Below, piece after piece: positions 1 to 64,000 of a stretch of DNA of 64,000 bases. The position numbers were made by a program, and so were the translations under genes. The stretch comes from Candidatus Omnitrophota bacterium. GTDB lineage: Bacteria; Omnitrophota; Gorgyraeia; JACQQV01. How positions within the stretch are numbered: the first letter of the stretch is position 1; every line of letters begins with the position of its first letter. The DNA is taken from positions 1,554 to 65,553 of the forward strand of contig JACQQV010000002.1 in the NCBI GenBank assembly GCA_016206785.1, read 5' to 3'. The notes beneath the pieces were generated by a model. The model saw only the letters and a list, made by a program, of their open reading frames with translations, had not been told where the DNA came from and did no database searches.

Positions 1-1900
1 TCTTGGAACGGAAATAGCCCTCCACCCCGACGGCGCGATTCAGGGCCGCCACCGCGATATGATAATTGGCCAACGCTTCGAGATACGTGGTCTTGACCTG
101 CAGGAGGCGCGCAGCGGTATCAAAAAGGTCTTGCACCCTTGCTTCGTCGAGCCCCGCCTGAGCCCGCACCACCTTTGCGCTCTCCTCTGCAAAGGCCACC
201 TCCAGACCCGTTCCTCTGATCTGATCGACCGCGCGCCGGTAATCATAAAAAGCCTGTTGGATTTCAAAAGTGACGATGCGTTTGGTCCGTTCCAGTTCCT
301 CCATCGCCTCATCCAGTCGGACCGAGGCCTCCACCTTTCCCGACTTCAACCGATCAAAAAGCGAGAGGCGGAGCGTATGGCTTTTAAATTTGGTGCTCGT
401 AAACTGGCCGACGGCGGGAAGACGATCCTGGGTAATCGATTCAGACGAGATCGTGTTCGGGCCCCAAGGATGAGAAACGTTGAGTCCCAAAAACCATTCG
501 GTCTTGAGGTTTAAGTCCTGGACTTCAAAAATCTCCGCACGCCTTCCCAAAGAACCGGTGACGTTCACCTGCAATTTATCCAGGCTCTCTGCCGCCTCTT
601 TCCCGAATTGATTAAACTGAACGAGGAGCTCTCCAAGTTCTATCTCGGGACGATTGGCAAGGCCCAGAAAGATGGCGCTCTCGAGGGTGACCGCGGTCTC
701 CTCGTACCCCAACAGTCCCTCGATATCGATGGACTGCGTCGGCGGAAGACTCATCGCCTGCGCCAAAGCAAGATGGGCCAACACCAGATCCCGTTCAAGG
801 GCCTGGGCACGATTCACAAGATCCCGATATTGGCTTTCGACCGCCAGAAGATCAAGGGGCCGGTTAAGCCCCAGATCAAACCGACGACGGTTCCGCTCAA
901 GATCCCCTTCCGCCTCTCCGACCGCGGCACGGGTCGTCTTCACGACATGCTTTAAACGGGCGAAGTTGTAATAGGCCTGTGTGATGTCAAAACGGGCATC
1001 GGCGAGGAGTCGGTCATAGGTGGCCTGAAGGATTTCGTAATTCACCTCGGCCTGTTTGTAAAGAGCCAGGGCCCGGCCGCCGTCAAAGAGAAGTTGCTGT
1101 GCCTCCGCAGTAAATTCGCGACCGAGGAAATCGGCTGTGGTGAGACCCGCCTCGCCGCGCGTTTCGGTCCATTTGACGGAGGCGGTCGGGTAAAGCCCCC
1201 GCCGCGCCTCTGCAACCCGGACCCTTGCAAGACGCGCCTGTTCCTCCGCCACCTTGACCGCACCATGATTCGAGAGTCCGATCTGAATGCATTCTTCTAA
1301 GGATAAAAAAGTGGCCCCTGGCAGCCGATCCGCCGGACCGAGTTTGGAACTCCAAATTTTTTTCGTAAGAACCTCGAGTTCCTCTTCGGCGCTCCGCTTC
1401 TGAGAAGGAAGGCTTTTTAAGAAGAAAGAGGAGGGTGCGGGGGCGGGTCGTGGTGTTAAAAAAGCCTCTACCCCCTCTCCCTGTTCTACTTCAACAATGA
1501 TGTTTCCATTTTCCTTGGAGATGCGGTAGAGGGCATCGGCGCGGAGTTCCACGGTGACCGAATCGACCTTCCGACCGGGATAAACGTCTGAAGGCTCCTT
1601 CCGGTAAAATCCGCTCCGGATCTCTTTAATGGATCCGCGGTCAAAAAGAAGGGTGTCGTTCGCCATGCTATAGATATTCTCCCCCACAAGGTCCAGAACC
1701 ACGCGGGGGGGGTTGGTGAGTTTAAAATCAAGGAGGTCGACCGGTGCGGAGGTCTTCAGGGTGATTTGTGAGACCCTTCCAATCTCTTGAACCCCGATAT
1801 CGGTCAGTTTAATCACCCCTTCGGAAGCGACCAAGGCTGGCCAGAGGAGTATAAAGAGGAAGGAGAGAAAGGAACTGAGACGGCGACTCTTCTTGAGCAT
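1..1900 (-). CDS. TolC-family outer membrane efflux protein with N-terminal AMIN-like domain (3' end runs off window)
   Basis: I translated the minus strand by hand. It reads MLKKSRRLSSFLSFLFILLWPALVAS (signal peptide), then an AMIN-like beta-rich segment (VDLLDFKLTNPPRVVLDL...VTVELRADALYRISKENGNIIVEV), then long OEP/TolC-like repeats (LSLEECIQIGLSNH..., NRAVGVEGYFRSK at the window edge). There is no stop inside the window, so it is absent from the ORF track. The ATG at 1898-1900 is preceded by GGAGG. Confidence 0.65.
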   Translation of the reverse strand, partial: MLKKSRRLSSFLSFLFILLWPALVASEGVIKLTDIGVQEIGRVSQITLKTSAPVDLLDFKLTNPPRVVLDLVGENIYSMANDTLLFDRGSIKEIRSGFYRKEPSDVYPGRKVDSVTVELRADALYRISKENGNIIVEVEQGEGVEAFLTPRPAPAPSSFFLKSLPSQKRSAEEELEVLTKKIWSSKLGPADRLPGATFLSLEECIQIGLSNHGAVKVAEEQARLARVRVAEARRGLYPTASVKWTETRGEAGLTTADFLGREFTAEAQQLLFDGGRALALYKQAEVNYEILQATYDRLLADARFDITQAYYNFARLKHVVKTTRAAVGEAEGDLERNRRRFDLGLNRPLDLLAVESQYRDLVNRAQALERDLVLAHLALAQAMSLPPTQSIDIEGLLGYEETAVTLESAIFLGLANRPEIELGELLVQFNQFGKEAAESLDKLQVNVTGSLGRRAEIFEVQDLNLKTEWFLGLNVSHPWGPNTISSESITQDRLPAVGQFTSTKFKSHTLRLSLFDRLKSGKVEASVRLDEAMEELERTKRIVTFEIQQAFYDYRRAVDQIRGTGLEVAFAEESAKVVRAQAGLDEARVQDLFDTAARLLQVKTTYLEALANYHIAVAALNRAVGVEGYFRSK

Positions 1901-1923
1901 GAAGACTCCTCCAGAATGGTGGT

Positions 1924-1952
1924 AGTATAGCATAATTAAACATTTTTGTCAA
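1924..1952 (-). promoter_or_regulatory. sigma70-type promoter: TTGACA-N17-TATACT with TGn extended -10
   Basis: On the minus strand the sequence reads TTGACAaaaatgtttaattaTGcTATACT, followed by about 20 nt and then GGAGG and the ATG of the TolC-like gene. It shares the 11-mer ATTATGCTATA with the promoter at 39488-39516. Confidence 0.5.
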
Positions 1953-2004
1953 CTGATTGCTTTAAAAGAGGTTAGGTAGGGTTCTGATATGGTTTTGATA
2001 CGGT

Positions 2005-3345
2005 CTAAGTGGCTTGTTGAAGGAGCCTTACGGCCCCTTGCTTGGTAGGGGCCTCGGCGATGAGGCGGAGGACCGGTTCGGTGTTCGAGGGCCTTGCATG
2101 AATCCATCTATCTTTAAAGTCGATCCGGATTCCATCCAGGCGATTCACCTTTCCCCCTTTAAACCGCTTGGGAAGTGCTTTGAGGAGGGCGCGGGAACGG
2201 GCTTTGGAAAGCGTGAGTTTCTTCTGAACCATTTCATAATGGGGGAGGGCCTCGACGAGCTCGGAAAGGGGTCTATTCCGTTCGGAAAGTGACTCAAGAA
2301 TGAGTCCCATGCCGACAAGACTGTCACGGGCGGGATTGATGGTGGGATAGATCACCCCGCCATTTCCTTCTCCGCCGATCGCCGCTTTCACCTTTCGCAT
2401 CTTTTCAACCACGTGGCGCTCTCCGATCTTCGAACGGTAGACCTTTACCCCTTTCTGACGGGCTACTTCTTCCACCATCCGGGATGTGGAAAGATTAATC
2501 ACAACGGGCGAGCGTCTGCGAGAGAGAATATGCTGGACCGCAAGGGCAAGCGTATACTCACCGCTTAAGGGAGTCCCTTTCTCTGTGACGATGGCTAACC
2601 GATCCGCGTCCGGATCCTGGGCAAAACCGATCTGTGCACCACTTTTTTTCACGCATCGGGAAAGCTGTTGTAAGTTCTCCTCTCTCGGTTCAGGGGGATG
2701 GGCAAAGCGTCCATTGGGTCGATTGTTGATCGCTGTCACCCGGCACCCGAGCCTTCGCAAAAATGGGGCGGTCACGACAGCGCCCGTTCCGTTACAGGGA
2801 TCGATGGCGACGCGGAAACGGCATGAGCGGATTTTCTGAACGTTTAAATGGCGGAGCACCTGCTGGATGTGGCGTGCGAGGGCCGATCGATTCCGCACTC
2901 GAGGGCCGCGTCGACGGGAGGCGGGAAAGAAACGGCTGGACCCAATGCGAAGGAAAGAATCCATTTTTTTCTGATCCAGGAACTGTCCATCTTCTCCCAC
3001 AAACTTAAGCCCATTCCACTTGGAAGGATTATGACTTGCCGTGACGACGACCCCGCCCCGGGCGTGGAGAAAACGGACCATGAAAAGAACAGTGGGAGTA
3101 GGAGAAACTCCGATATCGACGACGCTGCAACCGATTTCCCGAAGGCCCTGAATGATCTTCCTGCGAAAACGGTGGCCGCTCGGTCGCGTGTCTTGGGCGA
3201 CCACCATCTTTCCCCTTTTCGAAAAAAGGGCAAAGGCCTTGGCGAAATCGCAGACCCTTTCGTCGGTAAGAGTTCGGCCGACGATGCCCCGGATTCCTGA
3301 AATACTGATCTGAAGAGTCTCTGGAAGGGTTCTGGGGGGAGCCAC
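2005..3345 (-). CDS. alpha-D-phosphohexomutase (phosphomannomutase/phosphoglucosamine mutase family)
   Basis: It has the active-site phosphoserine motif TASHNP (VVVTASHNPSKWNGLKF), and the ISGIRGIVG N-terminal motif with DTRPSGH. The start was trimmed to the in-frame GTG at 3345, 2 nt after the ROK stop; the track ORF extends to 3411. Confidence 0.8.
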   Translation of the reverse strand: MAPPRTLPETLQISISGIRGIVGRTLTDERVCDFAKAFALFSKRGKMVVAQDTRPSGHRFRRKIIQGLREIGCSVVDIGVSPTPTVLFMVRFLHARGGVVVTASHNPSKWNGLKFVGEDGQFLDQKKMDSFLRIGSSRFFPASRRRGPRVRNRSALARHIQQVLRHLNVQKIRSCRFRVAIDPCNGTGAVVTAPFLRRLGCRVTAINNRPNGRFAHPPEPREENLQQLSRCVKKSGAQIGFAQDPDADRLAIVTEKGTPLSGEYTLALAVQHILSRRRSPVVINLSTSRMVEEVARQKGVKVYRSKIGERHVVEKMRKVKAAIGGEGNGGVIYPTINPARDSLVGMGLILESLSERNRPLSELVEALPHYEMVQKKLTLSKARSRALLKALPKRFKGGKVNRLDGIRIDFKDRWIHARPSNTEPVLRLIAEAPTKQGAVRLLQQAT

Positions 3346-3347
3346 TG

Positions 3348-4607
3348 TTAGGCAAAGAGTCCGGTGGGGGTAAAGAGGTTGGAGAGAACCAGGAAACTTG
3401 CCCCCACACACCCGCCGAATTCGCCGCGCAGTTCAGAGAGTTTGATGGTGACCGTCTGGGCAGGAACCTCAAACGCAAGATGCCCGACGACTTCCCGGAT
3501 CGGGTCCAGAAGGAGATTTTCTGCATGGACGAGATCTCCCCCCAGAATGACAAGTTCCGGGTTCATGAAGTTTACCAGGAAAGCGATCCGCACACCCAAT
3601 TTTCGGGCAACCTCCTGCAACACCTCCAAAGAGACGCGGTCATTTTTCCGCGCCGCTTCAATGACGGTATCAGTGGTAATGGCAGCGAGATTGTCCTTCA
3701 CCATCTTCTTCAAAAGACTCTGTGCGCCGGAGACAATCTTCTCAACCGCTTGTTCGGGGATGGGCGGATCGATTTCCCACGGTTTAAAGTTAATCCAGTC
3801 TTCCTCCCGGAGTCCTTCAATCAGTTTCCTATCCGAAAGACGGAGCCCCAATTCTCCGGAGGTCTGACTCGCCCCCCGATAGATGCGGCCATCCAGAACG
3901 AAACTGCATCCTAAACTCATCCGGTCTTCTGCATACCGTTTGATATGAAGATAGAGGATGTTTTTGACATCCCGCCCGACGCCGAGATACCGTTCCCCCA
4001 AGACACCAACGTTGGCATCATTATCGATAGAGATGGGATAGGTGAAATGTTTTCTCAAAAGGTCGCGGAGCGGAATATTTTTCTCATCCACCACGTGACC
4101 GAAAAGGATAACCCCTTTTTCAGCGTCGATAAGACCTGGAATGGAAACGCCGATCCCTCTGATCTTGTCGAGCCGGATGTCGGTTCGGATGTCGGATTTC
4201 TCAAGGAGTTCATCCACCACCCCCTTGATCTTCTGCACGAGTTCCTCTCGCGTTTGGGAGACTTCGTTTTTCCGTTTCACCCCCATCAGGATATTCCCTT
4301 TGAGATCCGTGATCCCTGCACGGATACTCTCAAGCCCCACATCCACACCAATCGTGAATCCGGATTCCGGATGGAGTTCCAGAAGGATCGGACGCCGGCC
4401 ACCGCTTGAAATGTCGAGGCCGGTCTCCCGCACCACCTCCTCTTCAAGGAGTTCCTTGACCAGTCGCGTAATCGTGACCTTGCTGAGTTGCGTGAGACGT
4501 GTCAGTTCTGCTCTCGAGATGGGTCCTTGTCTATGGATGATGGAAAGTACAAGACTCTTATTGCGTCGCTTGAGCGCTTCGAGATCCCCAGAACCGATTT
4601 TATCCAT
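3348..4607 (-). CDS. ROK-family transcriptional regulator (N-terminal HTH plus sugar-kinase-like fold)
   Basis: The N-terminus MDKIGSGDLEALKRRNKSLVLSIIHRQGPISRAELTRLT is a wHTH. The body carries ROK glycine-rich motifs (IGVDVG, GIGVSIPGLID) and a DNDANV-type motif. A purine-rich RBS (GGGGGAGGGGAAGG) precedes the ATG at 4607; the track ORF extends to 4655. Confidence 0.8.
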   Translation of the reverse strand: MDKIGSGDLEALKRRNKSLVLSIIHRQGPISRAELTRLTQLSKVTITRLVKELLEEEVVRETGLDISSGGRRPILLELHPESGFTIGVDVGLESIRAGITDLKGNILMGVKRKNEVSQTREELVQKIKGVVDELLEKSDIRTDIRLDKIRGIGVSIPGLIDAEKGVILFGHVVDEKNIPLRDLLRKHFTYPISIDNDANVGVLGERYLGVGRDVKNILYLHIKRYAEDRMSLGCSFVLDGRIYRGASQTSGELGLRLSDRKLIEGLREEDWINFKPWEIDPPIPEQAVEKIVSGAQSLLKKMVKDNLAAITTDTVIEAARKNDRVSLEVLQEVARKLGVRIAFLVNFMNPELVILGGDLVHAENLLLDPIREVVGHLAFEVPAQTVTIKLSELRGEFGGCVGASFLVLSNLFTPTGLFA

Positions 4608-4620
4608 CCTTCCCCTCCCC

Positions 4621-7017
4621 CTACCGCTCGGACCGTTTGGACCGTTTTCCTGCATGACCCATGACGACTTTTACGCGATGGAGTTTGCCATCGCCGTGAG
4701 GTGGAATAAGATTGGAATGCCACTTTTTCCCATCGAGGAAAATCTGTTTCACACCCTTCTCTACCCCTTCTGGATTGAGAAGTGTGACTTCATACGTTGA
4801 GCCCCGGAAAGGCCTCCGGATCGAGGCCCTTTTCCAATGCCGGGGTAGACACGGATCGATGAGGAGTCCTTCAAATTCCCGACGGACACCGAGGATCCAC
4901 TCGGTCGCCGCGATAAACATCCAGGGGGTGGTCCCCGTATTCCAGGTGAAATTTCCCTCCCCGAATTTGGACCGGGATCCTGGGCCGACGACATATTCCG
5001 CCCAGACATAAGGCTCTGCCGTGTATTGGGTGTGGTCGCTCTTGGCGGGACTCATCGGATAGAGTTTGGTGAACGTTTCATACGCCTTATCTCCCCGCCC
5101 AATGGTACAGTCTGCCACAATTTTGAAGGCACAGGCATGGGAGAAGACCGCCGCGTTCTCTTTCGTCCCTTCTGCAAATGCGGTGACGCGGCCGATGCCG
5201 GGGTTAAATCGGGTATAACTCGGTAAAAAGAGTGCTGGGCCGTATGCGGTATCGAGATATTCATCAATGAGTTTCAAGATCTTTTTCTCACGATCCGGAG
5301 GAGCCACACCGCTTAAGATCGCCCAGGTCTGACTGTTCAAGGGGACCCTTCCTTCTTCATTCTTTGCCGAACCGATCCGATATCCCTCATCATTAAAGGC
5401 GGCGAGATACCACCCGCCGTCCCAGCCGACCCGGTTTATGACTTGGTTTAAGGTCTGGTATTTCTTCCGCATCTCCAGTTCGGTCTTCCGATCTTTCAGA
5501 AAATGGGCGAGGGATTCCATCTGTCTGCAGGCGCGCGCGAGCGCCATGCCAAGCCAGATACTCTCTCCCTTTCCACCGATCCCGACGTGGTCATAGGCGT
5601 CGTTCCAGTCCGCTTTCCGGATAAAGGGGAGTCCATGTTTCCCCCGATGCTGGTAAAGATACCGGACCGCCCGTTTGATATGTTCATAGACAGTGGCTTC
5701 CCCTCCGTCATGAAAACGATATTTTTTCTTGAGAAAGTCAACGTCTCCCGTCTCCTTGATATAAGAAATGATCGTGTACGGGAGCCAGACGGCCACATCC
5801 GCTTTACCGGTCACGACCGCCTGATGATTTTTATCCCAGGAGCCTTCCGAATAGGAAAAACCAGAGACCGCATGGCCCGTATGATACTGGTAGAAAAGAA
5901 GCTTCTCGATTTTCTCTATCGCCGCATCTCTCCGGAGGGCCAGAAGCCCTTCGCTATCTTGGGCGGTATCCCGGTAGCCGAGTCCTCCCTCGGTTCCATG
6001 ATAACTGGAGGTGCCGCGGGAATGGATGATGGCAAAGAGTTGATACTTTCCCCAGATATTCACCATCAGGTCAAAGTTCGGGTCTGGGGTATGAACGCGA
6101 ATCCGATCGACAACCCCCTCCCAATAACTTTTAATGTCCAGAAGCTCTTCCTCGGCCACCTCTTCCCGACGGTATTTCCGTAAATAGGAGGCGGCCTCTT
6201 GGATCGTGCGAGCAAATCCTAAGCAGACCACAAAAGAAACTTCTTCTTTAGGACCGAGATGAAAACGTGACTCAAAGACACCCACCATATCCTCACCGCG
6301 GACCGCGTTTTTCTTCAGGGCCCCCTCACGGATCTCATTGGGGCAAGACAGGTCGTTGTAACGGCCGATGAAACTTTCCTTGGAGGTCTCAAACCCATGG
6401 ATCCGTGCGCTCGTGCTGAAGAAATTAAGCCACTCCGCTTGACCCCGTCGGAAAGGGTACTTCCGGGCAATGATCGCTTTGAGTCGCTCGTCGTAATAGG
6501 CCTCATTATAAAGAGAGAGGATATTCCGATAGCAGGTTTCCAGTTCAATATCCCCAGAAATAAATTCAACGAAAGGATAGGCCCGAATCCGCCGGGGCCG
6601 CTTTTCAAGATTCTTGATCTTGACCATCCAGAGTTCTACGGGGCTATCTTGGGCCACAAGGTAGGTGATCTTTCCTTCAATCCCATTCGCCCGCGAGAGG
6701 AGGGTGGTGTAGCCTAAGCCGTGGCGGGTTTCCCAGGCATCGTACGCTTTGCGAACCGGCTGCCAGTTCACCGACCAGAACTCCCCCGTTTCCTCATCTC
6801 TCAAATACACATACCGGCCGGGGCGATCGGTCTGGATATGCTCGTAGCGAAGGATGCGATTCGACTTTGGGTCGTCGTAGTAACTGTAGCCACCTCCCGT
6901 CTGGGACGTTAAGACGTGATAGAGTTCGTTAAACAGGTAATTGAACCAAGGTTTCGGCGTATCCGGTCGCGTGATGATATATTCTTTCCCGTTTTTCGAA
7001 AAATGTCCGTATTGCAT
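4621..7017 (-). CDS. GH94-family glycoside phosphorylase (cellobiose/chitobiose/cellodextrin phosphorylase-like)
   Basis: The 798-aa ORF starts MQYGHFSKNGKEYIITRPDTPKPWFNYL, which is typical of GH94 phosphorylases, and is long enough for the (alpha/alpha)6 catalytic region. Confidence 0.8.
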   Translation of the reverse strand: MQYGHFSKNGKEYIITRPDTPKPWFNYLFNELYHVLTSQTGGGYSYYDDPKSNRILRYEHIQTDRPGRYVYLRDEETGEFWSVNWQPVRKAYDAWETRHGLGYTTLLSRANGIEGKITYLVAQDSPVELWMVKIKNLEKRPRRIRAYPFVEFISGDIELETCYRNILSLYNEAYYDERLKAIIARKYPFRRGQAEWLNFFSTSARIHGFETSKESFIGRYNDLSCPNEIREGALKKNAVRGEDMVGVFESRFHLGPKEEVSFVVCLGFARTIQEAASYLRKYRREEVAEEELLDIKSYWEGVVDRIRVHTPDPNFDLMVNIWGKYQLFAIIHSRGTSSYHGTEGGLGYRDTAQDSEGLLALRRDAAIEKIEKLLFYQYHTGHAVSGFSYSEGSWDKNHQAVVTGKADVAVWLPYTIISYIKETGDVDFLKKKYRFHDGGEATVYEHIKRAVRYLYQHRGKHGLPFIRKADWNDAYDHVGIGGKGESIWLGMALARACRQMESLAHFLKDRKTELEMRKKYQTLNQVINRVGWDGGWYLAAFNDEGYRIGSAKNEEGRVPLNSQTWAILSGVAPPDREKKILKLIDEYLDTAYGPALFLPSYTRFNPGIGRVTAFAEGTKENAAVFSHACAFKIVADCTIGRGDKAYETFTKLYPMSPAKSDHTQYTAEPYVWAEYVVGPGSRSKFGEGNFTWNTGTTPWMFIAATEWILGVRREFEGLLIDPCLPRHWKRASIRRPFRGSTYEVTLLNPEGVEKGVKQIFLDGKKWHSNLIPPHGDGKLHRVKVVMGHAGKRSKRSER

Positions 7018-7020
7018 TAT

Positions 7021-7068
7021 TCGTCGCTCGTTGCTCGTGAAGCGAGATACGCTTCACGCTTCACGAAC
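7021..7068. repeat. Copy A of a CGTGAAGCG / CGCTTCACGAACGAC palindromic repeat family
   Basis: The sequence is tcgtcgctcgttgctCGTGAAGCGagataCGCTTCACGcttcacgaac, with a 9-bp stem and a 5-nt loop. It lies in the 66-nt gap between the ROK-2 stop and the GH94 start. Related copies are at about 41608-41666 and 50960-51015. Confidence 0.55.
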
Positions 7069-7083
7069 CCTCTGTTTCCCAGA

Positions 7084-8328
7084 TTACGCTTGGGCAAACG
7101 CACTCTGAATCACAAGACTCGCCGCACCGAGGGCGACCGCGTTCTCTCCCAGTTGGGAGGGAATGATCCGAACATCGGCGGCATGTTCTGAAAAAGAGCT
7201 TTTCTTCACGATCCGCTTGATCGGTTCCAAGATAATAGAACCCGCCTCCTCCATCCCCCCACCAATCACGACGACCTCGGGATTTACGAAATTGACCAAA
7301 AACGCGATCTTGATGCCGAGGGCCACCCCCGCATCCTCCACGAGTTCCGTGGCCAACGTATCTCCTTCCTTGGCAGCCTCGATGATTTTCTTGGCGGAGA
7401 GCTCTGGCACATGCTTCAAAGAGGAGTTGATTCCTTTGGCAATGGCGTCCCGTGCCTTTTCAATCATCCCCATGTCGAGTCCGACCATCTTCAGAGGGCC
7501 GAGGGGATGGTTTCCCTTCTCTTCAAACGGATCGTAAATCGTCACTTCCCCCGCGCCACCGCTTGTTCCCCGATACACTTCACCGTTAATGATGATGCCG
7601 CAACCCACACCCGAATACATATAAATCAGGTTTTTGATGCCCGGCTCAAGCCCGAGCCATAAGACCCCGAAGGCGGCAACGGTCGCATCATTTTCGATAA
7701 AGGTGGGGATATTAAAGCGATTTTCGAAAAGATCTTTCACAGAGATGGCGATGGAGACGTCATAGGGGCTCTCTTTCCCGGGGGCACCGATTTGGGAGGT
7801 CCAACGGACGGTACGGCCCGGTTCGTCGATGATCCCTGGGATGCCGACGCCGATCCCTTTGATTTTAGTGATGTCTATCTTCGATTCCGCGATGAGATCA
7901 CTGGCGAGCTGAATCAAGCCGTGGATGATCGCCTCGGCCGATTCCTGGGAAAGGGGGCTATTCCGCGTCGCCACGACAGGAGGCTTTTCCCGCTTGAGGT
8001 CCGTAATGACGCCTCCGGCAAGGTCCGTCAGTGTTCCAACCATGTTCGACATCGAAAGCCCCAGCCCGATCACATAGCCGACCTTCGGGTTAAGTTCCAA
8101 AAGAAGAGGGCGGCGTCCGCCGCCCGAAATGTCAAACCCCTTTTCGATCACGAGCCCTTCTTCGATAAAGTGATTCACATAGTTGGAGATCGTGACGATA
8201 TTGAGTTTGGTGAGTTTCGAAATTTCAGTCTTGGTGGTCTCTCTTTGCCGCCGGATCGCCTCCAGGATGAGGAGGTTCTTCCGCTCACGGTCGGTGAGGT
8301 CTTCATCAGTCGAGTAAACGCGTCTCAT
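7084..8328 (-). CDS. ROK-family transcriptional regulator (second paralog)
   Basis: It has an N-terminal HTH (LILEAIRRQRETTKTEISKLTKLNIVTISNYV) and ROK motifs (IGLGLS, GIGVGIPGIID, ENDATVAA). Confidence 0.8.
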   Translation of the reverse strand: MRRVYSTDEDLTDRERKNLLILEAIRRQRETTKTEISKLTKLNIVTISNYVNHFIEEGLVIEKGFDISGGGRRPLLLELNPKVGYVIGLGLSMSNMVGTLTDLAGGVITDLKREKPPVVATRNSPLSQESAEAIIHGLIQLASDLIAESKIDITKIKGIGVGIPGIIDEPGRTVRWTSQIGAPGKESPYDVSIAISVKDLFENRFNIPTFIENDATVAAFGVLWLGLEPGIKNLIYMYSGVGCGIIINGEVYRGTSGGAGEVTIYDPFEEKGNHPLGPLKMVGLDMGMIEKARDAIAKGINSSLKHVPELSAKKIIEAAKEGDTLATELVEDAGVALGIKIAFLVNFVNPEVVVIGGGMEEAGSIILEPIKRIVKKSSFSEHAADVRIIPSQLGENAVALGAASLVIQSAFAQA

Positions 8329-8410
8329 CTTACTTTCTTATCCCTTTTAAAAAGTCGCCTACTTAAGGTAACATAAGGCCAAAATGATGTCAATACTTTG
8401 TTTCAAAGGG

Positions 8411-9424
8411 CTATTTTCGCTTTTGAAAAGTAAGGTAGGTGCGGGTGAGTGTGCGCCAGACTTTCTCAGGATCGTCGCTTTTGAGGCAGGACATCTGGCC
8501 CGTTCCTTGATAGGACCATGCGGCGAAATTCCGGACCCCTTCCTCGTAGGCTGCCTCGAGGGCGATTCCGATCTTCTCCTCCTCCCCTTTTTTGATTTTA
8601 AAATTTAAGACCCAGACCTGGGGTTCCTTTCCGTAACGGAGGCAGAGATGGAAGACCTGACGTGCGTAATGCCGCACAAGTCCTTCGACATCTTTTACAC
8701 CGGCATGCCAGTAGGGATCGGTGCCGAGGACATCGAGGCTTTTGATCCGCGCCACAGGGGACCAATCCTGGAGCGTATGAATGGAGTAGACCTGCGGAAG
8801 AAGACAGACCGCATTCCGGAACCCTTCTTGCTTCGTGTAATCGCAAAATTTCTTAAGGAATCGGACAACCGTCTCCTCGCGAAAGAGAAGGACTTCCTCC
8901 GTGAGCGTCTTCGGCATCGGCTTTCCGAACTTCCCTGAAAAAAGTTTCTGACAGACCGGACAGCGACAGGCCCAGAGTTCTTTTTCTTTCTTCCCTTTAA
9001 AAATATAAAAGTGGGGCTCATCCCAGAAAAAAGTGTCCGTTTTGCAGTCAAAACCGGCGTCGCACCAGTTTTTGAGAAATTTCTGGAAGACCGGATGGTT
9101 GGGACAGGCAATGGGAAGGATTTTTCCGACGGAACTCACCTGTCTTGCTTCAGGATGGTGCACGAGAAATTCCGAGTAAGACTCTCCCCCGAAAACCCGT
9201 CCGACCGCCCAAGGGTCGAGATATACCTCGAGGTCCGCGTCGTGGGAGGCCTTCACAAAGTCTTTGAGGGTCCCGGGGTAATACTGGAGGTCTTGTTCGC
9301 TAAAGGTCAGAACGATGAAATGGCATCCCCCTCGAACGATCTCCTGAAGATCCTTCCTGAAGTGGTTCAGAAAATAATTCCCGAAATAGGAAACGCCGCA
9401 CTTCAAAGGAAACGCTTTCGCCAC
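8411..9424 (-). CDS. hypothetical protein (possible TIM-barrel sugar-active enzyme, Cys-rich)
   Basis: The 337-aa ORF is compact and in an operon position after ROK-2. I recognise no family. It contains a CRCPVCQ motif. Confidence 0.45.
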   Translation of the reverse strand: MAKAFPLKCGVSYFGNYFLNHFRKDLQEIVRGGCHFIVLTFSEQDLQYYPGTLKDFVKASHDADLEVYLDPWAVGRVFGGESYSEFLVHHPEARQVSSVGKILPIACPNHPVFQKFLKNWCDAGFDCKTDTFFWDEPHFYIFKGKKEKELWACRCPVCQKLFSGKFGKPMPKTLTEEVLLFREETVVRFLKKFCDYTKQEGFRNAVCLLPQVYSIHTLQDWSPVARIKSLDVLGTDPYWHAGVKDVEGLVRHYARQVFHLCLRYGKEPQVWVLNFKIKKGEEEKIGIALEAAYEEGVRNFAAWSYQGTGQMSCLKSDDPEKVWRTLTRTYLTFQKRK

Positions 9425-9426
9425 GG

Positions 9427-10476
9427 CTATTTTTTCCCCTTCTTCAATTGGTCAAGGGCTCTCTGGACCTGTACGTAATCCGGGTTGATGAGGAGTGCTT
9501 TCTGGTACTCCTGCATCGCCTCTTCATGCCGCCCCAACTGGTGAAGGGCATGTCCAAGGCCGTAGTGAAAATCGGCATAGTGTGGGTGCGCCGCCAAGGC
9601 GTCTTGATAGATCTGAACGAGGGTGTTGTAAAACCCGATATCCTTTTGGGCCTTCCGGAGCGCCATGAAAGTATCCGCGAGATTCGGGTCGATCATCAGG
9701 GCGCGTGAGAATTCCTCTTCTGCCTGCCGGAGAAAGGCCTCTTTGGCTTCTGGTGTTTCCTTTTTGAGAAGCGCAAGACCTTCTTGTAATTCGCGATTTT
9801 CCGGTGAGAGCGACAGTGCATGATGAAAGGTTTCGCTCGCCTTGGTCAGATCTCCAGAAAAGGCATAGGCGTATCCGAGTTTGAGATGGGCCTCGAGATA
9901 TCTCGCATTGAGTCGAATCGCTTCGCGGAAAGAGGCGATCGCGCCGGCATACTCCTTTTTGTGATTGAGAATCACACCGAGGAAATAGTGGAGGTCTGCA
10001 TGACGATTCTCCATCTCAATCGCCTTGCGAACCTCTAAAATCGCCTCATCGTATCGGCCGCTGTTACAATAAGCCAGGGAGAGCCGCAGGTGCCCCTGAG
10101 AATCGGCCGGTTCCTCTTCGATGACATAGGTGAGCTCCCGCAACGCCTCTGCATATCTTCCTTCATTGTTATAGCAGACCCCCAGATACGCATGGATCTC
10201 AAGATTTTCAGGGGTGAGTGTCACCGCTTTCTCAAATCTGGGAATCGCCTCGGCATAGCGGCCGGCATGCATGTCTACAAGCCCCAAATTGCGATACGCC
10301 TGTCCGGCATAGAAGAGGGCGAGTCGCGGATAAAGCCGGCCCCCCATCAACGGGCTCCTTGTGATCTTCTCAAATTCCTGAATCGCCTCCATGTAGGCGG
10401 CGCGATTGTAAAAGGCCATCGCCCGGTTGTAGGTTTCGTTACCCCCCAATGTCAGAATCTTCTTAAAAAGAGACAT
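9427..10476 (-). CDS. TPR-repeat protein
   Basis: Multiple 34-aa TPR units are present (AxxYxxLG..., EAIxxFxKAL...). The start was trimmed to the ATG at 10476, which is preceded by GGAGGATAAC. Confidence 0.75.
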   Translation of the reverse strand: MSLFKKILTLGGNETYNRAMAFYNRAAYMEAIQEFEKITRSPLMGGRLYPRLALFYAGQAYRNLGLVDMHAGRYAEAIPRFEKAVTLTPENLEIHAYLGVCYNNEGRYAEALRELTYVIEEEPADSQGHLRLSLAYCNSGRYDEAILEVRKAIEMENRHADLHYFLGVILNHKKEYAGAIASFREAIRLNARYLEAHLKLGYAYAFSGDLTKASETFHHALSLSPENRELQEGLALLKKETPEAKEAFLRQAEEEFSRALMIDPNLADTFMALRKAQKDIGFYNTLVQIYQDALAAHPHYADFHYGLGHALHQLGRHEEAMQEYQKALLINPDYVQVQRALDQLKKGKK

Positions 10477-10493
10477 GTTATCCTCCAATTTAC

Positions 10494-10550
10494 TGTTTAC
10501 GGTTTACGGTGTACGGTAATACCGTAAACCGTACACTGTCCACCGTACAC
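10494..10550. repeat. Heptad-periodic imperfect palindrome (GGTTTAC GGTGTAC GGTAATA | CCGTAAA CCGTACA CTGTCCA CCGTACA)
   Basis: The sequence read directly is tgtttacggtttacggtgtacggtaataccgtaaaccgtacactgtccaccgtacac. It can fold into a stem of about 20 bp with 3 mismatches and lies between the sugar-transferase stop (10554) and the TPR RBS. Confidence 0.5.
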
Positions 10551-10553
10551 TTT

Positions 10554-11180
10554 CTAATACGCTCCCCGGCGTGAAAGAACCGCCGGAAGGGTGCGAATTA
10601 AAATCTTGACATCCAAAAGAAACGACTGGTGTTGGATATAATAAAGATCGAGTTGAACCCATTCTGAAAAAGAGATCTCGCTCCGTCCGCTCACCTGCCA
10701 AAGACAGGTGAGGCCTGGTGTCACTTCAAGCCTTTTTCTCTGAAGCGGCGTGTAGACGGCCACCTCCTCTGGAAGGGGTGGCCTCGGTCCTACCAGACTC
10801 ATCTGTCCTTTCAGCACATTGATAAGCTGTGGAAGTTCATCCAATGTGGAGCGTCGCAGCAGGCGACCGACCCGCGTGACCCGTGGATCATTCTTGATTT
10901 TAAAGATGGGGCCTTCTGCAACGTTGAGATGTTTCAGTTGTTCCTTCATCTCTTCCGCCCCCGCCTGCATGGAACGGAATTTGTACAGGACGAAAGACTT
11001 CCCCCCTTTTCCGATGCGGACCTGTTTAAAAATGATCGGGCCTTTGGAATCGGCTCTGATGCAGAGGGCGATCAGCACCCAGAGTGGAAAAGACAAAAGG
11101 ATTCCGAGGAGAGACATGACAATGTCCATGAGCCTTTTGATCAAGTGATACCAGATGCCGTAAGAGTCTTTTTGGGTCAT
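10554..11180 (-). CDS. polyprenyl-phosphate sugar phosphotransferase (bacterial sugar transferase family, WbaP/PglC-like priming enzyme)
   Basis: It has a single N-terminal TM segment and the catalytic-domain motifs PIIFKQVRIGKGGKSFVLYKFRSM and DELPQLINVLKGQMSLVGPRP. The start was trimmed to an ATG that overlaps the upstream stop (ATGA). Confidence 0.85.
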   Translation of the reverse strand: MTQKDSYGIWYHLIKRLMDIVMSLLGILLSFPLWVLIALCIRADSKGPIIFKQVRIGKGGKSFVLYKFRSMQAGAEEMKEQLKHLNVAEGPIFKIKNDPRVTRVGRLLRRSTLDELPQLINVLKGQMSLVGPRPPLPEEVAVYTPLQRKRLEVTPGLTCLWQVSGRSEISFSEWVQLDLYYIQHQSFLLDVKILIRTLPAVLSRRGAY

Positions 11181-11926
11181 AGCGTGACGAGACGCCGCAA
11201 GAGATCCCTCCAAAAGGAGGCCAAATTTGCTTTAATAAGAATATCTACGAGCACAAAACCGAGGCCCACAAAAAAATATTGATAACACTTGTGACGATCC
11301 ATTCGGAAACGGAGGAGTTGGGATAAAAGAGGTTCCGAAAGTGCAATACCACACAACACAAATCCGATCGCCCTCAGAACGCTCCAGGGAGGCCATCCCA
11401 CAAGAGACGAAAGGAGAGGATGGTGGCTATGAAGCGAAAGGCTTCCGACGTAAAAATTCATATAATTGAGAAGAAGCGAGCCAAAAGCGAGTCCCCACAC
11501 CCCCGCCGTGAAAAAGGAACTGGCACAGAAAAGGAGAAAATGCTTCAAATGTTCCGGGAGGAAAAGTTTGAGGCTTCCTTCCCTCCCTTCACCGGTCAAA
11601 ATCCATTGAAACATTTCATCGCGGTATTCGATTCCCTTGAAGACCGCCTGCGCCATCCGTACATCGTCATACCGGACCAGGAGGATCATGCAGACAGAAG
11701 AAGCGAAGGCCCAAAAAAGGGTGTGGAAGAGAGCGAGGTCCCGACGACCCTGGCTTAAATCTAACGCGTAGACAGGATAAATGACAAGGGTCATCAAGGC
11801 CGGGAAAAAAGCTTTTGAACCGCTCGCTCGGGCCATGAAAAAAGTGATCGCTGTCCCCAGAAGAAGGTAGAGATAGCACTTCCTCGACCGCACCCATTTC
11901 TCGAGTTGCCGCTTCATGTGAAACAC
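11177..11926 (-). CDS. hypothetical polytopic membrane protein
   Basis: The 249-aa ORF has several hydrophobic segments and no recognised motif. Confidence 0.45.
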   Translation of the reverse strand: MFHMKRQLEKWVRSRKCYLYLLLGTAITFFMARASGSKAFFPALMTLVIYPVYALDLSQGRRDLALFHTLFWAFASSVCMILLVRYDDVRMAQAVFKGIEYRDEMFQWILTGEGREGSLKLFLPEHLKHFLLFCASSFFTAGVWGLAFGSLLLNYMNFYVGSLSLHSHHPLLSSLVGWPPWSVLRAIGFVLCGIALSEPLLSQLLRFRMDRHKCYQYFFVGLGFVLVDILIKANLASFWRDLLRRLVTL

Positions 11927-11964
11927 CTTATCTTTTTCGTTTTGACTTCTGAATTAGGAGTGCC

Positions 11965-12849
11965 CTAGTGACCCACTCCCCAATACGCCCAAGCGAGCCC
12001 CGCCTGAGCCGCCATCAGTATCAGATACATATGTTTCCAGGAAACATGATTTCGGTCTACCGCCAGCGCTTCCGGTTTACGCAGGATAAGCCGGGTGACA
12101 TAGCAACCCCACAGAGAAAGAAAAATTCCCAAAAACCAAAGGGCCCCCGCAGGCGCCTTCAACACATCCAACGATTTTCCGAACGGCAAAGCAAGAAAAG
12201 GAAAAATGAGAAAAGGGGCCATAAAGAGGGCTGCGCCGCGAAACCCCAAAAGATCCGGCAGGGTGCGGCAACCGTAGCGCCGGTCCCCTTCCACGTCGCT
12301 AAAATCTTTGGTGGTCGTCGCCCCGAAAACAAAAAGTCCAAACACCCCGCCGATAAACCAAGCCTCTTTCTCCCAGATATCCCGAACAGCGGCCCAGCCA
12401 CTGACCATGAGAAGCGTGCCGCGCGGGATGGCGATCCAGAGATTGGATAAAAAAGGAAATCGTTTCACTCGAAGGGGCGGACTTGAATAAAAAAAAGTGA
12501 TCCCTGCTGCAAGAAGGACGATGATAAAAAATTGCTTGTTGGGGACCGCCCAGGCGGCAAGAAAGGAGAGGAGAAAGAAAAAGAGAGTGCTCATTTTTGC
12601 TTCGAGAAGGGAGAGACGACCTGAAGGGAGCACGCGGTCCGGTTTGTTGAGACGATCAATGTCCAGATCGAATATCTGATTCACCCCATTCGAGGCAGCG
12701 TTGAGAAAGGCGGCAGAGGCGACCCCCCACAAGGTGGAAAGCGGTGGCCATCCCCTCGAACCGATCATTGCACCGGCCAAAACCCCGACGGACGGAGCCA
12801 GAAGCGTAAAAGGTCTTACCCATTCCCACAAGAGAAGCGGCGTCATCAT
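11965..12849 (-). CDS. UbiA-family prenyltransferase
   Basis: It has the NQIFDLDIDRLNKPDRVLPSG Asp-rich motif (NxxxDxxxD), a second Asp-containing region (KDFSDVEGDRRYG), and about 8 TM segments. Confidence 0.8.
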   Translation of the reverse strand: MMTPLLLWEWVRPFTLLAPSVGVLAGAMIGSRGWPPLSTLWGVASAAFLNAASNGVNQIFDLDIDRLNKPDRVLPSGRLSLLEAKMSTLFFFLLSFLAAWAVPNKQFFIIVLLAAGITFFYSSPPLRVKRFPFLSNLWIAIPRGTLLMVSGWAAVRDIWEKEAWFIGGVFGLFVFGATTTKDFSDVEGDRRYGCRTLPDLLGFRGAALFMAPFLIFPFLALPFGKSLDVLKAPAGALWFLGIFLSLWGCYVTRLILRKPEALAVDRNHVSWKHMYLILMAAQAGLAWAYWGVGH

Positions 12850-12852
12850 CGG

Positions 12853-13578
12853 TCACAAAAAAAGAGATGCCAAAATGATCACGGCGATCGCCCCGAAAAA
12901 AGTATTCAAAAAATTGCGTGTTTCATGACCTCCCAGGAAGGCGGAGCGGATGAGAAAACTTTCCACCAAAAATCCGATGGCGGAACCGACGACCACCAGA
13001 GGCATCTCCTCCTTTCGAACGAGCGTAAGAAAACAGGCGAGAAGCGTAAGGACGGTTCCCGCCCCGATTCCGAGAAGGGTCCCCTCAAACGAAACGCCTC
13101 CTGGCGTTCCGGGTGATACTTTTTTAAAAGAAGGGACCAAAAAGGTGGTCCGTCCATAGAGGGGCCCGAGTTCCGTCGCAGTCGTGTCGGCAAGCGCTGT
13201 CGCGAAAGAAGCGACAAACGCGAGCTGATAAAAAGACTTTCCTGTGAAAAAGACAAGGGAGGCGAGGAGGGCGCCCACCGAACAGTTCGCCAAGACTTCC
13301 CGGTAGGTCCGTCTCCCTTCCCGCTTCTGTGCAATGCCCCGTTCTTTTTTCGTCCCATAGCCCCATCGGGTAAAAAGTGTTCCGAGGATGAAGAAAGTGG
13401 CCATGACGGAAAAACCGCGAACGCCAAGACACCCGTAAATCCATGTCCCGAGCAAAAAACCGCTTGAGGCCCCTGAAAGCGTTACACTTTTTGCTGCCAA
13501 GGCGACCGTTGCAAAAAATAAATTCACGAAAAAACCAACCCACAGATTTGGAAAAATTAGATCGTCTCCTTGAGCCAC
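12853..13578 (-). CDS. DUF92/TMEM19-family membrane protein (VTE6 phytyl-phosphate-kinase-like)
   Basis: It carries the motifs TKKERGIAQKREGRRTYREVLANCSVGAL and ALADTTATELG, which are characteristic of DUF92 (COG1836). The 5' end overlaps the epimerase 3' end by about 22 nt, so the start may lie a little further in. Confidence 0.65.
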   Translation of the reverse strand: MAQGDDLIFPNLWVGFFVNLFFATVALAAKSVTLSGASSGFLLGTWIYGCLGVRGFSVMATFFILGTLFTRWGYGTKKERGIAQKREGRRTYREVLANCSVGALLASLVFFTGKSFYQLAFVASFATALADTTATELGPLYGRTTFLVPSFKKVSPGTPGGVSFEGTLLGIGAGTVLTLLACFLTLVRKEEMPLVVVGSAIGFLVESFLIRSAFLGGHETRNFLNTFFGAIAVIILASLFL

Positions 13579-14522
13579 CCGATCGTTGCCGCAAGTGCCT
13601 CTCTGAAAGGAGTAGGGGTATACCCTAAATCCCGTCTCGCTTTCTCGTCGCTAAAAACCCAGTCATGACGATACATGGCGAGGGACCCTTTCGTCAACGA
13701 TGGCTCCCGGCGGAAAAGATGCGCCAAGACTTCCTGAAAAACCGCATAGCCTTGTAGAAAAGAGATCGGGATTTCCCTCTTTGGAACAGGACAACCGGCC
13801 AACTCCGAGGCAAGCGTGAAGAACTCTCTCAAGGAAACTGTTTCTCCTCCTAAAAGATATTCTTCTCCAACCCTTCCGCCCTCCAACGCAAGACGGTGGC
13901 CTTCGGCCACATCCCGCACGTAAGCGAAATTCCAGCGCCATCTCCCTCCATCAAAATACCCTCTGAATTTCCTTTCCAGAAGTTCTTTCAGCATGAGCGA
14001 GATATGATTCCCTTCGGTCCATCTCCCCGGTCCGTACAATACCGTCGGGATAAGGGTGACGAGAGGATGCCCTTTTTTCTGATACGCCCGGGCCACCTCC
14101 AGCGCCTCCGCCTTAGAACGTTCGTACGCAGTGTGAAATGTCCGGTTCCCTCCGGTCGGGTCTGTCGGGCCGAGCGCAAACAAACTGGAAGTATAAAGAA
14201 AACGTCGGATTCCCGCATCCCAGGAGGCCTCGGCCAGATTCCGGAATCCCTCGACATTCACTTCATGAAAAAGGGATGCCTGTGGAACCCATTGTTTGAC
14301 CAGGGCGGCAAGGTGGAAGACCGCGTCGCACCCTTGAAGGGCCTTTTGAAGAGAGGGACGGTCCCGCACATCCCCCCACACGACCTGAACGTGGTTCAAC
14401 CGTTCCAAAGAGGCGGTGTTAGTTTTATCCCGGGCGAGGAGGCGCACAGAAAATTTTTTTGAAAGAGCCTCGACGAGGCAAGAGCCCAGATATCCGGTTC
14501 CCCCTGTCACAAGAAGTTGCAT
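13557..14522 (-). CDS. NAD-dependent epimerase/dehydratase (extended SDR)
   Basis: The N-terminus carries the Rossmann motif MQLLVTGGTGYLGS, and a YxxxK catalytic motif is present (YERSKAEAL). Confidence 0.85.
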   Translation of the reverse strand: MQLLVTGGTGYLGSCLVEALSKKFSVRLLARDKTNTASLERLNHVQVVWGDVRDRPSLQKALQGCDAVFHLAALVKQWVPQASLFHEVNVEGFRNLAEASWDAGIRRFLYTSSLFALGPTDPTGGNRTFHTAYERSKAEALEVARAYQKKGHPLVTLIPTVLYGPGRWTEGNHISLMLKELLERKFRGYFDGGRWRWNFAYVRDVAEGHRLALEGGRVGEEYLLGGETVSLREFFTLASELAGCPVPKREIPISFLQGYAVFQEVLAHLFRREPSLTKGSLAMYRHDWVFSDEKARRDLGYTPTPFREALAATIGWLKETI

Positions 14523-15182
14523 TCAAAATCCTACAAGAAAATAGCAAAGTGCGGCGCTCCCGAGAGGAACGGTGAGATTATCCATGCCTCGACCAGAAAC
14601 TGCCTCTACGAGCGTCGCGACCGTTGCAACGATGCCACTGTAAGCAAGCGTCCCTTGTAAAGGTCCCGGTTGAAAGAGAAGGAAACTGACCAGACCCCCC
14701 AAGAAAGTTCCTCCCCACATCATGGCCGATCCCTCGAGGGATTTCTCGGCCCCTCCGAGGCGATACCGGTGACGGCCCCACCGCTTTCCCGCCAGGGCCG
14801 CGAGTGGATCTCCCCACGCCATTCCCAAAATACCGACGGAGGCGAAGAGTCGAAGAGGCCCTTCCCAACAAAAGGTGAGAAGGATCACGAAAGAGATGGG
14901 AAAATAGACCGCCCCAAAGTTTCGATCCGTTGTGCCGAAAGAAAAAAAGCGTTTCCGTTCCAGATAAAGATTCACCCAAACAAAAGAGAACGGGGGAACG
15001 ATCGCGATGAACCAGTGGTCAAAAAGAAAAAAGGTGGGGAGGACCCAGCTACCGACGAAAAGATGGACAAGCTTCCTCGCCGTGAAGGGTGAAACCCATC
15101 CTTTCCCCTCTGCCCCTTTTGCGAGTGAAAGTATCGCCATCACGTAGGCAAAGGAAAGGAGGACTCCCCACCCTTCTTCCAT
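14523..15182 (-). CDS. CTP-dependent polyprenol kinase (dolichol/phytol kinase, VTE5-like, CdsA superfamily)
   Basis: It is a polytopic protein with the motifs RKLVH and DPLAALAGKRWGRHRY, which are typical of the dolichol/phytol kinase family. Confidence 0.6.
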   Translation of the reverse strand: MEEGWGVLLSFAYVMAILSLAKGAEGKGWVSPFTARKLVHLFVGSWVLPTFFLFDHWFIAIVPPFSFVWVNLYLERKRFFSFGTTDRNFGAVYFPISFVILLTFCWEGPLRLFASVGILGMAWGDPLAALAGKRWGRHRYRLGGAEKSLEGSAMMWGGTFLGGLVSFLLFQPGPLQGTLAYSGIVATVATLVEAVSGRGMDNLTVPLGSAALCYFLVGF

Positions 15183-15188
15183 GATTTC

Positions 15189-15374
15189 TTATTTCTTCTC
15201 AGAAAGTTTCTTCAACGACAAGGCGATGGAGAGCGCCAGACATCCCATCGCAAACCGCCAATAGACAAGCGGAGAAAAAAGGACCTCTTGTCCTGCAACC
15301 TTCAAGAGGATTCCCACCGCGAAAGAGAGACCTCCCATGAGAATGAGTACGTCAACGAGTTCTTTGTCTTTCAT
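15189..15374 (-). CDS. small 2-TM membrane protein (61 aa)
   Basis: It fills the gap between two operon genes and has two hydrophobic helices. There is no other support. Confidence 0.3.
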   Translation of the reverse strand: MKDKELVDVLILMGGLSFAVGILLKVAGQEVLFSPLVYWRFAMGCLALSIALSLKKLSEKK

Positions 15375-15388
15375 GACCCCTCCTTTCG

Positions 15389-17527
15389 TTATTGAAGAGA
15401 CGGTTTAAACGAGCTCCCATCCATCTCAGAAGGAACCGGCAACGCAAAAATCTCCAAGAGGGTGGGTGCGATATCCATCACATGAACGTTCTTCCGGGTG
15501 AGTTTCCGATTGCAAAAAAAGATACCGGAAGTGATCGAGGGATCGTAGGAACAGTGATCCCCACTCCATTTTTTCAGGTTGTCCTCAAAGATTTCTTTTG
15601 GAATCCCCCCTAAGGCGGTCTGCCAAGAAACACGATATCCTTCCTGAAACCCAAGGACGAGGTCCGGCGTCTCCTCCACGTAAGGGCCGGAATAGACTTC
15701 TTCCCGTCGATACACCTGCAAAAGAGGATGGATCCCCGTTGTGGGATCTTCAAGGGCTAAAAGCCCTTCCCTCAGACGGTTCCGAACGGCATCCGCCTCT
15801 GTCGGGGAGAGGATGCCTTCAGGTTCCCGGCCTACCCGATTGAGGTAGATCCCTGCGAGGCCGATCGCATAGGCCTCCGTTTTCGACCAATCGACATTGG
15901 GCCAGAATTCTCCGCGGCCAAAAAGATCTTCCAGGTTTCGGTCTCTCACCTGTTCCATCCCCTTTAACGTCATATACCCCTGTTGGACAAGCCAGGTGTT
16001 GAGATTCACCGATCGGCGAAAACTGTGAAATCCATGATCTGAGAGAACGAAAAGGATCGTGCCCGCATCTACAAAGCGATCCACGACCTCTCCCACGGTC
16101 CGATCCATTTCCTGATAAACCTTCAAAATCGCATCGCCATCCCTTGCTGCCTCCGCCGCATCGTAGGCCGGATGGTCCGGATCGAGCGTCCGCCAAAACA
16201 TATGTTGCACCCGGTCGGTTCCTTCAAAGACGCCGACAAAAAGTTTCCAGTCGGATTTTGCCAATTCATGGAACATGATCTCTTTTCTTTTGTTTTCCGT
16301 GAAGAAAAGATCCTCGAGGAAGGCCTTTTCATCCATCCGGTTCTCGTTCAAGGACCAGGTGTCGATCGCCCATCCCAAGGTCTTAAAAAGCCCCACTTCT
16401 TCCACAAGATCTTTTGAAAATCGTCGAGGGGAAGAGATGGAAAAACTGAAAGGAATTCTTGCCGGATGAAAATTGATCGGGGAAAGGTAGAGTTTAAAGG
16501 GAGACAGAGAGAGAAGGTAAAACCGGCCGATGCCATACACATGAAGGAGGGGATTAAAATCAAACTGGAAGGTAACCCAGGGACTCCACTGGCTTTCCTT
16601 GAGAGGATAAGACTTTCCTTGAAATTGAATCGTGCAGTTTTTCTCAGTCGGGTCGACCAAGAATTGAATCTCCGGCAGAATCGGAGGAGAGCCCTTCCGC
16701 GCAAAGTTCTTAGGTCCCCAGACAAAGGTTTTGATCTTCCCTTTCTGAATGACGACGGGGATGACCTTTCCTCCCATTTCGGTATCTTCCTGGTGAACTT
16801 CCTCCGACGTATAAAAGGAAAAGGTACCATAGGTTTTCCGCACATCGGGAACTCCCAACCCTGACAATAACCGACTGTTGAGGGGAAGCGCTTCCGCGGG
16901 AAAGGTCACAGGGGTTTGAATCACAACGGTTGGAATCCCATGACGCGAGGTGATCTTCCAAAACGACTCTCCCCCTCGCCGGAAAATCGGTTTCGGGATC
17001 TCCGTTGGAAGCCATTGTAAGAGGAAAAAAGAGGCGCAGAAGACAAGAAGCGCTGTCCCCACCGAAAGGAGAAGTCGCTTTTTTCTCCGAATGAAGAGAA
17101 GAGAAGTGACCCAAAAAGCAAAAAGTCCGAAGAAGGCGGAAACAAGAAGACGGTGTAGCGGATGAGGCAAAAGAACAATTTTCCCCTCACCCACCATCGC
17201 AAAATCAGGGTAATAACTTCCCGGCATCCGCGTTAAAAAATCAAAGATGCGGGTTTTGCCGGGGTTCATGCCTGTCGCAAAACTCGCCCACGAGACGGGA
17301 GACTGAGGAGGAAGTGTCGTTCCCAGGGGAAGATAGGTCCCCTTCCCCCGCAACGCGGCAAGATGTGGAAGGGCTCCTTGGGTCATGAATTTCTCAAGGA
17401 GGGTCGGATCGACCCCATCAAACCCCAAGACGATCACCCGGTTCGCATCTTTTGCGGAGAACGATTCGGAGAGGGAACTGAGTGTTAAAAAGAGGATTAG
17501 GAAAAGAACAAAAATTTTTGTAACCAT
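15389..17527 (-). CDS. alkaline-phosphatase-family enzyme (type I phosphodiesterase/nucleotide pyrophosphatase-like), exported with internal TM segments
   Basis: It has the metal-site motifs VIVLGFDGVDPTLL and TTLPPQSPVSWASFATGMNPGKT, a signal peptide (MVTKIFVLFLILFLTLSSLS) and a central hydrophobic hairpin. The start was trimmed to the ATG at 17527. Confidence 0.65.
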   Translation of the reverse strand: MVTKIFVLFLILFLTLSSLSESFSAKDANRVIVLGFDGVDPTLLEKFMTQGALPHLAALRGKGTYLPLGTTLPPQSPVSWASFATGMNPGKTRIFDFLTRMPGSYYPDFAMVGEGKIVLLPHPLHRLLVSAFFGLFAFWVTSLLFIRRKKRLLLSVGTALLVFCASFFLLQWLPTEIPKPIFRRGGESFWKITSRHGIPTVVIQTPVTFPAEALPLNSRLLSGLGVPDVRKTYGTFSFYTSEEVHQEDTEMGGKVIPVVIQKGKIKTFVWGPKNFARKGSPPILPEIQFLVDPTEKNCTIQFQGKSYPLKESQWSPWVTFQFDFNPLLHVYGIGRFYLLSLSPFKLYLSPINFHPARIPFSFSISSPRRFSKDLVEEVGLFKTLGWAIDTWSLNENRMDEKAFLEDLFFTENKRKEIMFHELAKSDWKLFVGVFEGTDRVQHMFWRTLDPDHPAYDAAEAARDGDAILKVYQEMDRTVGEVVDRFVDAGTILFVLSDHGFHSFRRSVNLNTWLVQQGYMTLKGMEQVRDRNLEDLFGRGEFWPNVDWSKTEAYAIGLAGIYLNRVGREPEGILSPTEADAVRNRLREGLLALEDPTTGIHPLLQVYRREEVYSGPYVEETPDLVLGFQEGYRVSWQTALGGIPKEIFEDNLKKWSGDHCSYDPSITSGIFFCNRKLTRKNVHVMDIAPTLLEIFALPVPSEMDGSSFKPSLQ

Positions 17528-17528
17528 A

Positions 17529-18746
17529 TCATTTAAAAGAGGTTCTAATTTTCGTATTATAACATAATGAAAGAACCCCGTCAACGCATTTAAGGAATGC
17601 GAGTGTTACAAAGACGACCAGATAGGGTTCGATGACCATCCGATATTTCGCCCGGCCGAAAAAGATGAGAGAACAGAGAAGGTATTGAAGGATCACGCCG
17701 TAAAGGAGCGTGGGCCTTCCCCCCAGACGGAGACTTAACACGAGCCCCCAAGGGAGAAAGACCAAATAGACCAGACTAAAACCAAAGAGCGCTGGCAGAT
17801 TTTTCCCTCCGTGAAGACTGAAAGCGGCGAGCCCTTTGCGGAGAAATAGGTAGAGGAGCGCAGGAGGGTTTTCTCTCAAGAGCTTTTTCCAAAAAAGAAA
17901 CCCTTGCTTGAAAAGGACGCGGTCCCCTTCGACCTCCGACAAAAGAATCTCTCGGCCTTCTACCCTCTTCACGACTTTCCCCGGCGGCACCCAATGGGAA
18001 GCAAGGCCTGCCTTGGCCGGATCGAGAAGGGCATTCGGATTATTGGCATCCCAGAAAGTGGTCCCCCCGTGGGTCGCCAACGGGACAAAGGCATGAAGCA
18101 GCCGATAATTCCGGAAGGTCCATGGGGATAAGACCACGATCAGCGCCATGCAAAATCCAACGAGTGAATGAAAGGGGCGCTTCCCTTCTCGAACGAGATG
18201 GACCATCACAAAAGGAAGGAAAAAGATAAGAGGGGATCGGCACAAAAGGAGAACTCCGAAGAGAAACCCCCCTCCCCAAGAGCGAGCGTGACTTTCTCCC
18301 TTAAGGAAAACCAGTAAAAAAAGCGCTAGGAGAAAAAGCCCCAATGTTTCCGAGAGGATGTTTCCGGCATAAGAGATGAGGATCGGGTGACACGCGCATA
18401 GAAACGTTGCCCACAGGCTCACCCTTTTTGAAAAATAGAGACGAAAAATTGCGTAAAATAGGAGGGTCGAGAAAGCCCCCAAAAGCGATTGTGTGAGACG
18501 GACGGCAAGATAAGAATGGCCGAAGAAAAAGTAAATCGCGGCGAGAAAAAGAGGATAGAGGGGCGTTCGACTGGCCCACGTGGTTCCGTTGGTGAACCCC
18601 TTTCCAGAAAGAAGGTTCATCGCATACCGGTCATAATCCCGCGCATCAAAAAAAGTAAGATCCTTGTCAAATCCGACGCCGAGGCATACGACAAGGAGCC
18701 GAAGAAAAAGGGCAAGAAGAAAGATCCAAAAAAGAGGTTCTTTCAT
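17529..18746 (-). CDS. GT-C glycosyltransferase, family 39/83-like (ArnT/PMT-like, polyprenyl-phosphate-sugar dependent)
   Basis: It has many TM helices and the N-terminal loop motif DARDYDRYAMNLLSGKGF (the DE/Dxx motif of ArnT/PMT enzymes). The start at 18746 overlaps the upstream stop (ATGA). Confidence 0.65.
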   Translation of the reverse strand: MKEPLFWIFLLALFLRLLVVCLGVGFDKDLTFFDARDYDRYAMNLLSGKGFTNGTTWASRTPLYPLFLAAIYFFFGHSYLAVRLTQSLLGAFSTLLFYAIFRLYFSKRVSLWATFLCACHPILISYAGNILSETLGLFLLALFLLVFLKGESHARSWGGGFLFGVLLLCRSPLIFFLPFVMVHLVREGKRPFHSLVGFCMALIVVLSPWTFRNYRLLHAFVPLATHGGTTFWDANNPNALLDPAKAGLASHWVPPGKVVKRVEGREILLSEVEGDRVLFKQGFLFWKKLLRENPPALLYLFLRKGLAAFSLHGGKNLPALFGFSLVYLVFLPWGLVLSLRLGGRPTLLYGVILQYLLCSLIFFGRAKYRMVIEPYLVVFVTLAFLKCVDGVLSLCYNTKIRTSFK

Positions 18747-20815
18747 TTCTGACCCCAGAGGAAAATTGCAAAAAGAGCGACCCCACAAAGGCCGATCAGA
18801 GACAAAAAAAGATACCGGGGATAACGGAACGTAACGGACATGTCGCCTTCCCGGGGCACTTTGAATGCGATCTGCCCGTCGCGAGAATAAAGGGAAAGGG
18901 GCATCCCGTCACAATAGGCGCGAAAGGCGGGAAAATAATTCACGCGCAAAACCGCCTCATCGTCTTTGCGGGCCCCTTTGAGGCGAATCGTCATCTCTGT
19001 ATATCGTTCCTCCACCATCTCCCCTTTTCCGACCGGTAATACGACCCCCCGGGGGTCAGCCTCCTTGAAACGAAAAACTTTCCAAGGAGGCTCCTCCCAA
19101 CTTTTTTCATAAAACGCGGGGTATGCTGAAAAGAAGGCGCTCGCCGTTTTACTCCAGACCACGATGGAACGGACCCCCCACTTCCTAAGGAATACGTTCA
19201 CCTCTTCGGCGCTGTACTGGTTCAGAAACTTTCCTCCCCAGATGCCGGACATAAGACAATTCTTTCGATACAGGGAGAAAGGGTAGCCATCTTTCCCATG
19301 GGAAAGATACCGTTTTCCTGTCTCAAGCGCCAAGAGCATCTCCATATGGACATGGGGTCCCGGGAAGGCCTCTCCCCTTCGCCCATCCTCTGTTTCGATC
19401 CAAAGGGCTTGTGTCTCCAACAAAATCGTATGCCCCTCCAAGGTTTTAAGCTTTTGGGTGAGTGCCGGTAAGAAAGCCTCAAGCGTCGGCTGATGGGGCA
19501 TCGCGTCGGGAGAAGGAAGTCCCACCGTCCCCAAAAGGAGGGCAGGAACCATGATCAAGGCGGCTGTCCCTTTGCGTTCAGAAAAAAACTGAAGCCCCTG
19601 GGCGAGTACCAAAGAAAGAAGGACCGGGAGGAGAAAGTAGGTTCGTTTGAGTGCAAGACCGATCCCGGTTTTCAAAGGAAGGGTGCAGAGCACAAGAAAA
19701 ATGAGGCCGATGAGGAGACGGGATTTTTTCTGATTCCAAAAAAGAAATAAAAGAAAAGGAGAGAGAAGGACTGCGGAGGCCCCATAATTTCCTCCATGAA
19801 CGCCTTCATACCCCGCCGTAAACCACGCCGTCCCCCTCGAAAGCCACGATACTTTCTGGAGAGACTGCACAGAGGCTTGTTTGAAGGTTAACGGAGAAGC
19901 CTCGTACCGTTTGGCATCAAGATTGAATGCATGGGGATTCCTTAAAAAGTGAATGGCGTACGGTAAAACCGCGGCCGAAACGACGAGACTCACCAGAAAA
20001 AAATAGAAAAGATGTTTTCGATGTCTTAAGGCCAAAAGCGAGAAGCCGACAAGAAAGAGGGCGTAGAAAAAATAAGCAAGATGGGCGTACGCAAGGAGGA
20101 CGAGGAGAACGGAGAGCCAAAAAGTGCCCCTCGGATTTCGGCCACTTTTCTGGAGGGCCAAGAGGGTGAGGAGGAAAAGGTCTAATCCGAGAAGATTATC
20201 GATATTTCCCCAGAGGAGCATATTCCTGAAAAAACTGATTGCAAAAAAACTGGCGAGCCAAAAGGCGATCGCCGCATTTCCCCCTGCTCCGCCGAGGTGA
20301 CGTGAAAGCGCATACAGAAGCAAAGGAAACAGAAGATAAAGAATAAAAATAAAAAGATGGTACCCGACGGGGGCTCCGAAGCAAAGAAAGAAGGGCCATA
20401 CGAAAAGACCGAGGTTAAAGTTCAAATCAGAAACCGTATAGTATCCGCCGAGGAGATGGTTATCCCACCCAAATAGTGCTCCTTCCTTAAGCAGCCGGAG
20501 GGTTCGAAGAGAAGCGGCATAGAGAGAGGTAAAATCGTCCTGAAAAATAATGGAGGAGAAACTTTGGAGGGGAAACTTCCTCAAGAAGAAGGCCGCCAGG
20601 AGAAGAAGCGGTACCGAAAACACAAAAAAGGGATGCTGGGGAAATGCCCACTTCTTTTTTGAAAAAAGAAAAAGGAGGGCGAATCCAAAAAGACTCAGGA
20701 GAAACGACCTTAAAGGAAAATCGCGAAGGACAAACGCAAAGGCAGAGGAAGGAAGGAAAGCGTAAAAGACAACAGAGAAGGCGATCCATAAGAGAAGAAA
20801 GCCTTTTTCCTTCAC
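18743..20815 (-). CDS. large polytopic membrane protein, GT-C-like (YfhO/arabinosyltransferase-like), with C-terminal soluble domain
   Basis: The 690-aa ORF has about 12 or more TM segments followed by a C-terminal soluble region of roughly 250 aa. It starts with GTG. I recognise no definitive motif. Confidence 0.5.
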   Translation of the reverse strand: MKEKGFLLLWIAFSVVFYAFLPSSAFAFVLRDFPLRSFLLSLFGFALLFLFSKKKWAFPQHPFFVFSVPLLLLAAFFLRKFPLQSFSSIIFQDDFTSLYAASLRTLRLLKEGALFGWDNHLLGGYYTVSDLNFNLGLFVWPFFLCFGAPVGYHLFIFILYLLFPLLLYALSRHLGGAGGNAAIAFWLASFFAISFFRNMLLWGNIDNLLGLDLFLLTLLALQKSGRNPRGTFWLSVLLVLLAYAHLAYFFYALFLVGFSLLALRHRKHLFYFFLVSLVVSAAVLPYAIHFLRNPHAFNLDAKRYEASPLTFKQASVQSLQKVSWLSRGTAWFTAGYEGVHGGNYGASAVLLSPFLLFLFWNQKKSRLLIGLIFLVLCTLPLKTGIGLALKRTYFLLPVLLSLVLAQGLQFFSERKGTAALIMVPALLLGTVGLPSPDAMPHQPTLEAFLPALTQKLKTLEGHTILLETQALWIETEDGRRGEAFPGPHVHMEMLLALETGKRYLSHGKDGYPFSLYRKNCLMSGIWGGKFLNQYSAEEVNVFLRKWGVRSIVVWSKTASAFFSAYPAFYEKSWEEPPWKVFRFKEADPRGVVLPVGKGEMVEERYTEMTIRLKGARKDDEAVLRVNYFPAFRAYCDGMPLSLYSRDGQIAFKVPREGDMSVTFRYPRYLFLSLIGLCGVALFAIFLWGQK

Positions 20816-20871
20816 GGAAGTATTATACCACTCTCCGAAGTCGTTGTACCAGGAAGAGGGATTGGGGTATA

Positions 20872-21552
20872 ATGAGAAAAATGACTGTGTTTGTGGTTGT
20901 ATCTGTCTTTAACGAGGCGCCGGTCCTCCGCGGGGTGATTGAGGAACTTCTTTCTCTCTACCCTCATGTGGTTGTGGTGGATGATGGTTCGACAGACGAG
21001 TCTCTTAAAACCGTTGAAGGTCTTCCCATTTTTACCCTCCGGCATCTCGTAAACCGTGGACAGGGAGCCGCCCTGCAGACGGGAATCGCCTTTGCAATGG
21101 AAAAAGGGGCCGCACTTCTTGTCACCTTTGATGGGGACGGACAACATGATCCGCGCGATATCGAAAAATTGCTGACACCGATTCGAAGCGGAGAGGCAGA
21201 GGTTTCTCTCGGTTCCCGCTTTCTGGAAAAAGGATCCCGACTCCCCCTGTTTCGCCGTCTCCTCCTTCAAGGGGGAATCCTCTTCACCCGTTTGAGCACG
21301 GGACTTCCGATCACCGATACCCACAATGGCCTCCGCGCTTTCTCCCGGGAGGCCGCCTCAAAAATCAACTTCACGATGGACCGGATGGCCCACGCCTCTG
21401 AACTCTTCGAGATTCTCCAAAAAGAAAAATTACGGTATCGGGAAGTGCCGGTAACGATCCGGTACACCTCTTATAGCCTCCACAAGGGTCAAAGCACGTG
21501 GGACCTTTTTAGAATCCTCGGGTCCCTGTTGGAAAGGAGCTTCTTAAAATGA
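20872..21552 (+). CDS. GT2 polyprenol-phosphate glycosyltransferase (DPM1/GtrB/ArnC-like)
   Basis: It has the motifs VVVSVFNEAP, VVVDDGSTDES and the DGD/DxD region TFDGDGQHD. The track ORF (20644..) has a K/R-rich spurious N-terminal extension, so the start was trimmed to MRKMTVF at 20872. Confidence 0.8.
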   Translation: MRKMTVFVVVSVFNEAPVLRGVIEELLSLYPHVVVVDDGSTDESLKTVEGLPIFTLRHLVNRGQGAALQTGIAFAMEKGAALLVTFDGDGQHDPRDIEKLLTPIRSGEAEVSLGSRFLEKGSRLPLFRRLLLQGGILFTRLSTGLPITDTHNGLRAFSREAASKINFTMDRMAHASELFEILQKEKLRYREVPVTIRYTSYSLHKGQSTWDLFRILGSLLERSFLK

Positions 21553-21893
21553 TTTTCCAGATCCTCGTCATTTCCTACGCTGTCCTTACCATTTTGAATG
21601 CCGTCTTTAGGCGTCAGAAATTCCAGATCACCTTCTGGTTTTTTGCCTCTCTTGTCCTCTCCCACCTCGGCATCATTGTGATTACCCTTTTCCCCAATGT
21701 CACCTATCCGATCGCCCATTTTTTTGGTATCGGAAGAGGGGCCGATTTCGTCCTCTATACGGCGGTGATCATCATCCTCCGCATTCTTTTCTATCTCTAC
21801 AGTCAAAACCGCCGGCTGGAACAACAGCTTACCCATATCGTGCGACACCTGGCCCTGACCGAGAAGGAGGGCAATCATTCTAAACGTTCGTGA
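21549..21893 (+). CDS. DUF2304-family small membrane protein (partner of DPM1-like GT2)
   Basis: The 114-aa protein has 3 TM helices and an ATGA overlap with the GT2 gene. This gene order is typical for GtrA/DUF2304 partners of DPM1-like enzymes. Confidence 0.6.
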   Translation: MIFQILVISYAVLTILNAVFRRQKFQITFWFFASLVLSHLGIIVITLFPNVTYPIAHFFGIGRGADFVLYTAVIIILRILFYLYSQNRRLEQQLTHIVRHLALTEKEGNHSKRS

Positions 21894-22545
21894 TGCGGAT
21901 CAGAAAACGTATTGGGAGCGTCACGCCCATGGTCGCAAATGGGACCATCCGGTCACCTCTTTTTTTGTTCGGCAGCGCCTTTCTTTTCTCGATCGGTTCA
22001 TCCGTTGGGAAAACCTTCACACGCTTCTGGATGTCGGATGCGGATATGGAAATACCCTTACCTATTGTCGAGAAAAGGTCGGCCTCCGCGTTGGCGTGGA
22101 CCGGTCTTTTGCCATGCTCTCCGGATGCCCGAAGGAAGCAGGATTTCTGGTTCAGGCCCCTGTGACCCAGCTTCCCTTTAAAGACAACTCCTTTGATTGC
22201 CTCTTCGGATGGGAGATTCTGCATCACCTTGAGAGTCCGGAAAAAGCGGTTCAAGAGTTTGTACGGGTCGCCCGCCGATATGTCGTCCTCTTTGAACCGA
22301 ATCGATACAACCCGGCGCAGTTTCTCTTCGGACTCCTGGATCGGTCGGAGCGGGGGACCCTCCATTTCTCAAAACAAAAGGTGGAAGCGCTTCTCCGTCA
22401 ATCAGGGCTCACGGTGCTCTTTTCAGCGACGGTGGGAGCCACCTTTCCGAATCGGATGCCGACGTTTCTCCTGCCTCTCGTTCAAAAGTGCCCGTTTCAT
22501 CTTCCCTGGATCGGTATTTCCTCTATGGCGATCGGTGGCAAATAG
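21893..22545 (+). CDS. class I SAM-dependent methyltransferase (start codon/frame anomaly)
   Basis: The LLDVGCGYGNT SAM-binding motif lies in the frame of track ORF 22096..22545. That frame is open back to 21859 but has no ATG/GTG/TTG. The nearest ATG (21893) is in another frame, so either the start is non-canonical or there is a frameshift. Confidence 0.55.
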
Positions 22546-22549
22546 ACGG

Positions 22550-24496
22550 CTACTGTTTCTGCCAAAAGACAAAAAGAGGATCCCGGCCTACCGGAATTTC
22601 CACTTTCTCCCTCGACAGGGCGAGCGGGTTCCCCATCATATCGATTCCCTGAAGATCCTTCCCTTTCGGAAGGATAACGGGACGCTCTTGAAGAGACCAG
22701 AGGATGAGGACCACTTCTTCCTCTCCCTCGAAACGGTATGCGAAAATTCCCTTGCCGAAATCCTCTCTCTTCACGAACTGCTTTCCGGTCAAACGCTGAA
22801 TCAGCGTGCGATAAGCGATCAAGGAAGGTTTCGGAGAGAGGTCTCTAAAGACAAGACCTGAATTTTGAACGCCGGAAGCAAGATCCTCTCCGAAATTTTC
22901 AAACGTAAACCAAAAAATCTTTTTAACCTCTGGATAGGACAAGGCGACGGCCATGGTTCTCACCAAAAGAGAGGCCTGTTCTCTCAAGGAGGCTCCGGAT
23001 GTCGAGGTGTGCCATCCGATTTCGGTCAGCCACAATTTCCGTCCCGGATCATGCTTGGCAAGAATGGACCGGGCCGCCTGGATCCTTCCTGCCAAAGAGC
23101 GCTTTCCCGATTCCGGCGCATCCGCATACGGATGAATCGCCACAATATCCATAACGCCTTTGGCCCCCGCCCGATAGAGTTCGCCGAGATACCAGTAATT
23201 CCCGACGACCAGACCCCCATTCAGGACGGTGCAAGAAGGAGAGACCTCTTTGAGAGATCGATGCACTTCTTTAAGCAAGGCAAAATATCTTTTCCAATCG
23301 CGGTCTCCCCAAAAAGCGATCGTATCCGGTTCGTTCCAGATCTCCCAATGGGTGATGGAGGGGTATCGTTGGGCAACCTCTGCGGTGTACCGCGCAAAGG
23401 CTTTCCGGCTTTTTTCCGTCGAGAAATCTCCTGTCCTGGGAGGAGCCCCCAGAAACATACCCATTATTTGAAGTCCCTGTGCGTTGGCCGCATGAACCGC
23501 TTCATCCAACGCCTTCCAATCGGCTTTCCCCGTTGCATAAATCTGTTCCCCCCGAATCCCTTGCCGGAACCAAAAAATTCCTGAGTCCTTCAGAAGCTTT
23601 GCTTTGGGTGTGGCAAAAGGGGTGACCAACTCCGTGCAGACCCCAAAAGGGGAATCGGTCCAATTTTCTTTTAAGGTCACGGGCAAAGAAACGCCAAAGG
23701 AGAAGTCGACCTTCTCCAACACACTCTCCCCTCTTTTGAGGGTCACGGTCAGTGCGTATGCACCCAGGGGAAGCGGCGGAAGAAGAATTTCTTCAGCGAC
23801 GGAAAAACCGGACTTGGCGAGAACCTCCGCATGCCCCGAATGGATCTCTTCTGCTTTCCAATCCTTGACATCCCATTGGAGAACCCACTTCTCCGGTGCA
23901 CCCCGTTTAAAAAGTTTGGCACGAAGGGTGATCGCTTCGCCCGGTTTAAAAAGATTTCCGACCCTTCCCGTTTCCAGGTGAAGATAAGGAATCCTGACGC
24001 GAACCGTCCGGATGAATTCTTCGCCATCCCACCGGTTATGGATGAGAAGGTCGGCTTCGGTTGCGCGATCCTCCCGGGGACCAAAAAGGGGGGCCAAGAC
24101 CGACGAGGAGTAGGAGAGCCAGCGGCCTGAATTTTCTTTTTCGATGATCCGACCGACCCGGCGCCGAGGTCCTTCTAAAGTTCTTGCGAGTGTTGTAAAG
24201 GTATCCTTCCCGCCGTCAAAATATTCTACCGTGACCTCTACTCTTGGCGGGTTTCCCTCGAAAAAGCGATCTTCCACATCCAGCAAAATGAAGTGTGACT
24301 GTTTTCCGCCGGTGCGCCGACAAAACCGCCCGCCTTTTTTATCGAGGGGATTTTGCTGGGACGAAAGAAGCCGGATCCCTTTCTCACGAGGAACTCTCCC
24401 CAAATAGACCCACGCCTCCTGCACGTTGCGAAACTCCATCGCCTCCGCCTGTGGGGAAAGGAAAAGAAAAAAAGCCAGAAGAACGAGACGCTTCAT
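22550..24496 (-). CDS. secreted clan GH-A glycoside hydrolase (GH5/GH39-like; candidate polymer-processing hydrolase)
   Basis: It has a signal peptide (MKRLVLLAFFLFLSPQAEA) and the acid/base motif HWEIWNEPD and nucleotide-phile motif KLWLTEIGW that are typical of clan GH-A. Confidence 0.7.
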   Translation of the reverse strand: MKRLVLLAFFLFLSPQAEAMEFRNVQEAWVYLGRVPREKGIRLLSSQQNPLDKKGGRFCRRTGGKQSHFILLDVEDRFFEGNPPRVEVTVEYFDGGKDTFTTLARTLEGPRRRVGRIIEKENSGRWLSYSSSVLAPLFGPREDRATEADLLIHNRWDGEEFIRTVRVRIPYLHLETGRVGNLFKPGEAITLRAKLFKRGAPEKWVLQWDVKDWKAEEIHSGHAEVLAKSGFSVAEEILLPPLPLGAYALTVTLKRGESVLEKVDFSFGVSLPVTLKENWTDSPFGVCTELVTPFATPKAKLLKDSGIFWFRQGIRGEQIYATGKADWKALDEAVHAANAQGLQIMGMFLGAPPRTGDFSTEKSRKAFARYTAEVAQRYPSITHWEIWNEPDTIAFWGDRDWKRYFALLKEVHRSLKEVSPSCTVLNGGLVVGNYWYLGELYRAGAKGVMDIVAIHPYADAPESGKRSLAGRIQAARSILAKHDPGRKLWLTEIGWHTSTSGASLREQASLLVRTMAVALSYPEVKKIFWFTFENFGEDLASGVQNSGLVFRDLSPKPSLIAYRTLIQRLTGKQFVKREDFGKGIFAYRFEGEEEVVLILWSLQERPVILPKGKDLQGIDMMGNPLALSREKVEIPVGRDPLFVFWQKQ

Positions 24497-25671
24497 TTTT
24501 CTCTTTTCTTTTCGGTCAGGAGGCGTTCGTAGAGGGCTTCGGTTTTTTGGACATGGGTTTCAAGGGTAAAGTCTTGCTCGACGAGGAAACGCCCCTTTTC
24601 TCCCATCTTCCGGGCAAGAGGGGGGTCTAAAAGAAGGGTTAAAATCTTCTCGGCCATCCCTTTTTCATCGTGGAGACCCACAAGAAACCCCGTGACCCCT
24701 TCTTGGACAACGTCGCGGGTTCCACGGGCCGCCGTCGCCACGACCGGTTTCCGGAGGACCATCGCCTCAAGCACCGTGTAGGGAAGCCCTTCCCAGAGAG
24801 AAGAGAGGACATAGACATCGCAAGAGGCGATGATCTCTTTGACGTCAGAGCGCCACTCCAACAGGAAAAGGCGGTCTCTAAAATTCCCCTTGTGAACGCG
24901 CTCCAAAACCCGCTGGAAGAGGGGTCCGTCTCCGATCATGACAAAGGTGACATCCCGATTTTCGGCAAGGACCCGTTCGGCGGCGTCGATAAAAACACCG
25001 GGTGCCTTTTGGGGTGCAAAACGGCCCACGGTGAGGACCATCGGCCTTTCTTCAGGAATGCCAAGCGCCTTTTTTTTCATCCTCGGATCGACCTCGAATT
25101 CAAATTCCTTCAAGTCGACACCGTTACAGATCTGAACGATCTTTTGGGCGGGAAGTACTTTCGCCGACCGCGCCAGCTCCCCCTCGGAGGGTGAGACAGC
25201 GATCAGGGCGTCGCAGAAATATCCCGCGATCCTCTCAAGGAAGGCGTAAAAGAAATTAAGGAAAAGATGCGGAGGACGGTCAAAGGCAAAGGCGTTTGGG
25301 GTGTGAATGACGACGGGAACGCCTACGAGCCGCGCAGCGATCCTTCCTAAAAAACCGGCCTTGGAACTATGGGTGTGAACAATGTCCCATCTTTCCTGCT
25401 TGAGGATGCGCAGGAGCCCTAAAAACGCTTTGACATCCTGGAAGGGGCGGATCTCCCGATACATATCCAGAGGGATTGTCCGGAATCCGAATCGATGAAA
25501 TGCATCAAAAAAAGTTTCTTTGCCGGATGTGATTCCCTTGACACGATCCAGAGGAGGAAAGCAACCGGTCACCTCAAACCGGTCTTGGTCCAGATGACTG
25601 ACGAGGAGGGTGATGTGGCGCTGCACCCCTCCAGAGGCTTGGGAAATGTAGAGAACTTTAACGCGCGCCAT
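24493..25671 (-). CDS. GT4-family glycosyltransferase (GT-B, retaining)
   Basis: Its N-terminus (MARVKVLYISQASGGVQRH) and EX7E-type C-terminal region (SLWEGLPYTVLEAM) are typical. GGAGGG precedes the ATG at 25671. Confidence 0.85.
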   Translation of the reverse strand: MARVKVLYISQASGGVQRHITLLVSHLDQDRFEVTGCFPPLDRVKGITSGKETFFDAFHRFGFRTIPLDMYREIRPFQDVKAFLGLLRILKQERWDIVHTHSSKAGFLGRIAARLVGVPVVIHTPNAFAFDRPPHLFLNFFYAFLERIAGYFCDALIAVSPSEGELARSAKVLPAQKIVQICNGVDLKEFEFEVDPRMKKKALGIPEERPMVLTVGRFAPQKAPGVFIDAAERVLAENRDVTFVMIGDGPLFQRVLERVHKGNFRDRLFLLEWRSDVKEIIASCDVYVLSSLWEGLPYTVLEAMVLRKPVVATAARGTRDVVQEGVTGFLVGLHDEKGMAEKILTLLLDPPLARKMGEKGRFLVEQDFTLETHVQKTEALYERLLTEKKREK

Positions 25672-26596
25672 GGTCCCTCCGGAAAAACCCCACAAAGTAT
25701 CCAGAAAGTTGTGAAAGGTCCTTGATTAAAAAAAGTAACGGAAGATAGAAAATGGCACGCACATCTTTGAGTCTCAAAAATCCCCTGAAGGTGACAAATC
25801 CCAGATAACCGATTAAAAGGGCGGCTGCACTCTTTTTCTGACCCTGAGACAAGAGAAGGAGAAGAGAGCCGTAGAAAAGAATTCTTAAAAAATACCGATA
25901 CGGAACAAAAGAACCCTCTCCATCCCCACGGCCATAAAGAAAATACTGTTTCAAAAAGGACCAGAGGGTGGGCCGACTTTTCCAATAGACCACGGCGCGC
26001 TTGGAGAAAACGGGGCGACCTCTTTTCCTCTGGACCTGTGCCAAAAAATATTTATCTTCACAGGGGTAAAGCCATTCCGGATACCCCCCCACCTTCTCCC
26101 AAAGCCGTTTCCTGAAGGCGATGGAGGCCGATCCTGAAAAGATAAACGGCTTGCGGCTTCTCGCCTCGAGGGTGGCGTAGAAGGTGCAGCGCTCAAAAAA
26201 ATTTTTTGCATCGGGTCTGCAGTTCCCGATCACCATCTCACAGGCAGGATCTGCCTTCAAGGGTTCCACCAAATCCTCCAACCAATGGGAATCGACATGT
26301 CCTCCCGCATCCGTGCACGCGATCAGCGTGCAGGAGGTCTTGCGGACCCCTTCGTTCCGGCCGCGGCCCGGTAGGGCTTGGGCAAGAATCATGACCTGGA
26401 TGTTATAAGGAAACTCCCTCCCTTCAAGATATCGGGTAATCACTTCTACGGTATGATCGGTCGATCCGCCGTCGACCAGGACCACCTCCTTGGGAAAGAG
26501 GGTCAGCCGCTCGAAGGATTCCAGTAAAGAAAGAATGCTCTTCTCCTCATTTAAAATCGGAACCACGATGGCCACATCAGGGTCTTGTCTAGCCAT
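25658..26596 (-). CDS. GT2-family glycosyltransferase
   Basis: It has the motifs VAIVVPILNEE, VVLVDGGSTD and DAGG. The start was trimmed to MARQ at 26596. Confidence 0.75.
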   Translation of the reverse strand: MARQDPDVAIVVPILNEEKSILSLLESFERLTLFPKEVVLVDGGSTDHTVEVITRYLEGREFPYNIQVMILAQALPGRGRNEGVRKTSCTLIACTDAGGHVDSHWLEDLVEPLKADPACEMVIGNCRPDAKNFFERCTFYATLEARSRKPFIFSGSASIAFRKRLWEKVGGYPEWLYPCEDKYFLAQVQRKRGRPVFSKRAVVYWKSRPTLWSFLKQYFLYGRGDGEGSFVPYRYFLRILFYGSLLLLLSQGQKKSAAALLIGYLGFVTFRGFLRLKDVRAIFYLPLLFLIKDLSQLSGYFVGFFRRDHGAR

Positions 26597-27488
26597 GGAA
26601 GAAAGTATTGAGTCTCCCTTTTCCGAAACGGCCGCTTCCATAGTCCAAAAGTCCGTACAGGATGGCCTTGGAGATCTCCTTTTCCCCTTTGAGGAGGAAT
26701 AGAAAAAGAAGTGCTAGATCTTTGGCCATCCGCATCGCAAAAGTCCATGGGCGGATCCAGAGAGAAGCATGTTTTGAAATAAAAAGGAGCCGATTGCGTG
26801 TGTAGAAATAACGGGTTGCGGCACTCTCACGACCGAAGGTCGCCCCCTCCTCGTGTTGAAGGGAGACTCGGGGGTCATAGAGGACACGAAAGCCTCTCTT
26901 CCGAGCACGGTAACAAAAGTCGGTCTCTTCAAAATAGATAAAAAAGCGCTCGTCCAAAAGACCGACTTTCTCCAGACATTCTTTTTGAATCAAAAAACAG
27001 GCCCCGCTCACACAAGGCACCTCCTTTCCTTCTTGGGTCGGCAGACACCGCACGACCTTTGTCCTTAAAAAATCAAACCGCATGCCGGAAAGAAAAGGGC
27101 GAATCGGATCTTCTGCGCGGTAAATCACTGCCCCGACCACTCCCACAGCAGGACCTTCAGAAGAGGTCTCCACCATTTTCGCTAAAAAATCGGGTTGGGT
27201 CACGGCATCGTTGTTTAAAAGAAGGATCGCTTCTGCACCTCGGGAAAGGCCCCAACGGATTCCCTGATTGCAGCCAGCGGCAAAACCGATGTTCTCGCGG
27301 AGGCCCATCCAATGGACCGTTGGAAAACGGTCTTTGAGTTTCATTTCCGGATCCTCTCGAGAGCCGTTGTCGACGACCAGTACCTCAAAAGAGGGATAGG
27401 CAAGGTGCTTCAACGATTCAAGACACCGGCTTGTCCCTTGGGCCTGATTATAATTCAACAGAACGATGGCAACCTTGGGTGTGTTCAT
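26589..27488 (-). CDS. GT2-family glycosyltransferase
   Basis: It has the motifs VAIVLLNYNQ, VLVVDNGS and LLNNDA. Confidence 0.85.
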   Translation of the reverse strand: MNTPKVAIVLLNYNQAQGTSRCLESLKHLAYPSFEVLVVDNGSREDPEMKLKDRFPTVHWMGLRENIGFAAGCNQGIRWGLSRGAEAILLLNNDAVTQPDFLAKMVETSSEGPAVGVVGAVIYRAEDPIRPFLSGMRFDFLRTKVVRCLPTQEGKEVPCVSGACFLIQKECLEKVGLLDERFFIYFEETDFCYRARKRGFRVLYDPRVSLQHEEGATFGRESAATRYFYTRNRLLFISKHASLWIRPWTFAMRMAKDLALLFLFLLKGEKEISKAILYGLLDYGSGRFGKGRLNTFFHG

Positions 27489-28867
27489 CCTCCCGACGCC
27501 TCACGCCGTTTCGCCTCTCGGTCGATGACCGCAAGGGCTCCGAGAAAAAAACCGGTCCAGATCGTCCGTGAGGGATTATTCAGTTCATTTCCCGCAATCG
27601 AAGAAAAGATCTGGAAGACGAGAGAAGCGGTCATCCCCAACGCCAGTCCCTTAAGGTCCGCATGCGCAATGCCCCGATAGACCCGTATGCCATATTTTAC
27701 TGCACGGAGAATAAACCAGAGAAAAATCGCTAAACCCAGAGGTCCTGTATTCAGGAGGTAATAAATGTAACTGGAGTGAATATACCGCTCGGTGGTCAAA
27801 GGGTGGCTTGCAAAATCGTACCGGATGAACTGAATTTGTGTCCCGAGTCCGTTTCCGGTCCAAGGATGTTCAGCGGACTGTGTGAGCGCCGCCTTCCATT
27901 CCGCATAGCGGGTCTGTATCGTCGCTCCGGTGCCGGTGACGTCGGTAAAGATGGATAAGAAACGGTTCATCAGATACGTGGGCATTTTCACAACCAGATT
28001 GTCCGTGGGCAAAATCCAAGAAAGGGTAAAAACCAGAGAGGTGATGACAAAAATGCCTCCCATCCATCTCAGCAGGCGCCGCTTTGTTGGAGAGGGTAGG
28101 ACGAGCAGAATAAAACCGATCGTCCCGATCTGGGAAATCCAGGTGACACGCACAAAAGACAAGAATTGGTGAAGTCCAAAGAAGCAACTCGCCAGAAATA
28201 ACCCTTTCCTTCTCAAGCGGCCCGGATCAGAAAATAAAAAGAGGCAGATGCAAAGGATAAAAAAGGTGCTGCTGAAAGCCATGCCGCGGGGAAAGCCGGG
28301 GGCGATCCCGGTCATGACCATGCCTTCCATGATCCGCTTCGTCATACCCCATACCACAACAGCCGCTGTGATCCAAAACGTGGGCCATAGGACCTTGTAA
28401 AGATCCTCTATCCCTGAGAGACTTACCGTGACCACAAAATAGAGCCAGAAAAAGAGAATAAAATTAAGGTCACTGGTCCAGTGGGCAAACGCATGCCCAT
28501 GGAGAATCGCCACCAACGTTCCCCACGCCCCGACCAACCCCATTCCCAAAAGAGGGAGGGTCATCGGCGTGTCCCAACCCGAGCCTTTTGGGGAGGGTTT
28601 TCTTAAAAACTCCCGAAGGAAAGAGAACCCCAACAGAAAGAGAAAGAGGACACTGTACACCAGTTCCTGCGGAGCGATCCCTCCACCCAACCAGAGGATC
28701 CGGAAAGGGGTCATTCCCAAAAGAAAGATGATGACCCAAAAGGGAGAAAGAACAATGAGTAGAAAACTGACAACGGCCAATGGGAGAACAAGATTCATCG
28801 GGAAGGAAAAAACGACAAGGCTAACGCCGAGGGCGATCCCGAGAAGAAATAAAAGGAAAAATATCAT
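27485..28867 (-). CDS. O-antigen ligase/polymerase-like membrane protein (Wzy_C-type)
   Basis: It has about 11 TM helices with a periplasmic loop carrying the motif HSSYIYYLLNTGPLG. Confidence 0.7.
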   Translation of the reverse strand: MIFFLLFLLGIALGVSLVVFSFPMNLVLPLAVVSFLLIVLSPFWVIIFLLGMTPFRILWLGGGIAPQELVYSVLFLFLLGFSFLREFLRKPSPKGSGWDTPMTLPLLGMGLVGAWGTLVAILHGHAFAHWTSDLNFILFFWLYFVVTVSLSGIEDLYKVLWPTFWITAAVVVWGMTKRIMEGMVMTGIAPGFPRGMAFSSTFFILCICLFLFSDPGRLRRKGLFLASCFFGLHQFLSFVRVTWISQIGTIGFILLVLPSPTKRRLLRWMGGIFVITSLVFTLSWILPTDNLVVKMPTYLMNRFLSIFTDVTGTGATIQTRYAEWKAALTQSAEHPWTGNGLGTQIQFIRYDFASHPLTTERYIHSSYIYYLLNTGPLGLAIFLWFILRAVKYGIRVYRGIAHADLKGLALGMTASLVFQIFSSIAGNELNNPSRTIWTGFFLGALAVIDREAKRREASGG

Positions 28868-30729
28868 CGGTTTCTCTGACTCACAGTGACAACGTCCTGC
28901 GAAGCGCTCAAAAGATCCCGAAAAGGAATCTGGTGAAGCATGCGGTATCCTTTCGGAAGATCTGTCGATACCCGATATTCGTTATCGACCACCCACCATC
29001 CTTCTGACCGCCACCCTCTGTCGGTCCCCTCAAATCCTTCCCTCTGCCTTTTTTCATAAAGGTGCCAGCCGTTAAACACGAAGCCCGCATCAATTTTTTC
29101 CGGAGAAATCCCCTGGCCCAGGAGCCAATAGCCCCCCTCCCATAACGCCCCGACCCGTTGGATGGTGCGGTCCGTATGCAAAAAGGACGGGATGAGAACG
29201 CAGAAGATGAGGAAAACTGAAAGTACCTTATGAGAGGGTACAAGACGGGCCGCCCTTAACGAAAGAAGGATGGCGGAAGGAAAAACCGGAAAAAGATAAC
29301 GGTCCGTTGTCACGGGAATGAAAAGGAGAAAAAGAAGATAGAGAAGACTCGCCCCATGCAGGATTTTTTCCGATCTCTCCATCGGACCGGCGGAAAGATC
29401 CCCTTTCCACCTTTTCATCAAGCATGGGATGCCGAGGAAAAGTATGCTGCTTAAGCAGAGGATCCCGAAAAGAGCAAGAAGGATGTGATGGTACAAAAGA
29501 GGAAGCCGGTTCTGCCACGTCTGAAGCGTCTGATACAGAGTGAGCCTCTCCGAGAAAAAATGATAGATCGGGGGGAGAAGTTGCGAAGCCACCGATAACA
29601 CCCCCGAACGGACCGGCGGAAGAACCGATCCCAAGAGGATCAAAAAGAGAATGGCGAGGAGAGATCGCGTCTCTTTGGCTTTGACACGGAGCGCCACGGA
29701 GGGGGTGTAGATCGAGATAAAGAACGCTGCGCCTGTTAACCCGCAGAGTGTCACAAGGGTGTAGAGAAAAATGCCGGATCCTTTGAGGTGAAATCCTTTG
29801 GGGAAATAATCTGGCATCCAAAGCCCTTGTCCCAGGCCGAGCGATAGAATGCCGATCCCGAACGCGATCCCTGCCAAAAGGAAAAGGCGCCATGTCTTTG
29901 GATGAACGGCTCCTTGGGCCGAGAGACTCAAGGCACCCGCGACAAGGAGAGGGCTTGCGTAATAACCGAAATAAAGAAACGTGAAAAAGGGGATGCGGAG
30001 AACATCCGTCAAGATTTTATCAAGACGCAATGCATAGGCACTTAACAGAAGATTGGCCGGCGGAATCCCGTGAAACACAGCGTGTTGCCAAAGGGTAAAG
30101 ATCCCGAGGCTTAAAAAAGGGATGAGCACGCTGACCCTCCAGAGGAGTGGGAACTCTTTTGGGTCACGCATCAACACGAAAAAGAGAAGAAGAGGCAGAA
30201 AAATCCCAACCTGCCGCACCAAAAGTGCCATGGACACAAAGAGGCTGCCGATGAGAAGCCAGGGACCTGACCGACGAGAGAGCCCCTTGGCATAAGCCCA
30301 TGCCGCCGCAAGATAGAGGGTCAAAAACGGAAGGTCTGTGTAAAAGGTTCTGGTCAGAAAAATAAAAGGGGGACTTACGATCAAAAGAAGGCATCCCCAG
30401 AAACGCTCCCTCTTTTCAAACTGAAGAGACGCCATGAGGAGATCAAAAAAAAGGATCGCCAGAGCCCCCATGACAGCATTGGAAAGATGAAGCGCAGAGA
30501 AGGAGAAACCAAAAGGAAGAAGAAAAAGAAAGGCCCATCCGATTTGAAACACGAGGCTTTGCCCATACCAGCTTAAGATCTGAAATCTCCCCGTCTCATA
30601 AAAATGCTTCGCCACTTTTGCATAGGTCCAATCATCCCCGATGGGAGTTTCGTAGAAAGGAGAAACAAGAAAGAAAGTAAGACTATAAATCAAGTAGATG
30701 AGGATAAGATAAAGGGGTAGCTTCTTCAT
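28864..30729 (-). CDS. GT-C glycosyltransferase, family 39/83-like (second ArnT/PMT-like paralog)
   Basis: The first loop carries the motif PIGDDWTYAKVAKHFYETGRF, and the protein is polytopic. The start was trimmed to MKKLPLY at 30729. Confidence 0.65.
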   Translation of the reverse strand: MKKLPLYLILIYLIYSLTFFLVSPFYETPIGDDWTYAKVAKHFYETGRFQILSWYGQSLVFQIGWAFLFLLPFGFSFSALHLSNAVMGALAILFFDLLMASLQFEKRERFWGCLLLIVSPPFIFLTRTFYTDLPFLTLYLAAAWAYAKGLSRRSGPWLLIGSLFVSMALLVRQVGIFLPLLLFFVLMRDPKEFPLLWRVSVLIPFLSLGIFTLWQHAVFHGIPPANLLLSAYALRLDKILTDVLRIPFFTFLYFGYYASPLLVAGALSLSAQGAVHPKTWRLFLLAGIAFGIGILSLGLGQGLWMPDYFPKGFHLKGSGIFLYTLVTLCGLTGAAFFISIYTPSVALRVKAKETRSLLAILFLILLGSVLPPVRSGVLSVASQLLPPIYHFFSERLTLYQTLQTWQNRLPLLYHHILLALFGILCLSSILFLGIPCLMKRWKGDLSAGPMERSEKILHGASLLYLLFLLFIPVTTDRYLFPVFPSAILLSLRAARLVPSHKVLSVFLIFCVLIPSFLHTDRTIQRVGALWEGGYWLLGQGISPEKIDAGFVFNGWHLYEKRQREGFEGTDRGWRSEGWWVVDNEYRVSTDLPKGYRMLHQIPFRDLLSASQDVVTVSQRNR

Positions 30730-30739
30730 CCAGTCATTT

Positions 30740-31789
30740 TCACCCACAAAGGACGTTATGCCGCACGGAACCCACCCAACGGCCCAATTCCGTCGCCAGA
30801 CGGGCAAACGCCCAGTCGAGGGGGACCGTCAAGAGATCGAAAAAGGCGAAGGAAACCTCAGCCGACAGAAGCCGACGGAGCATCTTCCCTTCCCACATCA
30901 AAAGAAGCCCAAGAAAAAAGGCGACCGCCCAGAAAGGGTAGAACCGCCCCACCCCCACAAGGGCCAAAATGATCTTTGCAAGAGAGATCGGTTCGATCGC
31001 AATCGTCACAGGCGAAGGACATCGCCAAGAGGTACGAAGCATTGAAATCGTAAGGAACTTCCGAAAATCCCTTTTGACTATTTTTGACTGTAGCAGCCCG
31101 TGAGAAAAGGCACGACGGATCCTTTTCAAAAGAGAGGATTGCACGTGATGGATTACTCCAAGATCCGGTCTATACTGAAGAGACATCCCTTCCTTTTTAA
31201 GGCGAAGGGAGAGATCCCAGTCTTCACCGGTATGAAGGGATTCGTCAAAGCCTCCTCCCTTCTCCCAGGCTCGTCGCAAAAGAGCGAGATTCCCTCCCAA
31301 AAGGAACTGGGATGTGAAAGGATTCGAGAGAGAGTGCTGAAGATCCGTTTCGCCGGACGGCCAACTTGCAGCAGCATATTTTTCAATCACCGACGCAGAG
31401 GGATGAGCCACATAAGGGCCCCCGACCGCTTGAAGGCCTTCATCCAATCTTCTATCGATTGTCTCAAGCCAGTCTGGAGGGGCTTCGCAATCTGCATCGA
31501 GAAAGGCGAGGACTTCTCCTTTGGCCATCCGCCCACCCCGGTTACGGGCAGCAGACGGACCTTTCTTTGTTTCGGTCACAAGTTGCAGGGGAATCTCCGG
31601 ATGCGCGAGGACCCACTGCTTGACCCGTGGGATCGTTTCATCCGTGGAGCCATTGTCCACGACGATGATTTCATCCGGCCGATGCCGCTGGAAGAGGAGA
31701 CTATTGAGACAGTGGGTGATCACGCTCTCTCCATTGAGGACAGGGATCACGACACTCATCAAACGCCCCGACGGTTCCTGAACATTCAT
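30740..31789 (-). CDS. GT2-family glycosyltransferase
   Basis: It has the motifs SVVIPVLNGE, IIVVDNGSTD and the DxD motif LDADC. The start overlaps the sulfatase stop (ATGA). Confidence 0.8.
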   Translation of the reverse strand: MNVQEPSGRLMSVVIPVLNGESVITHCLNSLLFQRHRPDEIIVVDNGSTDETIPRVKQWVLAHPEIPLQLVTETKKGPSAARNRGGRMAKGEVLAFLDADCEAPPDWLETIDRRLDEGLQAVGGPYVAHPSASVIEKYAAASWPSGETDLQHSLSNPFTSQFLLGGNLALLRRAWEKGGGFDESLHTGEDWDLSLRLKKEGMSLQYRPDLGVIHHVQSSLLKRIRRAFSHGLLQSKIVKRDFRKFLTISMLRTSWRCPSPVTIAIEPISLAKIILALVGVGRFYPFWAVAFFLGLLLMWEGKMLRRLLSAEVSFAFFDLLTVPLDWAFARLATELGRWVGSVRHNVLCG

Positions 31790-33645
31790 TGAAGGTACCC
31801 AAGGCTTTTTAATTTTTCGCGCGTCAGCCCCTCCATGGGGGGCCGTCTCGAACGTCTCACCTTCCCCCCCATCCACTGGACAAGCTTCGCCACCATCTTT
31901 TTCGTCCGCTCCGGTTCTTTAGAGGAAAGATCCGTCATTTCCTGGGGGTCTTCCAACAGGTGATAGAGCTCTGCAGGTCGGCCTTCGGGGGAATAGATGA
32001 GTTTCCAAGGACCTTCTCGGAGAGACCAGAGGTCCCCCCTGGTAGGATAGAGCGCTCGACGAGAAAGCTCTGCATAGGCAGAAGAACTCTGTTGCGAAAG
32101 GGTTCCTTCTTTCTCAAACAGATTTCTTCCGTCGCTAGGAGGTGCCGAAAGTTTGAGAAGGGACAAAATCGTTGGAAAAAGATCGATGCTCTGAATCACT
32201 TCGTCGGAAATGACTTTTTGCGGAACGGCCCCCGGATAAGAGAGCATTGCGGGGATCCGGATGCACGACTCGTACAAACGATCCCCATGATCAAAATAAT
32301 AATCATGATCGAAACTTTCCCCATGATCGGCGATAAAAAGAAGGAGTATTTTCTCCCCGAGTCCTTGATTCTCCAAGAATGAAGTGATCTGTCCGATATC
32401 CTGATCGACAAAAGCGATTTCCTCATCATACAGGGTCTTCATGTTCTCAATGAGTTGGGGTGTCAACTCGCTCTCCCGCCTTCCCCACAAATGGCTTTGT
32501 TGGCGCCGCAGGCGTTGCAGGGTTGCGGAGTCTTCCACCGATGAGAGGAAAGGAGGTCGGTAGGGGACGTGCGGATCGTAATAATGGAGCCAGACGAAAA
32601 AGGGTTGACCTTTGTGGCGCGCGATCCAAGGGAGAGAGAGGCGACTCACACCATCTGCCCGCCGGTCCAATTGAAACTCCACGACGCCGAACCGCTCTAG
32701 AAACCGAAAAAGTTTAAAGCCGTCCCAGAAAGAAAAACGATCCTGATAGAGATCGAAGCCTTTGGAGAGGCTGCACAGTTCGCGTTTTAAAGGATAGCCG
32801 CTCACAAAGGCGGCGGTCCGGTAGCCTGCGGCACGGAGGGTCTCGGCCAGTGTCGTGACGGAAGGATGCATGGCCATCGCATTTTCACGCGAGCCATGCG
32901 TTTTGGGATAGAGACCGGTCATGATTGAGGAAAAAGAGGGCACTGTGAGGGGAATCTGTGCATAGGCCTGGCGAAAAAGGATTCCGCGGGAAGCGAGCCG
33001 GTCGATGTGGGGGGTAAGCGCCTGACGATTCCCATAGCATCCCAAACGATCGGGACGGAGGGTGTCCACTGAAAGAATGAGCACATGCGGAAGAGAGGAG
33101 TGAATTGCGGGGGGACTCCACCAGGGAATGCGCAGGAGAAACGGTGTTGCGAAGGAGATGAGAATGAAAAGTATTGTAGCTTTCTGCTTCACCCACGTTG
33201 GAACCCATTTCTGAAAACATAAAACCGCTCCCACCGCAAAAAGTCCCAAAAGGATCGTGGCGATAAACAATAATAAAAGGGAGAGTTGCCCTTTCAGGAA
33301 AAGAAATTTCCGGAGTGCCCAGAAACCATAAATCACGAGAAGCGCACTTCCCCCAATCGTTGTCGCATGTCGGGCAAAGAGCGCTTCTCCCTTTTTCCCT
33401 TTTAGAAGAAAAAGAATCCAGACCCCTACCCAACCGATTCCACCCGCGAGGGCATAGGCCAGACCCAATCCAAGAAAATCCCGATAGAGCCAAAGAAGAG
33501 GGAAATCTTTGAGATATTGGCGAAAAGCGTCACTGGTTGAGGAGGCGATATCGATCTCGAGGAAGGCCACAAACATGGATAAAAAAATCCATGTTGTGAA
33601 ACCTGTGATCAAGGACGCAGAGCTACGAGCGGGCCGCTTCGGCAT
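31786..33645 (-). CDS. membrane-anchored sulfatase-family enzyme (alkaline phosphatase superfamily; LtaS/EptA-like phospho-substituent transferase or sulfatase)
   Basis: It has N-terminal TM helices followed by the motifs ILSVDTLRPDRLGCYGN and SFSSIMTGLYP. Confidence 0.75.
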   Translation of the reverse strand: MPKRPARSSASLITGFTTWIFLSMFVAFLEIDIASSTSDAFRQYLKDFPLLWLYRDFLGLGLAYALAGGIGWVGVWILFLLKGKKGEALFARHATTIGGSALLVIYGFWALRKFLFLKGQLSLLLLFIATILLGLFAVGAVLCFQKWVPTWVKQKATILFILISFATPFLLRIPWWSPPAIHSSLPHVLILSVDTLRPDRLGCYGNRQALTPHIDRLASRGILFRQAYAQIPLTVPSFSSIMTGLYPKTHGSRENAMAMHPSVTTLAETLRAAGYRTAAFVSGYPLKRELCSLSKGFDLYQDRFSFWDGFKLFRFLERFGVVEFQLDRRADGVSRLSLPWIARHKGQPFFVWLHYYDPHVPYRPPFLSSVEDSATLQRLRRQQSHLWGRRESELTPQLIENMKTLYDEEIAFVDQDIGQITSFLENQGLGEKILLLFIADHGESFDHDYYFDHGDRLYESCIRIPAMLSYPGAVPQKVISDEVIQSIDLFPTILSLLKLSAPPSDGRNLFEKEGTLSQQSSSAYAELSRRALYPTRGDLWSLREGPWKLIYSPEGRPAELYHLLEDPQEMTDLSSKEPERTKKMVAKLVQWMGGKVRRSRRPPMEGLTREKLKSLGYLQ

Positions 33646-34498
33646 AGATCACCACCTCATCCTGTCGCTGAATCAGATGAGACACGACAATCACTGCGAA
33701 AGCCCCCCACCGCACCAGGGGATGCTTGGCCCATTCCTTACGCGCGAGGGCATGGGGATCCATGTAGTCCTCGCGATAGCTGTGGATCGGATGGAACCCG
33801 CAACGTTCCAATAAGAGGCGTAGTCCCTTCTCGGTGAAATGAAACAGGTGTTCCTGAAAGAGCTTTTCAAATCCGGAACGGAATTTTCCGAGACTGACAC
33901 GGTAAAGGAGGTCTAAAACCCAGGGGAGGAGGCTATCGCAGACAGGGGTACGGATGACGACTAACCCTTTCGGGAGCAGTCGCGTGTGAATCCTAAGAAG
34001 TGTTCCCTTCGGATCTGGGAGATGTTCCAACACATCCCACAAGGTCACCACCTCATACCGATCGGTCTTAAGAGATGCACTTTCGAGAGTTCCCACCTGA
34101 ATAGGAAGCTTAAGCGTCTGACGCGCATGATCTGCCATCTTCTCAGAGAGCTCAAGCCCCTCTACCTTCCAACCCTTGCGACGGGCCTCATCCAAAAAAA
34201 ATCCGAGTCCCGGTCCTACATCCAAAAGGTTCCCCCGCCGTCCCAGCCTCGAAAGTGTCTTAAGTCCTCTTTCGAAACTCTTTGAACGGAGATCCTGAAA
34301 ACTTTCAAAGTATTTCTGCTGAAACTCTGATACAGCATCGTCGTAAGAGGACCTAAGACTTGCCGCATGAGGAAAAGGATCGATAAAAAAGAGGCGGCAG
34401 GCATGACACCAAAAAACCCTTTTCTCTCGCAGGGAATAGCGTAAACGCGCATCCGGCGTTTGGCAAATGGGGCAAGAAGGGTGTGTCAACGGTTGCAA
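33623..34498 (-). CDS. class I SAM-dependent methyltransferase with N-terminal Cys4 zinc ribbon
   Basis: It has CPICQ...CHAC and the SAM-binding motif LLDVGPGLGFFL. The start codon is TTG. Confidence 0.75.
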   Translation of the reverse strand: MQPLTHPSCPICQTPDARLRYSLREKRVFWCHACRLFFIDPFPHAASLRSSYDDAVSEFQQKYFESFQDLRSKSFERGLKTLSRLGRRGNLLDVGPGLGFFLDEARRKGWKVEGLELSEKMADHARQTLKLPIQVGTLESASLKTDRYEVVTLWDVLEHLPDPKGTLLRIHTRLLPKGLVVIRTPVCDSLLPWVLDLLYRVSLGKFRSGFEKLFQEHLFHFTEKGLRLLLERCGFHPIHSYREDYMDPHALARKEWAKHPLVRWGAFAVIVVSHLIQRQDEVVIYAEAARS

Positions 34499-34510
34499 GG
34501 GTCCACTCCA

Positions 34511-35938
34511 TTAAAAGACAAGTTCTTTCCAAAGGGCCTTGATCGCACGAAGTTCCTTCGACAATCGCCGATGGAGGAGCCAAGCAAGAAGTCCGTATAG
34601 GAGAAGGCCCGTCGGCAAGAGAATCCAAAAGGAGAGGTGTGTTAAGGTCGAAAGAAAAAGAGTCCACAAAAGAAGAAGCCAAGGCATCGATCCCCCCTTT
34701 ACAAAGGAAAGGCCCCCAAACGTCCTGGCAATCTGAAATCCCATCAGAGAAAAGGTGACCGCCTCTGAAAGGAGGGTCACGGCACTCGCCCCTAAGAATC
34801 CGAAACGGGGGATCGCCCAAAGGTTCAGGACAAGATTCAAGAGCGTGCAGAAAAAAGTGAGTCCCAGTACCATCCTCTCCTTCCCCATGGCAATCAAGAA
34901 ATGGCCATTCAGTCCTCCAAAGATAAAAAAGAGAGAACCGGAAAGGAGGATATAGAGTGCAGGAAGCGCGCCCTGAAAGGAGGTGCCGTAGAAGGAAAGG
35001 AGGAGGGTGCGCGCCCCAAAAAGCGCGAGGATGCCAAAGGGGATAAAGAGAAAAAAGACGGTGCGCAACAGCTCTTCATAAAACGCAAGAAGCTGCTGGG
35101 TGGAACCTTTCGCCAGTCTCGAGAAGACCGGGAAAGCGACTGTCGTGAGAATCGCTGAAGCCACGAAAAGGACTTCGAGAAAACTATAGGCCGCCTGGTA
35201 GAGCCCTACCTCCGCAATGTCCCGGAAGAAAGAAAGTAGGACGGTATCCAGATAAAGATAAAGGGTGACAACGCTCTGGATAAGCCAGAGGGGGATCACC
35301 CCCGAAAGTCGCATCGGTTCCCACGCCATTCCTCTCCATCCGATCCGTCGACGGTATAACCAAAGAGCATGGACGAGACCGACCAGGCTGGAAAGGATAA
35401 ACATGCCGAAGAAAAGGTCGAGTGATTTCTGGGTGAGGGCAAAGACGCCTCCCCCCATGAGAAACAGATTCTTTGAAAGGCTCACCTCCCATTCCCCTTC
35501 CATCTTCTCAAAGGCCCGGAAAAAATTGAGAATGAAACTGATGAGATGAATGAAGAAAAAGGAAAACCCACTTAAGAGCATATGGCGTTTGAGAGAAGAT
35601 GCGTAAGGAAACACAAGAAGAAAACCGCCGAGGAGAAGGAGAACCAAAACGCCCGTTGCAATTCGGTAAAGGCCAACCGTGTAGAAAAAATGGCCGGCCC
35701 TTTCACGGGACTGCGACACTTCCCGTACGAGCCATGTTCCGAACCCGAAATCTCCGATTGTAAAAAAAGTTCTGGCCAGGAGGAGGCTTAAGGCATAATC
35801 CCCAAACGCTGTCCTTCCCATCGACCGCGCGATCACAATGCCGAGGATAAGATAGGTTCCCTTGTTGAGCAGTTCCCGGAGGGAAAGGAAAATGATGTTC
35901 CGGGTCACCCGCCACCAGGAAACGGTGTGTGCCGTCAT
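34511..35938 (-). CDS. Wzx-like flippase (MOP/polysaccharide biosynthesis protein family)
   Basis: The 475-aa protein has about 12 to 14 TM helices and the typical N-terminal KGTYLILGIVIARSMG region. Confidence 0.8.
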   Translation of the reverse strand: MTAHTVSWWRVTRNIIFLSLRELLNKGTYLILGIVIARSMGRTAFGDYALSLLLARTFFTIGDFGFGTWLVREVSQSRERAGHFFYTVGLYRIATGVLVLLLLGGFLLVFPYASSLKRHMLLSGFSFFFIHLISFILNFFRAFEKMEGEWEVSLSKNLFLMGGGVFALTQKSLDLFFGMFILSSLVGLVHALWLYRRRIGWRGMAWEPMRLSGVIPLWLIQSVVTLYLYLDTVLLSFFRDIAEVGLYQAAYSFLEVLFVASAILTTVAFPVFSRLAKGSTQQLLAFYEELLRTVFFLFIPFGILALFGARTLLLSFYGTSFQGALPALYILLSGSLFFIFGGLNGHFLIAMGKERMVLGLTFFCTLLNLVLNLWAIPRFGFLGASAVTLLSEAVTFSLMGFQIARTFGGLSFVKGGSMPWLLLLWTLFLSTLTHLSFWILLPTGLLLYGLLAWLLHRRLSKELRAIKALWKELVF

Positions 35939-35960
35939 GGCCTAAGGGGGGGACCGATGG

Positions 35961-36728
35961 CTACAGCTTCTCATAAATAGGACGCGGGATGACATACTCG
36001 ACGCTGTTTAACACAACGCCCAAAAATTTATCCTCGGCCTTGTTCAAGAGATCTTTCGCCCGCCGGATGACTTCTCTTCGCGTCTCCCGTGCCCGGACGA
36101 CCAAAATAACGCCGTCCACATTCGCGGCAAGAATCACAGAATCGGTAAAAGGAATGACCGGAGGGGAATCGAAAAGGATCATGTCAAATTGAGGTTTGAG
36201 AAGTTCGATCATCTCTTTGAGCCGAGGAGAATGAAGAAGTTCTGCGGAGCCTTGAAGCACATGGCCGCTCGGAATGACTTTCAGATTTCCGATACGGGTG
36301 GTTCGGATGATCTCTTCCATGCCGATCGTCCCCTGGAGGAGATTCGAGAGGCCGGGCGCCTTTTCCACGTCAAAGATCTCATGAATCTTGGGATCCCGGA
36401 GATCCCCATCGATCAAAAGTGTTTTGTTCCCCTCGAGGGCAGCGAGAATAACCGCAAGGTTCACCACGGTTTGGGTTCTTCCCTCTCCTGGTGCGGCGCT
36501 GGCCACTAAAATGCTCCGGATCGGTTTTGAGCGGCTCTGCCGCTGGATATTGGTCCGAAGGGTGCGATAGGATTCCGCGAGGGGGGAGTCAGGATCGGTA
36601 AAGTCGACGATAGGATGGGAGTAGCCTGAAAAGGTTGCCTCTGGAGAGAGGGTGCTTTGGCCTGGCGGGTTCTCCTTCGATTCTTTCCCCCCGCCTATCT
36701 TACGAAGGGCATCATCGATCTTCCCCAT
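35961..36728 (-). CDS. BY-kinase-type cytoplasmic ATPase (CpsD/Wzc C-terminal domain-like)
   Basis: It has a Walker A-like motif (SAAPGEGRT), a Walker A-prime motif (LLIDGDLRDP) and Walker B (ILFDSPP). Confidence 0.75.
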   Translation of the reverse strand: MGKIDDALRKIGGGKESKENPPGQSTLSPEATFSGYSHPIVDFTDPDSPLAESYRTLRTNIQRQSRSKPIRSILVASAAPGEGRTQTVVNLAVILAALEGNKTLLIDGDLRDPKIHEIFDVEKAPGLSNLLQGTIGMEEIIRTTRIGNLKVIPSGHVLQGSAELLHSPRLKEMIELLKPQFDMILFDSPPVIPFTDSVILAANVDGVILVVRARETRREVIRRAKDLLNKAEDKFLGVVLNSVEYVIPRPIYEKL

Positions 36729-36749
36729 GGAATTTCTCCTCTTCCGTCT

Positions 36750-38213
36750 CTACCGTTTTTTCTTCCCGATTTTCCCCGAGGGTCCCTTGGGAATCGAACC
36801 CAATACCGGAAGACCGAGAAATCGCTCCACATCATCGACATTTTTAAAAGAGTGATCAAAATATTCAAAGAGAGACGCTGTCCCGATCCCTGTCACAAGC
36901 CCGACGACGCACCCTAAGGTAATATTCAACGTTTTATTGGGTCGGATCGGATTCTGAGGAGGGACCGCCGGGTCCAAGACCTTCACCGTTGAAATCCCTT
37001 CCTCTTTGAGCGATTCGGCGGCGGCCGCTTCTTCCCGGCGATTCTGGAGAAGGGTATAGATATTTTCCTTCGCCTGGATCTGCCGCATCAGTCGATTGTG
37101 CTCTTTCTCCTTCTCCGCCAGATCCGCTACCTGGGCGCGGTATTCCTCAAGATTTTTCTCCACATGCTGTTTGCGGACCTTGACCGCCTCAAGGTTCGCT
37201 TCCAAGGTAACCATCTCTTTGACGAGGCTCTGGTAAACGGGGTTATTCCCTGAAAATTCAAGGGCGGTCTCTTTGAGGAGCTCCTGGTTTAACTTTTCTC
37301 TGGCCCCTTCAATCTCTTTTTTGAGCTTCACAACAGGAGTGCTCGTCTCGGTATAGGTCCCTTCTAAGGTAGCGAGGTCGAGTTCCAGATCCAATATTTT
37401 TCTCCGGAGGGCTTCGACCTGGGGGCTGGAAGGGGTTTGGGCGGTGGCCAATACGGTGGCATCCGGATTACTCAGTTCCGCACGGATTTTATTCAGCTTG
37501 GTCTCGGTCTCTTCCTCTTCCGAAAGGGCCTTTCGCTGTTCCGCCTCGAATTCTGAAAGCCGTGCCAAAGCGGTTCTCACCTGCTCCTCGACGGAAACGA
37601 GTCCCCCTTCTTCCTTTAAAGCAAGGAGTTCGTTCTCTGCTTCGGTCAGTTCTTTACCCAGCGAACCGAGTTGTTTATCCAAATGGGTTAAAACGCCGCT
37701 CGCCCTCCCCTTCTTCCGCTCCACATACCAATGGACGTAGGCTTGGGCCACGGCATTGGCCAGGTCTGCCGCCGTTTGAGGGTTTGCATCCTGAACGCGG
37801 ATATAGATGAGATCTGTCGTCTCTTTTGCGACCCCCACCGAAATGCTCTGCTGAAGCTGTGCGATCTTTTCCTCCAACATCCTTTCCTGCATGCCGGTCA
37901 TTTTGAGTTGCTCGAGGGCCTTCCGGAGGACGACGCGGCTTTTAATAATCTCGCTCTGCGTCTTCGCCATCTCTGCCGCTTCTTGGGAGGTGGAGAGAAT
38001 GGTGGGTACGGCAATCTGTTGGGCGCTTTGCATCGTCGATGGGGGAATAGGCTCTTTCTCAATGACCAACGTTGTGGAAGCTTCAAAAACAGGCGTCGCC
38101 AAAAGCGTGGCCACGATGGCGCTTAGGGCGACGGTGACAAAAAGGGTCAGAATCACATTCTTCCGATAAAAGAGGGATTGTAAAAAATCACGCGCGCTGG
38201 TTTTAAGTTCCAT
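36750..38213 (-). CDS. polysaccharide co-polymerase (Wzz/GumC-like chain-length determinant)
   Basis: It has an N-terminal TM helix, a long coiled-coil periplasmic region, and a C-terminal TM helix (LGCVVGLVTGIGTASLF). Confidence 0.75.
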   Translation of the reverse strand: MELKTSARDFLQSLFYRKNVILTLFVTVALSAIVATLLATPVFEASTTLVIEKEPIPPSTMQSAQQIAVPTILSTSQEAAEMAKTQSEIIKSRVVLRKALEQLKMTGMQERMLEEKIAQLQQSISVGVAKETTDLIYIRVQDANPQTAADLANAVAQAYVHWYVERKKGRASGVLTHLDKQLGSLGKELTEAENELLALKEEGGLVSVEEQVRTALARLSEFEAEQRKALSEEEETETKLNKIRAELSNPDATVLATAQTPSSPQVEALRRKILDLELDLATLEGTYTETSTPVVKLKKEIEGAREKLNQELLKETALEFSGNNPVYQSLVKEMVTLEANLEAVKVRKQHVEKNLEEYRAQVADLAEKEKEHNRLMRQIQAKENIYTLLQNRREEAAAAESLKEEGISTVKVLDPAVPPQNPIRPNKTLNITLGCVVGLVTGIGTASLFEYFDHSFKNVDDVERFLGLPVLGSIPKGPSGKIGKKKR

Positions 38214-38228
38214 CTTAAATTTGAAACC

Positions 38229-39473
38229 TTAACGGAGTTCGACCGGATCGCCGATCACGAAGGGAGAACCGCCGACGAGTGATCCTCTCAGATGTTTGGT
38301 GAAAAAGAAAAGGAAGTTGTCGAGTTTTTTCACAAAGTTGCGGGGAATAAACACCACGTCGCCGTTTTGAAGCACCATGTCCTTGGCGGTATTCCCTTGG
38401 GTCACGACCTGTGCCAGATTCACCCGATAGATGTGCGGGTGTTGGCTCCACCCCCGCCTTACCACCAGCACACTGGTCAGGACCCCGCTATCCAACCATT
38501 GCCCCGCCTCTGAAATCATCTCGACCGCTGTGCGAGGTTGTGGAAGAGGATAACGTCCCGGCTTACGCACCTCCCCCAAGACATAGACTCCCCTGCTCCC
38601 GAATCCTGTCATAATCACAGTGACCGTCGGGGTACGCAAGGTGTTTGAGAGGCGCCGGGTGAGTTCCACATCCACCTGTTGAGGCGTAAGCCCACTCACA
38701 TACACATCATCCACCAGGGGAAAGGAGACCCGGCCATCCGGCCTCACCGTCACGGTGCGGGTTAACTCAGGCTGCTGCCAGACGGAAATTTCAAGAGCAT
38801 CTCCCGGCCCGATCGAATAATAGAGGTCGGTCGGCGGTGCTCCAAACTCTTCAAATTCCGTCGGGATTCCCTGAAACGGTATAGAGGCCCTCCCCCAAGG
38901 TTTCCTCTGCTGTCTTTCGGAGGAGGCCAAAGACAATCTTTCCTCCTCGGCCCCTTCTTGGGCCGGTAACGGAGGATAAGAAACGACGATCTCCTCCTTG
39001 GAGAGAGACCCCAATCGTTCCATCGCCTTTCGGGTCCAGGGATCATTGGGATGTCCGTAATCGATCCTCTTCCTCCAATAAAGGACCGCCTTCTCCTTTT
39101 TGCCCGCCTTCTCATAAAGGAGTGCGAGATTCGCGTAGGCATCCAGAAAATGGGGATCGAGGGAAACCGCTTTCAGATATTCCGATTCCGCTTCTTCCGA
39201 TTTACCCTGCTTCTCATAAAGGATGCCGAGGTCATTGTGAGGAGTGGCGTACTGGGGATCGATGGCGATCGCTTTTTGATAATGCTGCATCGCCAGTTCA
39301 AGTTGTCCTTTCTGCTGCGCCTGGTATCCTCGGTCGCGGTAGGTGGGGGCTTCGAGCTCCAAGCGGGCCTGAAGAGGAGGAGCGGTTCCAAGGTGATAAA
39401 GAGAAAGAAAGAGCCCCAGAGACAAAATGAGCCCTCTTCCCCTTATATGGAAAGGAGTTACGAAAGTGTGCAT
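38229..39473 (-). CDS. polysaccharide export protein (Wza-like Poly_export/SLBB) with N-terminal TPR repeats
   Basis: TPR units are followed by GPGDALEISVWQQPEL...RVSFPLV...GLTPQQ (the Poly_export motif) and SLBB-like repeats. Confidence 0.8.
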   Translation of the reverse strand: MHTFVTPFHIRGRGLILSLGLFLSLYHLGTAPPLQARLELEAPTYRDRGYQAQQKGQLELAMQHYQKAIAIDPQYATPHNDLGILYEKQGKSEEAESEYLKAVSLDPHFLDAYANLALLYEKAGKKEKAVLYWRKRIDYGHPNDPWTRKAMERLGSLSKEEIVVSYPPLPAQEGAEEERLSLASSERQQRKPWGRASIPFQGIPTEFEEFGAPPTDLYYSIGPGDALEISVWQQPELTRTVTVRPDGRVSFPLVDDVYVSGLTPQQVDVELTRRLSNTLRTPTVTVIMTGFGSRGVYVLGEVRKPGRYPLPQPRTAVEMISEAGQWLDSGVLTSVLVVRRGWSQHPHIYRVNLAQVVTQGNTAKDMVLQNGDVVFIPRNFVKKLDNFLFFFTKHLRGSLVGGSPFVIGDPVELR

Positions 39474-39487
39474 TTTACGTTACCGCA

Positions 39488-39516
39488 ATTATAGCATAAT
39501 CTTATGATAAAGTCAA
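39488..39516 (-). promoter_or_regulatory. consensus sigma70-type promoter TTGACT-N17-TATAAT with TGn extended -10
   Basis: On the minus strand the sequence reads TTGACTttatcataagattaTGcTATAAT, ending 14 nt before the ATG of the export operon. It shares the 11-mer ATTATGCTATA with the promoter at 1924-1952. Confidence 0.55.
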
Positions 39517-39559
39517 GCAATACAAGAAGTTACTGACAAAAGAGGGCAACTGTGTTAAG

Positions 39560-40834
39560 ATGGTACCCGCTATGGAAAAGCGGATCGAGGAAATCAATCG
39601 ACTCATCAAGTTCTTCCCAGGAGAAAGGGGACGGGAACTCTGGATCGGCACCCTTGTTCAAGACTTCATCGGGATTTATAACGACCTCTTTGAGGAACTC
39701 CCCGGCTACGTCCGCTACACCTTCCTCGAACGGTTCGGGGAATTCATCGAACGGGAACTGAAAGAAATTAAGGAACTGAGGAGCGCTTACGGAAAAGAAT
39801 TTGAGAAGATCCGTGAGGCGAAGGACGCGCTGGAGTTGGCACAGGTCCGGAAAACGCTCACGCGCATTACTGGAAAACTCTTTGAAAAGACCTACGCCGT
39901 CATGGAGACTCATGAATTCTGCACTCAGTACCATGACCACCTCACCCAGCAGGCTGTTCGTCTTGTTGAAGCGTCATTGCGTAAAGAAAAAGGGAAGCCA
40001 CGGGGACAGTACGCCTGGATCCGGATGGGAAGCGCAGGCCGGGAAGAACAGACACTTACCGCAGACCAAGACCATCTCCTTGTCTATGAACGGGCGGAGG
40101 ATGCCTCTTATTTCAGGCGTTTTTCCGAACGGATGGTCTCGGGACTTGAGAAAATAGGATTCGCCCAGTGTCTGGGAGATACCATGGCGACAAATCCCAG
40201 GTGGCGGGGAACTTTTTCCGAATGGAAAAAAAGAATCAAAGAAATGACTCAAAAAGAGGAAGAGCAGATCGGTCTCATGATTCTCATGGATGCCAAATAT
40301 TCCGCCGGCGATCCGGAACTGGCTCAACAGTTCATCCAGATGGTTCGGAAAGAAACGCTTGAGACGCGGGGGTTCCTTCGGGAATTTGCAAAAACCGCAA
40401 CGCTCATGCCGGTCGCACTCACCCTCTTCCGCCGGTTTAAGACCGAGCGCTCCGGAAAACACAAAGGAAAATTTAATGCAAAACTGGAGGGATGGATGCC
40501 ACTTGTCATGACAACGCTCGTCTTCGCTTTAAAATACGGCGTCTTGGATACCAATACCGTCAAGCGGATCCGGGCCCTCGAGAAACAGGGCCATTTCGAA
40601 CCGGACTTTTCGGCGAATCTTCAGGAGGCCTATTTTATGCTCACCCGTGTGAAGATTTTAAAACAGATCGCGGCCCTCAAGGAGCACCGCAAGCCCGATT
40701 ACTATGTGAATCCCAACGACCTTCCTCCCAAACAGCGGCAGAAACTCCATGAAGCGCTTCTGTGTGTGGACCAACTCAAACGGATCGCTTATTCCAGTTT
40801 CCACTTAAGCGCCGCGGATATTCGGGGAGTATGA
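39560..40834 (+). CDS. DUF294-type putative nucleotidyltransferase with DUF294_C substrate-binding domain
   Basis: It has the nucleotidyltransferase motif WIRMGSAGREEQTLTADQDHLLVYE (GS...D.D), followed by a helical C-terminal domain. Confidence 0.65.
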   Translation: MVPAMEKRIEEINRLIKFFPGERGRELWIGTLVQDFIGIYNDLFEELPGYVRYTFLERFGEFIERELKEIKELRSAYGKEFEKIREAKDALELAQVRKTLTRITGKLFEKTYAVMETHEFCTQYHDHLTQQAVRLVEASLRKEKGKPRGQYAWIRMGSAGREEQTLTADQDHLLVYERAEDASYFRRFSERMVSGLEKIGFAQCLGDTMATNPRWRGTFSEWKKRIKEMTQKEEEQIGLMILMDAKYSAGDPELAQQFIQMVRKETLETRGFLREFAKTATLMPVALTLFRRFKTERSGKHKGKFNAKLEGWMPLVMTTLVFALKYGVLDTNTVKRIRALEKQGHFEPDFSANLQEAYFMLTRVKILKQIAALKEHRKPDYYVNPNDLPPKQRQKLHEALLCVDQLKRIAYSSFHLSAADIRGV

Positions 40835-41622
40835 AAATCCTTTTATCCAATGGAAGCTTTTACCATTTCTCCTGCGAGAAGGTGGCGCAGCTCGCGAAGG
40901 CCTCCGGATTTGACGGCCTCGCCCTCATGATTACACGGGAATTTGAGGGGCGTAACGAAAGAGAACTGGTTGAGAAGTGCCAGAAGATTCTTCCGGTCTT
41001 GTCTATCCATTCTCCTTTCCTTGCACTCAGACATTGGGGAGATCCGATCGATAAAATCGAGCGTTCTGTGGAATTGTGTCTTGCGACCGGCATTCCGCTT
41101 CTCACTTTTCATCCCCCGGCTTGGCTTTTCCTAGAAGTGGGGTTTAGTGTTTGGTTTGCCGGTATCCGCGATTTCCAAGAGGAGGTCGGGAAAAACAGGG
41201 TGATGGTCAGCATCGAAAATATGTCCCGCCTCAAACGTTACTTTTGTGATCCCCATCTTCTTTCACGAACGGCGAGCCTCATGCATTTTATAGAAAAAAG
41301 AAATCTCTACTTAAGTTTCGACAGTTCGCATATGGGAACAAAGAAGGCTGATTTTTTGGAAGACTTCGATCGGCTCTACCAGACGGGAAAAGTGAAGCAG
41401 GTGCAGTATAGCGACTACCGGGACGGCCATGAACACTTAAGACCCGGCCGAGGCGTCCTCCCCCTCGATCAACTGCTTCGATACCTGCATGAAAAGAATT
41501 ATTCAGAGACACTCTGTATCGAACTTTTTCCGGAAGAATTCCCGAAAGAGGAAGAAGCGATTGTAAAAATTCTGAGAGATATCTTGAGAGAAATTCGTGA
41601 GAGAAAGTCTCGTATCTCGTGA
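40831..41622 (+). CDS. sugar phosphate isomerase/epimerase (xylose-isomerase-like TIM barrel)
   Basis: The 263-aa protein has an ATGA overlap with the upstream gene and GGGGAG just before the ATG. Histidine and glutamate residues are spaced as in the AP-endonuclease-2/xylose-isomerase-like fold. Confidence 0.6.
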   Translation: MKILLSNGSFYHFSCEKVAQLAKASGFDGLALMITREFEGRNERELVEKCQKILPVLSIHSPFLALRHWGDPIDKIERSVELCLATGIPLLTFHPPAWLFLEVGFSVWFAGIRDFQEEVGKNRVMVSIENMSRLKRYFCDPHLLSRTASLMHFIEKRNLYLSFDSSHMGTKKADFLEDFDRLYQTGKVKQVQYSDYRDGHEHLRPGRGVLPLDQLLRYLHEKNYSETLCIELFPEEFPKEEEAIVKILRDILREIRERKSRIS

Positions 41623-41666
41623 AGCGTATCTTTTATTTTGTTTGCGAACGACGCTTCACGAACGAC
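41608..41666. repeat. Copy B of the CGTGAAGCG / CGCTTCACGAACGAC palindromic repeat family (terminator-like)
   Basis: The sequence is tctcgtatcTCGTGAAGCGtatcttttattttgtttgcgaacgaCGCTTCACGAacgac. It spans the isomerase stop codon and sits between convergent genes. Confidence 0.55.
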
Positions 41667-41671
41667 AGCTT

Positions 41672-43447
41672 TTAAATTCCTTCCCAATCCATCTTAGAAA
41701 TCAGGAAAAACATCGCCCACCCGGATACTGCACAAAGCGCTGCAGCCATAAGTCCCAAGCGGTACTGCCCCATCACAAGCCACCCGATACTAAAAAGTGA
41801 GGCGTAAATACAGATCGTCCCCAGGAAGAAATTGGTCACCTCCGGCCAACCCAAATGGAGCTTTTTGATGTCCTTGCATTTTCGAGCGATCGGTCCCCAG
41901 AAGCCGCCAGGACGGACATGACGGAAAAATTCTTCAAGCTGTTTCTGCTCCACAGGCTTTGTGAGGAAGGTGACGACGAGCCAGATCACGGTACAAAGAC
42001 CGAGTGTGATGACAAGGCGCACCGCATAATAATCGGGGCCCTGAATGCTTCTAAAATAAGGGGCCTTTTCAAGAGTGAGTGAAATGAATAAAGACGAAAT
42101 CATCGCCGAGACCTCGGACCAGGCATTCACCCGCCACCAATACCAGCGAAGAAGCACCACCAGGGAGGTCCCCACCATCAAAAGCTGGATAAAGAGCCAC
42201 GCCTCGTAAATCGATTTCATCCGCCAGGCGGTAAGCCCCGCGAGAACGGCCATCATGAAGGTGGCGACCTGCGACATAAACACATAGTGCCTCTCCGGCG
42301 CATCTTTTTTCACAAACCGTTTGTAGACGTCGTTAATGAGATAAGAGGCGCCCCAGTTTAAATGTGTGGTAATCGTTGACATGAACGCGGCAAGAAATGC
42401 AGCAACCAGAAACCCTTTGAGCCCCACCGGCAAGAACAGGACCATCATCTTTGGATAAGACGATTCGGGATCTGCGATATTCGGAAAATAGATGAGGGAG
42501 CCAAGCCCCACAATGATCCAGGGCCAGGGCCGAACTGCATAATGGGCGAAGTTATACCAGAGGACCGCAAGCATCGAATGTTTTTCATTCTTGGTGGAGA
42601 AAAGACGCTGCGCCAAAAATCCTCCACCTTCCCCGCCCCCCAACCATTGAAAAAAGATGAAGACAAAAAATGAAAAGACGGCGAGCTTCGTCGCCCCGGG
42701 GGAAGGAACGAAACCGAGAAGTTGATCAGGGGCAACCACCTTTGAAAGGGTCTCTGACGCAGAAAGGGTTTTTGCCGCTGCCACCGATTTCATCGCGAGT
42801 GCAGCCGGCCCCCCCGTTTTCACGACAACGATCACCGCAAGCATGATGCAGCCGAGCATCGCCCAGATAAACTGGAAAAAGTCGGTCACGACTGCTCCCC
42901 AAAGTCCTGAAAGGAGAGTGTAAATGAGTGTCACGAAAACGAGTATCCCTACGGAGAAGGCCTTGTCCCAGCCAAGAAGTTCATGTACGATTTTTGTCAT
43001 GGCAAGGATTACCCACCCCATCGTCACACAGTTGAAGAGGGTGGAACGGTAGAGGGCGTGGAAAAGACGCAGAAGCGACGCCGCCTTCCCGCCATACCGG
43101 AGTTCGACGAATTCGACATCGGTGAGAATTCTTGCCCGTCGCCAGAGCCGCGCATAAAAAAAGACGCAGAGCATCCCTCCCATGAGGCCGCTCCACCAAT
43201 ACCAGTTTCCCTGAATCCCGCGGGTCCGGACAATGCCAGCGATCGCAAGGGGGGTGTCTGCAGCAAAGGAGGTGGCAACGATGGAGGTCCCCGCAAGCCA
43301 CCAACTTAAAGTGCGTCCGGCGACAAAATATTCGGTGAGGCTCCCTGTGGCGCGTTTTGTGTAATAGAGGCCAATCGACAGGGAGAGGACAAAATAGGCA
43401 AGAATGATGAGCCAATCGATGAGGGCGAGAGAGATGATTTCTGGCAT
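41672..43447 (-). CDS. sodium:solute symporter family (SSS) transporter
   Basis: It has 13 or more TM helices and begins MPEIISLALIDWLIILAYFVLSLSIGLYY...EYFVAGR, which is typical of the SSF family. The start was trimmed to 43447. Confidence 0.8.
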   Translation of the reverse strand: MPEIISLALIDWLIILAYFVLSLSIGLYYTKRATGSLTEYFVAGRTLSWWLAGTSIVATSFAADTPLAIAGIVRTRGIQGNWYWWSGLMGGMLCVFFYARLWRRARILTDVEFVELRYGGKAASLLRLFHALYRSTLFNCVTMGWVILAMTKIVHELLGWDKAFSVGILVFVTLIYTLLSGLWGAVVTDFFQFIWAMLGCIMLAVIVVVKTGGPAALAMKSVAAAKTLSASETLSKVVAPDQLLGFVPSPGATKLAVFSFFVFIFFQWLGGGEGGGFLAQRLFSTKNEKHSMLAVLWYNFAHYAVRPWPWIIVGLGSLIYFPNIADPESSYPKMMVLFLPVGLKGFLVAAFLAAFMSTITTHLNWGASYLINDVYKRFVKKDAPERHYVFMSQVATFMMAVLAGLTAWRMKSIYEAWLFIQLLMVGTSLVVLLRWYWWRVNAWSEVSAMISSLFISLTLEKAPYFRSIQGPDYYAVRLVITLGLCTVIWLVVTFLTKPVEQKQLEEFFRHVRPGGFWGPIARKCKDIKKLHLGWPEVTNFFLGTICIYASLFSIGWLVMGQYRLGLMAAALCAVSGWAMFFLISKMDWEGI

Positions 43448-43529
43448 CGGGATTTTTTGTAAGATGAAACGAAAGCCAGAGTAACATAAAAAGATGGTTT
43501 TGACAAGGAGTTTCTTGTAAAATCGAGAG

Positions 43530-45758
43530 GTGCGAATCCCTCGGTTCAATATTTATCTTATCTTACTTTTTTCACTTCTTTTGCTTCTTTCACTTCCATC
43601 CCCCGCCTCTGCCGAAAAAATCACGCTCACTCTCTGGGAATTCTCCGGCTACGAAGAACTGATGCAGGAGCTCCTCAAAAAATTCGAGGCCGAACACCCT
43701 CACATCAGGATCAAGGTGCAGCAACTTTCCTGGGAACATGGTCTTGAAAAGATCATCGTCTCGATCGCTGCAGGCAACGCCCCCGATGTGGTAGAACTTG
43801 GAACCGATTGGGTGCCCAAATTCGCCTCCGCGGGAGTCCTGCGCGACCTCACCGAAGAAACAAAAGACCTTCAAGAGGCTTATTTTCTATGGGAGGCTGC
43901 GACCTATGACAAGAAACGGTTCGGGGTTCCGTGGCTTGCCGGTACCCGTATCCTTTTTTATAACCGCGATCTTTTCAAGCGGGCAGGGCTCGATTCTGAA
44001 AAAGTACCCAAAACATGGGAAGAGCTTCTGGAAGCGGCAAAAAGCATCCGTCGTCTTGGAGAAAATATTTACGGATTTGCCATCTTCGTGGGAGAACCTT
44101 ACAGCCCCTGGCAGGAATTCCTTCCCTTCGCATGGGGAAATGGGGCAAAAATTTTAAGCGACGATCAAAAGCGGTGTCTCATCGACTCACCCGAGATGGT
44201 TGAGGCTCTTTCCTATTATCAGAAGTTAAAACCTTACTCGCTCATCGATCGACAGTCTCAGGTGAACAATCTTTTCGCCGACAACAAAGTAGGAATGCAG
44301 ATCTCCGGTGCATGGAATTTCCGACTTATTCCACGTCTCAATCCGCAGCTTAATTTTGGCGTTGCCCTCCTTCCGAAACCGGCCCCCGACCGGGGTTTCC
44401 CCGCCTCTTTCGCGGGAGGGGAGATCTTCTCGATCCTTAAAAGTTCGCCTCACCCGGAAGAGGCGATGGCTCTCATCCGGTTCATGACCGAAGAAGAAAA
44501 TGCGATTGAGGTTGTAAAACTCCAGCAGAACGTTGTCCCGACGTTTAAGAAAAGTATGGATCACTCCTATTTCAAGACCCATCCTGACCAGCGTCTCTTT
44601 TTCGAACAGATGGCAACCGCCGTCGCCCCTCCGAACCATCCCCTCTGGGTCGACATGCAAGAGCACCTCACCCGAGCCATTGAAGAAGTCATCGTTCAAA
44701 ATACCCCTCCCCAAAAAGCACTCCGTCGCGCCAAGGAGAGAATCGAGAGAATTCTCGTTGAAGAAAAGGCACCGTTTGCACTGAAGGAGCGGGTTGTTGC
44801 GCTTTCGTTGGGCGGCGGACTCTTCCTGATCGGGATGCTTCTTTTCATGCGGAAAAAATCAGCCGTATTTTCGGGGAAGACATTCCTCCGAGAAAATAGG
44901 ACAACATGGATTTTTCTTTCCCCATGGCTTCTGACCTTCCTTCTTTTCGGTCTCTACCCCCTCTTTCATTCCCTCCTCATCAGTCTTTCACGCTATAACC
45001 TTCTGAATGCGGAGGTCACATTTGTCGGTTTCCAGAATTATGCAGCACTCCTTAAAGACAGAGACTTTCATCATGCGTTCTGGCATACCCTTTTCTTTGC
45101 TGCAGGAACTATCCCTTTTACCCTTCTTCTTGCGCTCATCACCGCGATCCTCATCCACCGGAAGATTCCTTTCAAAGGCCTCTATCAGGCGGGCCTTTTC
45201 CTTCCCGTCTCTACCTCTGTGATCGTGATTGCAACCCTCTTCCTCTACCTCTATTCACCCGAGGGCCTCTTCAATGCGCTTCTCGATCAATTCGGTCTTC
45301 CCAAACCGGACCCGACGTGGCTCGTGAACATCCACTTCGCACTACCGAGCATCATGGTGATGAACATCTGGGCCAGTTTCGGTTATTACATGATTTTAAT
45401 CCTGGCAGGACTTCAAGCGATTCCAGAATCTCTGTATGAGGCGGCGGAAATCGACGGGGCGAATGAATGGCAACGGTTTTGGCATATTACACTCCCCCAG
45501 CTCCGCCCGATCCTCCTTTTTGTGGGGGTCATCCAGACCATCTATTCTTTTCAGGTCTTTCCGGAGGTCCTCACCATGACACAAGGGGGACCGTTGGGGG
45601 CTACGACAACGGTCGTCTACCACCTCTATGAGACCGGTTTTCAAAAATTTGAAATGGGCCTCGCCTCGGCGGTCGGATATTTTCTTTTCCTTGTGATCAT
45701 GATTTTTTCCTTGGCTCAAATGCGGCTCTTTAAATTGGGGGAGCAAACCGGGGAATGA
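43530..45758 (+). CDS. fused ABC sugar-binding protein (SBP family 1) and MalF/UgpA-type permease
   Basis: It has a signal peptide, an SBP_bac_1-like domain of about 420 aa, a TM linker, and a 6-TM permease with the EAA motif (ESLYEAAEIDGANEWQ). It forms a single ORF of 742 aa. Confidence 0.75.
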   Translation: MRIPRFNIYLILLFSLLLLLSLPSPASAEKITLTLWEFSGYEELMQELLKKFEAEHPHIRIKVQQLSWEHGLEKIIVSIAAGNAPDVVELGTDWVPKFASAGVLRDLTEETKDLQEAYFLWEAATYDKKRFGVPWLAGTRILFYNRDLFKRAGLDSEKVPKTWEELLEAAKSIRRLGENIYGFAIFVGEPYSPWQEFLPFAWGNGAKILSDDQKRCLIDSPEMVEALSYYQKLKPYSLIDRQSQVNNLFADNKVGMQISGAWNFRLIPRLNPQLNFGVALLPKPAPDRGFPASFAGGEIFSILKSSPHPEEAMALIRFMTEEENAIEVVKLQQNVVPTFKKSMDHSYFKTHPDQRLFFEQMATAVAPPNHPLWVDMQEHLTRAIEEVIVQNTPPQKALRRAKERIERILVEEKAPFALKERVVALSLGGGLFLIGMLLFMRKKSAVFSGKTFLRENRTTWIFLSPWLLTFLLFGLYPLFHSLLISLSRYNLLNAEVTFVGFQNYAALLKDRDFHHAFWHTLFFAAGTIPFTLLLALITAILIHRKIPFKGLYQAGLFLPVSTSVIVIATLFLYLYSPEGLFNALLDQFGLPKPDPTWLVNIHFALPSIMVMNIWASFGYYMILILAGLQAIPESLYEAAEIDGANEWQRFWHITLPQLRPILLFVGVIQTIYSFQVFPEVLTMTQGGPLGATTTVVYHLYETGFQKFEMGLASAVGYFLFLVIMIFSLAQMRLFKLGEQTGE

Positions 45759-46903
45759 ATACCGTGAAATTTAAAGAGTTATGGATCGTGGGAATTCTCA
45801 CCCTTCTCCTCATCTTGACCCTTGCCCCTTTGGTCTTGATGTTCTACTGGTCGGTGAAACCGGGCGGAACGCTCACAAAGCCGGTTCGTGAGATTGTCCT
45901 TACCCCCTCGGATTCCATCCCTCTTCGTCTCGATATGCGAAAATTCACACACCTTGAATTCTTCGTAAAAGGGGAAAAAGGAGGAGAATCTTTTAGGGTC
46001 GTTTTAAAGGATATCCTTGGAAATGAGGTCGCAGTTCCGATTCAAGAGATGCTGAAAGGAGGGGTCTCTCAGGACTGGCAAAAGGTTTCACTTCCGATAG
46101 ATCGCTTTGACCTCTCGCAACTCAATCCCGCGATTCTTGAGAAGGTGGCGGAAGAACTGATGTTTGTCCTCGATAAGGAAGGGGCGGAGAAAATTTTCAT
46201 AAAAGAAGTGCGCCTCGCGTTTAAACGCTTTACCCTTGTGAACTATGTGGATGTCTTGGTCGGCGGGTTTTTCGGACGGTATTTCATCAATAGCCTCCTC
46301 ATCACCCTCGTTGTAGTTTTGGGAAATCTTCTTTTTTCCTCGATGGTCGGTTACGCCTTCGCGCGGAAGGAATTTCCCGGAAAGGAATTTCTTTTCCTCC
46401 TCATCCTCGGAAATATCATGATCCCTTCACAGGTCCTCATGATACCGATCTTTATCCTCATGAAAAATCTCCATTGGCTGAATACCTACTGGGCCCTCAC
46501 GATTCCGGCGCTCGTCGCCCCCTTCAATATCTTCTTCATGCGGCAGTATATCTCGGCCCTCCCCTCCTCTTTGGAGGATGCGGCGCGTATCGACGGGGCG
46601 GGGGACTTTCAAATTTTTTTCCGAATTGTGCTCCCTCTTTCAAAACCGGCCCTTGCGGTCGTCGGGATCAACACCTTCATGGGAAGTTGGAACACATTCT
46701 TGTATCCTTTTCTCCTCACCAATACCCCTGAGATGCGCACCCTTCCTGTGGGACTTGCCCTCTATAAGAGCTTGATGGGGGTTGATTGGGTCCGCCTCAT
46801 GGCCGCCTCCAGCATCACCGCACTCCCTGTGATTCTTACCTTTCTTTTCTTCCAGCGCTACATCATTGCAGGCTTAACCGCCGGCACTGTCACCAAAAAA
46901 TAA
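45755..46903 (+). CDS. MalG/UgpE-type ABC permease with about 150-aa periplasmic insertion related to the VKGEKGGE domain family
   Basis: It has the EAA motif (SSLEDAARIDGAGDFQ) and 6 TM helices. The loop between TM1 and TM2 contains FFVKGEKGGESFRVVLKD...QDWQKVSLPIDRF, which matches the domain found in the proteins encoded at 49164-53355. Confidence 0.75.
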   Translation: MNTVKFKELWIVGILTLLLILTLAPLVLMFYWSVKPGGTLTKPVREIVLTPSDSIPLRLDMRKFTHLEFFVKGEKGGESFRVVLKDILGNEVAVPIQEMLKGGVSQDWQKVSLPIDRFDLSQLNPAILEKVAEELMFVLDKEGAEKIFIKEVRLAFKRFTLVNYVDVLVGGFFGRYFINSLLITLVVVLGNLLFSSMVGYAFARKEFPGKEFLFLLILGNIMIPSQVLMIPIFILMKNLHWLNTYWALTIPALVAPFNIFFMRQYISALPSSLEDAARIDGAGDFQIFFRIVLPLSKPALAVVGINTFMGSWNTFLYPFLLTNTPEMRTLPVGLALYKSLMGVDWVRLMAASSITALPVILTFLFFQRYIIAGLTAGTVTKK

Positions 46904-46937
46904 AAAACGGAGTGACGACCCTATGTCACTCCGTTTA
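46895..46937. terminator. bidirectional rho-independent terminator
   Basis: The sequence is aaaaaataaaaaACGGAGTGACgaccctatGTCACTCCGTtta, a 10-bp stem with an 8-nt loop. The minus-strand reading is followed by a long U tract and the plus-strand reading by UUU. Confidence 0.6.
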
Positions 46938-46955
46938 GAAACCGAAAAACTTAAC

Positions 46956-48209
46956 TTAGTCGCCGGCGCCGACGGTGGTCTTCCGTTCCTCCTTGGTGAG
47001 TTCGAAAATCCTCCGGAAAAGTTTCTCCTCCCGCGCTCCGAGTTTAACCTTCCGACGGGACATAACGCGTTCGGCCACCTCCAACCCCTTCTCGAGTTTG
47101 TAGGTGGTGAGTCCTGACGCGCCTCCCCACGAGAAGGAAGGAATATATTTCGGAGGGAAACCGGCACCGAAGACATTGGAGGAAACACCGACGACGGTTC
47201 CGGTATTTAACATCGTATTCACTCCCGTCTTCGAATGGTCTCCCATCGTAAGCCCGACAAACATTGAGCCGGAATCGACCATCCTCCCATCCACCCAGAC
47301 TTTCACGTTTCCGTAATTGTTCTTAAGGTCACTGTTAGAGGTTCCGGCACCCAAGTTACACCATTCGCCGATATAGGCGTGACCGAGAAATCCGTCATGC
47401 TGCTTGTTCGAGTAAGCATGGAGGATCGAGCCCTCGACCTCTCCTCCTATCTTGCAGACAGGACCGATACTCGTATTTTCATAGATCTTGGCGTTTATCT
47501 TGAGTTTGGTTTCATCCCCGATATAGGCGGGACCCTCAACGACAGAGTTCGGGAAGATCGTTACATTTTCGCCAATGTAGATAGGGCCGTTTTCTGCGTC
47601 GAGCACCACACAGGGTTTAATCTTCGAGCCTTTCCCAATATAGATCTGGGAAGGATTCAAAAGATACGTTCCGTCATAGACCTTGCCGTGGTTTGAACCT
47701 TTTTTCCCTACGAGAAGTTCAAAGTCCCGGACGATCTCGTTTCCATTATTCTGCACAAGGTCCCATGAATACTTGACGAGCTTTGCTTTGACCTTCCGGA
47801 CCTTCACCCCCTTTACGGTCTTGAGGAGCCTTTCTTCAAGGAAGACCTGAGGGGTGACTTTCTTTGCATTCTCCTGCGACAGACGCGCGTAGACGACGGT
47901 ATCATCCTGAACTCCGATCTCCTCTTTTCCTTCAAGAGGAATAACTTCGCCGATGAGGAGCCGGCTGTTGAGGAAAAGGGTGTTTTCTTTCTCAACGGTC
48001 AAGCGGTTTACGCCGAAGGAATCACGACCTTTGAGAAGGTCCGCGATATAGTCTCTGCAGAAAAGGGTGATCGATGCCTTGGGGTATCGGCGGACCACCT
48101 TTTCCTGCAAAAGAAGGATGCCGCAGCGGAGTGCTGAGACCGGCCGCATATAAACAAGCGGAAGGAGTGTGCGATAAGAGGCGTCTTCAAAAATGCGGAT
48201 TTCTTTCAT
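46956..48209 (-). CDS. GlmU-related left-handed beta-helix protein (putative sugar nucleotidyltransferase/acyltransferase, no classical NTP-transferase domain)
   Basis: The N-terminus MKEIRIFEDASYRTLLPLVYMRPVSALRCGILLLQEKV is followed by hexapeptide repeats (IGENVTIFPNSVVEGPAYIGDETKL...). It is homologous to an internal region of the 2256-aa protein. Confidence 0.65.
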   Translation of the reverse strand: MKEIRIFEDASYRTLLPLVYMRPVSALRCGILLLQEKVVRRYPKASITLFCRDYIADLLKGRDSFGVNRLTVEKENTLFLNSRLLIGEVIPLEGKEEIGVQDDTVVYARLSQENAKKVTPQVFLEERLLKTVKGVKVRKVKAKLVKYSWDLVQNNGNEIVRDFELLVGKKGSNHGKVYDGTYLLNPSQIYIGKGSKIKPCVVLDAENGPIYIGENVTIFPNSVVEGPAYIGDETKLKINAKIYENTSIGPVCKIGGEVEGSILHAYSNKQHDGFLGHAYIGEWCNLGAGTSNSDLKNNYGNVKVWVDGRMVDSGSMFVGLTMGDHSKTGVNTMLNTGTVVGVSSNVFGAGFPPKYIPSFSWGGASGLTTYKLEKGLEVAERVMSRRKVKLGAREEKLFRRIFELTKEERKTTVGAGD

Positions 48210-49051
48210 CGCCGGGTTCCCACCTTTTCACGCCGCGCACTTTTCCTGCGGGGCGTCTCCATGGAGCAACACGATTCCTCACGACCTTGCAGCTTCAGGA
48301 TGCTCGGTTCCGCCGGATATTCGCGTGTGAGTTTGCTAGCGGCCGCTTTGTCCGTAATGATCGTGGCTTTCGGATGAAGCTGGACGATAGTCGCCGGAAC
48401 CATCGCGGTAATCGGCCCCTCGACGGTCATTGCGATCGCATCCGCCTTGTTGTCTTTATTGGCGAGGAGGATCAGTTGACGCGCCTCCATGATCGTTCCG
48501 ATTCCCATCGTGACCGCATACCGCGGCACTTCATCGAGTGACTTGAAGAAACGGGCGTTGTCTTGCCTTGTCCGCTCATCGAGCGTTTTCACACGGGTTC
48601 TTGACCCGAGGCTCGATCCCGGTTCATTAAAGGCGATGTGGCCGTTGGCACCGATTCCCAAAAGCTGGATATCGAGCCCACCGGCCTTCTTGATCTTTCT
48701 CTCATACGCCTCGCAGGCGGCTGGAATGTCGTCCGCCATCCCATTGGGGACGTTGGTATTTTGCTTCTTAATGTTGATGTCCTTAAAGAGGTTTTTATTC
48801 ATGAAATAGCGGTAACTTTGATCGTGATCGGGGAGAAGTCCAACATATTCATCAAGGTTAAATGTCGTGACCTTGGAGAAATCAAGCCCTTCATTTTTAT
48901 GGAGACGGATGAGTTCTTTGTAGGTTCCGACCGGGGTGCTTCCTGTTGCGAGTCCCAACACACAGTTGGGTTTTTTGCGGATGAGATCCGCGATGATCTG
49001 GGCCGCAAGGGTGCTCATTTCTTCGTAACTATCCTTGACTATGACTTCCAT
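48206..49051 (-). CDS. nagB: glucosamine-6-phosphate deaminase
   Basis: It has the NagB signature GLATGSTP and LGIGANGHIAFNEPGSSL. GGAGG sits 7 nt before the ATG. A C-terminal extension of about 30 aa overlaps the next gene (ATGA). Confidence 0.85.
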   Translation of the reverse strand: MEVIVKDSYEEMSTLAAQIIADLIRKKPNCVLGLATGSTPVGTYKELIRLHKNEGLDFSKVTTFNLDEYVGLLPDHDQSYRYFMNKNLFKDINIKKQNTNVPNGMADDIPAACEAYERKIKKAGGLDIQLLGIGANGHIAFNEPGSSLGSRTRVKTLDERTRQDNARFFKSLDEVPRYAVTMGIGTIMEARQLILLANKDNKADAIAMTVEGPITAMVPATIVQLHPKATIITDKAAASKLTREYPAEPSILKLQGREESCCSMETPRRKSARREKVGTRR

Positions 49052-49071
49052 GTTTTTCCTCCTTTAATAAG

Positions 49072-49101
49072 CCCCGTTAGAAATGTCCATTTCTAACGGG
49101 G
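49072..49101. promoter_or_regulatory. perfect 14-bp inverted repeat with 2-nt loop upstream of nagB RBS
   Basis: The sequence read directly is CCCCGTTAGAAATGtcCATTTCTAACGGGG. It lies about 10 nt upstream of the nagB GGAGG. Confidence 0.4.
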
Positions 49102-49163
49102 TAAGCAAATGATTTAAGGCAAATTTTTATTTTAAGAGATATACCTCTTTTTGTCAAGTCCCC

Positions 49164-49769
49164 TCATTCCAACATCAAATCGTCAATATATATAGACCCC
49201 TGCCCTGCTCCGCCCGGAAAACACTCGGTTTCAAAGCAGATGGCGATCGCGGCGATCTCCGAAAGATCTATCCCGAAAACATCGAGGGGAATAGAGGCCC
49301 GTTGCCAATCGGTCGTGATCTTCCCTTCCGGAAGATAGGTCCCGACATCTTCTGACTTTACGGTATCGTCCAATTCATCCCAGTGGCGATCCGAAATTCC
49401 TATCCGGAAATTTTCATCCCCCTTCGCCCCCTTCACCCAGAAATGAAGGATCTTAAAATGGCTTGCGTCTAGGTGTTTCTCGGCGATCTTCACGCGGGTG
49501 TAAAATCCGCACCATCCTCCTTTTCCATAAGGTCCCCCGACCCCTTTCTTGTCATAATCGAGTTTGAGTGCCTTTCCCCCCGGATCATGGCTTACCTCTG
49601 CGCTGACCGTGGCGACCGCCCGCGAAGGGGCCTGCTGATAGACGCTGGAGGCGCCCCCGAGGACATTGGACCGTTTGTCAAATTTGTGGATGATAAATTC
49701 CTCGGCAAATGCACACGTTCCTAGCGACAAGAAACAAGCGACAAGAAACGGTGTCTTTTTCACAACCAT
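49164..49769 (-). CDS. secreted protein with one VKGEKGGE-type beta-sandwich/CBM-like domain
   Basis: It has a signal peptide (MVVKKTPFLVACFLSLGTCAFA). The domain contains LDYDKKG...GWCGFY...FWVKGAKGDENFRIGISD...YLPEGKITTDWQRASIPLDVF. GGAGG is immediately 5' of the ATG at 49769. Confidence 0.7.
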   Translation of the reverse strand: MVVKKTPFLVACFLSLGTCAFAEEFIIHKFDKRSNVLGGASSVYQQAPSRAVATVSAEVSHDPGGKALKLDYDKKGVGGPYGKGGWCGFYTRVKIAEKHLDASHFKILHFWVKGAKGDENFRIGISDRHWDELDDTVKSEDVGTYLPEGKITTDWQRASIPLDVFGIDLSEIAAIAICFETECFPGGAGQGSIYIDDLMLE

Positions 49770-49831
49770 CCTCCTGCAGTTCGGAGTGGGGAGTTGGGAA
49801 TGTGGATTCCACACTCCGCATTCCGCACTCA

Positions 49832-51028
49832 TCATTTCCTCAAATGGAATTTTAAGTCGTCGATATATAAAACCCCTTCCTGTTTCTTATAAAAATTGAT
49901 GACAAAAGATCCCATCTGGGAGAAATCGAGGAGACCGAAATCTTGCAGAGGAATCGTGACCTCTTGCCATTCGGTGGTGACCCCTCCGGGAAGATATGCT
50001 TCAATCGGTCCCGCCTTCACTGAATCTCCAATCGTGAGCCAATTGCGATCCGCCATCCCGATTTCAAAGATCTCTCCCCCCCTCTCTCCCTTCACCATAA
50101 ACGTGAGCCTGTCATACCAGGAAAGGTCGAAGAAGGCGCCGTCAATTTCATTGAGAAGCGTATAGTACCCGCACCAACCGGTCCCTTCTTTTTGATAGGA
50201 AAGCTGTAAAGAGCGCCCCTTTCCTCCCCAGCGAGGTTCAGAAACGTGATTGAAGACGCAAACGGAAGGAAGTTTTTTGTAGCAGTTCGTCTTCCGACCG
50301 AGGAGATTTAAGTCATCATGATCAAAGTTGTCGAGGAGAAGATACCCCTGCTTTTCGATCTCCGCTTCCCGGTCGACCCTCTGCTCGGTGTGAAAGGTCA
50401 CTTCATCAATCCAGAAAGCGCCCTTTCCTATTTCGTTAAAATGAAAAACAATGCTGTACACCCGTGAAAGATCGGGGCCGAACCAGTCGCTTAATGGAAC
50501 TGCGACGCGCTGCCACTCGGTCGTAATCCCCTGCGGGAGGTATCGATAGATCGAACCGACAAAGACGGCATCCTCGCGCTTATTGGAAATAACGTCGTTC
50601 AAGCCCAGCTCAAACGTCTCCCCTCCCTTTTCTCCTTTGATATAAAACGTCATTGTTTTGTATTGAGAAAGATTCGCCATAATAATAAGGTAGGTGCCAA
50701 CAAATTCTTTCTCGCTCCGCCGGTCGTAAAGATATTTGACCGCTTCCTTGTCTTTCCCTTCCGGGTAAAACATCGTACCGTCGACAAAACAGCCGTATCG
50801 GGAAGGTTCGAGATTAAACCCGCCGATCCGCCCTCGGAACCCGAATTTTCGCTCTGCGGGAGTAAGGAAAGTATCTTGAGGAAGTGGGGGAAGATCTTTA
50901 AGCAGGATCGACTCCGCCCATGTGGGGGTAATGAGAAGGAGAAGAACAATAAGAGCGTATTTCGTATCTCGTGAAGCGTGAAGCGAGATACGCTTCACGA
51001 ACGACGAACGACGAGATTTATTTCTCAT
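49832..51028 (-). CDS. secreted protein with two tandem VKGEKGGE-type domains
   Basis: Copy 1 reads FYIKGEKGGETFELGLND...YLPQGITTEWQRVAVPLSDW. Copy 2 reads LSYQKEGTGWCGYY...FMVKGERGGEIFEIGMAD...YLPGGVTTEWQEVTIPLQDF. The start overlaps the upstream stop (ATGA). Confidence 0.7.
   Translation of the reverse strand: MRNKSRRSSFVKRISLHASRDTKYALIVLLLLITPTWAESILLKDLPPLPQDTFLTPAERKFGFRGRIGGFNLEPSRYGCFVDGTMFYPEGKDKEAVKYLYDRRSEKEFVGTYLIIMANLSQYKTMTFYIKGEKGGETFELGLNDVISNKREDAVFVGSIYRYLPQGITTEWQRVAVPLSDWFGPDLSRVYSIVFHFNEIGKGAFWIDEVTFHTEQRVDREAEIEKQGYLLLDNFDHDDLNLLGRKTNCYKKLPSVCVFNHVSEPRWGGKGRSLQLSYQKEGTGWCGYYTLLNEIDGAFFDLSWYDRLTFMVKGERGGEIFEIGMADRNWLTIGDSVKAGPIEAYLPGGVTTEWQEVTIPLQDFGLLDFSQMGSFVINFYKKQEGVLYIDDLKFHLRK
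50960..51015. repeat. Copy C of the CGTGAAGCG / CGCTTCACGAACGAC palindromic repeat family (inside 5' coding end)
   Basis: The sequence is tcgtatctcgtgaagCGTGAAGCGagataCGCTTCACGaacgacgaacgacgag. It encodes the SSFVKRISLHASRDT n-region of the signal peptide of the 49832-51028 gene. Confidence 0.55.
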
Positions 51029-53355
51029 TTCAACTCCAGGGTCCCGAACGTCGTCGGATCCCCCCAAATCCTATTGGTAGACGTGGAGATGAGACACTTC
51101 TGGGGGGCGCGGGCGTCATCTGTATCACTCACGTCGACACTTATCCCGAACTTTCTCCCCTTTACAAGCCGGGTATCGCTTCCTTTCTTCGCGGTGGCAA
51201 AAAGAATCTTCGTAGGGATGCGCGCCTCCAGGGTATACCCTCTTTCTATTTTCTTTGCAGCAACGGTCGCCTCCAAAAGGAGCGTCTTGTCGAGGGGAGG
51301 GGTCCATAAATAAAGTTCGGGTTTCAACGTTCCAAAATTACCGGGGCTTAACCCAAACTGAAAATCATCATCACTATTCACCGCTTCTGTATAATCTCCT
51401 TCAAGATCCATATCGAGCCAAATTTCCACGTGGTCCCCTTCCCAAAGATCCTCTCCTACCTTCTCCTGTGCCAACCGATCATCAAAGACGGCGACAGCCA
51501 GATAAAGGGCTCCTTCATCCCAACGGACCGATGCTTTAAAAGAGAGGTCCTTCTTTCCCCGCCAGGCCCCCTGCCCATAGACAACGTTTTCTTTTTCCTC
51601 AACAGTCGGCGCCTGGATCAACTCTTCCCATTCAAAGAGATCTCCGTCGGTAGTGACCGGTTTCGAGACCTGCATCGCATCGACCGTATAAAAGATTTTT
51701 CTTTCCTTTGTAGGAACGTTACGGCTTTTCTGAAGGTTTTTGTAACTGGAATAATGATGAATCGAAAATCCTTCGAAGGAAGAATAGGCCTCTACTCCTT
51801 GGGCAACCTCTTTCAAGACCTCCTCCATCCCCTCCCACCCCTCCTCAAAAAAGGTGTTGCGCCGACCGCCCTGCTTCATGGCAACAAGGTCTTGCGTCTC
51901 GACGCCGATCGACACCTTCTTTCCCATCGCCTCGGCCAATTGAAGGTGCGAAACGGCATTCCCTCCGATTTCCCTAACGGTGTCGTAGTAATCCATGAGT
52001 GCAATCGTGTCGACCGCCTCAAAAATCGACTTTTCGAATTCGGGTCCCTCCGCATCATAGAAAATAGGGGCCACCACGCCAAATCGGAACTTCTGATCGG
52101 GATACTCACCCAAGAGGGCTCTGATCTTTTTCAAGAGCGAAAGGAAACTCGCCTTCACTTTCTCCCGATTCTCATTCCACGCTTGATCGAGATACGGCTC
52201 GATATCCAGGGAAATCCCGTCCATGCGTGCCTCGACCGGGCGCTTCTGGTTAAACTCGAGAAAGGCACGGATCCATTGAAGCGCAACGGCGTGATTTTCT
52301 TCAAACTGCCAGATCGGGTTTCCGGTCAAAGCTTCGATGCGCAGCTTCCGCTTGTGCGCCTCTCGCAAAAATCCTTCCAGATGCTCAGCATACTTCGGAT
52401 CTTCCTTTTCGGAAAACTCCCCGATATAGAGGTAGAGATTTTGAATCCCTGTACGATCGCACAATTCAAAAAGTTCTTTGCGGGCCTTCAAGTTTTGCGC
52501 CGGATCGATATTCCAGACCCAGAGACTTCGGGGATGAAGCGGATCTCTCAAGGCGCGGGGGGCGTTTTCCAAAAGGATCCTTTCCACCTCGGGATCGTTT
52601 TTAAACAGGACGTCTTCAAGGTAAATACGGCCCCTCCCTTCGTAACGGAACCAAAGGACAAAAGAGCCCATTTCTGAAAGGTTCATCTCTGCGGCCAGTT
52701 TGGTCATTGGAAGCTTGACCTCCTGCCACTCGGTCGTTACCCCTTTCGGAAGAAAATTGTTGACCGATCCGAAATAGACAGCGTCGATGCCGAGGTCCTG
52801 CATCCTTTGATCCGCAAGACCGATGTCAAACACCTCCCCTCCCTTTTCACCCTTTACCCAGAAAGAGAGGGTATTCAAACCCGATACATCGATCCCAGCC
52901 AAAAGGTTATAGTATCCGCACCATCCCCCATCCTTATAGTAGTCGATTGCAAGTCCACGTCCCTTTTCCCCTCGACGCACAGTGTCTGATTTGGAAAGAA
53001 GTGAATAGGAAGGACGGTGCGCCCAGCTCCCTTGGTAACTTCCAAGCGAATTGAAACGCTCGGTGAAAATGCCGCTTGTGGCACCGAGATCAAAGTTGTC
53101 GACCAGGATACTTTGGGGAACAATCTCCACCTCTACTTCCGGTCCGGGTGCCTCGGAAGGGGCCTCAGTCATTTCCTTTGGAAGAGGAGGATAAAGACGG
53201 AAGGCGGCTTCTTGTTCAGGAACTGTTTCGAAAGGACGGCCTTTGTGAAAACGAGGACTCACCAAAAGGATGATCATGATAAGGGCAAGTAACAAAAAAA
53301 CCCCTAGGAGAATGAGTTCTTTTCGAATCCCTCTGAATCGTTTTTCCGGCGTCAT
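51025..53355 (-). CDS. membrane-anchored multidomain glycan-active protein: VKGEKGGE domain + TIM-barrel-like hydrolase-like region + CBM9-like C-terminal domain
   Basis: It has an N-terminal TM segment (ILLGVFLLLALIMIILLV). The VKGEKGGE domain reads YYKDGGWCGYYNLL...FWVKGEKGGEVFDIGLAD...FLPKGVTTEWQEVKLP. The C-terminus (GDLFEWEE...GALYLAVAVFDD...GDHVEIWLDMD...RIWGDPTTFGTLEL) resembles CBM9/DOMON-like modules. Confidence 0.65.
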   Translation of the reverse strand: MTPEKRFRGIRKELILLGVFLLLALIMIILLVSPRFHKGRPFETVPEQEAAFRLYPPLPKEMTEAPSEAPGPEVEVEIVPQSILVDNFDLGATSGIFTERFNSLGSYQGSWAHRPSYSLLSKSDTVRRGEKGRGLAIDYYKDGGWCGYYNLLAGIDVSGLNTLSFWVKGEKGGEVFDIGLADQRMQDLGIDAVYFGSVNNFLPKGVTTEWQEVKLPMTKLAAEMNLSEMGSFVLWFRYEGRGRIYLEDVLFKNDPEVERILLENAPRALRDPLHPRSLWVWNIDPAQNLKARKELFELCDRTGIQNLYLYIGEFSEKEDPKYAEHLEGFLREAHKRKLRIEALTGNPIWQFEENHAVALQWIRAFLEFNQKRPVEARMDGISLDIEPYLDQAWNENREKVKASFLSLLKKIRALLGEYPDQKFRFGVVAPIFYDAEGPEFEKSIFEAVDTIALMDYYDTVREIGGNAVSHLQLAEAMGKKVSIGVETQDLVAMKQGGRRNTFFEEGWEGMEEVLKEVAQGVEAYSSFEGFSIHHYSSYKNLQKSRNVPTKERKIFYTVDAMQVSKPVTTDGDLFEWEELIQAPTVEEKENVVYGQGAWRGKKDLSFKASVRWDEGALYLAVAVFDDRLAQEKVGEDLWEGDHVEIWLDMDLEGDYTEAVNSDDDFQFGLSPGNFGTLKPELYLWTPPLDKTLLLEATVAAKKIERGYTLEARIPTKILFATAKKGSDTRLVKGRKFGISVDVSDTDDARAPQKCLISTSTNRIWGDPTTFGTLELK

Positions 53356-53401
53356 GTTGCACCATTATATTACACGTTCTCTCCCACCGCAAGCCCAAAG
53401 C

Positions 53402-54151
53402 GGGACTAAGTCCCTCCTGCGGTTAGACCCTTCCCCAAGCCTACCGAGACCCATTAAAAAAATCTAACTTTTTTGCAAGAAAATTTAACATTTTTACGTC
53501 ATGTATATTAGGAGCCTTGCTTATGATGAAAGGAGAAAACAATGCCCAGAACACATAGAGACGTATCGGATCCCGGTCTATACCACATCATCAATCGTGG
53601 AAACAATAGAATGCAAATCTTCCGAGACAACGATGACTACCAACATTATTTGAGACTCCTCAAAAGGTATAAGTCTTTGTTTAACTTCAAATTATATGCA
53701 TTTTGTCTGATGCCGAATCATGTCCATCTTCTCCTCGATACAATCGGCCCTCATAAAGGGGCCTCCCAGATCATGCATCGGCTCAACCTCGCCTATAGCA
53801 GTTGGTTTCAACTTCGCTATGAGTGGAAAGGCCACGTATGGCAAGGGCCGTTTCATAGTCTTCTCATTGACAAAGAGCGATACCTCTATGCCTGCGCAAG
53901 ATACATTGAATTGAATCCCTATCGAGCAGGTCTTGCCAGAGATCCAGTTGACTATCCATGGAGCAGTTTCCGCGACCATTTGCTTCCAAAGAGTTCTGGC
54001 CTGCTTGACCAACAGGAAATGGCTGATTATCTCTCATTAGGCCCAGACGAAAAATTCATCCAGGTCTACTCCGATCTTGTTCAATCCAGCCTTAGGGAAC
54101 AAGTCTAAGGCTCCTTGGGACTAAGTCCCAGCACAGACGGGACTTAGTCCC
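53402..54151. mobile_element. RAYT (REP-associated tyrosine transposase) unit with flanking GGGACTAAGTCCC hairpins
   Basis: One GGGACTAAGTCCC copy lies at 53402-53414, upstream of the gene. A doublet lies downstream: GGGACTAAGTCCC at 54117-54129 and its reverse complement GGGACTTAGTCCC at 54139-54151, separated by 9 nt and followed by TTTTT. Confidence 0.6.
53542..54108 (+). CDS. REP-associated tyrosine transposase (RAYT; IS200/IS605 Y1 TnpA-like)
   Basis: It has the HUH motif (PNHVHLLLD) and a catalytic Tyr region (YIELNPYRAGL). At 188 aa it has the size of a RAYT. AGGAG sits 7 nt before the ATG. Confidence 0.8.
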   Translation: MPRTHRDVSDPGLYHIINRGNNRMQIFRDNDDYQHYLRLLKRYKSLFNFKLYAFCLMPNHVHLLLDTIGPHKGASQIMHRLNLAYSSWFQLRYEWKGHVWQGPFHSLLIDKERYLYACARYIELNPYRAGLARDPVDYPWSSFRDHLLPKSSGLLDQQEMADYLSLGPDEKFIQVYSDLVQSSLREQV

Positions 54152-54156
54152 GGTTT

Positions 54157-57100
54157 TTACACGCCACTCCCAACTTCAACGGGTTTCTGCATCAAAGGAA
54201 ACTCCCCTGCCCGAGGAAGATCAAGTAATCGCCTGCCCCCATCTTGAGCGGGTCCTCTTTTCTTCTCCCAAATAGAAAAACTTCCTTCACCGAAGGGAAC
54301 ATCAATCTCTTTCCAAAAATTATTCTCAACCACTCCAGCCGGTGCAACAAGGTATCCCCCCTCCCTTAATCCACCGATTTGGAGGAGGGGCCCTCCTCCT
54401 CTCATGAAATAAAGATCAAAACCTTCCCTAAGGACTTTTTTAAGATGCTTGGGATAACTTTCTGGTTGAATCAGATCCACCTTTTCGAAAAAGGTGATCT
54501 TTCGAGGAATCCGTTTCCCATCATCCGGATGGGCCCAATTAAAATGGATCTCAAAGGTCTTCCTTCCGATGTGTCGAATCCCTTGAATCTCAGCCCCCAT
54601 CCCCACAAGGTCCCAAAGGAGGGGAACTTTTAACCCTCCCAGCTGGCGTAGTGAGAGTTCCCTTTGAAAACCACTGTCCCACACTGTTCTATCTATTAAA
54701 AACCATTCGAGGAGGAGTGGGTCGTTTATCCCCTCCTCCTTTCCAAAGGGAAGGAAATCCACAAAGAGGGCATCGGTAAGATTTGTGGCAAGGAAGAAAC
54801 TCGCAGCATCGCCTCCAGAAGCGTAATAAAACCCTCTCTGGAGTTCTCCATGAGGATTGACGATATTTTTGATTCGGGTGTAAGAGTCTATTTGAATCGA
54901 GCTGACCACTTTTTCCTCGAGTAATTTCTTAATCTCCGGCGAAATCTCCGGCGTAACCCATTTTCCTTTTCCACCCCCATCCCGGGAGGTACCTTCTTCT
55001 ACATCGTTCAAAGAGAGAAGTTCCTTTAGACTCGCAAGGTCTTCTCGAGGACCTTCGAGAAGCCGCGCTTCAATCCAATTTTTCAGATCCTCCTTCTCCT
55101 CTTCGGATAGGGAGACGATGCCGGCACCGATCGGTTGAAGCGCCATTACTTCTCGCACCCACTCATCCTCCATCGCGACCGGGAGACCCTTTTCGATGAT
55201 CGCCTTCTCAAATTGAAGTTTCGGAAGAAGGATCTTATCGAAGAGAGCTTTGGGGATGGAATTTTGAGTGATAAAAGCATCAACCCAAAGAACCGATCCT
55301 TTTTCATCCAAACCGATAAGTCCCTTCACAGGCTCGGAAGCCTCAAAGATAGGAATGCCCATTGGACGAAGTGCATGTTTCACTTCTTGATATTCGATAA
55401 AATGGGATCCGTCGTCGTGCGCGAAAGCGTCGGAATCCGGCCACAGGTGCTTGAAATTTTCGATGGAGTAGACTTCATAGGCACGGGTACGGTAGTGATT
55501 CACAAGGGAAGGCGGGGCAAAGTGCGAAAGTCTTTGCGCAGTGACTTCAATCGGATGCCCCCCAGCGACCTCCCATCCTCCCTGGTGGAGACGGGTCAAA
55601 AAGAACAAAGCCAGATCACGATCCTTGGTCAAATACCCCAAATCCCGGAGCACCACCCGCCCATTTCGAATCCTCGTATTTTTCAAGAAATGAAGGTCCA
55701 GATTCACAATGCGCTTTTCCTTGATAAGCCACACATCCAAGCGAAACACTTCTTCAATTTTCGCCATGGCCTCTTCCAGTTTCCCTTCCTGCACCAACTC
55801 TTTAAGAATATCGACCATAAATACGTCGTTTCTTTCCCTCACAATGGCATGCCGAAGGTGAATCACCGCCTCCTCCCCGTCTTTAGGGATTCGAAGCGTC
55901 ACGTTCTCTAAAATCACAAAAGGATCAATGTAGGTATCCTCTAGTGCAGCCGCGATTCGGTAACTCTCCAATCCATACCCGACGCTTAAATCTTCTCCGA
56001 ATAAATGACGGAGGACTAACTTGATTCTTTTCTTCGCTGCTTTGGCCCAGGGAGAGGTTTGGTGGTTGAGCGTCACTTCCGTATTTTCCTGCAAATCATA
56101 AATCGCCAAGTCTTCGCTTAGGTAAATCGTGCGTGCCTGGGCCCCTCCAAAAATCGGTGTGAAGCGCTGCCGAGCGATCTTTTGAAGGAGCTCTTCTACC
56201 AACCCTAGATGCGTGCCGCCATCTTTGGAAGTAGGCACAATCGTCGTTCCCGCTTTTCCTTCGAGCGCCTCTAAAAGATGCTGTCCGTCTGTGATGATGA
56301 CTTTTTCTCCGCCGTTTCCGAGGAAATCGATCGCCGCCTCGATCTTGGGGCCCATGCTCCCGGCCGGGAATTGACCTGCGGCAAAATACCGCTTCGCTTC
56401 ATCCATGGTAAGCGTCGAGAACGCTCTTTGCGTCGGTTTCCCGAAATCAAGTGCCACCTGATCCACCGCCGTCAAGATAATAAATTGCTCCGCCCCAATA
56501 CGCTTGGCAAGAAGTGCGGAGGTCCGGTCTTTATCAATCACCGCATCGAGACCTTTAAGCCCTCTCAAAGAAACGGGGATCCCCCCACCACCGGCCGCTA
56601 CAACGATCACCCCTTTCTCCAGAAGACCCTGAATAATCTTCTCTTCCACGATCTCTCTTGGAAGAGGTGACGGCACCACACGGCGCCATCTTCCCGGTTT
56701 ATATTCTTTGAATACCCAGCCCCTTTCATTGGAGAGTTGCTCTGTTTCTGCTTTTGTGTACTCTTTCCCGATGAATTTCGTGGGATTTTGGAAAGCGGGA
56801 TCATTAGTATCTACGACAACATTCGTGATGAGAGCGACAACCTCCTTCGGAACGCCCTCTTTTTGAAGGAGTCTCCGCAAAGTGGATGCGATCATATAAC
56901 CCATCGATCCCTGTGTCTGCGCCCCGACATATGGAAGTCGCATGGAAGGGGCTTCCTTCTTTTCCGCTGCAATCTCTATCCGAAGAAGTCCTTCTCCAAC
57001 CTGTGGTCCGTTTCCATGCGTGATGACGACTGTTTCTCCCCGCTTGATCAACTCCACTACTGGCTCCAGCATTCTTTCGAGGCTCGGTAACTGATCATCC

Positions 57101-60100
57101 GATGTCTCCCCTTCAAACGCATTTCCACCCAGCGCAACCACAAAGGGAGCACTCTTTGTGCCGCCGTCGTTTGATGAGGGGGGGAGATCCTTTCCCGCGA
57201 CGGGAAGGGTGAGGAGCCGTTCCTCCAGGCGCCCAAGTTCTCTTAGAGTGGCCTCATGGTTTTCCTTAAGTTTGATAACGAGTGGAATCCGATCAAATGG
57301 AATATGTGCCTCATCGAGAACTTCAAAAATCCCGATCCTTCTTTCCTCGTCCTTTTCCTTGGAGTGGAGAACCGCTACGTGGTAGATATTTTCTTGTTCT
57401 TTAAATTGTTCCAAAAGCCCGATGACAAACACCTTATCCCATGTGGCAATGCCCCTTTCAAAAAGCTTCTTGGCATATTCCCACTCTTCATCATCGGTTT
57501 CCAAAAGAAGTTCCTGCTTCACCTCATCCCAAGTCGCAGGGGCCGTTTCAAAAATAGCCTCGAGCCGCGCATTCAGCATCTTCCGGGCATAATAAGAAAT
57601 GTGAAATCGGTAAATCTCGATCGCCTTTCCCCGGCTTTTCTCCATCATGATATTTTTTCCGATACCGGGATAATCCTCTCCAGTGTAAACGGCCTCCACT
57701 GTAATACGCTTACCAGAAACAGGATCCCGATCCAAAAGTGCAACGGCTCGAATCATTTCATTGATGACTTCGGGCGTAAAGATGCGTGTATCGATATCTG
57801 TTCCCTTCTCTCGATTCACCTCCTCATTCTTATACTGCACCCGCTCATAATAGTAAGGCGTCATGGTGAGGCCTGCGCCGGGAAGAATTTCATTCATACG
57901 GGGATTGTAGGAGATGGAAGGGGTCGTTAATATAGAAAATGGGAGAAGGATCTTCTGGGATGGAACCACAAGGCCTGCGCCGACGAGAATACCTGTTTCG
58001 GCAGAAAAAGGATAAATGATATCTGTATTTGTGCCCAAGAAGGCGGCCGTTGGATAATAAGCCTCTTCGGTAGGTCCACGGCTCGGATGATTACTTCCCG
58101 TATGGTGGCCCCCCACATTTCCCATTCCGCCTGGCCAAAGGCCCGCGATCAAAATCGAAGGATGATTTTTGCCGACGAAGGGACCTGCCAAAAAGGCGAC
58201 CACATGCCCAAATCGCATGATGGAATGAGGTCCAATCACAGCATCTTCGACGACGACATTGTCCTTGGCTCCCGAGTGTGCCATGAAAATCGCGTTCCGA
58301 ACCGTTGCGCGCTCTCCAATATAGGTTCCTTCGTGGACGATAGTGTCCGAAACAATCGCGCCAGAGTTAATGACGGAGGGATAACGTCGACTGCTTAAGA
58401 CCGTCACGTCGTGGAGTTCCTCAGCATTTTTGATGGCCGCGTATTCGCCAATTTTTGCGTTGATGATTTCTTTCGTTCGTAGAATGGTGGCCCCTTGAGA
58501 GACCTTCCCCCGTTCAGACCTCAAGACATTTGCGTGCTCCTTTGCCGTCCTTCGATGCGTCTCCAAAAGGAGACGATCATTTCTTTTCATGACAATCCGC
58601 GCGATCTCCTTAAAGGTGAGTCGATCGTCACTGATGAGATCCGGCTTCCTCTCCTTCTCGGGTCCGATCGCGATCTCAATGCCATTTCCAAAAGTGCTTT
58701 TCCCTCGCATGGAAAGATAGGAATCCTCGATGCGAACATGGTCTTCAATGTCGTATCGTGATATAGAGGCGCTGAGAAGGGATGAGCCGTTTCCAATCGT
58801 GGAATGATCGATCTCTTTCCCGCGGATGATCTTGACGTTTTCTCCAATGACAGAACTATTGATGAGACCGCTGAGATGACTCCTGCGACCGATCTTGCTT
58901 CTGCCGGTAATACGCGTACCCATATCCATCACGCCATCCCAGAATTCGCTGATATCCACATGCGGGCCGATATAGATCCTCTCCAAAAGAATGCTTAAAG
59001 CACCTCCTCTCACTTTTACCCCTTGGCGCTCCAATTGTTTCGCAAGATCCACCTTCCGCTGAAAGTGGGGATCGCTCTTTAACTGCTTCAGCATCCCTTC
59101 AAATATCTCTCTAAAGTTTTTATTACCACCATCTCTGGCCACACTTCGTCTGTGCAAGACCTCTTTCTCAAGTGCCCAGACAGATTCAGGATCATTGGGC
59201 TGGATCAGTTTATAGACGTCCTCGGGTGGAACAGTCACCGCCTCTGCCGAAAGACCTGCTTCGATAACACCTATAATTCCGTATTCAATGAGCGGCTGCG
59301 TGCGGAAAGGACGAAGGGTGCGGAGAACCTGACGGAGTTTTTCTGTCCTTTTAAAGCCGTAAAATCCTGCATTGACGAGACGGATCGCCTTCAAGTCTCC
59401 CTGACGGTAAAGCCTTCCGCTGATCTTCTGATCCCCTTGATCGATTTCACTCTGTTCAACAATCTTTAAAATCTCACTGCCCTTTGAAAGGAGGATGCGA
59501 CCAAGACCATTCGGATTTTCGACCTCTTGAGCGACAAAAATGGCGTCACGGGTTGTTTGGTGAAGTGATTTTTCTAACCATGTCATAAACTTCCCATCAA
59601 TCGCGGCCGCATCTCCATTGATGACAAGAACAGGACCGTCGTATCCTTGGAGGGCTTGAAGACCCTGCAAAAGACCTTCCGCCGTCCCTCCCCGAGGAGG
59701 CGTCTGTTCAATATACGTCAAACCCGGAATTTCCCGGTCGAACGCCTCGACTACCCTAATTCTTCCGTATCCCACCACAACTACCGTCGGGATCCCTTTT
59801 TCTCGTAATGCAAGAATCGGCCAGAGGCTCATCGGTCTTCCCAAAAAGGGAAAAAGATGCTTGAGATGCGGCTTCATCCGTGTCCCTTCCCCTCCTGCAA
59901 GGACGATCGCAGCAATCCCCCGTTTTCTGACAAGGTCGAGATCGATCGGATTTTTCAGATAAAGATCCCCTCGGCTCAGTTTCTCGTCAAATGTCTCTCC
60001 GAGTGTTTTGTTGCTTCCGTCCTGCGCGGCCGGGCCTGAACGCCTCGCCTCTTCGACCGCCCGACGGAGGAGCTTAATTTTTTCCATATTATTCGGTCCC

Positions 60101-60927
60101 ACATCGAGACGCAGGATGGTTACCTCAGAGACAGCGCGGGATTTCAGTTCAGAAATGTACAAGCGGATGATGGCATTGATAACGACACCGGCGACAGTAA
60201 TTTTTATCTCGTCCAAATTTTCTCTTCGTGTTTCTCTGAGATGAGAAAGAAGCCAAACGGTTGAGACCATCTCTTCAACTTTCTGAATAAGCCATATAAG
60301 CGGTAAACCAATCAAAAGTGTGCCTATCGCCCACGCCACCCACACCGCAAGAGCCGCCTTCCCCACTGACGGCAACACTGACTCAGGAGTTATGTCCTCT
60401 ACACCGTGCGTAATGATGAGATGGACGATAAAACCGATAACACCCACCGCCGGCAGAATACCTGATAAGTTCACAATAGTCGATCTGGCTGTGGAATCAT
60501 CTTTTATCCACCCGCTTTCAAAATTCCGGTGATGCATTAAAAGAATATCCCGATAACGGTGGAGAGGCAAATGGTGCCGCGAGAGTTGATTCGAGGTTTC
60601 CGTAAGAACTTGGGAACGCTCTTCTGGGGTAAGGCCTTCTAGAAAGGACAGCACATATGTGAGGTCTTCTTTTCTTAAGAGATAGTGGGAAAGGTCGTGT
60701 TCTCCTCCATCCCTTGCAAAGGGGGCCTTCGTTCCAGAAGAAATTGGAGAGAGAGGGGGTGTTTGGACAAGTGCTGTCCGAAGAGCGGCACTTTTTTGCC
60801 GGGCCGCTTTTGGACGAAGCGCTTCCTGGGGGCCAAAGGCATACGAGAGATCCGTGTAAAGTACTGACCACAAAAAGGTTTGGGTCAAAATGAAACAAAC
60901 TGGTCTAAAAAAAGGCTTTTTTACCAT
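54157..60927 (-). CDS. 2256-aa multidomain protein: N-terminal TM anchor + sugar-1-phosphate nucleotidyltransferase + GlmU-like LbH + carbamate-kinase-like (amino-acid-kinase fold) + about 650-aa uncharacterised C-terminus
   Basis: TM helices occur at roughly aa 160-215. The nucleotidyltransferase motif is AAIVLAGGEGTRMKP. Hexapeptide LbH tracts are homologous to the protein encoded at 46956-48209. The carbamate kinase signature is APFVVALGGNAFEG...VVITHGNGPQVG...VVAAGGGGIPV. The ORF is single and uninterrupted. Confidence 0.75.
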   Translation of the reverse strand: MVKKPFFRPVCFILTQTFLWSVLYTDLSYAFGPQEALRPKAARQKSAALRTALVQTPPLSPISSGTKAPFARDGGEHDLSHYLLRKEDLTYVLSFLEGLTPEERSQVLTETSNQLSRHHLPLHRYRDILLMHHRNFESGWIKDDSTARSTIVNLSGILPAVGVIGFIVHLIITHGVEDITPESVLPSVGKAALAVWVAWAIGTLLIGLPLIWLIQKVEEMVSTVWLLSHLRETRRENLDEIKITVAGVVINAIIRLYISELKSRAVSEVTILRLDVGPNNMEKIKLLRRAVEEARRSGPAAQDGSNKTLGETFDEKLSRGDLYLKNPIDLDLVRKRGIAAIVLAGGEGTRMKPHLKHLFPFLGRPMSLWPILALREKGIPTVVVVGYGRIRVVEAFDREIPGLTYIEQTPPRGGTAEGLLQGLQALQGYDGPVLVINGDAAAIDGKFMTWLEKSLHQTTRDAIFVAQEVENPNGLGRILLSKGSEILKIVEQSEIDQGDQKISGRLYRQGDLKAIRLVNAGFYGFKRTEKLRQVLRTLRPFRTQPLIEYGIIGVIEAGLSAEAVTVPPEDVYKLIQPNDPESVWALEKEVLHRRSVARDGGNKNFREIFEGMLKQLKSDPHFQRKVDLAKQLERQGVKVRGGALSILLERIYIGPHVDISEFWDGVMDMGTRITGRSKIGRRSHLSGLINSSVIGENVKIIRGKEIDHSTIGNGSSLLSASISRYDIEDHVRIEDSYLSMRGKSTFGNGIEIAIGPEKERKPDLISDDRLTFKEIARIVMKRNDRLLLETHRRTAKEHANVLRSERGKVSQGATILRTKEIINAKIGEYAAIKNAEELHDVTVLSSRRYPSVINSGAIVSDTIVHEGTYIGERATVRNAIFMAHSGAKDNVVVEDAVIGPHSIMRFGHVVAFLAGPFVGKNHPSILIAGLWPGGMGNVGGHHTGSNHPSRGPTEEAYYPTAAFLGTNTDIIYPFSAETGILVGAGLVVPSQKILLPFSILTTPSISYNPRMNEILPGAGLTMTPYYYERVQYKNEEVNREKGTDIDTRIFTPEVINEMIRAVALLDRDPVSGKRITVEAVYTGEDYPGIGKNIMMEKSRGKAIEIYRFHISYYARKMLNARLEAIFETAPATWDEVKQELLLETDDEEWEYAKKLFERGIATWDKVFVIGLLEQFKEQENIYHVAVLHSKEKDEERRIGIFEVLDEAHIPFDRIPLVIKLKENHEATLRELGRLEERLLTLPVAGKDLPPSSNDGGTKSAPFVVALGGNAFEGETSDDQLPSLERMLEPVVELIKRGETVVITHGNGPQVGEGLLRIEIAAEKKEAPSMRLPYVGAQTQGSMGYMIASTLRRLLQKEGVPKEVVALITNVVVDTNDPAFQNPTKFIGKEYTKAETEQLSNERGWVFKEYKPGRWRRVVPSPLPREIVEEKIIQGLLEKGVIVVAAGGGGIPVSLRGLKGLDAVIDKDRTSALLAKRIGAEQFIILTAVDQVALDFGKPTQRAFSTLTMDEAKRYFAAGQFPAGSMGPKIEAAIDFLGNGGEKVIITDGQHLLEALEGKAGTTIVPTSKDGGTHLGLVEELLQKIARQRFTPIFGGAQARTIYLSEDLAIYDLQENTEVTLNHQTSPWAKAAKKRIKLVLRHLFGEDLSVGYGLESYRIAAALEDTYIDPFVILENVTLRIPKDGEEAVIHLRHAIVRERNDVFMVDILKELVQEGKLEEAMAKIEEVFRLDVWLIKEKRIVNLDLHFLKNTRIRNGRVVLRDLGYLTKDRDLALFFLTRLHQGGWEVAGGHPIEVTAQRLSHFAPPSLVNHYRTRAYEVYSIENFKHLWPDSDAFAHDDGSHFIEYQEVKHALRPMGIPIFEASEPVKGLIGLDEKGSVLWVDAFITQNSIPKALFDKILLPKLQFEKAIIEKGLPVAMEDEWVREVMALQPIGAGIVSLSEEEKEDLKNWIEARLLEGPREDLASLKELLSLNDVEEGTSRDGGGKGKWVTPEISPEIKKLLEEKVVSSIQIDSYTRIKNIVNPHGELQRGFYYASGGDAASFFLATNLTDALFVDFLPFGKEEGINDPLLLEWFLIDRTVWDSGFQRELSLRQLGGLKVPLLWDLVGMGAEIQGIRHIGRKTFEIHFNWAHPDDGKRIPRKITFFEKVDLIQPESYPKHLKKVLREGFDLYFMRGGGPLLQIGGLREGGYLVAPAGVVENNFWKEIDVPFGEGSFSIWEKKRGPAQDGGRRLLDLPRAGEFPLMQKPVEVGSGV

Positions 60928-61045
60928 TTTCCTTCCTTATATATAGAGTCTCCCGTCGTATACAACTATACACCAAAATCAGCCTCACTGTATGTTACTT
61001 TTGTGTCGTTTTACGTATCTCGGGGATGCGTTGGAAACGTCCCTT

Positions 61046-63994
61046 TTAGACTCCCTTTTCGATGGTTTCCATCTCAAGCGCCTGATGTTTCAGGTCATCC
61101 AGTTGTTGACGCTGTGCCGGGGTAAAGAGAAGGCCCATCACCTCTCCCAAAGAGAAGTTCTGTCGTTCATGAGAATTCTGAATGATCCCCAGATCAATAG
61201 CTGTTCTGAGACCTTCTGCATCAAATGTAAGACCTTCGGGAAGCTTGATCTCCTTCGCTTCCACGCCTTCGAAGTAACGGGCGAGCACTTCATACCATTG
61301 AAGGGCTTCATCTACCGTGACACGACTGTCCTGAATCACTTTTCTGATAGAATTCGGAAGAGTGAGTTGATCCGAAATCTTTCCAATGAGATTGCGCGTC
61401 CTCGGATCGAGAAGGCGGATCTTTTGTACAAAGAGCTTTGCATTTATCCCTGTTCTAAGTGAAAGCTGTGACGCAATTGCTGCTTCATATATTTCTTCAT
61501 TCGGATGCGACAAAGGACTTAAAGAAGCGATTCCTTCTTGAACGCCAGGGATCGGATTCGCAGGAAGTTGTGGGCGGCTCCACTCCAAAGGCTTTCCTGT
61601 TCTCAGATGAACTCCTGTTCCTTCTAACATCCCTTTGGGATCCTGAAGAGACCCCAATGGTTCCAAAGAAGAAGGTGGGATTCCTCCCGAGAGACTGGGA
61701 CGATTCGGCGTCGATGGACTCTTTCCCCATCTCCCTTGAATGCCTGCACCATATTCCCATTCGCCACGATCCCTACCCAGTGAGGCGTGGAGGTTGATTT
61801 CACCTATTCGACGCATCGTTCGGATATTCATGCGCTCCTCGGCAACGGCGATATTCCACATATTTCCAAAAAGGGAACCTTGAAGTCTTCCTTCGTAATA
61901 TCCTTCGCCTGCGGCAAGACCCAGGGAAAGGTTATCCCAAGAATAAGAAAGACTTCCCCTCGTGAAGATATTTTCCAAAGCAAAGGAGGTGGAAATCCCA
62001 CGTTCATCCAAAGCGCGCAATACCGCCTCACGGGCCTGAATGACCTTGAGATACTCATCAAATGAAGCTTTAAGGTAAAGCCAACCGTGTTCGATTCCGA
62101 GCCGCAGGCGCTCTGCGAAAACGGCATGCGCCTGAACAAAATCGCTGAAGAGTGTCCATACACCCGGATCAGAAATGAGCGCTGCACTGTACCCCGCCTC
62201 AAGAATATCCTGATAGTGCCAGGCGATTGCATGGGAAAGTTCATAAGGGGGCATCTCGAGGCGGACTCCGTGGCGCCGTAAGGAGGGGAGATAATCGTAA
62301 CCAATGACAGTCTTTTCGAAACGGAGCGGAGAACCGAATTTGACGCGAGAGCTCATCACAAAGTTTGAGTCCGGTAAATAATCCAATCCGAGACCAAAGA
62401 AAAGGTTATCGCGGAGATGGAGAAGCCGCTTTGCATTTTCAAGTTCTGCAGACTGATCCTCTAAGCTCACCAATCTTTTCCGAAGCAAACGTTCCTGTTC
62501 CGCCAAACGGGCGATATCATTCGGGTCTGTTGCTTGTTGCAACTGTCTTTGCACTTCTATCAGCGAACGACTTGTTTCTTTAGACTGGTCGCCGAGCTTT
62601 TCTTCCTCTGTTTTGGGAGAAAGATAAGGAACCCTCATCCGGTCTTCAACAGAGAACGAAAGATTTGAAGAACCCCATGGCCAGTTGTATTGAAAACGGT
62701 AAGCAAGATCCTCTGGTCCTTCCAAATTAAGAAACCTCACATATGCGTCCCCGTAAGAACGGCGTCTTTCCTCCCGATTTTTCTTAAGCCATTCGCGCGT
62801 TACGGTTGCACCCTGAGGGGATTCTGTAAGGGCGATATGTTCTGCTTCGCCAAGTGTTGCATCTTGACTCAGCCACTTACGAAGTGCTGTTAGGGCTTCC
62901 TCTTTTTCTTTTTCCGACCATGGTTGTTGTCCGATAAGTGCTCCCCAATTCGAAACAAGCGCATTGAGCTGGCTTGTCAGCCCTTCCTTTGCCCCACGGA
63001 GTGTCGAGGCTGCGTCGTTCATTTTTTCTGCGGCGCTCGCAATCTCCGATTCGGCGCGACTTAGATCATCTTCAGTCCTCATATAACCCAAAAGACCCTC
63101 GATGATAAAGCGTTGGGACTCCGGCACCCTCGAAAGCTTCGTCTCCAGTTCATGCATGTCGGTAGTACCAGAGGAAGTAGCCTCGGGACTTTCCACCATC
63201 GATGCAAAGAAGGACCCTGAGGAAGTTCCTTGTACGGGAACGGACGGCCGTATGAAAAGGAGCCGTTCTAGTTGGAGGATAGTGTTGGACCCTGCATCGT
63301 TGATCCACTTTAACCGGATGCGATGCGTTCCGCTCAGGTTTCCGAGTGTCGCACCACTCGTGCGAACCGCTCCTGTCGAATCTGCAGGAACGCGGATATG
63401 GTCGATGCGGCCGTCACCGTTGGAATCGAGCGGCTGGCCGTCCAGATACGCCTCCATGTCGAACCGGTAGCCTTCTGGCAAAGAGGCCGGCATACGATTC
63501 CTCGCGTACACCACAACACTCCATGTCGGCGCTTCCTGCCCGAAATCGACGGCATATCCCGCAGAACCATTTTCCTCGGCATAAAGGGCGTTCCCGTCGG
63601 CGAACCAAGTTCCCTCGGTGGCGGTGGTATCGGAAGCGGCTTTCTGGAGGCCACCAACCTGAAGGGTGCCTGATCGGATAACACGTGCCAACCGGTCATT
63701 GTCTTGTGTATTCGGGCCTTCGGCATCGACATCCAGCAGATTAAAACTGACCGTATAAGGCCCCGGCGGAATTTCAGTGACAGTTCCTGCCCGCGCTTCC
63801 TGAACCACTTTTGTGATCGGATAATCCGCAATCTTCACGGTTTCCACACCCGTACCACCCCGCGTGAGAATCGTTCTCATCGGAACGCCCACCACATATG
63901 AAACAATGGAACGCCGGGTGCTGTCCCGTTGATCGAGGCTTGCAAAGTTAAATTCTCCGTAAAGACCGCGGACTTCGGGAAGGGGCGCAAGCAC
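61046..63994 (-). CDS. large hypothetical protein, N-terminus probably beyond window end (at least 982 aa)
   Basis: The frame is open to the window edge upstream of the GTG at 63994. It has a central coiled-coil/acidic region. I recognise no catalytic motif. Confidence 0.5.
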   Translation of the reverse strand: MLAPLPEVRGLYGEFNFASLDQRDSTRRSIVSYVVGVPMRTILTRGGTGVETVKIADYPITKVVQEARAGTVTEIPPGPYTVSFNLLDVDAEGPNTQDNDRLARVIRSGTLQVGGLQKAASDTTATEGTWFADGNALYAEENGSAGYAVDFGQEAPTWSVVVYARNRMPASLPEGYRFDMEAYLDGQPLDSNGDGRIDHIRVPADSTGAVRTSGATLGNLSGTHRIRLKWINDAGSNTILQLERLLFIRPSVPVQGTSSGSFFASMVESPEATSSGTTDMHELETKLSRVPESQRFIIEGLLGYMRTEDDLSRAESEIASAAEKMNDAASTLRGAKEGLTSQLNALVSNWGALIGQQPWSEKEKEEALTALRKWLSQDATLGEAEHIALTESPQGATVTREWLKKNREERRRSYGDAYVRFLNLEGPEDLAYRFQYNWPWGSSNLSFSVEDRMRVPYLSPKTEEEKLGDQSKETSRSLIEVQRQLQQATDPNDIARLAEQERLLRKRLVSLEDQSAELENAKRLLHLRDNLFFGLGLDYLPDSNFVMSSRVKFGSPLRFEKTVIGYDYLPSLRRHGVRLEMPPYELSHAIAWHYQDILEAGYSAALISDPGVWTLFSDFVQAHAVFAERLRLGIEHGWLYLKASFDEYLKVIQAREAVLRALDERGISTSFALENIFTRGSLSYSWDNLSLGLAAGEGYYEGRLQGSLFGNMWNIAVAEERMNIRTMRRIGEINLHASLGRDRGEWEYGAGIQGRWGKSPSTPNRPSLSGGIPPSSLEPLGSLQDPKGMLEGTGVHLRTGKPLEWSRPQLPANPIPGVQEGIASLSPLSHPNEEIYEAAIASQLSLRTGINAKLFVQKIRLLDPRTRNLIGKISDQLTLPNSIRKVIQDSRVTVDEALQWYEVLARYFEGVEAKEIKLPEGLTFDAEGLRTAIDLGIIQNSHERQNFSLGEVMGLLFTPAQRQQLDDLKHQALEMETIEKGV

Positions 63995-64000
63995 AAGATC

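Follow-up and report, generated by a model that had tools for sequence, protein, structure and literature searches.

Palindromic repeats built of CG-phased heptads at gene junctions of an Omnitrophota genome, with related elements in other phyla

The closest described systems are the REP and BIME repeats of Enterobacteria and Pseudomonas, families of which are normally lineage-specific. Cyanobacterial STRR are tandem heptamer repeats; the omega-repressor operators of inc18 plasmids are contiguous 7-bp heptads, direct and inverted, which lie at promoters and have a ribbon-helix-helix partner. Integron attC sites carry core sites in the order R''/L''...L'/R' (RYYYAAC ... GTTRRRY) beside an integrase. 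Ogata and colleagues reportedly described, in 2000, Rickettsia palindromic elements (RPE) that have entered protein-coding genes without breaking the frame. A super-family of CGTC-tagged REPs, in which the first two pairs of the stem are A-T and a CCA tail is present, was described by Di Nocera, De Gregorio and Rocco in 2013 (PMC3733652); RPE-4 and RPE-6 are equated with it in the same work. Heptamer repeats of the type TAACTGA are found in Beggiatoaceae, Cyanobacteria and Bacteroidetes (PMC4679880).

The window analysed here is a 64-kb stretch of a metagenome-assembled genome (MAG) of Candidatus Omnitrophica. A sequence-only reading of this DNA had reported three copies of a palindromic repeat, and all three lie where it placed them. 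Both strands of the window together hold 8 matches to CGTGAAGCG/CGCTTCACG, which are confined to these three sites (7036-7065, 41618-41660 and 50970-50999); the chance expectation is 0.46, and 8 matches were reached in 0 of 100 shuffles. The copies, and the features they adjoin or enter, are as follows.

7022-7065, no strand assigned: copy A, CGTCGCT CGTTGCT CGTGAAG CGAGATA CGCTTCA CGCTTCA CG (from motif counts, phasing and fold)
7018-7083, minus strand: spacer of 66 nt between a ROK gene (stop at 7084) and a GH94 gene (ATG at 7017)
41611-41666, no strand assigned: copy B, CGTATCT CGTGAAG CGTATCT, 13 AT-rich nt, then CGAACGA CGCTTCA CGAACGA
40762-41622, plus strand: xylose-isomerase-like TIM-barrel gene, last codons (..SRIS) and TGA from the left arm of copy B
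50956-51013, no strand assigned: copy C, CGTATTT CGTATCT CGTGAAG CGTGAAG CGAGATA CGCTTCA CGAACGA CGAACGA CG
49832-51028, minus strand: gene for a secreted CBM30 protein of 398 aa, start ATGA-coupled to the upstream gene

Each of the three copies consists of consecutive heptamers in CG phase and is a mosaic of such units; phased CGT or ACG runs (three or more) number 6 in the window vs 0.46 in shuffles. The 5' arm has the form (CGT-NNNN)n and the 3' arm the form (NNNN-ACG)n, with the words GAAG, ATCT and CGTT. Units of the 5' arm are mainly CGTGAAG, CGTATCT and CGTCGTT; after a short loop, the 3' arm is composed of the reverse-complement units CTTCACG, AGATACG and AACGACG. CGT and ACG are invariant within a strict 7-nt phasing, and the 4-nt words are variable. 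As the earlier reading had it, copy A is an inverted version of copy C (46 nt, 83% complementary). Copies A, B and C lack the near-identical full length of typical MITEs or REPINs. The sequence-only reading had overlooked the heptamer structure of the copies.

Solid pairing is limited to one CGTGAAGCG/CGCTTCACG stem of 9 bp, and the flanking heptads are not mirror images. This core stem pairs 7036-7044 with 7050-7058 (or 7057-7065) in copy A and 50977-50985 with 50991-50999 in copy C, each around a loop of 5 nt. Copy B pairs 41618-41626 with 41652-41660 around an AT-rich loop of 25 nt; its arms are as in the other copies. Copy C has an alternative, mutually exclusive stem, CGTATCTCG (50963-50971) with CGAGATACG (50984-50992). 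Folding energies of the hairpins range from -22 to -30 kcal/mol (z from -2.6 to -4.2); copy A, on its sense (minus) strand, reaches -29.6 kcal/mol (z = -4.2). Mirror matches between arms amount to 8 of 417, below the null of 4.5%; because the arms are not mirrored, an origin by fold-back and selection for an extended perfect hairpin are both rejected.

Two of the window copies lie between or among co-directional genes and one between convergent genes. The entire ROK-GH94 spacer is an insertion relative to the relatives L341 and L342, in which the junction reads TAAacgATG and TAAaATG, respectively. The GH94 ATG begins 4 nt beyond the end of copy A, with no clear Shine-Dalgarno sequence between the two. 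Copy A is also found in an independent assembly, L119.

The stability of the hairpins, their position downstream of genes and between convergent genes, and the location of copy A between a ROK-family gene and a GH94 gene would fit RNA-level terminators or attenuators, or, for copy A, operators of the neighbouring ROK regulator. This explanation is very unlikely. A terminator role, proposed by the earlier reading, finds no support in the sequence: a scan for the intrinsic terminator consensus gave neither a T-tract nor a terminator match at A, B or C, and copy C lies within a coding sequence that we consider expressed. The ROK-GH94 pair of L341 and L342 is without any real spacer, and in other phyla this palindrome is found in hundreds of unrelated settings. 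No promoter match is present at the three copies. ROK operator, intrinsic terminator and promoter are rejected on the spacer-less ROK-GH94 junctions and the absence of a consensus match.

Two copies overlap coding ends, as had been noted. Copy B fills the gap between two convergent genes, and the stop codon of the isomerase-like gene (TGA, 41620-41622) lies within CGTGAAG of its left arm; the C-terminus of the product was compared with those of relatives. The copy B site is empty in the relative L121, where the two genes overlap.

Copy C occupies codons 6-24 of the CBM30 gene (RRSSFVKRISLHASRDTKY), in frame, and forms the n-region of the predicted signal peptide, MRNKS..ALIVLLLLITPTWA/ES. NCBI annotates the same 398-aa CBM30 product (P0001). 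Its ATG at 51028 overlaps the upstream TGA as ATGA and is the sole available start; there is no other in-frame start ahead of the hydrophobic region. The frame through the element is open both in the window and in the relative L120, in which it is the only open frame. Together with the single coupled start, this upholds the earlier suggestion that copy C codes for a signal-peptide n-region. The outer edges of the site are common to the window and L120 (CGTCGTTCGTCGTTCGT ... ACGAAATACG), and the interiors are different, 36 nt apart in length. The site is empty in L121, and L344 carries a canonical TGTC-ATTCCCGC REP dimer at the same signal-peptide site. An element that landed in the n-region has kept the frame and encodes an Arg/Lys/Ser-rich stretch; the CBM30 protein would be exported with this element-derived n-region. 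The JGI gene call in L120 has a truncated start.

Two further heptad palindromes are present in the window.

10489-10553, no strand assigned: fourth heptad palindrome, three TTTACGG and one TGTACGG, loop TAATA, then CCGTAAA / CCGTACA
49776-49827, no strand assigned: fifth heptad palindrome, 52 nt, TGCGGAA TGCGGAG TGTGGAA TCCACAT TCCCAAC TCCCCAC TCCGAAC TGC

The fourth lies between a Bac_transf gene homolog and the Shine-Dalgarno sequence and ATG of a TPR gene; its site is empty in L341 and L342. The fifth is inserted exactly between ATGATGAG and AGGAGGATGG; in the relative L345 the site reads ATGATGAGAGGAGGATGG, uninterrupted and with exact boundaries. Both are built from words unlike those of copies A-C, and several unrelated heptad word sets coexist within one genome.

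All five palindrome sites of the window (A, B, C, 10489 and 49776) show insertion polymorphism. Comparison with relatives shows that the elements arrive at gene junctions as discrete insertions of 50-95 nt. Insertion sites are stop-to-start spacers, gaps between convergent stops and a position just past a start codon; empty sites in syntenic relatives have spacers of 1-3 nt or overlapping genes. The insertions whose boundaries are exact show no target-site duplication. In other relatives the same junctions carry different heptad "dialects". After insertion, elements would gain or lose 7-nt units and exchange units between arms or between copies; such remodelling may explain the different word sets at orthologous sites of sister genomes.

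A RAYT in the same window had been taken as a link to the repeats.

53542-54108: RAYT-like gene, Pfam Y1_Tnp 66 bits and NCBIfam REP_Tyr_transpos 73 bits (below the cut-off of 80 for the latter)

Copies A-C could be classical REPs or REPINs mobilised in trans by a RAYT (Y1 HUH), either that of the window or another, through a single-stranded hairpin and a 5' tag. The presence of this gene is consistent with such a mechanism, as are the insertions without target duplication, since none is expected from 'peel and paste' transposition of the IS200/IS605 type. A second RAYT, in the relative L342, is flanked by GTAGACGCTTTA and TAAAGCGTCTAC, which resemble a heptad word. The window gene itself, however, is flanked by GGGACTWAGTCCC hairpins within 43-nt inverted repeats; GGGACTWAGTCCC occurs nowhere else in the window, and no heptads are present at these flanks. 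The RAYT hairpins are thus unrelated to the CGTGAAG elements, with which the earlier reading had suggested comparing them. Comparison with L120 shows the gene to be a cassette that inserted independently, and L345 has the cassette at the same position, with the same flanking hairpins, but no CGTGAAG element. A phmmer search found no RAYT homolog in about 340 element loci (over 2.2 Mb), and 0 of the best 120 RAYT homologs carry the label Nitrospira, where the element is mainly found. The GTAG tetranucleotide is absent from the positions adjoining all three copies. The RAYT of the window is ruled out as the mobiliser because its flanking hairpins differ, it is an independent cassette and no homolog lies near the elements; mobilisation by any RAYT is unlikely.

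Other searches for a mobilising factor were also negative. Forward and reverse arrays 0.3-6 kb apart, as expected of an autonomous partner, gave only 3 pairs, of which the pair examined, in L051, encloses a tRNA gene. Among ORFs within 1.5 kb of elements at 167 loci, no transposase family clusters; only receiver-domain (REC) proteins do (20 of 167 loci), but REC is an abundant family, and some of the 20 loci are orthologous to one another.

The element vocabulary is found in more than 100 loci of MAGs of Nitrospirota, Omnitrophota, Planctomycetota, Desulfobacterota and Latescibacterota and of viral contigs; metagenomes contain the element as well. A 21-base pattern matches at least 118 loci vs roughly 8 expected by our own estimate, and at least 84 elements across about 118 loci satisfy a strict heptad definition. 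Labels among the matches listed are 77 Nitrospirota, 5 Omnitrophota, 9 Planctomycetes, 7 Desulfobacterota and 1 Latescibacterota. By crude ORF calls, neighbouring genes are co-directional in 56 cases (25 and 31 per orientation), convergent in 13 and divergent in 5. At Rfam gathering thresholds the window has 0 matches, and 18 loci that carry elements match only tRNA families; in a permissive scan, the best match to copy C is a snoRNA model at an E-value of 0.2. An attC-like site is rejected because the core-site order is the reverse of the attC consensus, with ..CGTT.. lying 5' and ..AACG.. lying 3'; Rfam gave no match either. Full-text literature searches with 14-15-mers of the element gave nothing and those with 9-mers only unrelated papers (primer and miRNA studies); no description of such elements was found in the literature on Nitrospira or Omnitrophota repeats.

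Chance or local duplication could be held responsible for the similarity only on the small copy number in the window, and has practically no probability. It is refuted by the shuffles, none of which reaches the observed count, by the unrelated flanking genes, by copy A in L119 and by the wide occurrence elsewhere. The proposal of a dispersed REP/MITE-like family rather than a local duplication holds, given the more than 100 other loci and the empty sites in syntenic relatives.

Convergent polarity is the same in all element loci. In viral contigs, 19 of 64 matches in convergent order are heptad-type vs 2 of 41 in divergent order, and both of the latter are two adjacent convergent elements. On this basis the shared polarity is best explained by common descent or specific recognition, not by generic hairpins. 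A polarity of the two ends (ATCT-type vs CGTT-type) is a tendency only, with 8 asymmetric and 4 symmetric elements in the unbiased set; a strict two-ended polarity was dropped on these counts.

Strict phasing around invariant CGT/ACG, the convergent polarity, arms that are not selected to pair and a vocabulary identical across phyla are all features that a functional cis-code would have, in which arrays of 7-nt sites are bound by a conserved protein and tune expression at gene junctions. Candidate readers would be a heptad-polymerising DNA binder (like the ribbon-helix-helix omega repressor) or a protein that covers 7 nt of single-stranded RNA (such as a cold-shock-domain protein). The viral contig L148 has purely direct arrays of 6-12 heptads immediately upstream of CGCAAAGGAG and ATG, which hints at a role in expression for arrays just 5' of ribosome-binding sites; the TAACTGA repeats of Beggiatoaceae are a precedent (PMC4679880). 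Such a cis-code is nevertheless unlikely: close relatives with the same genes are entirely without elements, which also lie between convergent genes and within coding sequence and are rare in divergent, promoter-containing spacers. Furthermore, one genome holds several unrelated word sets, and no candidate protein was identified.

Copies A-C are probably members of a REP/BIME-like palindromic family that is non-autonomous, for which the searches above found no transposase, and whose 7-nt unit is punctuated by CG. The heptad architecture is best read as new; it matches no Rfam family, and no sequence match was found in the literature searched. Once transcribed, an element in this family would form a hairpin of moderate stability, which intercistronic RNA would tolerate; the hairpin may serve as a buffer at the 3' end of the message upstream and would not act as an intrinsic terminator.

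It is unusual for REPs to have nearly the same words in different phyla, and this could reflect a conserved factor and a real function. A further reading, of low probability, is that heptads are a conserved cis-code whose factor is shared or exchanged horizontally among Nitrospirota, Omnitrophota, Planctomycetota, Desulfobacterota and phages. This factor could be HUH-independent machinery that writes heptad palindromes into junctions, or an array-binding protein that tunes operon expression; word sets ('dialects') would then track variants of the factor.

Nitrospira (nitrite oxidisers, comammox) and Omnitrophota, groups of environmental importance most members of which are uncultured, appear to share an undescribed repeat family. 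The same 7-nt words and polarity across phyla, without a transposase, raise the question of whether a novel mechanism spreads them or a factor retains them. The elements also create or extend ORF ends (stop codons, signal-peptide n-regions), mislead gene callers and are break points for metagenome assembly. In-frame copies are a natural experiment on the tolerance of signal peptides to insertion.

Compared with known systems, the heptad family shares with REP/BIME short imperfect palindromes, high copy number, co-directional and convergent spacers, and copies that are mosaics of a few modules and are transcribed as hairpins. The palindrome occurs at many unlinked sites (3 copies in 64 kb, more than 100 loci elsewhere) and its spacers are seldom divergent by the crude ORF calls above. 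It differs by its heptad periodicity, by words nearly identical across several phyla, and by the lack of a GTAG tag 5' of the hairpin and of a cognate RAYT flanked by its own repeats. MITEs differ in having terminal inverted repeats, target duplication and an autonomous IS, a combination that the heptad elements do not show.

CGTC REPs have in common with the elements a stem of 8-9 bp, a loop of 4-5 nt, occurrence in several phyla, no dedicated transposase and some intragenic copies (PMC3733652). Copies A and C (9 bp, 5 nt) fall within these dimensions; copy B, with its longer loop, does not. An unpaired CGTC/TGTC motif is present in A (CGTC at 7022), B (TGTC, minus strand) and C (CGTC twice, minus strand), and CGTCGTT adjoins the core in A and C, as TGTCGTT does in B. 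The word CGTCGTT is found in 13 of 42 elements of the unbiased sample, in 11 at one end only, so that the tag is carried by about a third of members. The heptad stem instead begins C-G, G-C and lacks the CCA tail, and tandem heptad iteration is not among the described features of CGTC REPs.

Like the heptad insert, RPE are palindromic repeats that genes tolerate and that add a stretch of residues to the encoded protein. RPE are 100-150 bp long and Rickettsia-specific, whereas the insert described here, of 58-94 nt, is composed of heptads and is found in the n-region of a signal peptide. STRR and TAACTGA repeats share the 7-nt unit, intergenic location (often just 5' of start codons), patchy occurrence among phyla and the lack of a known mechanism. 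They are direct head-to-tail repeats of one word; the heptad family keeps the 7-nt period with mixed words, in two convergent arrays around a hairpin core. Omega operators share contiguous 7-bp units and a preference for direct and converging orientations, while the heptad elements are not at promoters, are without a known partner and are unrelated in sequence.

The three palindromes described in the sequence-only reading are present at all three sites. They are members of a REP/BIME-like family that is real and dispersed, extends over an unusually wide range of phyla and has an undescribed heptad architecture. In 7-nt frame, all three copies are runs of heptamers (words) starting with CG. The motif CGTGAAGCG and its complement match the window eight times, confined to 7036-7065, 41618-41660 and 50970-50999; dinucleotide-preserving shuffles give a mean of 0.46 and never reach eight. 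The window has six phased CGT/ACG runs of at least three units, where shuffles give 0.46, and five of the six lie within the copies. A repeat finder returns a 46-nt inverted match (83%) between copies A and C, in agreement with the proposal that one is the inverted counterpart of the other. Copy A is not an assembly artefact, since L119, an independent Logan assembly that covers the same region, has it too. A periodicity scan adds two heptad palindromes built from other words.

Heptad palindromes and the RAYT cassette in the window
7022-7065: copy A; CGTCGCT CGTTGCT CGTGAAG CGAGATA CGCTTCA CGCTTCA
41611-41666: copy B; CGTATCT CGTGAAG CGTATCT, 13 AT-rich nt, then CGAACGA CGCTTCA CGAACGA
50956-51013: copy C; CGTATTT CGTATCT CGTGAAG CGTGAAG CGAGATA CGCTTCA CGAACGA CGAACGA
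10489-10553: palindrome with a second word set; TTTACGG three times and TGTACGG, loop TAATA, then CCGTAAA / CCGTACA
49776-49827: 52-nt palindrome with a third word set; TGCGGAA.. / ..TCCGAAC
53397-54156: RAYT cassette; gene (53542-54108) between 43-nt inverted repeats with GGGACTWAGTCCC

The element design is (CGT-NNNN)n in the 5' arm and (NNNN-ACG)n in the 3' arm. Only one CGTGAAGCG/CGCTTCACG pair gives a solid 9-bp stem; the CG-anchored extensions are weaker. Folding energies are -22 to -30 kcal/mol (z -2.6 to -4.2).

Genes around the copies encode functions in polysaccharide synthesis and carbohydrate use (Pfam, homology). The 66 nt that separate a ROK-family gene from a GH94 phosphorylase gene are taken up by copy A, which stops 4 nt short of the ATG. 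Copy B occupies the gap between convergent isomerase-like and SSF symporter genes. The reported overlap with coding ends holds: the TGA of CGTGAAG in copy B is the stop of the isomerase-like gene, and copy C lies within a CBM30 coding sequence. The palindrome at 10489-10553 follows a stop codon and precedes the Shine-Dalgarno sequence (GGAGGA) and ATG of a TPR gene; that at 49776-49827 separates an ATGA gene junction from the AGGAGG ribosome-binding site of a likely lipoprotein (MKKTPFLVAC). None of the three copy sites has a sigma-70 promoter match, and the suggested terminator role is not borne out, as no hairpin-plus-T-tract match occurs at any of them. The window also contains two unusual ORFs with an ABC permease domain, fused to a solute-binding protein domain at 43530-45758 (742 aa) and to a CBM30 domain at 45755-46903 (382 aa). 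The related contig L120 keeps both fusions; L121 keeps the first, and its second is listed with the permease domain only.

Six syntenic contigs of related Omnitrophota (L120, L121, L341, L342, L343 and L345; 70-87% protein identity) were obtained via close homologs. Comparison with these contigs shows that the elements are insertions at junctions that are otherwise tight, and that the words in both arms were probably remodelled quickly afterwards. Site A reads TAAacgATG in L341 and TAAaATG in L342, and holds an unrelated palindromic insert of 146 nt in L343. Site 10489 is empty in L341 and L342 and has a GAGAATG/CATTCTC palindrome in L343. At site B, the element is missing from L121, where the two genes overlap; L120 has CGGATAG CGTAGAG CGTACAG CGGATAG, a loop, then CGCTATA CGCTAAA CGCTCCA. 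Site 49776 is uninterrupted in L345 (ATGATGAGAGGAGGATGG); the 52-nt element in the window is therefore a precise insertion without duplication. At site C, L121 has no element (MRNRSFLCF...). L120 shares the outer edges with the window, while its interior is different and longer (CGTACAT AGTACAT CGTACTT CGTGAAA, loop, then TTTCACG ATGTACG AAGTACG). Such remodelling could proceed by 7-nt slippage, by arm-to-arm template switching or by conversion from other copies.

Copy C is translated. The start codon of the CBM30 protein, ATG 51028, is preceded by GGAG and overlaps the upstream stop as ATGA; the window sequence has no other in-frame start ahead of the hydrophobic core, and NCBI annotation gives the same 398-aa product. 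Residues 6-24 of MRNKSRRSSFVKRISLHASRDTKYALIVLLLLITPTWA followed by ES are encoded by copy C. In L120, 44 codons in one frame link the ATGA-coupled ATG with the downstream protein, and that frame is the sole open one through the 94-nt element. The 58-nt element of the window is likewise open in this frame; the length difference, 36 nt, is divisible by three. The insert amounts to 19 residues in the window and 31 in L120. JGI's shorter call in L120, MLNAVSTVWA, is without the charged n-region. Selection has therefore preserved the frame across the element.

The same spot holds other repeats in other relatives. In the more distant L344, a TGTC-tagged REP dimer (1519-1581; ATTCCCGC-GTAA-GCGGGAAT and ATTGCCGC-TTTC-GCGGCAAT) is found instead within the orthologous CBM30 signal-peptide coding region, and is translated as CHSRVSGNL..IAAFAAMT. 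L345 has four direct, non-palindromic CGGATTT units within the signal-peptide coding sequence (2049-2094). Evidently, these N-termini can accommodate tandem 7-nt units in frame. The copy C junction is a recurrent landing site, and inserts of this kind are tolerated by signal-peptide n-regions. Peptides similar to that of L344 (e.g. IPAFAGMT and MPAKAGIHY) occur at the N-termini of several other homologs. A direct heptad array is also found in signal-peptide coding sequence at L120 6548-6616 (TCTATAG/TCTATGG four times, then TCTTTTG..).

The ORF at 53542-54108 encodes a RAYT-type Y1 transposase, as had been recognised. One GGGACTWAGTCCC lies 5' of the gene, two lie 3', and there are none elsewhere in the window, so the RAYT has hairpins other than those of copies A to C. 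L120 lacks the entire cassette, which in the window is an insertion bordered by a duplicated CGTGTAA. L345 has a RAYT (72% identical) in the same place with the same hairpins, on a contig with no CGTGAAG elements. No RAYT homolog was found in about 340 loci fetched around elements, and the ORFs next to elements show no enrichment of any transposase family. Receiver-domain genes are the sole recurrent neighbour: 20 of 167 loci have one within 1.5 kb of an element, which the abundance of the family and the presence of orthologous loci may suffice to explain. The proposed link of the palindromes to a RAYT is therefore rejected for the one in the window and is unsupported in general. A second RAYT-like gene, 40% identical to that of the window, is inserted between ROK and phosphoglucomutase genes in L342 (13657-14479), bordered by GTAGACGCTTTA and TAAAGCGTCTAC; the new N-terminus of the phosphoglucomutase, MGYVKRLLREGK, apparently comes from the right end of this insertion.

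The pattern CGTGAAGCG-N(3-33)-CGCTTCACGAAC was scanned over one genome per species. It is found at no fewer than 118 loci, where we estimate about 8 chance matches (21 specified bases, 596 Gb); this supports a dispersed family, as had been suspected, rather than a local duplication. Among the 118 matches listed, 77 are Nitrospira/Nitrospirota by record title; the remaining 41 comprise 13 plain chance hairpins in coding DNA, judged by eye, and 28 of heptad type. These 28 are from Omnitrophota (5), Planctomycetes-labelled records (9), Smithellaceae/Syntrophaceae/Desulfobacteraceae and similar (7), Latescibacterota (1, in a complete 8-Mb chromosome), Pseudomonadota-labelled MAGs (4) and others (2). 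The same words dominate everywhere: CGTGAAG/CGCTTCA, CGTATCT/CGAGATA, CGTCGTT/CGAACGA and CGTGAAA/CGTTTCA. Unbiased scans with just the two 9-mers revealed more heptad-type elements in metagenome and IMG/VR viral contigs; some viral contigs have several copies, each directly 5' of a ribosome-binding site. No Rfam family matches the element, and its sequence is absent from the full text of the literature searched.

Many Nitrospira heptad hairpins (L081, L030, L047, L005, L025, L049, L073 and L097) have a conserved interior in common, CGTCGTTCGTTTCCGGATTCGGACGTTTCACG, and are nested in a longer inverted repeat, ATGCTGAAAAAGNCCGCCAGC ... GGCCTTTTTGAGCAT; the composite is about 130 nt. Elsewhere (L029, L071, L084, L183 and L258), an element is found at the same position, just 5' of the ribosome-binding site that precedes a gene whose product begins MAYSDKV, which we take to be IscU-like. 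These loci are Nitrospirota-type (three labelled genome records, two unlabelled metagenome contigs), and suggest long-term retention at an orthologous site.

A hairpin alone is compatible with either arm order. In viral contigs, convergent order gives 64 matches, 19 of them heptad-type; divergent order gives 41, of which two are heptad-type, both formed by two neighbouring convergent elements. The arrangement is therefore fixed in the family, as expected if the elements were copied from one template or recognised by a specific factor. The main alternative to a REP/BIME-like family is a conserved protein that would read the heptads. The use of the same words across phyla and the strict phasing and polarity are consistent with this, as are direct heptad arrays 5' of ribosome-binding sites in viral contig L148 (IMG/VR). 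Forward-type runs occur there at 4367-4445, 6818-6847, 9813-9870 and 10421-10457 (CGTGAAG, CGTGAAA, CGGAAAT, CGTAACT). The last two are direct arrays of 8 and 5 phased units, with more heptad-like units upstream, and each is followed by CGCAAAGGAG and ATG.

Arm composition argues against a fold-back origin and also against selection for a long stem. Outside the GAAG core the arms are not mirror images (8/417 mirrored words against 4.5 +/- 1.1% with arms shuffled among elements), and the two arms share fewer words than under the null (0.080 against 0.113 +/- 0.012). The word CGTCGTT tends to occur at one end only. The CGTC-REP super-family, for which no transposase is known, combines a one-ended CGTC tag with stems of 8-9 bp and loops of 4-5 nt (PMC3733652). 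Although the A-T pairs at the stem base and the CCA tail that also define that super-family are missing from the heptad elements, their one-ended CGTCGTT tendency recalls its tag.

Follow-up and report, generated by a model that had tools for sequence, protein, structure and literature searches.

The question raised by this locus is what two kinase-like membrane proteins, an SDR and a UbiA prenyltransferase, encoded side by side in an Omnitrophota bacterium, could produce together. The window analysed is a 64,000-nucleotide stretch of contig JACQQV010000002.1, in which positions 11965-15182 are occupied by four packed genes, all on the minus strand, whose coordinates were reproduced exactly by an open reading frame check:

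11965..12849, minus strand: UbiA-superfamily prenyltransferase of an unnamed subfamily related to DGGGPS, ChlG and HPT (294 aa; PF01040)
12853..13578, minus strand: DUF92/COG1836 (VTE6-like) membrane protein, putative prenyl-phosphate kinase (241 aa; PF01940)
13557..14522, minus strand: extended SDR resembling HpnA and aldehyde reductases, putative prenal/prenol oxidoreductase (321 aa; PF01370)
14523..15182, minus strand: VTE5/SEC59/DGK1-like membrane protein of the CTP-transferase fold, putative CTP-dependent prenol kinase (219 aa)

The packing is operon-like, as the stop of the kinase gene directly abuts the SDR start, the SDR and DUF92 genes overlap by 22 nt and only 3 nt separate DUF92 from UbiA. 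The motifs RKLVH, DPLAALAGKRWGRHRY, KREGRRTYREVLANCSVGAL and ALADTTATELG were all found in the translations. We consider that there is about an even chance that the four genes constitute an operon for prenol salvage and prenyl transfer.

The 219-aa protein matched no Pfam or NCBIfam profile, even at E ≤ 10, and PF01148 was missed as well. By phmmer it matched cyanobacterial entries of the SEC59/DGK1/VTE5 family or of phytol kinase (E ~1e-21 to 1e-24), and a profile-profile comparison matched it to DUF92 with 93.9% probability; together, these matches place it in the VTE5-like family. Dolichol kinases and diacylglycerol kinases also belong to the SEC59/DGK1 family. The adjacent protein was assigned to DUF92 by PF01940 (E = 1.8e-46, 159 bits vs. 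a cut-off of 27.5), scored 149 bits with TIGR00297, under the cut-off of 206, and has the conserved residues D131, T132, E136 and E206. The DUF92 and prenol kinase families named in the preliminary description were both recovered.

Both domains were fused in one protein of ~440 aa in 25 of 80 species-representative loci, with the VTE5-like domain, which scored 48-98 bits with the kinase HMM, at the N-terminus and the DUF92 domain at the C-terminus. D125, E193 and D201 were retained in 28/28 fused proteins examined, a set that takes in loci beyond those 25. The fusion and the conserved catalytic Asp and Glu residues, both established, support that the VTE5-like and VTE6-like proteins belong together, bearing out the kinase pair first proposed from this DNA. 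VTE6, the sole characterised DUF92 member, is a phytyl-phosphate kinase (reviewed in PMC5694494 and PMC9782597).

Membership of the third protein in the UbiA superfamily was established by PF01040 (E = 1.2e-40, 139.9 bits vs. a cut-off of 34.2). Every NCBIfam equivalog scored under its cut-off, the top match being PRK12884 (118 bits), with ChlG at 100 vs. 313 bits, HPT at 93 vs. 226 and two DGGGPS models at 82 and 77 bits vs. cut-offs of 296 and 353. When a profile of the subfamily was compared with the PDB, DGGGPS 6m31 (7.5e-34) and ChlG 9sas (1.2e-26) were retrieved. The motifs N57-Q58-x2-D61-x3-D65, Y121-SSPPLRVK129 and K181-DFSDVEGD189 are present. These comparisons put the unnamed subfamily nearest to archaeal DGGGP synthase and to chlorophyll synthase. 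The protein bears no resemblance to quinone or heme prenyltransferases, a grouping that would speak against the initial reading, and models and structures of DGGGPS, ChlG and HPT score best. DPPR synthase, a phosphoribosyltransferase, was absent from the 25 best NCBIfam matches, so that the phosphoribose transfer also suggested for this enzyme, similar to the decaprenyl-phosphoarabinose route, was not sustained; nor was a DPPR synthase gene revealed when 72,556 plasmids were searched by tblastn (E ≤ 10). As the kinase misses PF01148 and every NCBIfam model, and DUF92 and UbiA remain below their equivalog cut-offs, the substrates of the named relatives cannot be carried over to these proteins.

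The SDR matched PF01370 (E = 3.7e-37), carries the sequences TGGTGYLG and YERSK, and had HpnA (TIGR03466) as its top NCBIfam model, with 229 bits and below the cut-off of 368. Its nearest solved relative, at ~40% identity over the full length, is Gox2253 (PDB 3wj7, E = 2.3e-51), which Yin and colleagues reportedly described in 2014 as an NADPH-dependent aliphatic aldehyde reductase. The protein had been taken for an epimerase, but with an oxidoreductase as nearest solved relative and with a distribution that tracks the kinases, not the glycosyltransferases, it is an epimerase only nominally.

The signature of the UbiA subfamily, NHVSWKHMY, has at least 590 matching stretches in a one-genome-per-species collection, with hosts in Acidobacteriota, Omnitrophota, Eisenbacteria, Planctomycetota and others, and the neighbourhoods of the 80 best-matching species loci were surveyed. 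In 40 of these, DUF92 immediately preceded UbiA, and in 4 more it lay nearby (44/80), a pairing that spans Acidobacteriota, Omnitrophota, Planctomycetota and unclassified MAGs. Synteny of all four genes was kept in related Omnitrophota. Taken with the pairing across phyla, this indicates that the arrangement is not due to chance, and the expected co-conservation of the kinases with UbiA and the SDR, in related genomes and across species, was established. In six loci, a short-chain trans-prenyl diphosphate synthase fills the same upstream slot at a distance of 0-36 nt from UbiA; the single one that was scanned, that of L012, scored 290 bits as NCBIfam FPP synthase, over the cut-off of 275. The SDR was confined to DUF92-bearing loci (12/12; Fisher p = 9e-4), and FPP synthase and DUF92 never occurred together (0/44 vs. 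6/32, p = 0.004), p-values that overstate the evidence because the 80 loci are mostly from Acidobacteriota and not phylogenetically independent. If one donor can come from either the synthase or the kinases, such an exclusion is what one would expect, and a synthase in the slot of the kinases points to a prenyl diphosphate as the donor for UbiA. FPP synthase has a housekeeping role, and it may lie beside UbiA by coincidence. UbiA was flanked by neither kinases nor synthase in 26/80 loci. In most Acidobacteriota, the core module lies among housekeeping genes (LptD, SHMT, tRNA synthetase). In a single locus (L009), a carboxylesterase gene overlaps the SDR start, upstream of fused kinases and UbiA, which would be in keeping with a prenol being freed from an ester there.

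On these data, every enzymatic activity is inferred, as are the length of the chain, the way in which the SDR reaction runs, the nature of the acceptor and any connection to glycans. The SDR would interconvert prenal and prenol, probably in the direction of aldehyde reduction by NAD(P)H, and the VTE5-like protein would phosphorylate a free C15-C20 prenol (farnesol, geranylgeraniol or phytol) in a CTP-dependent manner. The VTE6-like protein would then add a second phosphate, giving an allylic prenyl diphosphate, which UbiA may ionise at two Asp-rich Mg2+ sites before attaching the chain to an acceptor. DGGGPS, ChlG/BchG and HPT all consume C20 prenyl diphosphates, and in plants and cyanobacteria ChlG and HPT use phytyl-PP made by VTE5/VTE6. 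By analogy with DGGGPS and chlorophyll synthase, the chain would most likely be attached to a hydroxyl or carboxyl of a molecule that is close to the membrane and may carry a phosphate. Such a transfer would yield a lipid, or a lipid anchor, of isoprenoid type, and in this Omnitrophota lineage the envelope-glycan machinery encoded nearby may subsequently act on it. The gene set, often with fused kinases, recurs in many non-photosynthetic bacterial species, for which we found no publication that describes this kind of salvage.

The surroundings of the module bear on the alternatives. It lies in a glycan locus, as initially described, with PGPT, Wzx, Wzy, Wza, Wzc, several GT2 and GT4 proteins and a PpgS/DPM1-like GT2, and the following genes are relevant here:

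10554..11213, minus strand: small polyprenyl-phosphate glycosyl-1-phosphate transferase (PGPT; Bac_transf, PF02397, E = 1.7e-68)
11177..11926, minus strand: UNK249, conserved polytopic membrane protein, probable extra member of the module
15389..17584, minus strand: Phosphodiest, membrane-anchored alkaline-phosphatase-superfamily (AlkP) protein, possible accessory phosphoesterase (731 aa; PF01663, E = 1e-31)
20644..21552, plus strand: PpgS/DPM1-like GT2 of the polyprenyl-phosphate sugar synthase type (PF00535, E = 8.7e-24)

PGPT scored 297 bits with TIGR03025, above the cut-off, and overlaps the 3' end of UNK249; its position is kept only in close Omnitrophota relatives, so that the tie between the module and the Wzx/Wzy locus is peculiar to this lineage. 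The GT2 reached 194 bits with the PpgS model, under the cut-off of 370, in an alignment that begins at residue 82, and its true start is probably near 20872. A similar GT2 directly adjoins the UbiA ortholog in seven loci (L022, L026, L030, L033, L035, L041 and L067), in two of which (L030 and L035) PMT_2 and GT2 genes flank it. Of the three GT-C enzymes initially counted, two could be verified, both PMT_2, whereas the third (18743-20815, 690 aa) had no profile match and no BLASTP similarity to the one PMT_2 protein compared (647 aa, 28864-30807). Phosphodiest has no sequence relative in the PDB; its homologs adjoin the module or UbiA in 10/80 species loci, among them L020, L049 and, in the order AlkP, SDR, fused kinases and UbiA, L039 and L048. 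Its apparent N-terminal signal or anchor, read from the translation, suggests a periplasmic catalytic domain. The core module also occurs without glycan genes, and the glycan link recurs in some lineages. The module may, as initially suggested, serve to supply a lipid-phosphate sugar donor; the DPM1-like GT2, PMT_2 and phosphoesterase genes that recur beside UbiA in other phyla are not accounted for by a simple salvage model.

One alternative is the maintenance of carrier lipid, in which the SEC59-like kinase, with or without DUF92, would re-phosphorylate undecaprenol or a long polyprenol for PGPT and the PpgS-like GT2, UbiA being functionally separate. It draws on the membership of the kinase in the dolichol kinase (SEC59) family, on PGPT in the same apparent operon amid a Wzx/Wzy locus, and on the link of archaeal COG1836 to the cis-prenyltransferase UppS (PMC5898192). 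However, the restriction of the PGPT adjacency to close relatives, the fact that the partner of DUF92 across phyla is UbiA, often amid housekeeping genes, and the need of a polyprenyl monophosphate for one kinase and not two fused ones make this explanation unlikely. Equally improbable is an archaeal-type order, in which UbiA first makes a lipid phosphate, similarly to DGGGPS, DUF92 acts like CarS to give a CDP-activated lipid for head-group attachment, and the VTE5-like domain phosphorylates a lipid alcohol. The phytyl-phosphate kinase activity of VTE6 argues against it, the fact that FPP synthase and DUF92 exclude each other suggests that DUF92 acts upstream, in supply, and the annotated neighbours, whose coverage is partial, included no CDP-alcohol phosphatidyltransferase, GGGPS or G1P dehydrogenase.

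The weakest alternative is a route like that of decaprenyl-phosphoarabinose (DPA), in which a kinase makes polyprenyl phosphate, UbiA adds 5-phosphoribose from PRPP, AlkP removes the 5-phosphate, the SDR epimerises the sugar and periplasmic GT-C enzymes use the polyprenyl-P-sugar. The Pfam 'epimerase' domain of the SDR, the phosphoesterase adjoining the module, the two PMT_2 genes with the PpgS-like GT2, and loci L030 and L035 would fit it, but it is very unlikely given the rank of UbiA with DGGGPS, ChlG and HPT, its ChlG-type motif 2 (YSSPPLRVK), the absence of DPPR synthase from its 25 best NCBIfam matches and from the plasmids searched by tblastn at E ≤ 10, the lack of a role for the VTE6-like kinase, the gene most tightly coupled to UbiA, the replacement of the kinases by FPP synthase in other lineages, the association of the SDR with kinases rather than with GT-C or AlkP genes, the absence of a DprE1-like FAD oxidase among the annotated ORFs of the window and the seemingly periplasmic AlkP domain.

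Compared with known systems, the locus shares with the mycobacterial DPA pathway (the UbiA-type DPPR synthase Rv3806c, the phosphatase Rv3807c, DprE1/DprE2 and GT-C arabinosyltransferases) a UbiA-family enzyme, a phosphoesterase, an SDR and GT-C proteins. In contrast, its UbiA has no detectable preference for the DPPR-synthase clade, its SDR is extended and HpnA-like whereas DprE2 is a classical SDR, and it has two prenol-type kinases, substituted by FPP synthase in other lineages, and no DprE1 among its annotated ORFs. The SDR resembles HpnA/Gox2253-type enzymes as described above, but hopanoid genes are absent nearby.

Fusions of Sec59-like and COG1836 domains (e.g. Mbar_A3310) are known in archaea, where a kinase step in isoprenoid metabolism was also inferred, and have the same two-domain architecture and conserved acidic residues (Makarova et al., 2015; PMC5898192). 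Their conserved neighbour is UppS, whereas in the bacterial loci this place is taken by one particular UbiA subfamily, in some cases joined by the SDR, and in the window the two domains are separate genes with the SDR gene between them. In structure and in sequence, UbiA is closest to archaeal DGGGP synthase (M. jannaschii 6M31), whose N62/D66/D70, Y125/K130 and third Asp-rich motif it matches, and a CTP-transferase-fold protein is encoded beside UbiA, reminiscent of the CDP-archaeol synthase CarS that follows DGGGPS. However, UbiA fails both DGGGPS cut-offs and has the SxPP insertion of ChlG in motif 2, the CTP-fold protein is DUF92 and not CarS, and GGGPS and G1P dehydrogenase were not seen nearby.

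From the plant and cyanobacterial salvage of phytol (VTE5, then VTE6, feeding HPT (VTE2) and chlorophyll synthase), the module differs in its hosts, uncultured MAGs of Omnitrophota, Acidobacteriota, Eisenbacteria and Planctomycetota, phyla in which hardly any phototrophs, or none, are known, in its clustered genes and often fused kinases, in a UbiA that fails the ChlG and HPT cut-offs, and in the addition of the SDR and an unknown membrane protein, with tocopherol and chlorophyll genes absent nearby. What the systems have in common are both kinase families, inferred to act here in the order known from plants, a UbiA-type consumer, whose nearest named relatives here include ChlG and HPT, and a logic that leads from free prenol by way of prenyl-P and prenyl-PP to a membrane prenyltransferase.

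The region 11965-15182 was exactly filled by four open reading frames (ORFs) on the minus strand, encoding a VTE5-like putative kinase, an extended SDR, a DUF92 protein and a UbiA-family protein. These genes and their immediate neighbours are listed below, from upstream to downstream.

15389-17584, minus strand: AlkP-superfamily (Phosphodiest) protein, 731 aa, with an apparent N-terminal anchor and an internal hydrophobic hairpin in its sequence
14523-15182, minus strand: VTE5-like polytopic membrane protein, 219 aa (ORF)
13557-14522, minus strand: extended SDR, 321 aa (PF01370 'Epimerase', E=3.7e-37)
12853-13578, minus strand: DUF92 protein, 241 aa (PF01940, E=1.8e-46)
11965-12849, minus strand: UbiA-family protein, 294 aa (PF01040, E=1.2e-40)
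11177-11926, minus strand: 249-aa membrane protein, here called UNK249, downstream of UbiA (ORF)
10554-11213, minus strand: small polyprenyl-phosphate glycosyl-1-phosphate transferase (PGPT), downstream of UNK249 (ORF)

The kinase and SDR genes are separated by 0 nt, the SDR and DUF92 genes overlap by 22 nt and 3 nt lie between DUF92 and UbiA. A promoter and terminator scan of 9-22 kb returned sites no more numerous than in shuffled sequence, so the operon structure is deduced solely from this spacing. All the motifs quoted in the preliminary description were found in the translations, and the 219-aa protein was identical to the hypothetical protein HY590_00140 of a Candidatus Omnitrophica MAG. 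On sequence similarity the module proteins belong to the UbiA, DUF92, extended-SDR and CTP-transferase superfamilies, and the module is assignable to no named equivalog family, the cut-offs tested being all missed.

The 219-aa and DUF92 proteins had been described as counterparts of the kinases VTE5 and VTE6. The first had no Pfam (PF01148 included) or NCBIfam match even at E<=10, PF01148 was weakly matched by 5 of 40 members of its family (best 1.9e-4), and no PDB sequence relative was found with the family profile; its family was therefore assigned by phmmer, hhalign and fold comparison. A phmmer search returned 749 homologs; those outside the Omnitrophota included cyanobacterial proteins named 'SEC59/DGK1/VTE5 family' (NCBI) or 'phytol kinase' (JGI), with identities of 33-45% and E-values from 1e-21 to 1e-24, so that the proposed homology stood while the match to the PF01148 profile did not. 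The protein has the CdsA/CarS-type membrane fold and conserved acidic residues that mark the SEC59/DGK1/VTE5 family, and R36, K37, H40, G124, D125, E193 and D201 were invariant in a 40-sequence alignment. A profile-profile comparison with the DUF92 alignment (93.9% probability, E 1.6e-7) brought the kinase motif GD into register with the DUF92 motif ADT, and likewise the two conserved Glu positions, in agreement with the reported relation of COG1836 to the cytidylyltransferase/dolichol-kinase family (Makarova et al., 2015; PMC5898192). By these comparisons the 219-aa protein, though divergent, truly belongs to the family of CTP-dependent lipid-alcohol kinases, with putative prenol phosphorylation. 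The DUF92 assignment was confirmed by PF01940 (159 bits, cut-off 27.5); the score against TIGR00297 (149.3 bits) was under the cut-off of 205.85, and the protein may be called VTE6-like, with a putative prenyl-phosphate kinase activity.

The UbiA protein matched PF01040 with 139.9 bits (cut-off 34.2) and has both Asp-rich Mg2+/diphosphate motifs (NxxxDxxxD and DxxDxxxD) as well as the Y...K motif, residues N57, D61, D65, Y121, K129, D182, D185 and D189 being invariant in a 32-sequence alignment (A1). The catalytic residues N62, D66, D70, Y125 and K130 of the M. jannaschii DGGGPS and the third Asp motif are all matched, and motif 2 (YSSPPLRVK) has the ChlG form. Every NCBIfam equivalog match was far under its cut-off. 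The best NCBIfam model was PRK12884, a DGGGPS-like 'prenyltransferase' (118 bits); scores were 81.7 and 77.4 bits for the DGGGPS models PRK12882 and PRK12883 (cut-offs 296 and 353), 99.8 and 52.6 bits for the ChlG/BchG models NF005742 and TIGR02056 (cut-offs 313 and 436), 83 bits for BchG in the NCBIfam ranking and 93.2 bits for homogentisate phytyltransferase (VTE2/HPT; cut-off 226). Against the PDB, a profile of 32 orthologs matched M. jannaschii DGGGPS (6M31) at 7.5e-34 and chlorophyll synthase (9SAS) at 1.2e-26, with far lower scores for AfUbiA, ApUbiA and UBIAD1, and DGGGPS is, by this profile search, its best PDB relative. The protein did not group with the quinone or heme prenyltransferases: models of 4-hydroxybenzoate transferase, MenA, MqnP and heme O synthase reached 29-44 bits compared to the 118 bits of PRK12884, and 4-hydroxybenzoate octaprenyltransferase in the PDB reached 4.5e-12 compared to 7.5e-34. 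MqnP, MenA, UbiA, CyoE and EboC were each considered as its identity and rejected on their low scores.

DPPR synthase, the UbiA-type enzyme (Rv3806c) of the mycobacterial decaprenyl-phosphoarabinose (DPA) route, did not figure in the top 25 of the 27 NCBIfam matches. A tblastn search of 72,556 plasmids (E<=10) returned ChlG/BchG, haloarchaeal DGGGPS, EboC and generic UbiA genes and no gene annotated as DPPR synthase. To judge from match ranking and annotations, the window UbiA would not group with the DPPR-synthase clade. Neither GGGPS nor G1P dehydrogenase was seen among the annotated neighbours in the 64-kb window and in the 5-8-kb flanks of related loci.

The orthologs share a signature (LNAASNxxNQ plus NHVSWKHM), and a scan with it, with one genome per species, gave at least 590 confirmed UbiA loci in Acidobacteriota (many of them Vicinamibacterales), Omnitrophota, Eisenbacteria, Coatesbacteria, Fischerbacteria, Aminicenantes, Planctomycetota/Brocadiia and Nitrospinota. 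With its own signature and this number of loci, the group is a large, unnamed UbiA subfamily, which its affinities place among clades using C20 prenyl diphosphates. As UbiA enzymes group by acceptor according to a statement in PMC9385802 that cites Hemmi et al., the acceptor of this subfamily is probably new.

The neighbourhoods of the 80 best species-representative UbiA loci were scored with HMMs built here, ORF calls being crude in high-GC loci. In close Omnitrophota relatives, the full order AlkP-kinase-SDR-DUF92-UbiA-UNK249-PGPT-TPR was kept; more widely, DUF92 was immediately upstream of UbiA in 40 of the 80 loci and nearby in a further 4, thus bearing out the expected co-conservation in related genomes. 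In 25 of the DUF92-bearing loci, the kinase and DUF92 were fused (KIN~DUF92) into a protein of about 440 aa, with DUF92 as the C-terminal half and an N-terminal half that scored 48-98 bits against the kinase HMM; in the fusion of the homologous locus L009, identity was 32% between the N-terminal half and the window kinase and 40% between the C-terminal half and the window DUF92. D125, E193 and D201 were retained in 28 of 28 fused kinase domains, a set that includes loci beyond these 25. UNK249 adjoined UbiA in 11 of the 80 loci, mostly downstream, and an AlkP-family protein was adjacent in 10. Distant kinase homologs stood alone in L004, L006 and L092, or were paired with DUF92 without UbiA in L005, so the four-gene unit is not universal.

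The gene immediately upstream of UbiA encoded a short-chain trans-prenyl diphosphate synthase in 6 loci, which came from Omnitrophota, Planctomycetia and other MAGs; one representative scanned reached 290 bits against the NCBIfam FPP-synthase cut-off of 275. The synthase and DUF92 were never found together (0/44 vs. 6/32, p=0.004, to be taken as indicative given the kinship among loci). A 'variant' radical-SAM protein (NF045502, MSMEG_0568-like) was detected in 11 loci, both of the synthase type and without synthase or kinase; in these two classes a B12-binding radical-SAM (BchE/HpnJ-like) was often present, and a DPM1/PpgS-like GT2 was beside UbiA in at least 7. Subsets of this FPP synthase/UbiA/radical-SAM/GT2 cluster, which has the look of a pathway that tailors an isoprenoid lipid, were seen in each of L021, L030, L035, L012, L017, L072 and L082. 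The last two mix features of the two types of context: L082 reads KIN~DUF92-UbiA-UNK249-rSAM, and L072, truncated upstream, reads UbiA-UNK249-rSAM. The radical-SAM Rv2578c-family, LptD and SHMT genes beside UbiA in Acidobacteriota appeared to reflect lineage synteny and were not counted as module members.

The SDR carries the motifs TGGTGYLG at residues 6-13 (TGxxGxxG) and YERSK (YxxxK). Its reading as an epimerase in the preliminary description is not followed here. The closest solved relative was Gox2253 (about 40% identity over the full length), which we take to be an NADPH-dependent aliphatic aldehyde reductase, and both the SDR and the plant farnesol dehydrogenase At4g33360 are connected with PelX (6wjb), by a match or as a modelling template, a bare hint that the two may be orthologs. 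The gene, scored as HpnA-like, was found in 12 of the 80 loci, all 12 of them with DUF92 (Fisher p=9e-4, indicative since the loci are not phylogenetically independent). Because the SDR is tied to the kinases only and is related to Gox2253, we infer that it is a prenal/prenol oxidoreductase at the entry of a salvage arm. A hopanoid role, suggested by this HpnA likeness (TIGR03466, 229 bits, cut-off 367.65) and by HpnJ/HpnR-like B12 radical-SAM proteins elsewhere, was rejected, as no other hopanoid biosynthesis genes were present in the annotated neighbourhoods and none among the annotated ORFs of the 64-kb window.

In the pathway proposed here, the SDR would interconvert prenal and prenol, the VTE5-like kinase would convert free prenol to prenyl phosphate, the DUF92 protein would convert this to prenyl diphosphate, and UbiA would transfer the prenyl chain from the diphosphate to an acceptor. 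The fusion of the kinase domains and their tight coupling to one UbiA subfamily are consistent with such a supply-and-use module, as are the presence of a prenyl diphosphate synthase in their place at other loci and the kinship of UbiA with enzymes using GGPP or phytyl-PP. Taken as a whole, this salvage-to-UbiA model has in our opinion an even chance of being right. In L009, a locus of an unclassified MAG, a gene for a 617-aa carboxylesterase/alpha-beta-hydrolase (3759-5612) overlaps the SDR start, and together with an inositol-monophosphatase-family gene (2951-3766) it lies directly upstream of SDR-KIN~DUF92-UbiA-UNK249; in L018 (2297-4573) an IMPase-family domain precedes the SDR. These may be extra steps, e.g. 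prenyl-ester hydrolysis or dephosphorylation, and the carboxylesterase, seen in a single locus, would fit release of prenol from an ester.

Other roles were weighed against the same data. The kinase could be an undecaprenol kinase that recycles carrier lipid for the PGPT, which accounts for the local glycan-locus context but leaves its pairing with UbiA across phyla, among housekeeping genes, unexplained; we regard this as unlikely. A similarly low probability was given to DUF92 acting after the DGGGPS-like UbiA, as CarS does in archaea, since the fold is common to both but VTE6 is a kinase and the complementarity of DUF92 with the prenyl diphosphate synthase speaks against it. Finally, transfer of phosphoribose to a polyprenyl phosphate as in the DPA route was an option of the preliminary description. 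Followed by dephosphorylation, epimerisation and use by GT-C enzymes, it has some appeal, since the window is a genuine locus for a Wzx/Wzy polysaccharide and encodes two PMT_2 proteins, a PpgS-like GT2 and the PGPT. It nevertheless seems very improbable, because the affinities of UbiA lie on the DGGGPS/ChlG/HPT side, the second kinase is left without explanation, an FPP synthase substitutes for the kinases and a scan of all ORFs of 150 aa or more in the 64-kb window found no DprE1-type FAD oxidase.

Regarding the product of the salvage-to-UbiA pathway, the recurrence next to UbiA of phosphoesterases (AlkP, sulfatase-type, metallophosphoesterase and DHH) and of DPM1-like GT2 suggests that it is a lipid carrying phosphate or sugar. 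A link of the module with glycan synthesis is held with less confidence than the salvage model itself. A far-reaching version, which we consider speculative and rather doubtful, would have a prenol-scavenging pathway with a fused two-step kinase spread across Acidobacteriota, Omnitrophota, Eisenbacteria, Planctomycetota and further phyla, in which the DGGGPS/ChlG-like UbiA makes a new isoprenoid ether or ester membrane lipid or a glycolipid anchor, with participation of UNK249 (a new fold) and, in some lineages, of radical-SAM tailoring, as a GGGPS-independent bacterial source of 'archaeal-looking' lipids. The prenols could then be phytol or geranylgeraniol taken from the environment, where chlorophyll or the lipids of archaea would release them, or else dephosphorylated prenols of the cell itself.

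Two divergent genes further upstream belong to the surroundings of the module in the window.

18743-20815, minus strand: 690-aa protein, apparently polytopic
20644-21552, plus strand: PpgS/DPM1-like GT2, with profile matches starting at residue 82

Three GT-C enzymes had been counted in the glycan locus, of which two were recovered as PMT_2 proteins. The third was presumably the 690-aa protein, which matched no profile at E<=10 and, in a BLASTP comparison with one PMT_2 protein (647 aa, 28864-30807), showed no similarity. It is conserved in related Omnitrophota (L011, and possibly as a 625-aa gene in L002). The GT2 ORF begins with some 77 codons for a Lys/Arg-rich extension, which overlap the 5' end of the divergently oriented gene for the 690-aa protein; the real GT2 start is probably a Met near 20872, which would leave a short divergent promoter region. 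The 731-aa AlkP protein, for which no PDB sequence relative was found, has homologs beside the module in about 10 other species. A near-consensus sigma-70-like site (11/12 matches, with TG) at 17584-17556 falls on the TTG annotated as its first codon, and translation may therefore begin further downstream. A PMT_2 GT-C gene was near UbiA in L030 and L035. The glycan locus of the window also encodes a membrane-anchored sulfatase-family (LtaS/EptA-like) protein (31786-33645, minus strand), and proteins of this family are encoded directly downstream of UbiA in L012 (2306-4144) and L017, from 'Clostridia'-labelled MAGs. Elsewhere in the window were found a giant gene (54157-60927, minus strand) for a 2256-aa protein of unusual architecture, with nucleotidyltransferase, DUF4954 and amino-acid-kinase domains; an IS200-like Y1 transposase (PF01797; 53542-54108, plus strand) between this gene and genes for CBM30/CBM9 proteins; and a 982-aa ORF (61046-63994, minus strand) with zero Pfam matches at E<=1e-4.

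If the ordinary reading alone holds, there is still a useful gain in annotation for four genes labelled 'hypothetical' or generic, and for their relatives. If the salvage-to-UbiA model is true, the module would provide bacterial candidates for the enzymes of the two kinase steps, among them a natural fusion apt for biochemistry, and would define a so far unnamed UbiA subfamily that, in abundant soil and groundwater phyla, may make an isoprenoid membrane lipid or a glycan anchor. It would then matter for the way isoprenoid lipid biomarkers are read and for the 'lipid divide', and would offer compact enzymes for feeding cheap prenols into prenylation in engineered hosts. Recent reviews list genes for the prenol and prenyl-phosphate kinases solely from photosynthetic organisms (plants and cyanobacteria) and Plasmodium, and speak of a 'missing pathway' elsewhere (PMC9782597; PMC13022625, 2026); our literature search found no published description of the UbiA/kinase cluster in bacteria. 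Thus, what is new is a conserved, often fused kinase pair whose genes accompany that of a dedicated prenyltransferase in numerous non-photosynthetic bacterial species, whereas the logic of VTE5/VTE6 salvage is known. In function the module resembles the VTE5-VTE6-HPT/ChlG phytol salvage of plants and cyanobacteria, in architecture the KIN~DUF92 fusions resemble the archaeal Sec59-like::COG1836 proteins, and the nearest likeness of its UbiA is DGGGPS.

Follow-up and report, generated by a model that had tools for sequence, protein, structure and literature searches.

The window, that is, the whole 64-kb stretch of DNA from a Candidatus Omnitrophota genome analysed here, carries a sugar transporter whose membrane components are encoded by two adjacent genes on the forward strand. 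The first gene (43530..45758) encodes a 742-aa fusion protein in which a signal peptide and a sugar-binding protein are followed by an extra transmembrane (TM) helix and a MalF/UgpA-type permease. Pfam places SBP_bac_1 at aa 44-325 (170 bits) and BPD_transp_1 at aa 532-729 (72 bits), and the hydrophobic segments lie at aa 8-26, at aa 422-440 and then within aa 461-729. UgpA aligns aa 452-733 of the fusion to its positions 7-287, so the large MalF-like P2 loop is absent. The end of this gene overlaps by 4 nt the start of the second one (45755..46903), which encodes a MalG-type (CUT1) ABC importer permease of 382 aa (PF00528, 70.5 bits). The periplasmic P1 loop of this permease is about 140 aa long and holds, at aa 33-170 (45851..46264), a short-form CBM30-like beta-sandwich. 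A sodium:solute symporter family (SSF) protein (PF00474, 128.6 bits) is encoded on the reverse strand at 41672..43549. No ABC ATPase gene (ABC_tran) was found among the window ORFs of at least 200 aa. CUT1 systems commonly use a shared ATPase encoded elsewhere, and we assumed the same here.

The reverse strand further encodes three exported proteins, here called A, B and C. Together with the permease they are the four ORFs in which a preliminary description of this DNA had placed a repeated domain, and all four are present. Protein A (49164..49769, 201 aa) has one CBM30-like domain (about nt 49170-49682) and a signal-peptide-like N-terminus, 'MVVKKTPFLVACFLSLGTCAFA'. Protein B (49832..51028, 398 aa) has a single N-terminal hydrophobic segment (aa 25-43) and two CBM30-like domains (about nt 50369-50725 and 49844-50308), with the Pfam CBM30 match falling in two stretches. 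Both A and B are predicted to be non-catalytic. Protein C is larger: an N-terminal portion with a linker (53119..53355), whose one strongly hydrophobic segment (aa 14-32) is consistent with a membrane anchor, is followed by a CBM30-like domain (aa 80-260; 52576..53118), a central catalytic-like domain (about aa 265-560; 51676..52563) and a C-terminal CBM9-like domain (aa 596-776; 51025..51570). The last of these had been noticed before as a CBM9-like tail, and it indeed matches PF06452 CBM9_1 (69.3 bits) and PDB 1I82, an endo-1,4-beta-xylanase A (E 1.8e-7).

The central domain of protein C had been described as TIM-barrel-like. This found indirect support in the closest solved relative of the domain, PDB 10yv ('putative GH97 from Cellulomonas fimi'), which the central-domain profile matched with an E value of 6.9e-13. 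The two have the motifs 'LDVEP' and 'IG(V/L)ET' in common; however, 10yv is itself uncharacterised, just 168 profile positions align, and protein C adds the CBM30, the CBM9 and the membrane anchor. D384 and E486 of the central domain are found in all of 45 homologues and E386 in at least 90% of them, and the motifs DGxSLDVEPY, MDYYD and GVETQD stand out. A weak GH18 match is a second piece of indirect support for the barrel. PF00704 scored 15.7 bits (E 0.012, aa 373-462) against a cut-off of 29.6, and in place of the GH18 catalytic motif DxxDxDxE protein C has D-G-I-S-L-D-I-E, in which the middle Asp is replaced by Ser and the D-x-E is kept; we rejected GH18. GH97, whose family definition the domain does not fit, was rejected as well.

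Genes of amino-sugar metabolism lie on the reverse strand too. NagB, glucosamine-6-phosphate deaminase (48206..49051), scored 330.5 bits with TIGR00502 (cut-off 236.9), and an alternative bacterial GlmU, UDP-GlcNAc diphosphorylase / GlcN-1-P acetyltransferase (46956..48209), scored 434 bits with TIGR03991 (cut-off 225). A second group comprises an archaeal-type GlmM (2005..3411; TIGR03990, 490 bits, cut-off 439), a NagC-like ROK protein with an HTH domain (3348..4655; NagC, 174 bits, under the cut-off), a GH94 disaccharide phosphorylase (4621..7017; PF17167, 341 bits; PF06165, 227 bits), a second NagC-like ROK protein (7084..8328) and a conserved 337-aa protein of unknown family (8411..9424). 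The GH94, ROK and GlmM genes are 37 kb from the transporter, with an exopolysaccharide (EPS) synthesis cluster in between. The nagB gene, the symporter and the binding-protein/permease fusion had all been named in the preliminary description, and each of them was confirmed.

One CBM30-like domain in four proteins

To count the copies of the domain, we searched the 482 six-frame fragments of at least 60 aa from the window with a profile HMM that represents 96 homologues of the N-terminal domain of protein C. The profile found one copy in A (102 bits), two in B (93 and 134 bits), one in C (301 bits) and one in the MalG-type permease (40 bits, E 4.5e-12, HMM positions 77-174), and no further copies among these fragments. 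The five-fold repeat reported earlier, four copies in three exported proteins and one in the permease, was thus recovered. Pairwise BLASTP aligned the permease insert with B (54 bits, 35% identity over 92 aa), A (48 bits) and C (41 bits). A profile-profile comparison between the permease-insert family and the C-domain family gave a probability of 99.3% (E 3e-20). The fold agreed as well: an AlphaFold model of the insert, made with the insert alone as the query and a 43-sequence alignment, had a pLDDT of 83.5. Given the HMM hit, the profile-profile score and the fold, we rejected the possibility that the permease match reflects chance or low complexity. The insert is a true homologue of the exported copies, as had been claimed, and it withstands the profile and structure comparisons by which the preliminary description had proposed to refute the claim.

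The domain is not a new one; by sequence, it is a member of the established CBM30 family (Pfam PF21582). With this model B scored 74.6 bits, the permease 35.2 and C 29.5, all above the gathering score of 27, and A came barely under it at 26.8. The structures of CtCBM30 (1WMX/2C24) were matched by both the C-family profile (E 4.4e-11 with 1WMX) and the insert-family profile (E 3.4e-5), and the domain has the beta-jelly-roll (beta-sandwich) fold of CBM30. When the C-family profile was aligned with 1WMX, the strand 'GWCGWY' of C fell on 'SGWWISLL' of CtCBM30. Among 45 homologues, the exported copies have W145, G147, Y149, W166, G169, G172, E174 and W210 invariant, and these are CBM30 hallmarks. 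CtCBM30 reportedly binds its glycan chain through a platform of three tryptophans on its concave face. The preliminary description had allowed that the domain might map to a well-known CBM family of known specificity. The first part holds, its motif being the CBM30 hallmark. The second does not carry over: characterised CBM30 members bind beta-1,4-glucan and xyloglucan (PMC10992016), and this specificity is not transferable to the window domains because the similarity is remote, at about 21% identity to the founding CBM30.

The recurrence of the module in several co-clustered proteins, with A and B lacking a catalytic domain, could also mean that the CBM30-like folds no longer bind sugar and hold A, B and C together at the transporter as a protein-protein scaffold. 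The related CIA30 domain, an assembly factor of respiratory complex I, gave weak Pfam matches, which would fit such a role. Nevertheless, the exported copies keep the full set of hallmark residues, protein C also carries a CBM9, and in a related locus (L004) the C-B-A trio occurs with no such transporter within the 10-kb flanks. We regard the scaffold as highly improbable.

The loop module of the permease

The NCBIfam models GlcU (122 bits), UgpE (121 bits) and MalG (100 bits) align to the permease solely from aa 157-176 on, and all of them score under their equivalog cut-offs, so the protein is assigned at the family level only. Its translation contains the EAA motif 'EDAARIDGAGDFQIFFRIVLP', and an identical protein (P0249) is annotated as 'carbohydrate ABC transporter permease' of Candidatus Omnitrophica. 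With hydrophobic segments at aa 11-29 and aa 171-199, the insert is placed between TM1 and TM2, which by homology to MalG/UgpE is the periplasmic loop P1; the position given in the preliminary description therefore stands. So does its statement that this copy is shortened. The insert covers about positions 77-169 of the 170-position Pfam CBM30 model, and about 45-50 residues are missing from its N-terminal part, including the conserved Trp-Trp strand (GWW / GWCGWY). The short form of the window is, as far as the alignments tell, a derived, truncated version of the insert.

The 120 best relatives listed for the full-length query measure 375-455 aa, compared with 272-296 positions in the GlcU, UgpE and MalG models, and all of them are long enough for the insert. 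Many have a precomputed PF21582 hit, and every named relative among these 120 belongs to Omnitrophota, the taxonomic range being read from source names only. An exhaustive search of 1.84 billion representatives gave about five permease-type clusters among 355 hits, and a contig profile search with a two-sequence insert alignment gave one weak locus (L014). A query with the N-terminal 196 aa returned a single hit, which would make the permease a near-unique protein. We rejected this: the full-length query listed at least 120 insert-bearing relatives, so the single hit is a sensitivity artefact.

We then compared insert lengths across 120 aligned insert-bearing permeases, namely the window's own and 119 relatives. 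The insert was long in 89 of them and short in 31. Between the long inserts and the C-family CBM, the alignment spanned 159 columns (E 6e-26). Most insert-bearing permeases have, on this alignment, the complete domain, and the long form is the majority form in the phylum. A neighbor-joining tree of the TM core had a long-form root and four parsimony changes in the loss of the N-terminal half. Because the short forms nearly cluster and one long form is nested among them, the number of independent N-terminal-half deletions would lie anywhere from one to four. Two motifs, D-x-R-K-F ('DMRKF') and E-x-x-A-E ('PEKxAE'), contain positions at least 90% conserved among the inserts and are absent from the exported copies. 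In addition, the KGExGGE motif or the TTEWQ Trp is no longer present in some inserts. We regard the insert-specific motifs and the hallmark losses as pointing to a new constraint that acts on the loop module.

Literature searches found no description of a CBM in the loop of an ABC permease, and searches combining Omnitrophota with CBM or chitobiose found nothing relevant. The architecture had been called unusual, and this agrees with its named carriers, which are Omnitrophota only, and with the lack of a describing paper in these searches. CBM30 in three exported proteins and in a permease loop is conserved across the phylum and was not found described in the searchable literature.

It had also been suggested that the insertion serves direct substrate capture by the permease. 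In this case the P1 module would be a working CBM that feeds a glycan or oligosaccharide to the tethered binding protein or to the pore, and the permease itself would recognise substrate. Cargo recognition by ABC sugar importers is generally attributed only to the binding protein, whether soluble or tethered, and to a site within the membrane domain. To our knowledge, extra periplasmic domains in membrane subunits (e.g., MalF-P2) are known only as docking elements. The capture reading is favoured by the fact that the module is truly homologous to CBM30 and its fold confidently predicted, that the Trp of 'TTEWQ' is retained in the window insert and most other inserts ('DWQKV'), and that the long inserts keep a 'WWTR' strand aligned with 'GWCGWY' of C and 'GWW' of CtCBM30. 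The co-clustered exported proteins use the same fold, which makes a shared ligand plausible. On the other hand, the region with the Trp-Trp strand is missing from all 31 short forms, the window's included, showing that an intact CBM can be dispensed with. Several inserts lack the hallmark motif or Trp, the most conserved insert positions are the insert-specific motifs instead of the CBM30 hallmarks, and the literature searches offered no precedent. Capture by the permease is possible, then, though on the unlikely side, above all for the truncated copy of the window. The more specific proposal that the CBM30 of long-form P1 binds a periplasmic glycan chain and passes it to the tethered binding protein seems unlikely to us. 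It would make this the first ABC importer with a CBM in a membrane subunit, and, if true, would give these ultra-small and perhaps host-dependent Omnitrophota a machine that captures, binds and imports glycan on its own.

Gene neighbourhood and probable cargo

The insert-permease was paired with the binding-protein fusion in six of the six loci examined, namely the window and loci L007, L009, L011, L012 and L013, and in the latter five the SBP/MalF-type fusion lies directly upstream of it. An SSF gene is likewise present in L009, where it adjoins the orthologous permease. In L007 and L011 the gene immediately following the orthologous permease is NagA, with a score above the cut-off, and in L012 such a NagA gene is found close by on the other strand. 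In four of the loci (L007, L009, L011 and L013), no more than 7.5 kb separates GH94 from the insert-permease. The 337-aa protein shows 39-48% identity to a gene beside the transporter, the GH94 or the ROK gene in each of the five loci. In L013 these genes form one co-directional cluster in the order fusion, insert-permease, 337-aa protein, GH94, ROK, A-like, C and B. The amino-sugar link drawn in the preliminary description held good, with NagB, GlmM, GlmU and NagC-like ROK in the window and NagA in three of the related loci. Because the neighbours include GH94, NagA, NagB, NagC-like ROK and GlmM, the cargo is likely a GlcNAc-type oligosaccharide, as judged from gene neighbours only.

The GH94 enzyme and the binding protein do not narrow the cargo down to chitobiose. 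The similarity of the GH94 protein to cellobiose phosphorylase (463 bits) is nearly equal to that to chitobiose phosphorylase (ChBP 1V7V, 461 bits). It has R...F ('GRVTAF'), conserved in five orthologues, at the positions of F627...V631 in ChBP and of E...Y in the cellobiose type; we take these positions to be the +1 site. Being no closer to ChBP and lacking the F...V residues, it was rejected as an N,N'-diacetylchitobiose phosphorylase, and for want of the E...Y residues it was rejected as the cellobiose type; we class it simply as GH94. Among solved structures, the closest to the binding-protein domain are those of an uncharacterised protein and of a sophoro-oligosaccharide binder; neither is a chitobiose binder. 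The domain scored 67 bits with 6FFL and 21.6 bits with NgcE, and it is not NgcE- or DasA-like. On a speculative note, the conserved Arg at the presumed +1 site of the linked GH94 subgroup might point to a GlcNAc-containing disaccharide with an anionic sugar as the cargo, e.g., a cell-wall fragment from other microbes.

The position of the EPS cluster, between the GH94/ROK/GlmM genes and the transporter, allows another reading than the glycan foraging put forward in the preliminary description, one in which C, B, A and the transporter trim the cell's own exopolysaccharide or cell-wall glycan and recycle it to UDP-GlcNAc, with no role for environmental or prey glycans. The adjoining cluster is of the Wzx/Wzy type (Wza, Wzc, Wzy, Wzx and glycosyltransferases), and in L006 the C homologue has sugar-nucleotide and glycosyltransferase genes as neighbours (GT4, epimerase, aminotransferase and Bac_transf). 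In L013, proteins with PEP-CTERM domains are encoded ahead of the transporter, both GlmM and GlmU act in biosynthesis, and the single N-terminal hydrophobic segment of protein C fits a membrane anchor. By contrast, the neighbours found again from genome to genome serve catabolism or uptake (GH94, NagA, NagB and NagC-like ROK), and the EPS cluster is absent from the 8-10 kb flanks examined around the transporter in L007, L009, L011 and L013. We consider processing of the cell's own envelope glycan quite improbable.

Proposed mechanism and comparison with known systems

The window encodes a lineage-specific oligosaccharide uptake system of Omnitrophota with the CBM30 jelly-roll in four proteins. 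We give about an even chance to our preferred reading of how it works, in which the loop module is of a docking type. The CBM30 modules of A, B and C would bind a beta-linked GlcNAc-containing glycan, which protein C would trim outside the cytoplasmic membrane. The tethered binding protein would take the resulting oligosaccharide for import, and the GH94 phosphorylase would cleave it, yielding a sugar 1-phosphate along with a free sugar. From there a catabolic route could run through the NagC-like ROK, NagA (in the related genomes) and NagB, and a biosynthetic one through GlmM and GlmU to UDP-GlcNAc.

The loop module would be a CBM that has been domesticated to hold the tethered binding protein, and perhaps the glycan chain as well, in place above the translocation pore, as a functional analogue of the MalF-P2 domain. 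We propose this role because the module occupies the site at which, in the E. coli maltose system, MalG-P1 touches the binding protein; cross-linking in that system placed MalG-P1 and MalF-P2 on the N-lobe of MalE (PMC6906923). For the same reason, docking appears at least as likely as glycan capture. With its Trp-Trp strand intact, the complete long form may have remained a glycan binder. For the short form of the window, in which this strand is lost, a docking or structural role is more likely, and any affinity for glycan would be residual at most.

The system is also of wider interest. It presents a CBM-family fold grafted into the MalG loop P1 and kept phylum-wide together with a tethered binding protein, and, since complete and truncated forms coexist, it amounts to a natural experiment on the re-purposing of a CBM. 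The same experiment bears on the way in which additional periplasmic domains adjust the docking of the binding protein or the hand-off of substrate. Moreover, A, B, C, the fusion, the CBM-bearing permease, the 337-aa protein, the unusual GH94 subgroup and the Nag genes make up a conserved, uncharacterised Omnitrophota gene set, which offers a handle on the carbohydrate physiology of an uncultivated phylum.

Among known systems, the founder of CBM30, C. thermocellum Cel9D-Cel44A (CelJ; PDB 1WMX/2C24), has the motifs 'LEFDIKGKEGGEDFVIGF', 'VTTDWQHVKIPL' and 'GWW' in common with the window domain. Known CBM30 modules are appendages of secreted cellulases, whereas those of the window occur in a context of GlcNAc metabolism, with one copy embedded, in truncated form, in the loop of a membrane transporter. 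MalF P2 of E. coli MalFGK2-E is, like the insert, a folded extra domain in a periplasmic loop of the TM domain of a type I ABC importer. It is an Ig-like domain in MalF, while the insert is a CBM jelly-roll in the MalG-type subunit, and the MalF-type partner in the window, unlike E. coli MalF, has no P2. We know of no carbohydrate-binding ancestry for MalF P2. It lies against the binding protein, and cross-links to MalE are known for MalG-P1 as well, which corresponds to the insert-bearing loop of the window permease (PMC6906923). In Bdellovibrio bacteriovorus MalE is fused to MalF (Licht et al. 2019, cited in PMC6906923; PDB 6FFL). That transporter and the window system are both Gram-negative CUT1-type importers with one binding domain fused to the MalF-type subunit; their similarity is only distant, and the review mentions no CBM-type insert in the Bdellovibrio MalG partner (PMC6906923).

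Chitobiose utilisation is a parallel in gene logic, with an ABC importer, GH94, ROK, NagA, NagB and a phosphosugar mutase occurring across the window and the related loci. In Vibrio and in Streptomyces (DasABC/NgcEFG), a (GlcNAc)2 ABC importer works with a GH94 N,N'-diacetylchitobiose phosphorylase, NagA, NagB and NagC/NagK. The window system differs from these in the R...F of its GH94, in a tethered binding protein of another kind than NgcE or DasA, and in the CBM carried by its permease.

Copies and family of the repeated domain

Three exported proteins on the reverse strand, A (49164-49769), B (49832-51028) and C (51025-53355), and a MalG-type CUT1 ABC permease of 382 aa (45755-46903, forward strand) were all present at the positions given in the preliminary description. 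The window yields 482 six-frame fragments of 60 aa or more, and all were searched with a hidden Markov model made from 96 sequences homologous to the N-terminal domain of protein C. The model matched at five places only: protein C (301 bits), protein B twice (93 and 134 bits), protein A (102 bits) and the permease (40 bits, E 4.5e-12); no further copy was found in these fragments. Therefore, the five copies previously claimed are four in the three exported proteins and one in the permease.

Judged by its sequence, the repeated domain is a member of a known CBM family, CBM30, since the Pfam assignment, profile matches and hallmark alignment all lead there. Scores to Pfam CBM30 (PF21582, gathering score 27) were 74.6 for B, 35.2 for the permease, 29.5 for C and 26.8 for A, and the Pfam matches to CBM11 and CIA30, of the same superfamily, were weaker. 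The C-family profile matched the solved CBM30 of C. thermocellum Cel9D-Cel44A (CtCBM30, 1WMX/2C24) with E 4.4e-11, and the insert-family profile with E 3.4e-5. In the printed alignments, the signature noticed earlier is the CBM30 hallmark: CtCBM30 has 'LEFDIKGKEGGEDFVIGFRD...VTTDWQHVKIPLRD', and its 'SGWWISLL' strand pairs with 'GWCGWYTLL' of the exported copies. The preliminary description had allowed that the domain might map to a well-known CBM family of known specificity. The family is indeed found; because identity is about 21%, the specificity of its characterised members, whose ligands are beta-1,4-glucan and xyloglucan (PMC10992016), is not transferable.

Protein C consists of an N-terminal anchor (aa 14-32), the CBM30-like domain, a central domain (51676-52563, reverse strand) and CBM9 (69 bits). 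At least 97 homologues share 30-100% identity with it, all but the weakest 45% or more. For the central domain family, conserved in at least 97 Omnitrophota proteins, there is no Pfam model; the Pfam GH18 match of protein C is weak. The sole solved match to the central domain was PDB 10yv, 'putative GH97 from Cellulomonas fimi' (E 6.9e-13), with which it shares 'LDVEP' and 'IGxET'. In 45 homologues D384 and E486 do not vary and at least 90% keep E386, and a glycoside hydrolase-like catalytic domain is plausible.

The permease insert and its two forms

Profile-profile comparison of 119 permease inserts with the C-family CBM gave 99.3% probability (E 3e-20, 94 columns), and BLASTP matched the window insert to B (54 bits, 35% identity over 92 aa), A (48 bits) and C (41 bits), upholding the proposed homology. 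An AlphaFold2 model of the insert (aa 33-170), computed from a 43-sequence alignment, has seven strands, with pLDDT 83.5 and pTM 0.76. The permease is covered by the standard MalG, UgpE and GlcU models only from aa 157-176, and has hydrophobic segments at aa 11-29 and 171-199; homology to MalG makes the segment of about 140 aa periplasmic loop P1.

The window proteins are identical to P0002 and P0249 (a permease) of a Candidatus Omnitrophica MAG. Searching with the full-length permease gave 3045 matches, the best 120 of which are all 375-455 aa, versus 272-296 positions for the GlcU, UgpE and MalG models; many of these 120 carry precomputed PF00528 and PF21582, and every named match among those listed comes from Omnitrophica/Omnitrophota. 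The insert profile was also searched exhaustively with HMMER against 1.84 billion cluster representatives; of the 355 matches most were multi-copy exported proteins, and permease-type clusters (50% identity) numbered only about five among those inspected. The CBM30-in-permease architecture is already auto-annotated in databases; our literature search found neither a study of it nor a paper describing a CBM in an ABC permease loop. The rarity suggested earlier thus stands.

In an alignment of the window permease and 119 relatives, 89 of the 120 had a long insert (about 186-191 aa) and 31 a short one (about 136-156 aa), small length differences coming from slightly different excision bounds. Long inserts matched the whole C-family CBM (159 columns, E 6e-26), including the N-terminal 'VADFexG..NSIGG' strand and the 'WWTR' strand, equivalent of 'GWCGWY'. 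The window insert (136-141 aa by excision bounds) lacks this N-terminal part. A neighbour-joining tree of the TM core has its root in the long form, so the short form is derived, via one to four deletion events; the homologue P0253 is long despite 64% identity to the window permease. Positions of D-x-R-K-F ('DMRKF') and E-x-x-A-E ('PEKxAE') are conserved in at least 90% of inserts and missing from the exported copies, and some inserts have lost the KGExGGE motif or the Trp of TTEWQ.

Transporter partner, neighbouring genes and cargo

In each of the six loci examined, the window included, a fusion of 732-769 aa comprising a signal peptide, a sugar-binding protein, one TM helix and a MalF/UgpA-type permease lies directly upstream of the insert-permease. 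In the window (43530-45758, forward strand) the extra helix spans aa 422-440, and in 6/6 loci the MalG-type partner bears the CBM. Alignment to permease models revealed no P2-type insertion (P2 being the MalF periplasmic loop) in the permease part of the window fusion. No ABC ATPase (ABC_tran) gene was seen among the scanned non-overlapped window ORFs of at least 200 aa, and the 64 kb yielded neither tRNA genes nor Rfam families.

The window encodes NagB (330 bits, cut-off 237), an alternative GlmU (434, cut-off 225), an archaeal-type GlmM (490, cut-off 439), two NagC-like ROK proteins and a GH94 phosphorylase; GlmM, the ROK pair and GH94 lie 37 kb from the transporter, beyond a Wzx/Wzy EPS cluster. 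Near the insert-permease in related loci are GH94 and NagC-like ROK (L007, L009, L011, L013), true NagA (L007, L011, L012; TIGR00221 259-348 bits, cut-off 226) and PGM/GlmM, NagB and SSF (L009). The amino-sugar context is therefore borne out. At L013 the fusion, insert-permease, a 337-aa protein, GH94, ROK, an A-like protein, C and B form one co-directional cluster, an arrangement that links the transporter with the exported CBM30 proteins; the C-B-A trio is also conserved at L002/L003 and L004.

The exopolysaccharide cluster (about 10500-39500) that divides the GH94, ROK and GlmM genes from the transporter contains Bac_transf, several GT2 and GT4 enzymes, Wzy, Wzx, PMT_2-type transferases, a sulfatase-like protein, a methyltransferase, a split Wzc and Wza with TPR repeats. 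Between its export genes and the SSS symporter, at 39560-41622 (forward), are a DUF294 nucleotidyltransferase and a xylose-isomerase-like TIM-barrel protein. An IS200-type Y1 transposase (53542-54108, forward) separates gene C from that of a 2256-aa protein (54157-60927, reverse) with nucleotidyl transferase, DUF4954 left-handed beta-helix and amino-acid-kinase domains. DUF4954 proteins of 600-3342 aa flank related loci in L002, L007, L009, L011 and L012, and at L007 a Y1 transposase (1716-2330) again adjoins the DUF4954 gene. Three reverse-strand ORFs of 982, 690 and 219 aa (61046-63994, 18743-20815, 14523-15182) matched nothing in Pfam at E <= 0.001.

Judging from the Nag and Glm genes nearby, the imported cargo would be a GlcNAc-containing oligosaccharide. 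The window GH94 (4621-7017, reverse) scores alike against cellobiose phosphorylase (463 bits) and chitobiose phosphorylase (461 bits). Its orthologues lie at L007 15013-17499, L009 2270-4732, L011 15465-17912 and L013 12220-14595, and at the site of 'GEISTY' in cellobiose phosphorylase all five Omnitrophota sequences carry 'GRVT[AS]F'. In printed alignments their conserved R...F pair replaces E...Y of CtCBP and F627...V631 of Vibrio ChBP, positions that we take to be the +1 subsite. The transporter-linked GH94 makes up a distinct subgroup, and its conserved Arg could reflect an acceptor sugar that is unusual, perhaps anionic. Among solved structures, the binding-protein domain is closest to 5CI5, an uncharacterised protein, and to Lin1841 (5YSB), a sophoro-oligosaccharide binder; 6FFL, a Bdellovibrio MalE-MalF fusion domain, was also matched.

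A conserved protein of 332-344 aa occurs in the window (8411-9424, reverse) and at L007 (12475-13473), L009 (6373-7380), L011 (12909-13922), L012 (11293-12327) and L013 (11202-12215), with 39-48% identity, adjoining transporter, GH94 or ROK genes in every related locus. It has a 'FFWDEPHF' motif and no match in Pfam, NCBIfam or PDB, and may be an undescribed cytoplasmic glycosidase-like enzyme.

Role of the permease module

In the maltose importer of E. coli, cross-links locate MalG-P1 and MalF-P2 at the N-lobe of MalE (PMC6906923). By analogy, the CBM30-like module sits in the loop that touches the binding protein, in a transporter whose binding protein is tethered and whose MalF-type subunit lacks P2. 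We give about even chances to a domesticated CBM that would position the tethered binding protein, and possibly the oligosaccharide too, over the pore. Glycan binding may survive in the long forms; the truncated window insert, from which the Trp-Trp strand is gone, is more probably a docking module. Direct substrate capture by the permease, as first proposed, we consider less likely, though not negligible. Ranked weaker are envelope-glycan recycling, which we think improbable, and a pure protein-protein scaffold, which we regard as very improbable. The domesticated positioning module remains our preferred reading.

Overall, the earlier observation is confirmed and its interpretation partly supported, namely in homology, rarity and amino-sugar context. 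The CBM family itself was already known. What is new is that, in a type I ABC importer conserved among Omnitrophota, loop P1 of the MalG subunit carries a CBM-family fold and the binding protein is tethered. For a binding protein joined to a MalF-type permease, as here, the MalE-MalF fusion of Bdellovibrio (PMC6906923) is a characterised precedent.
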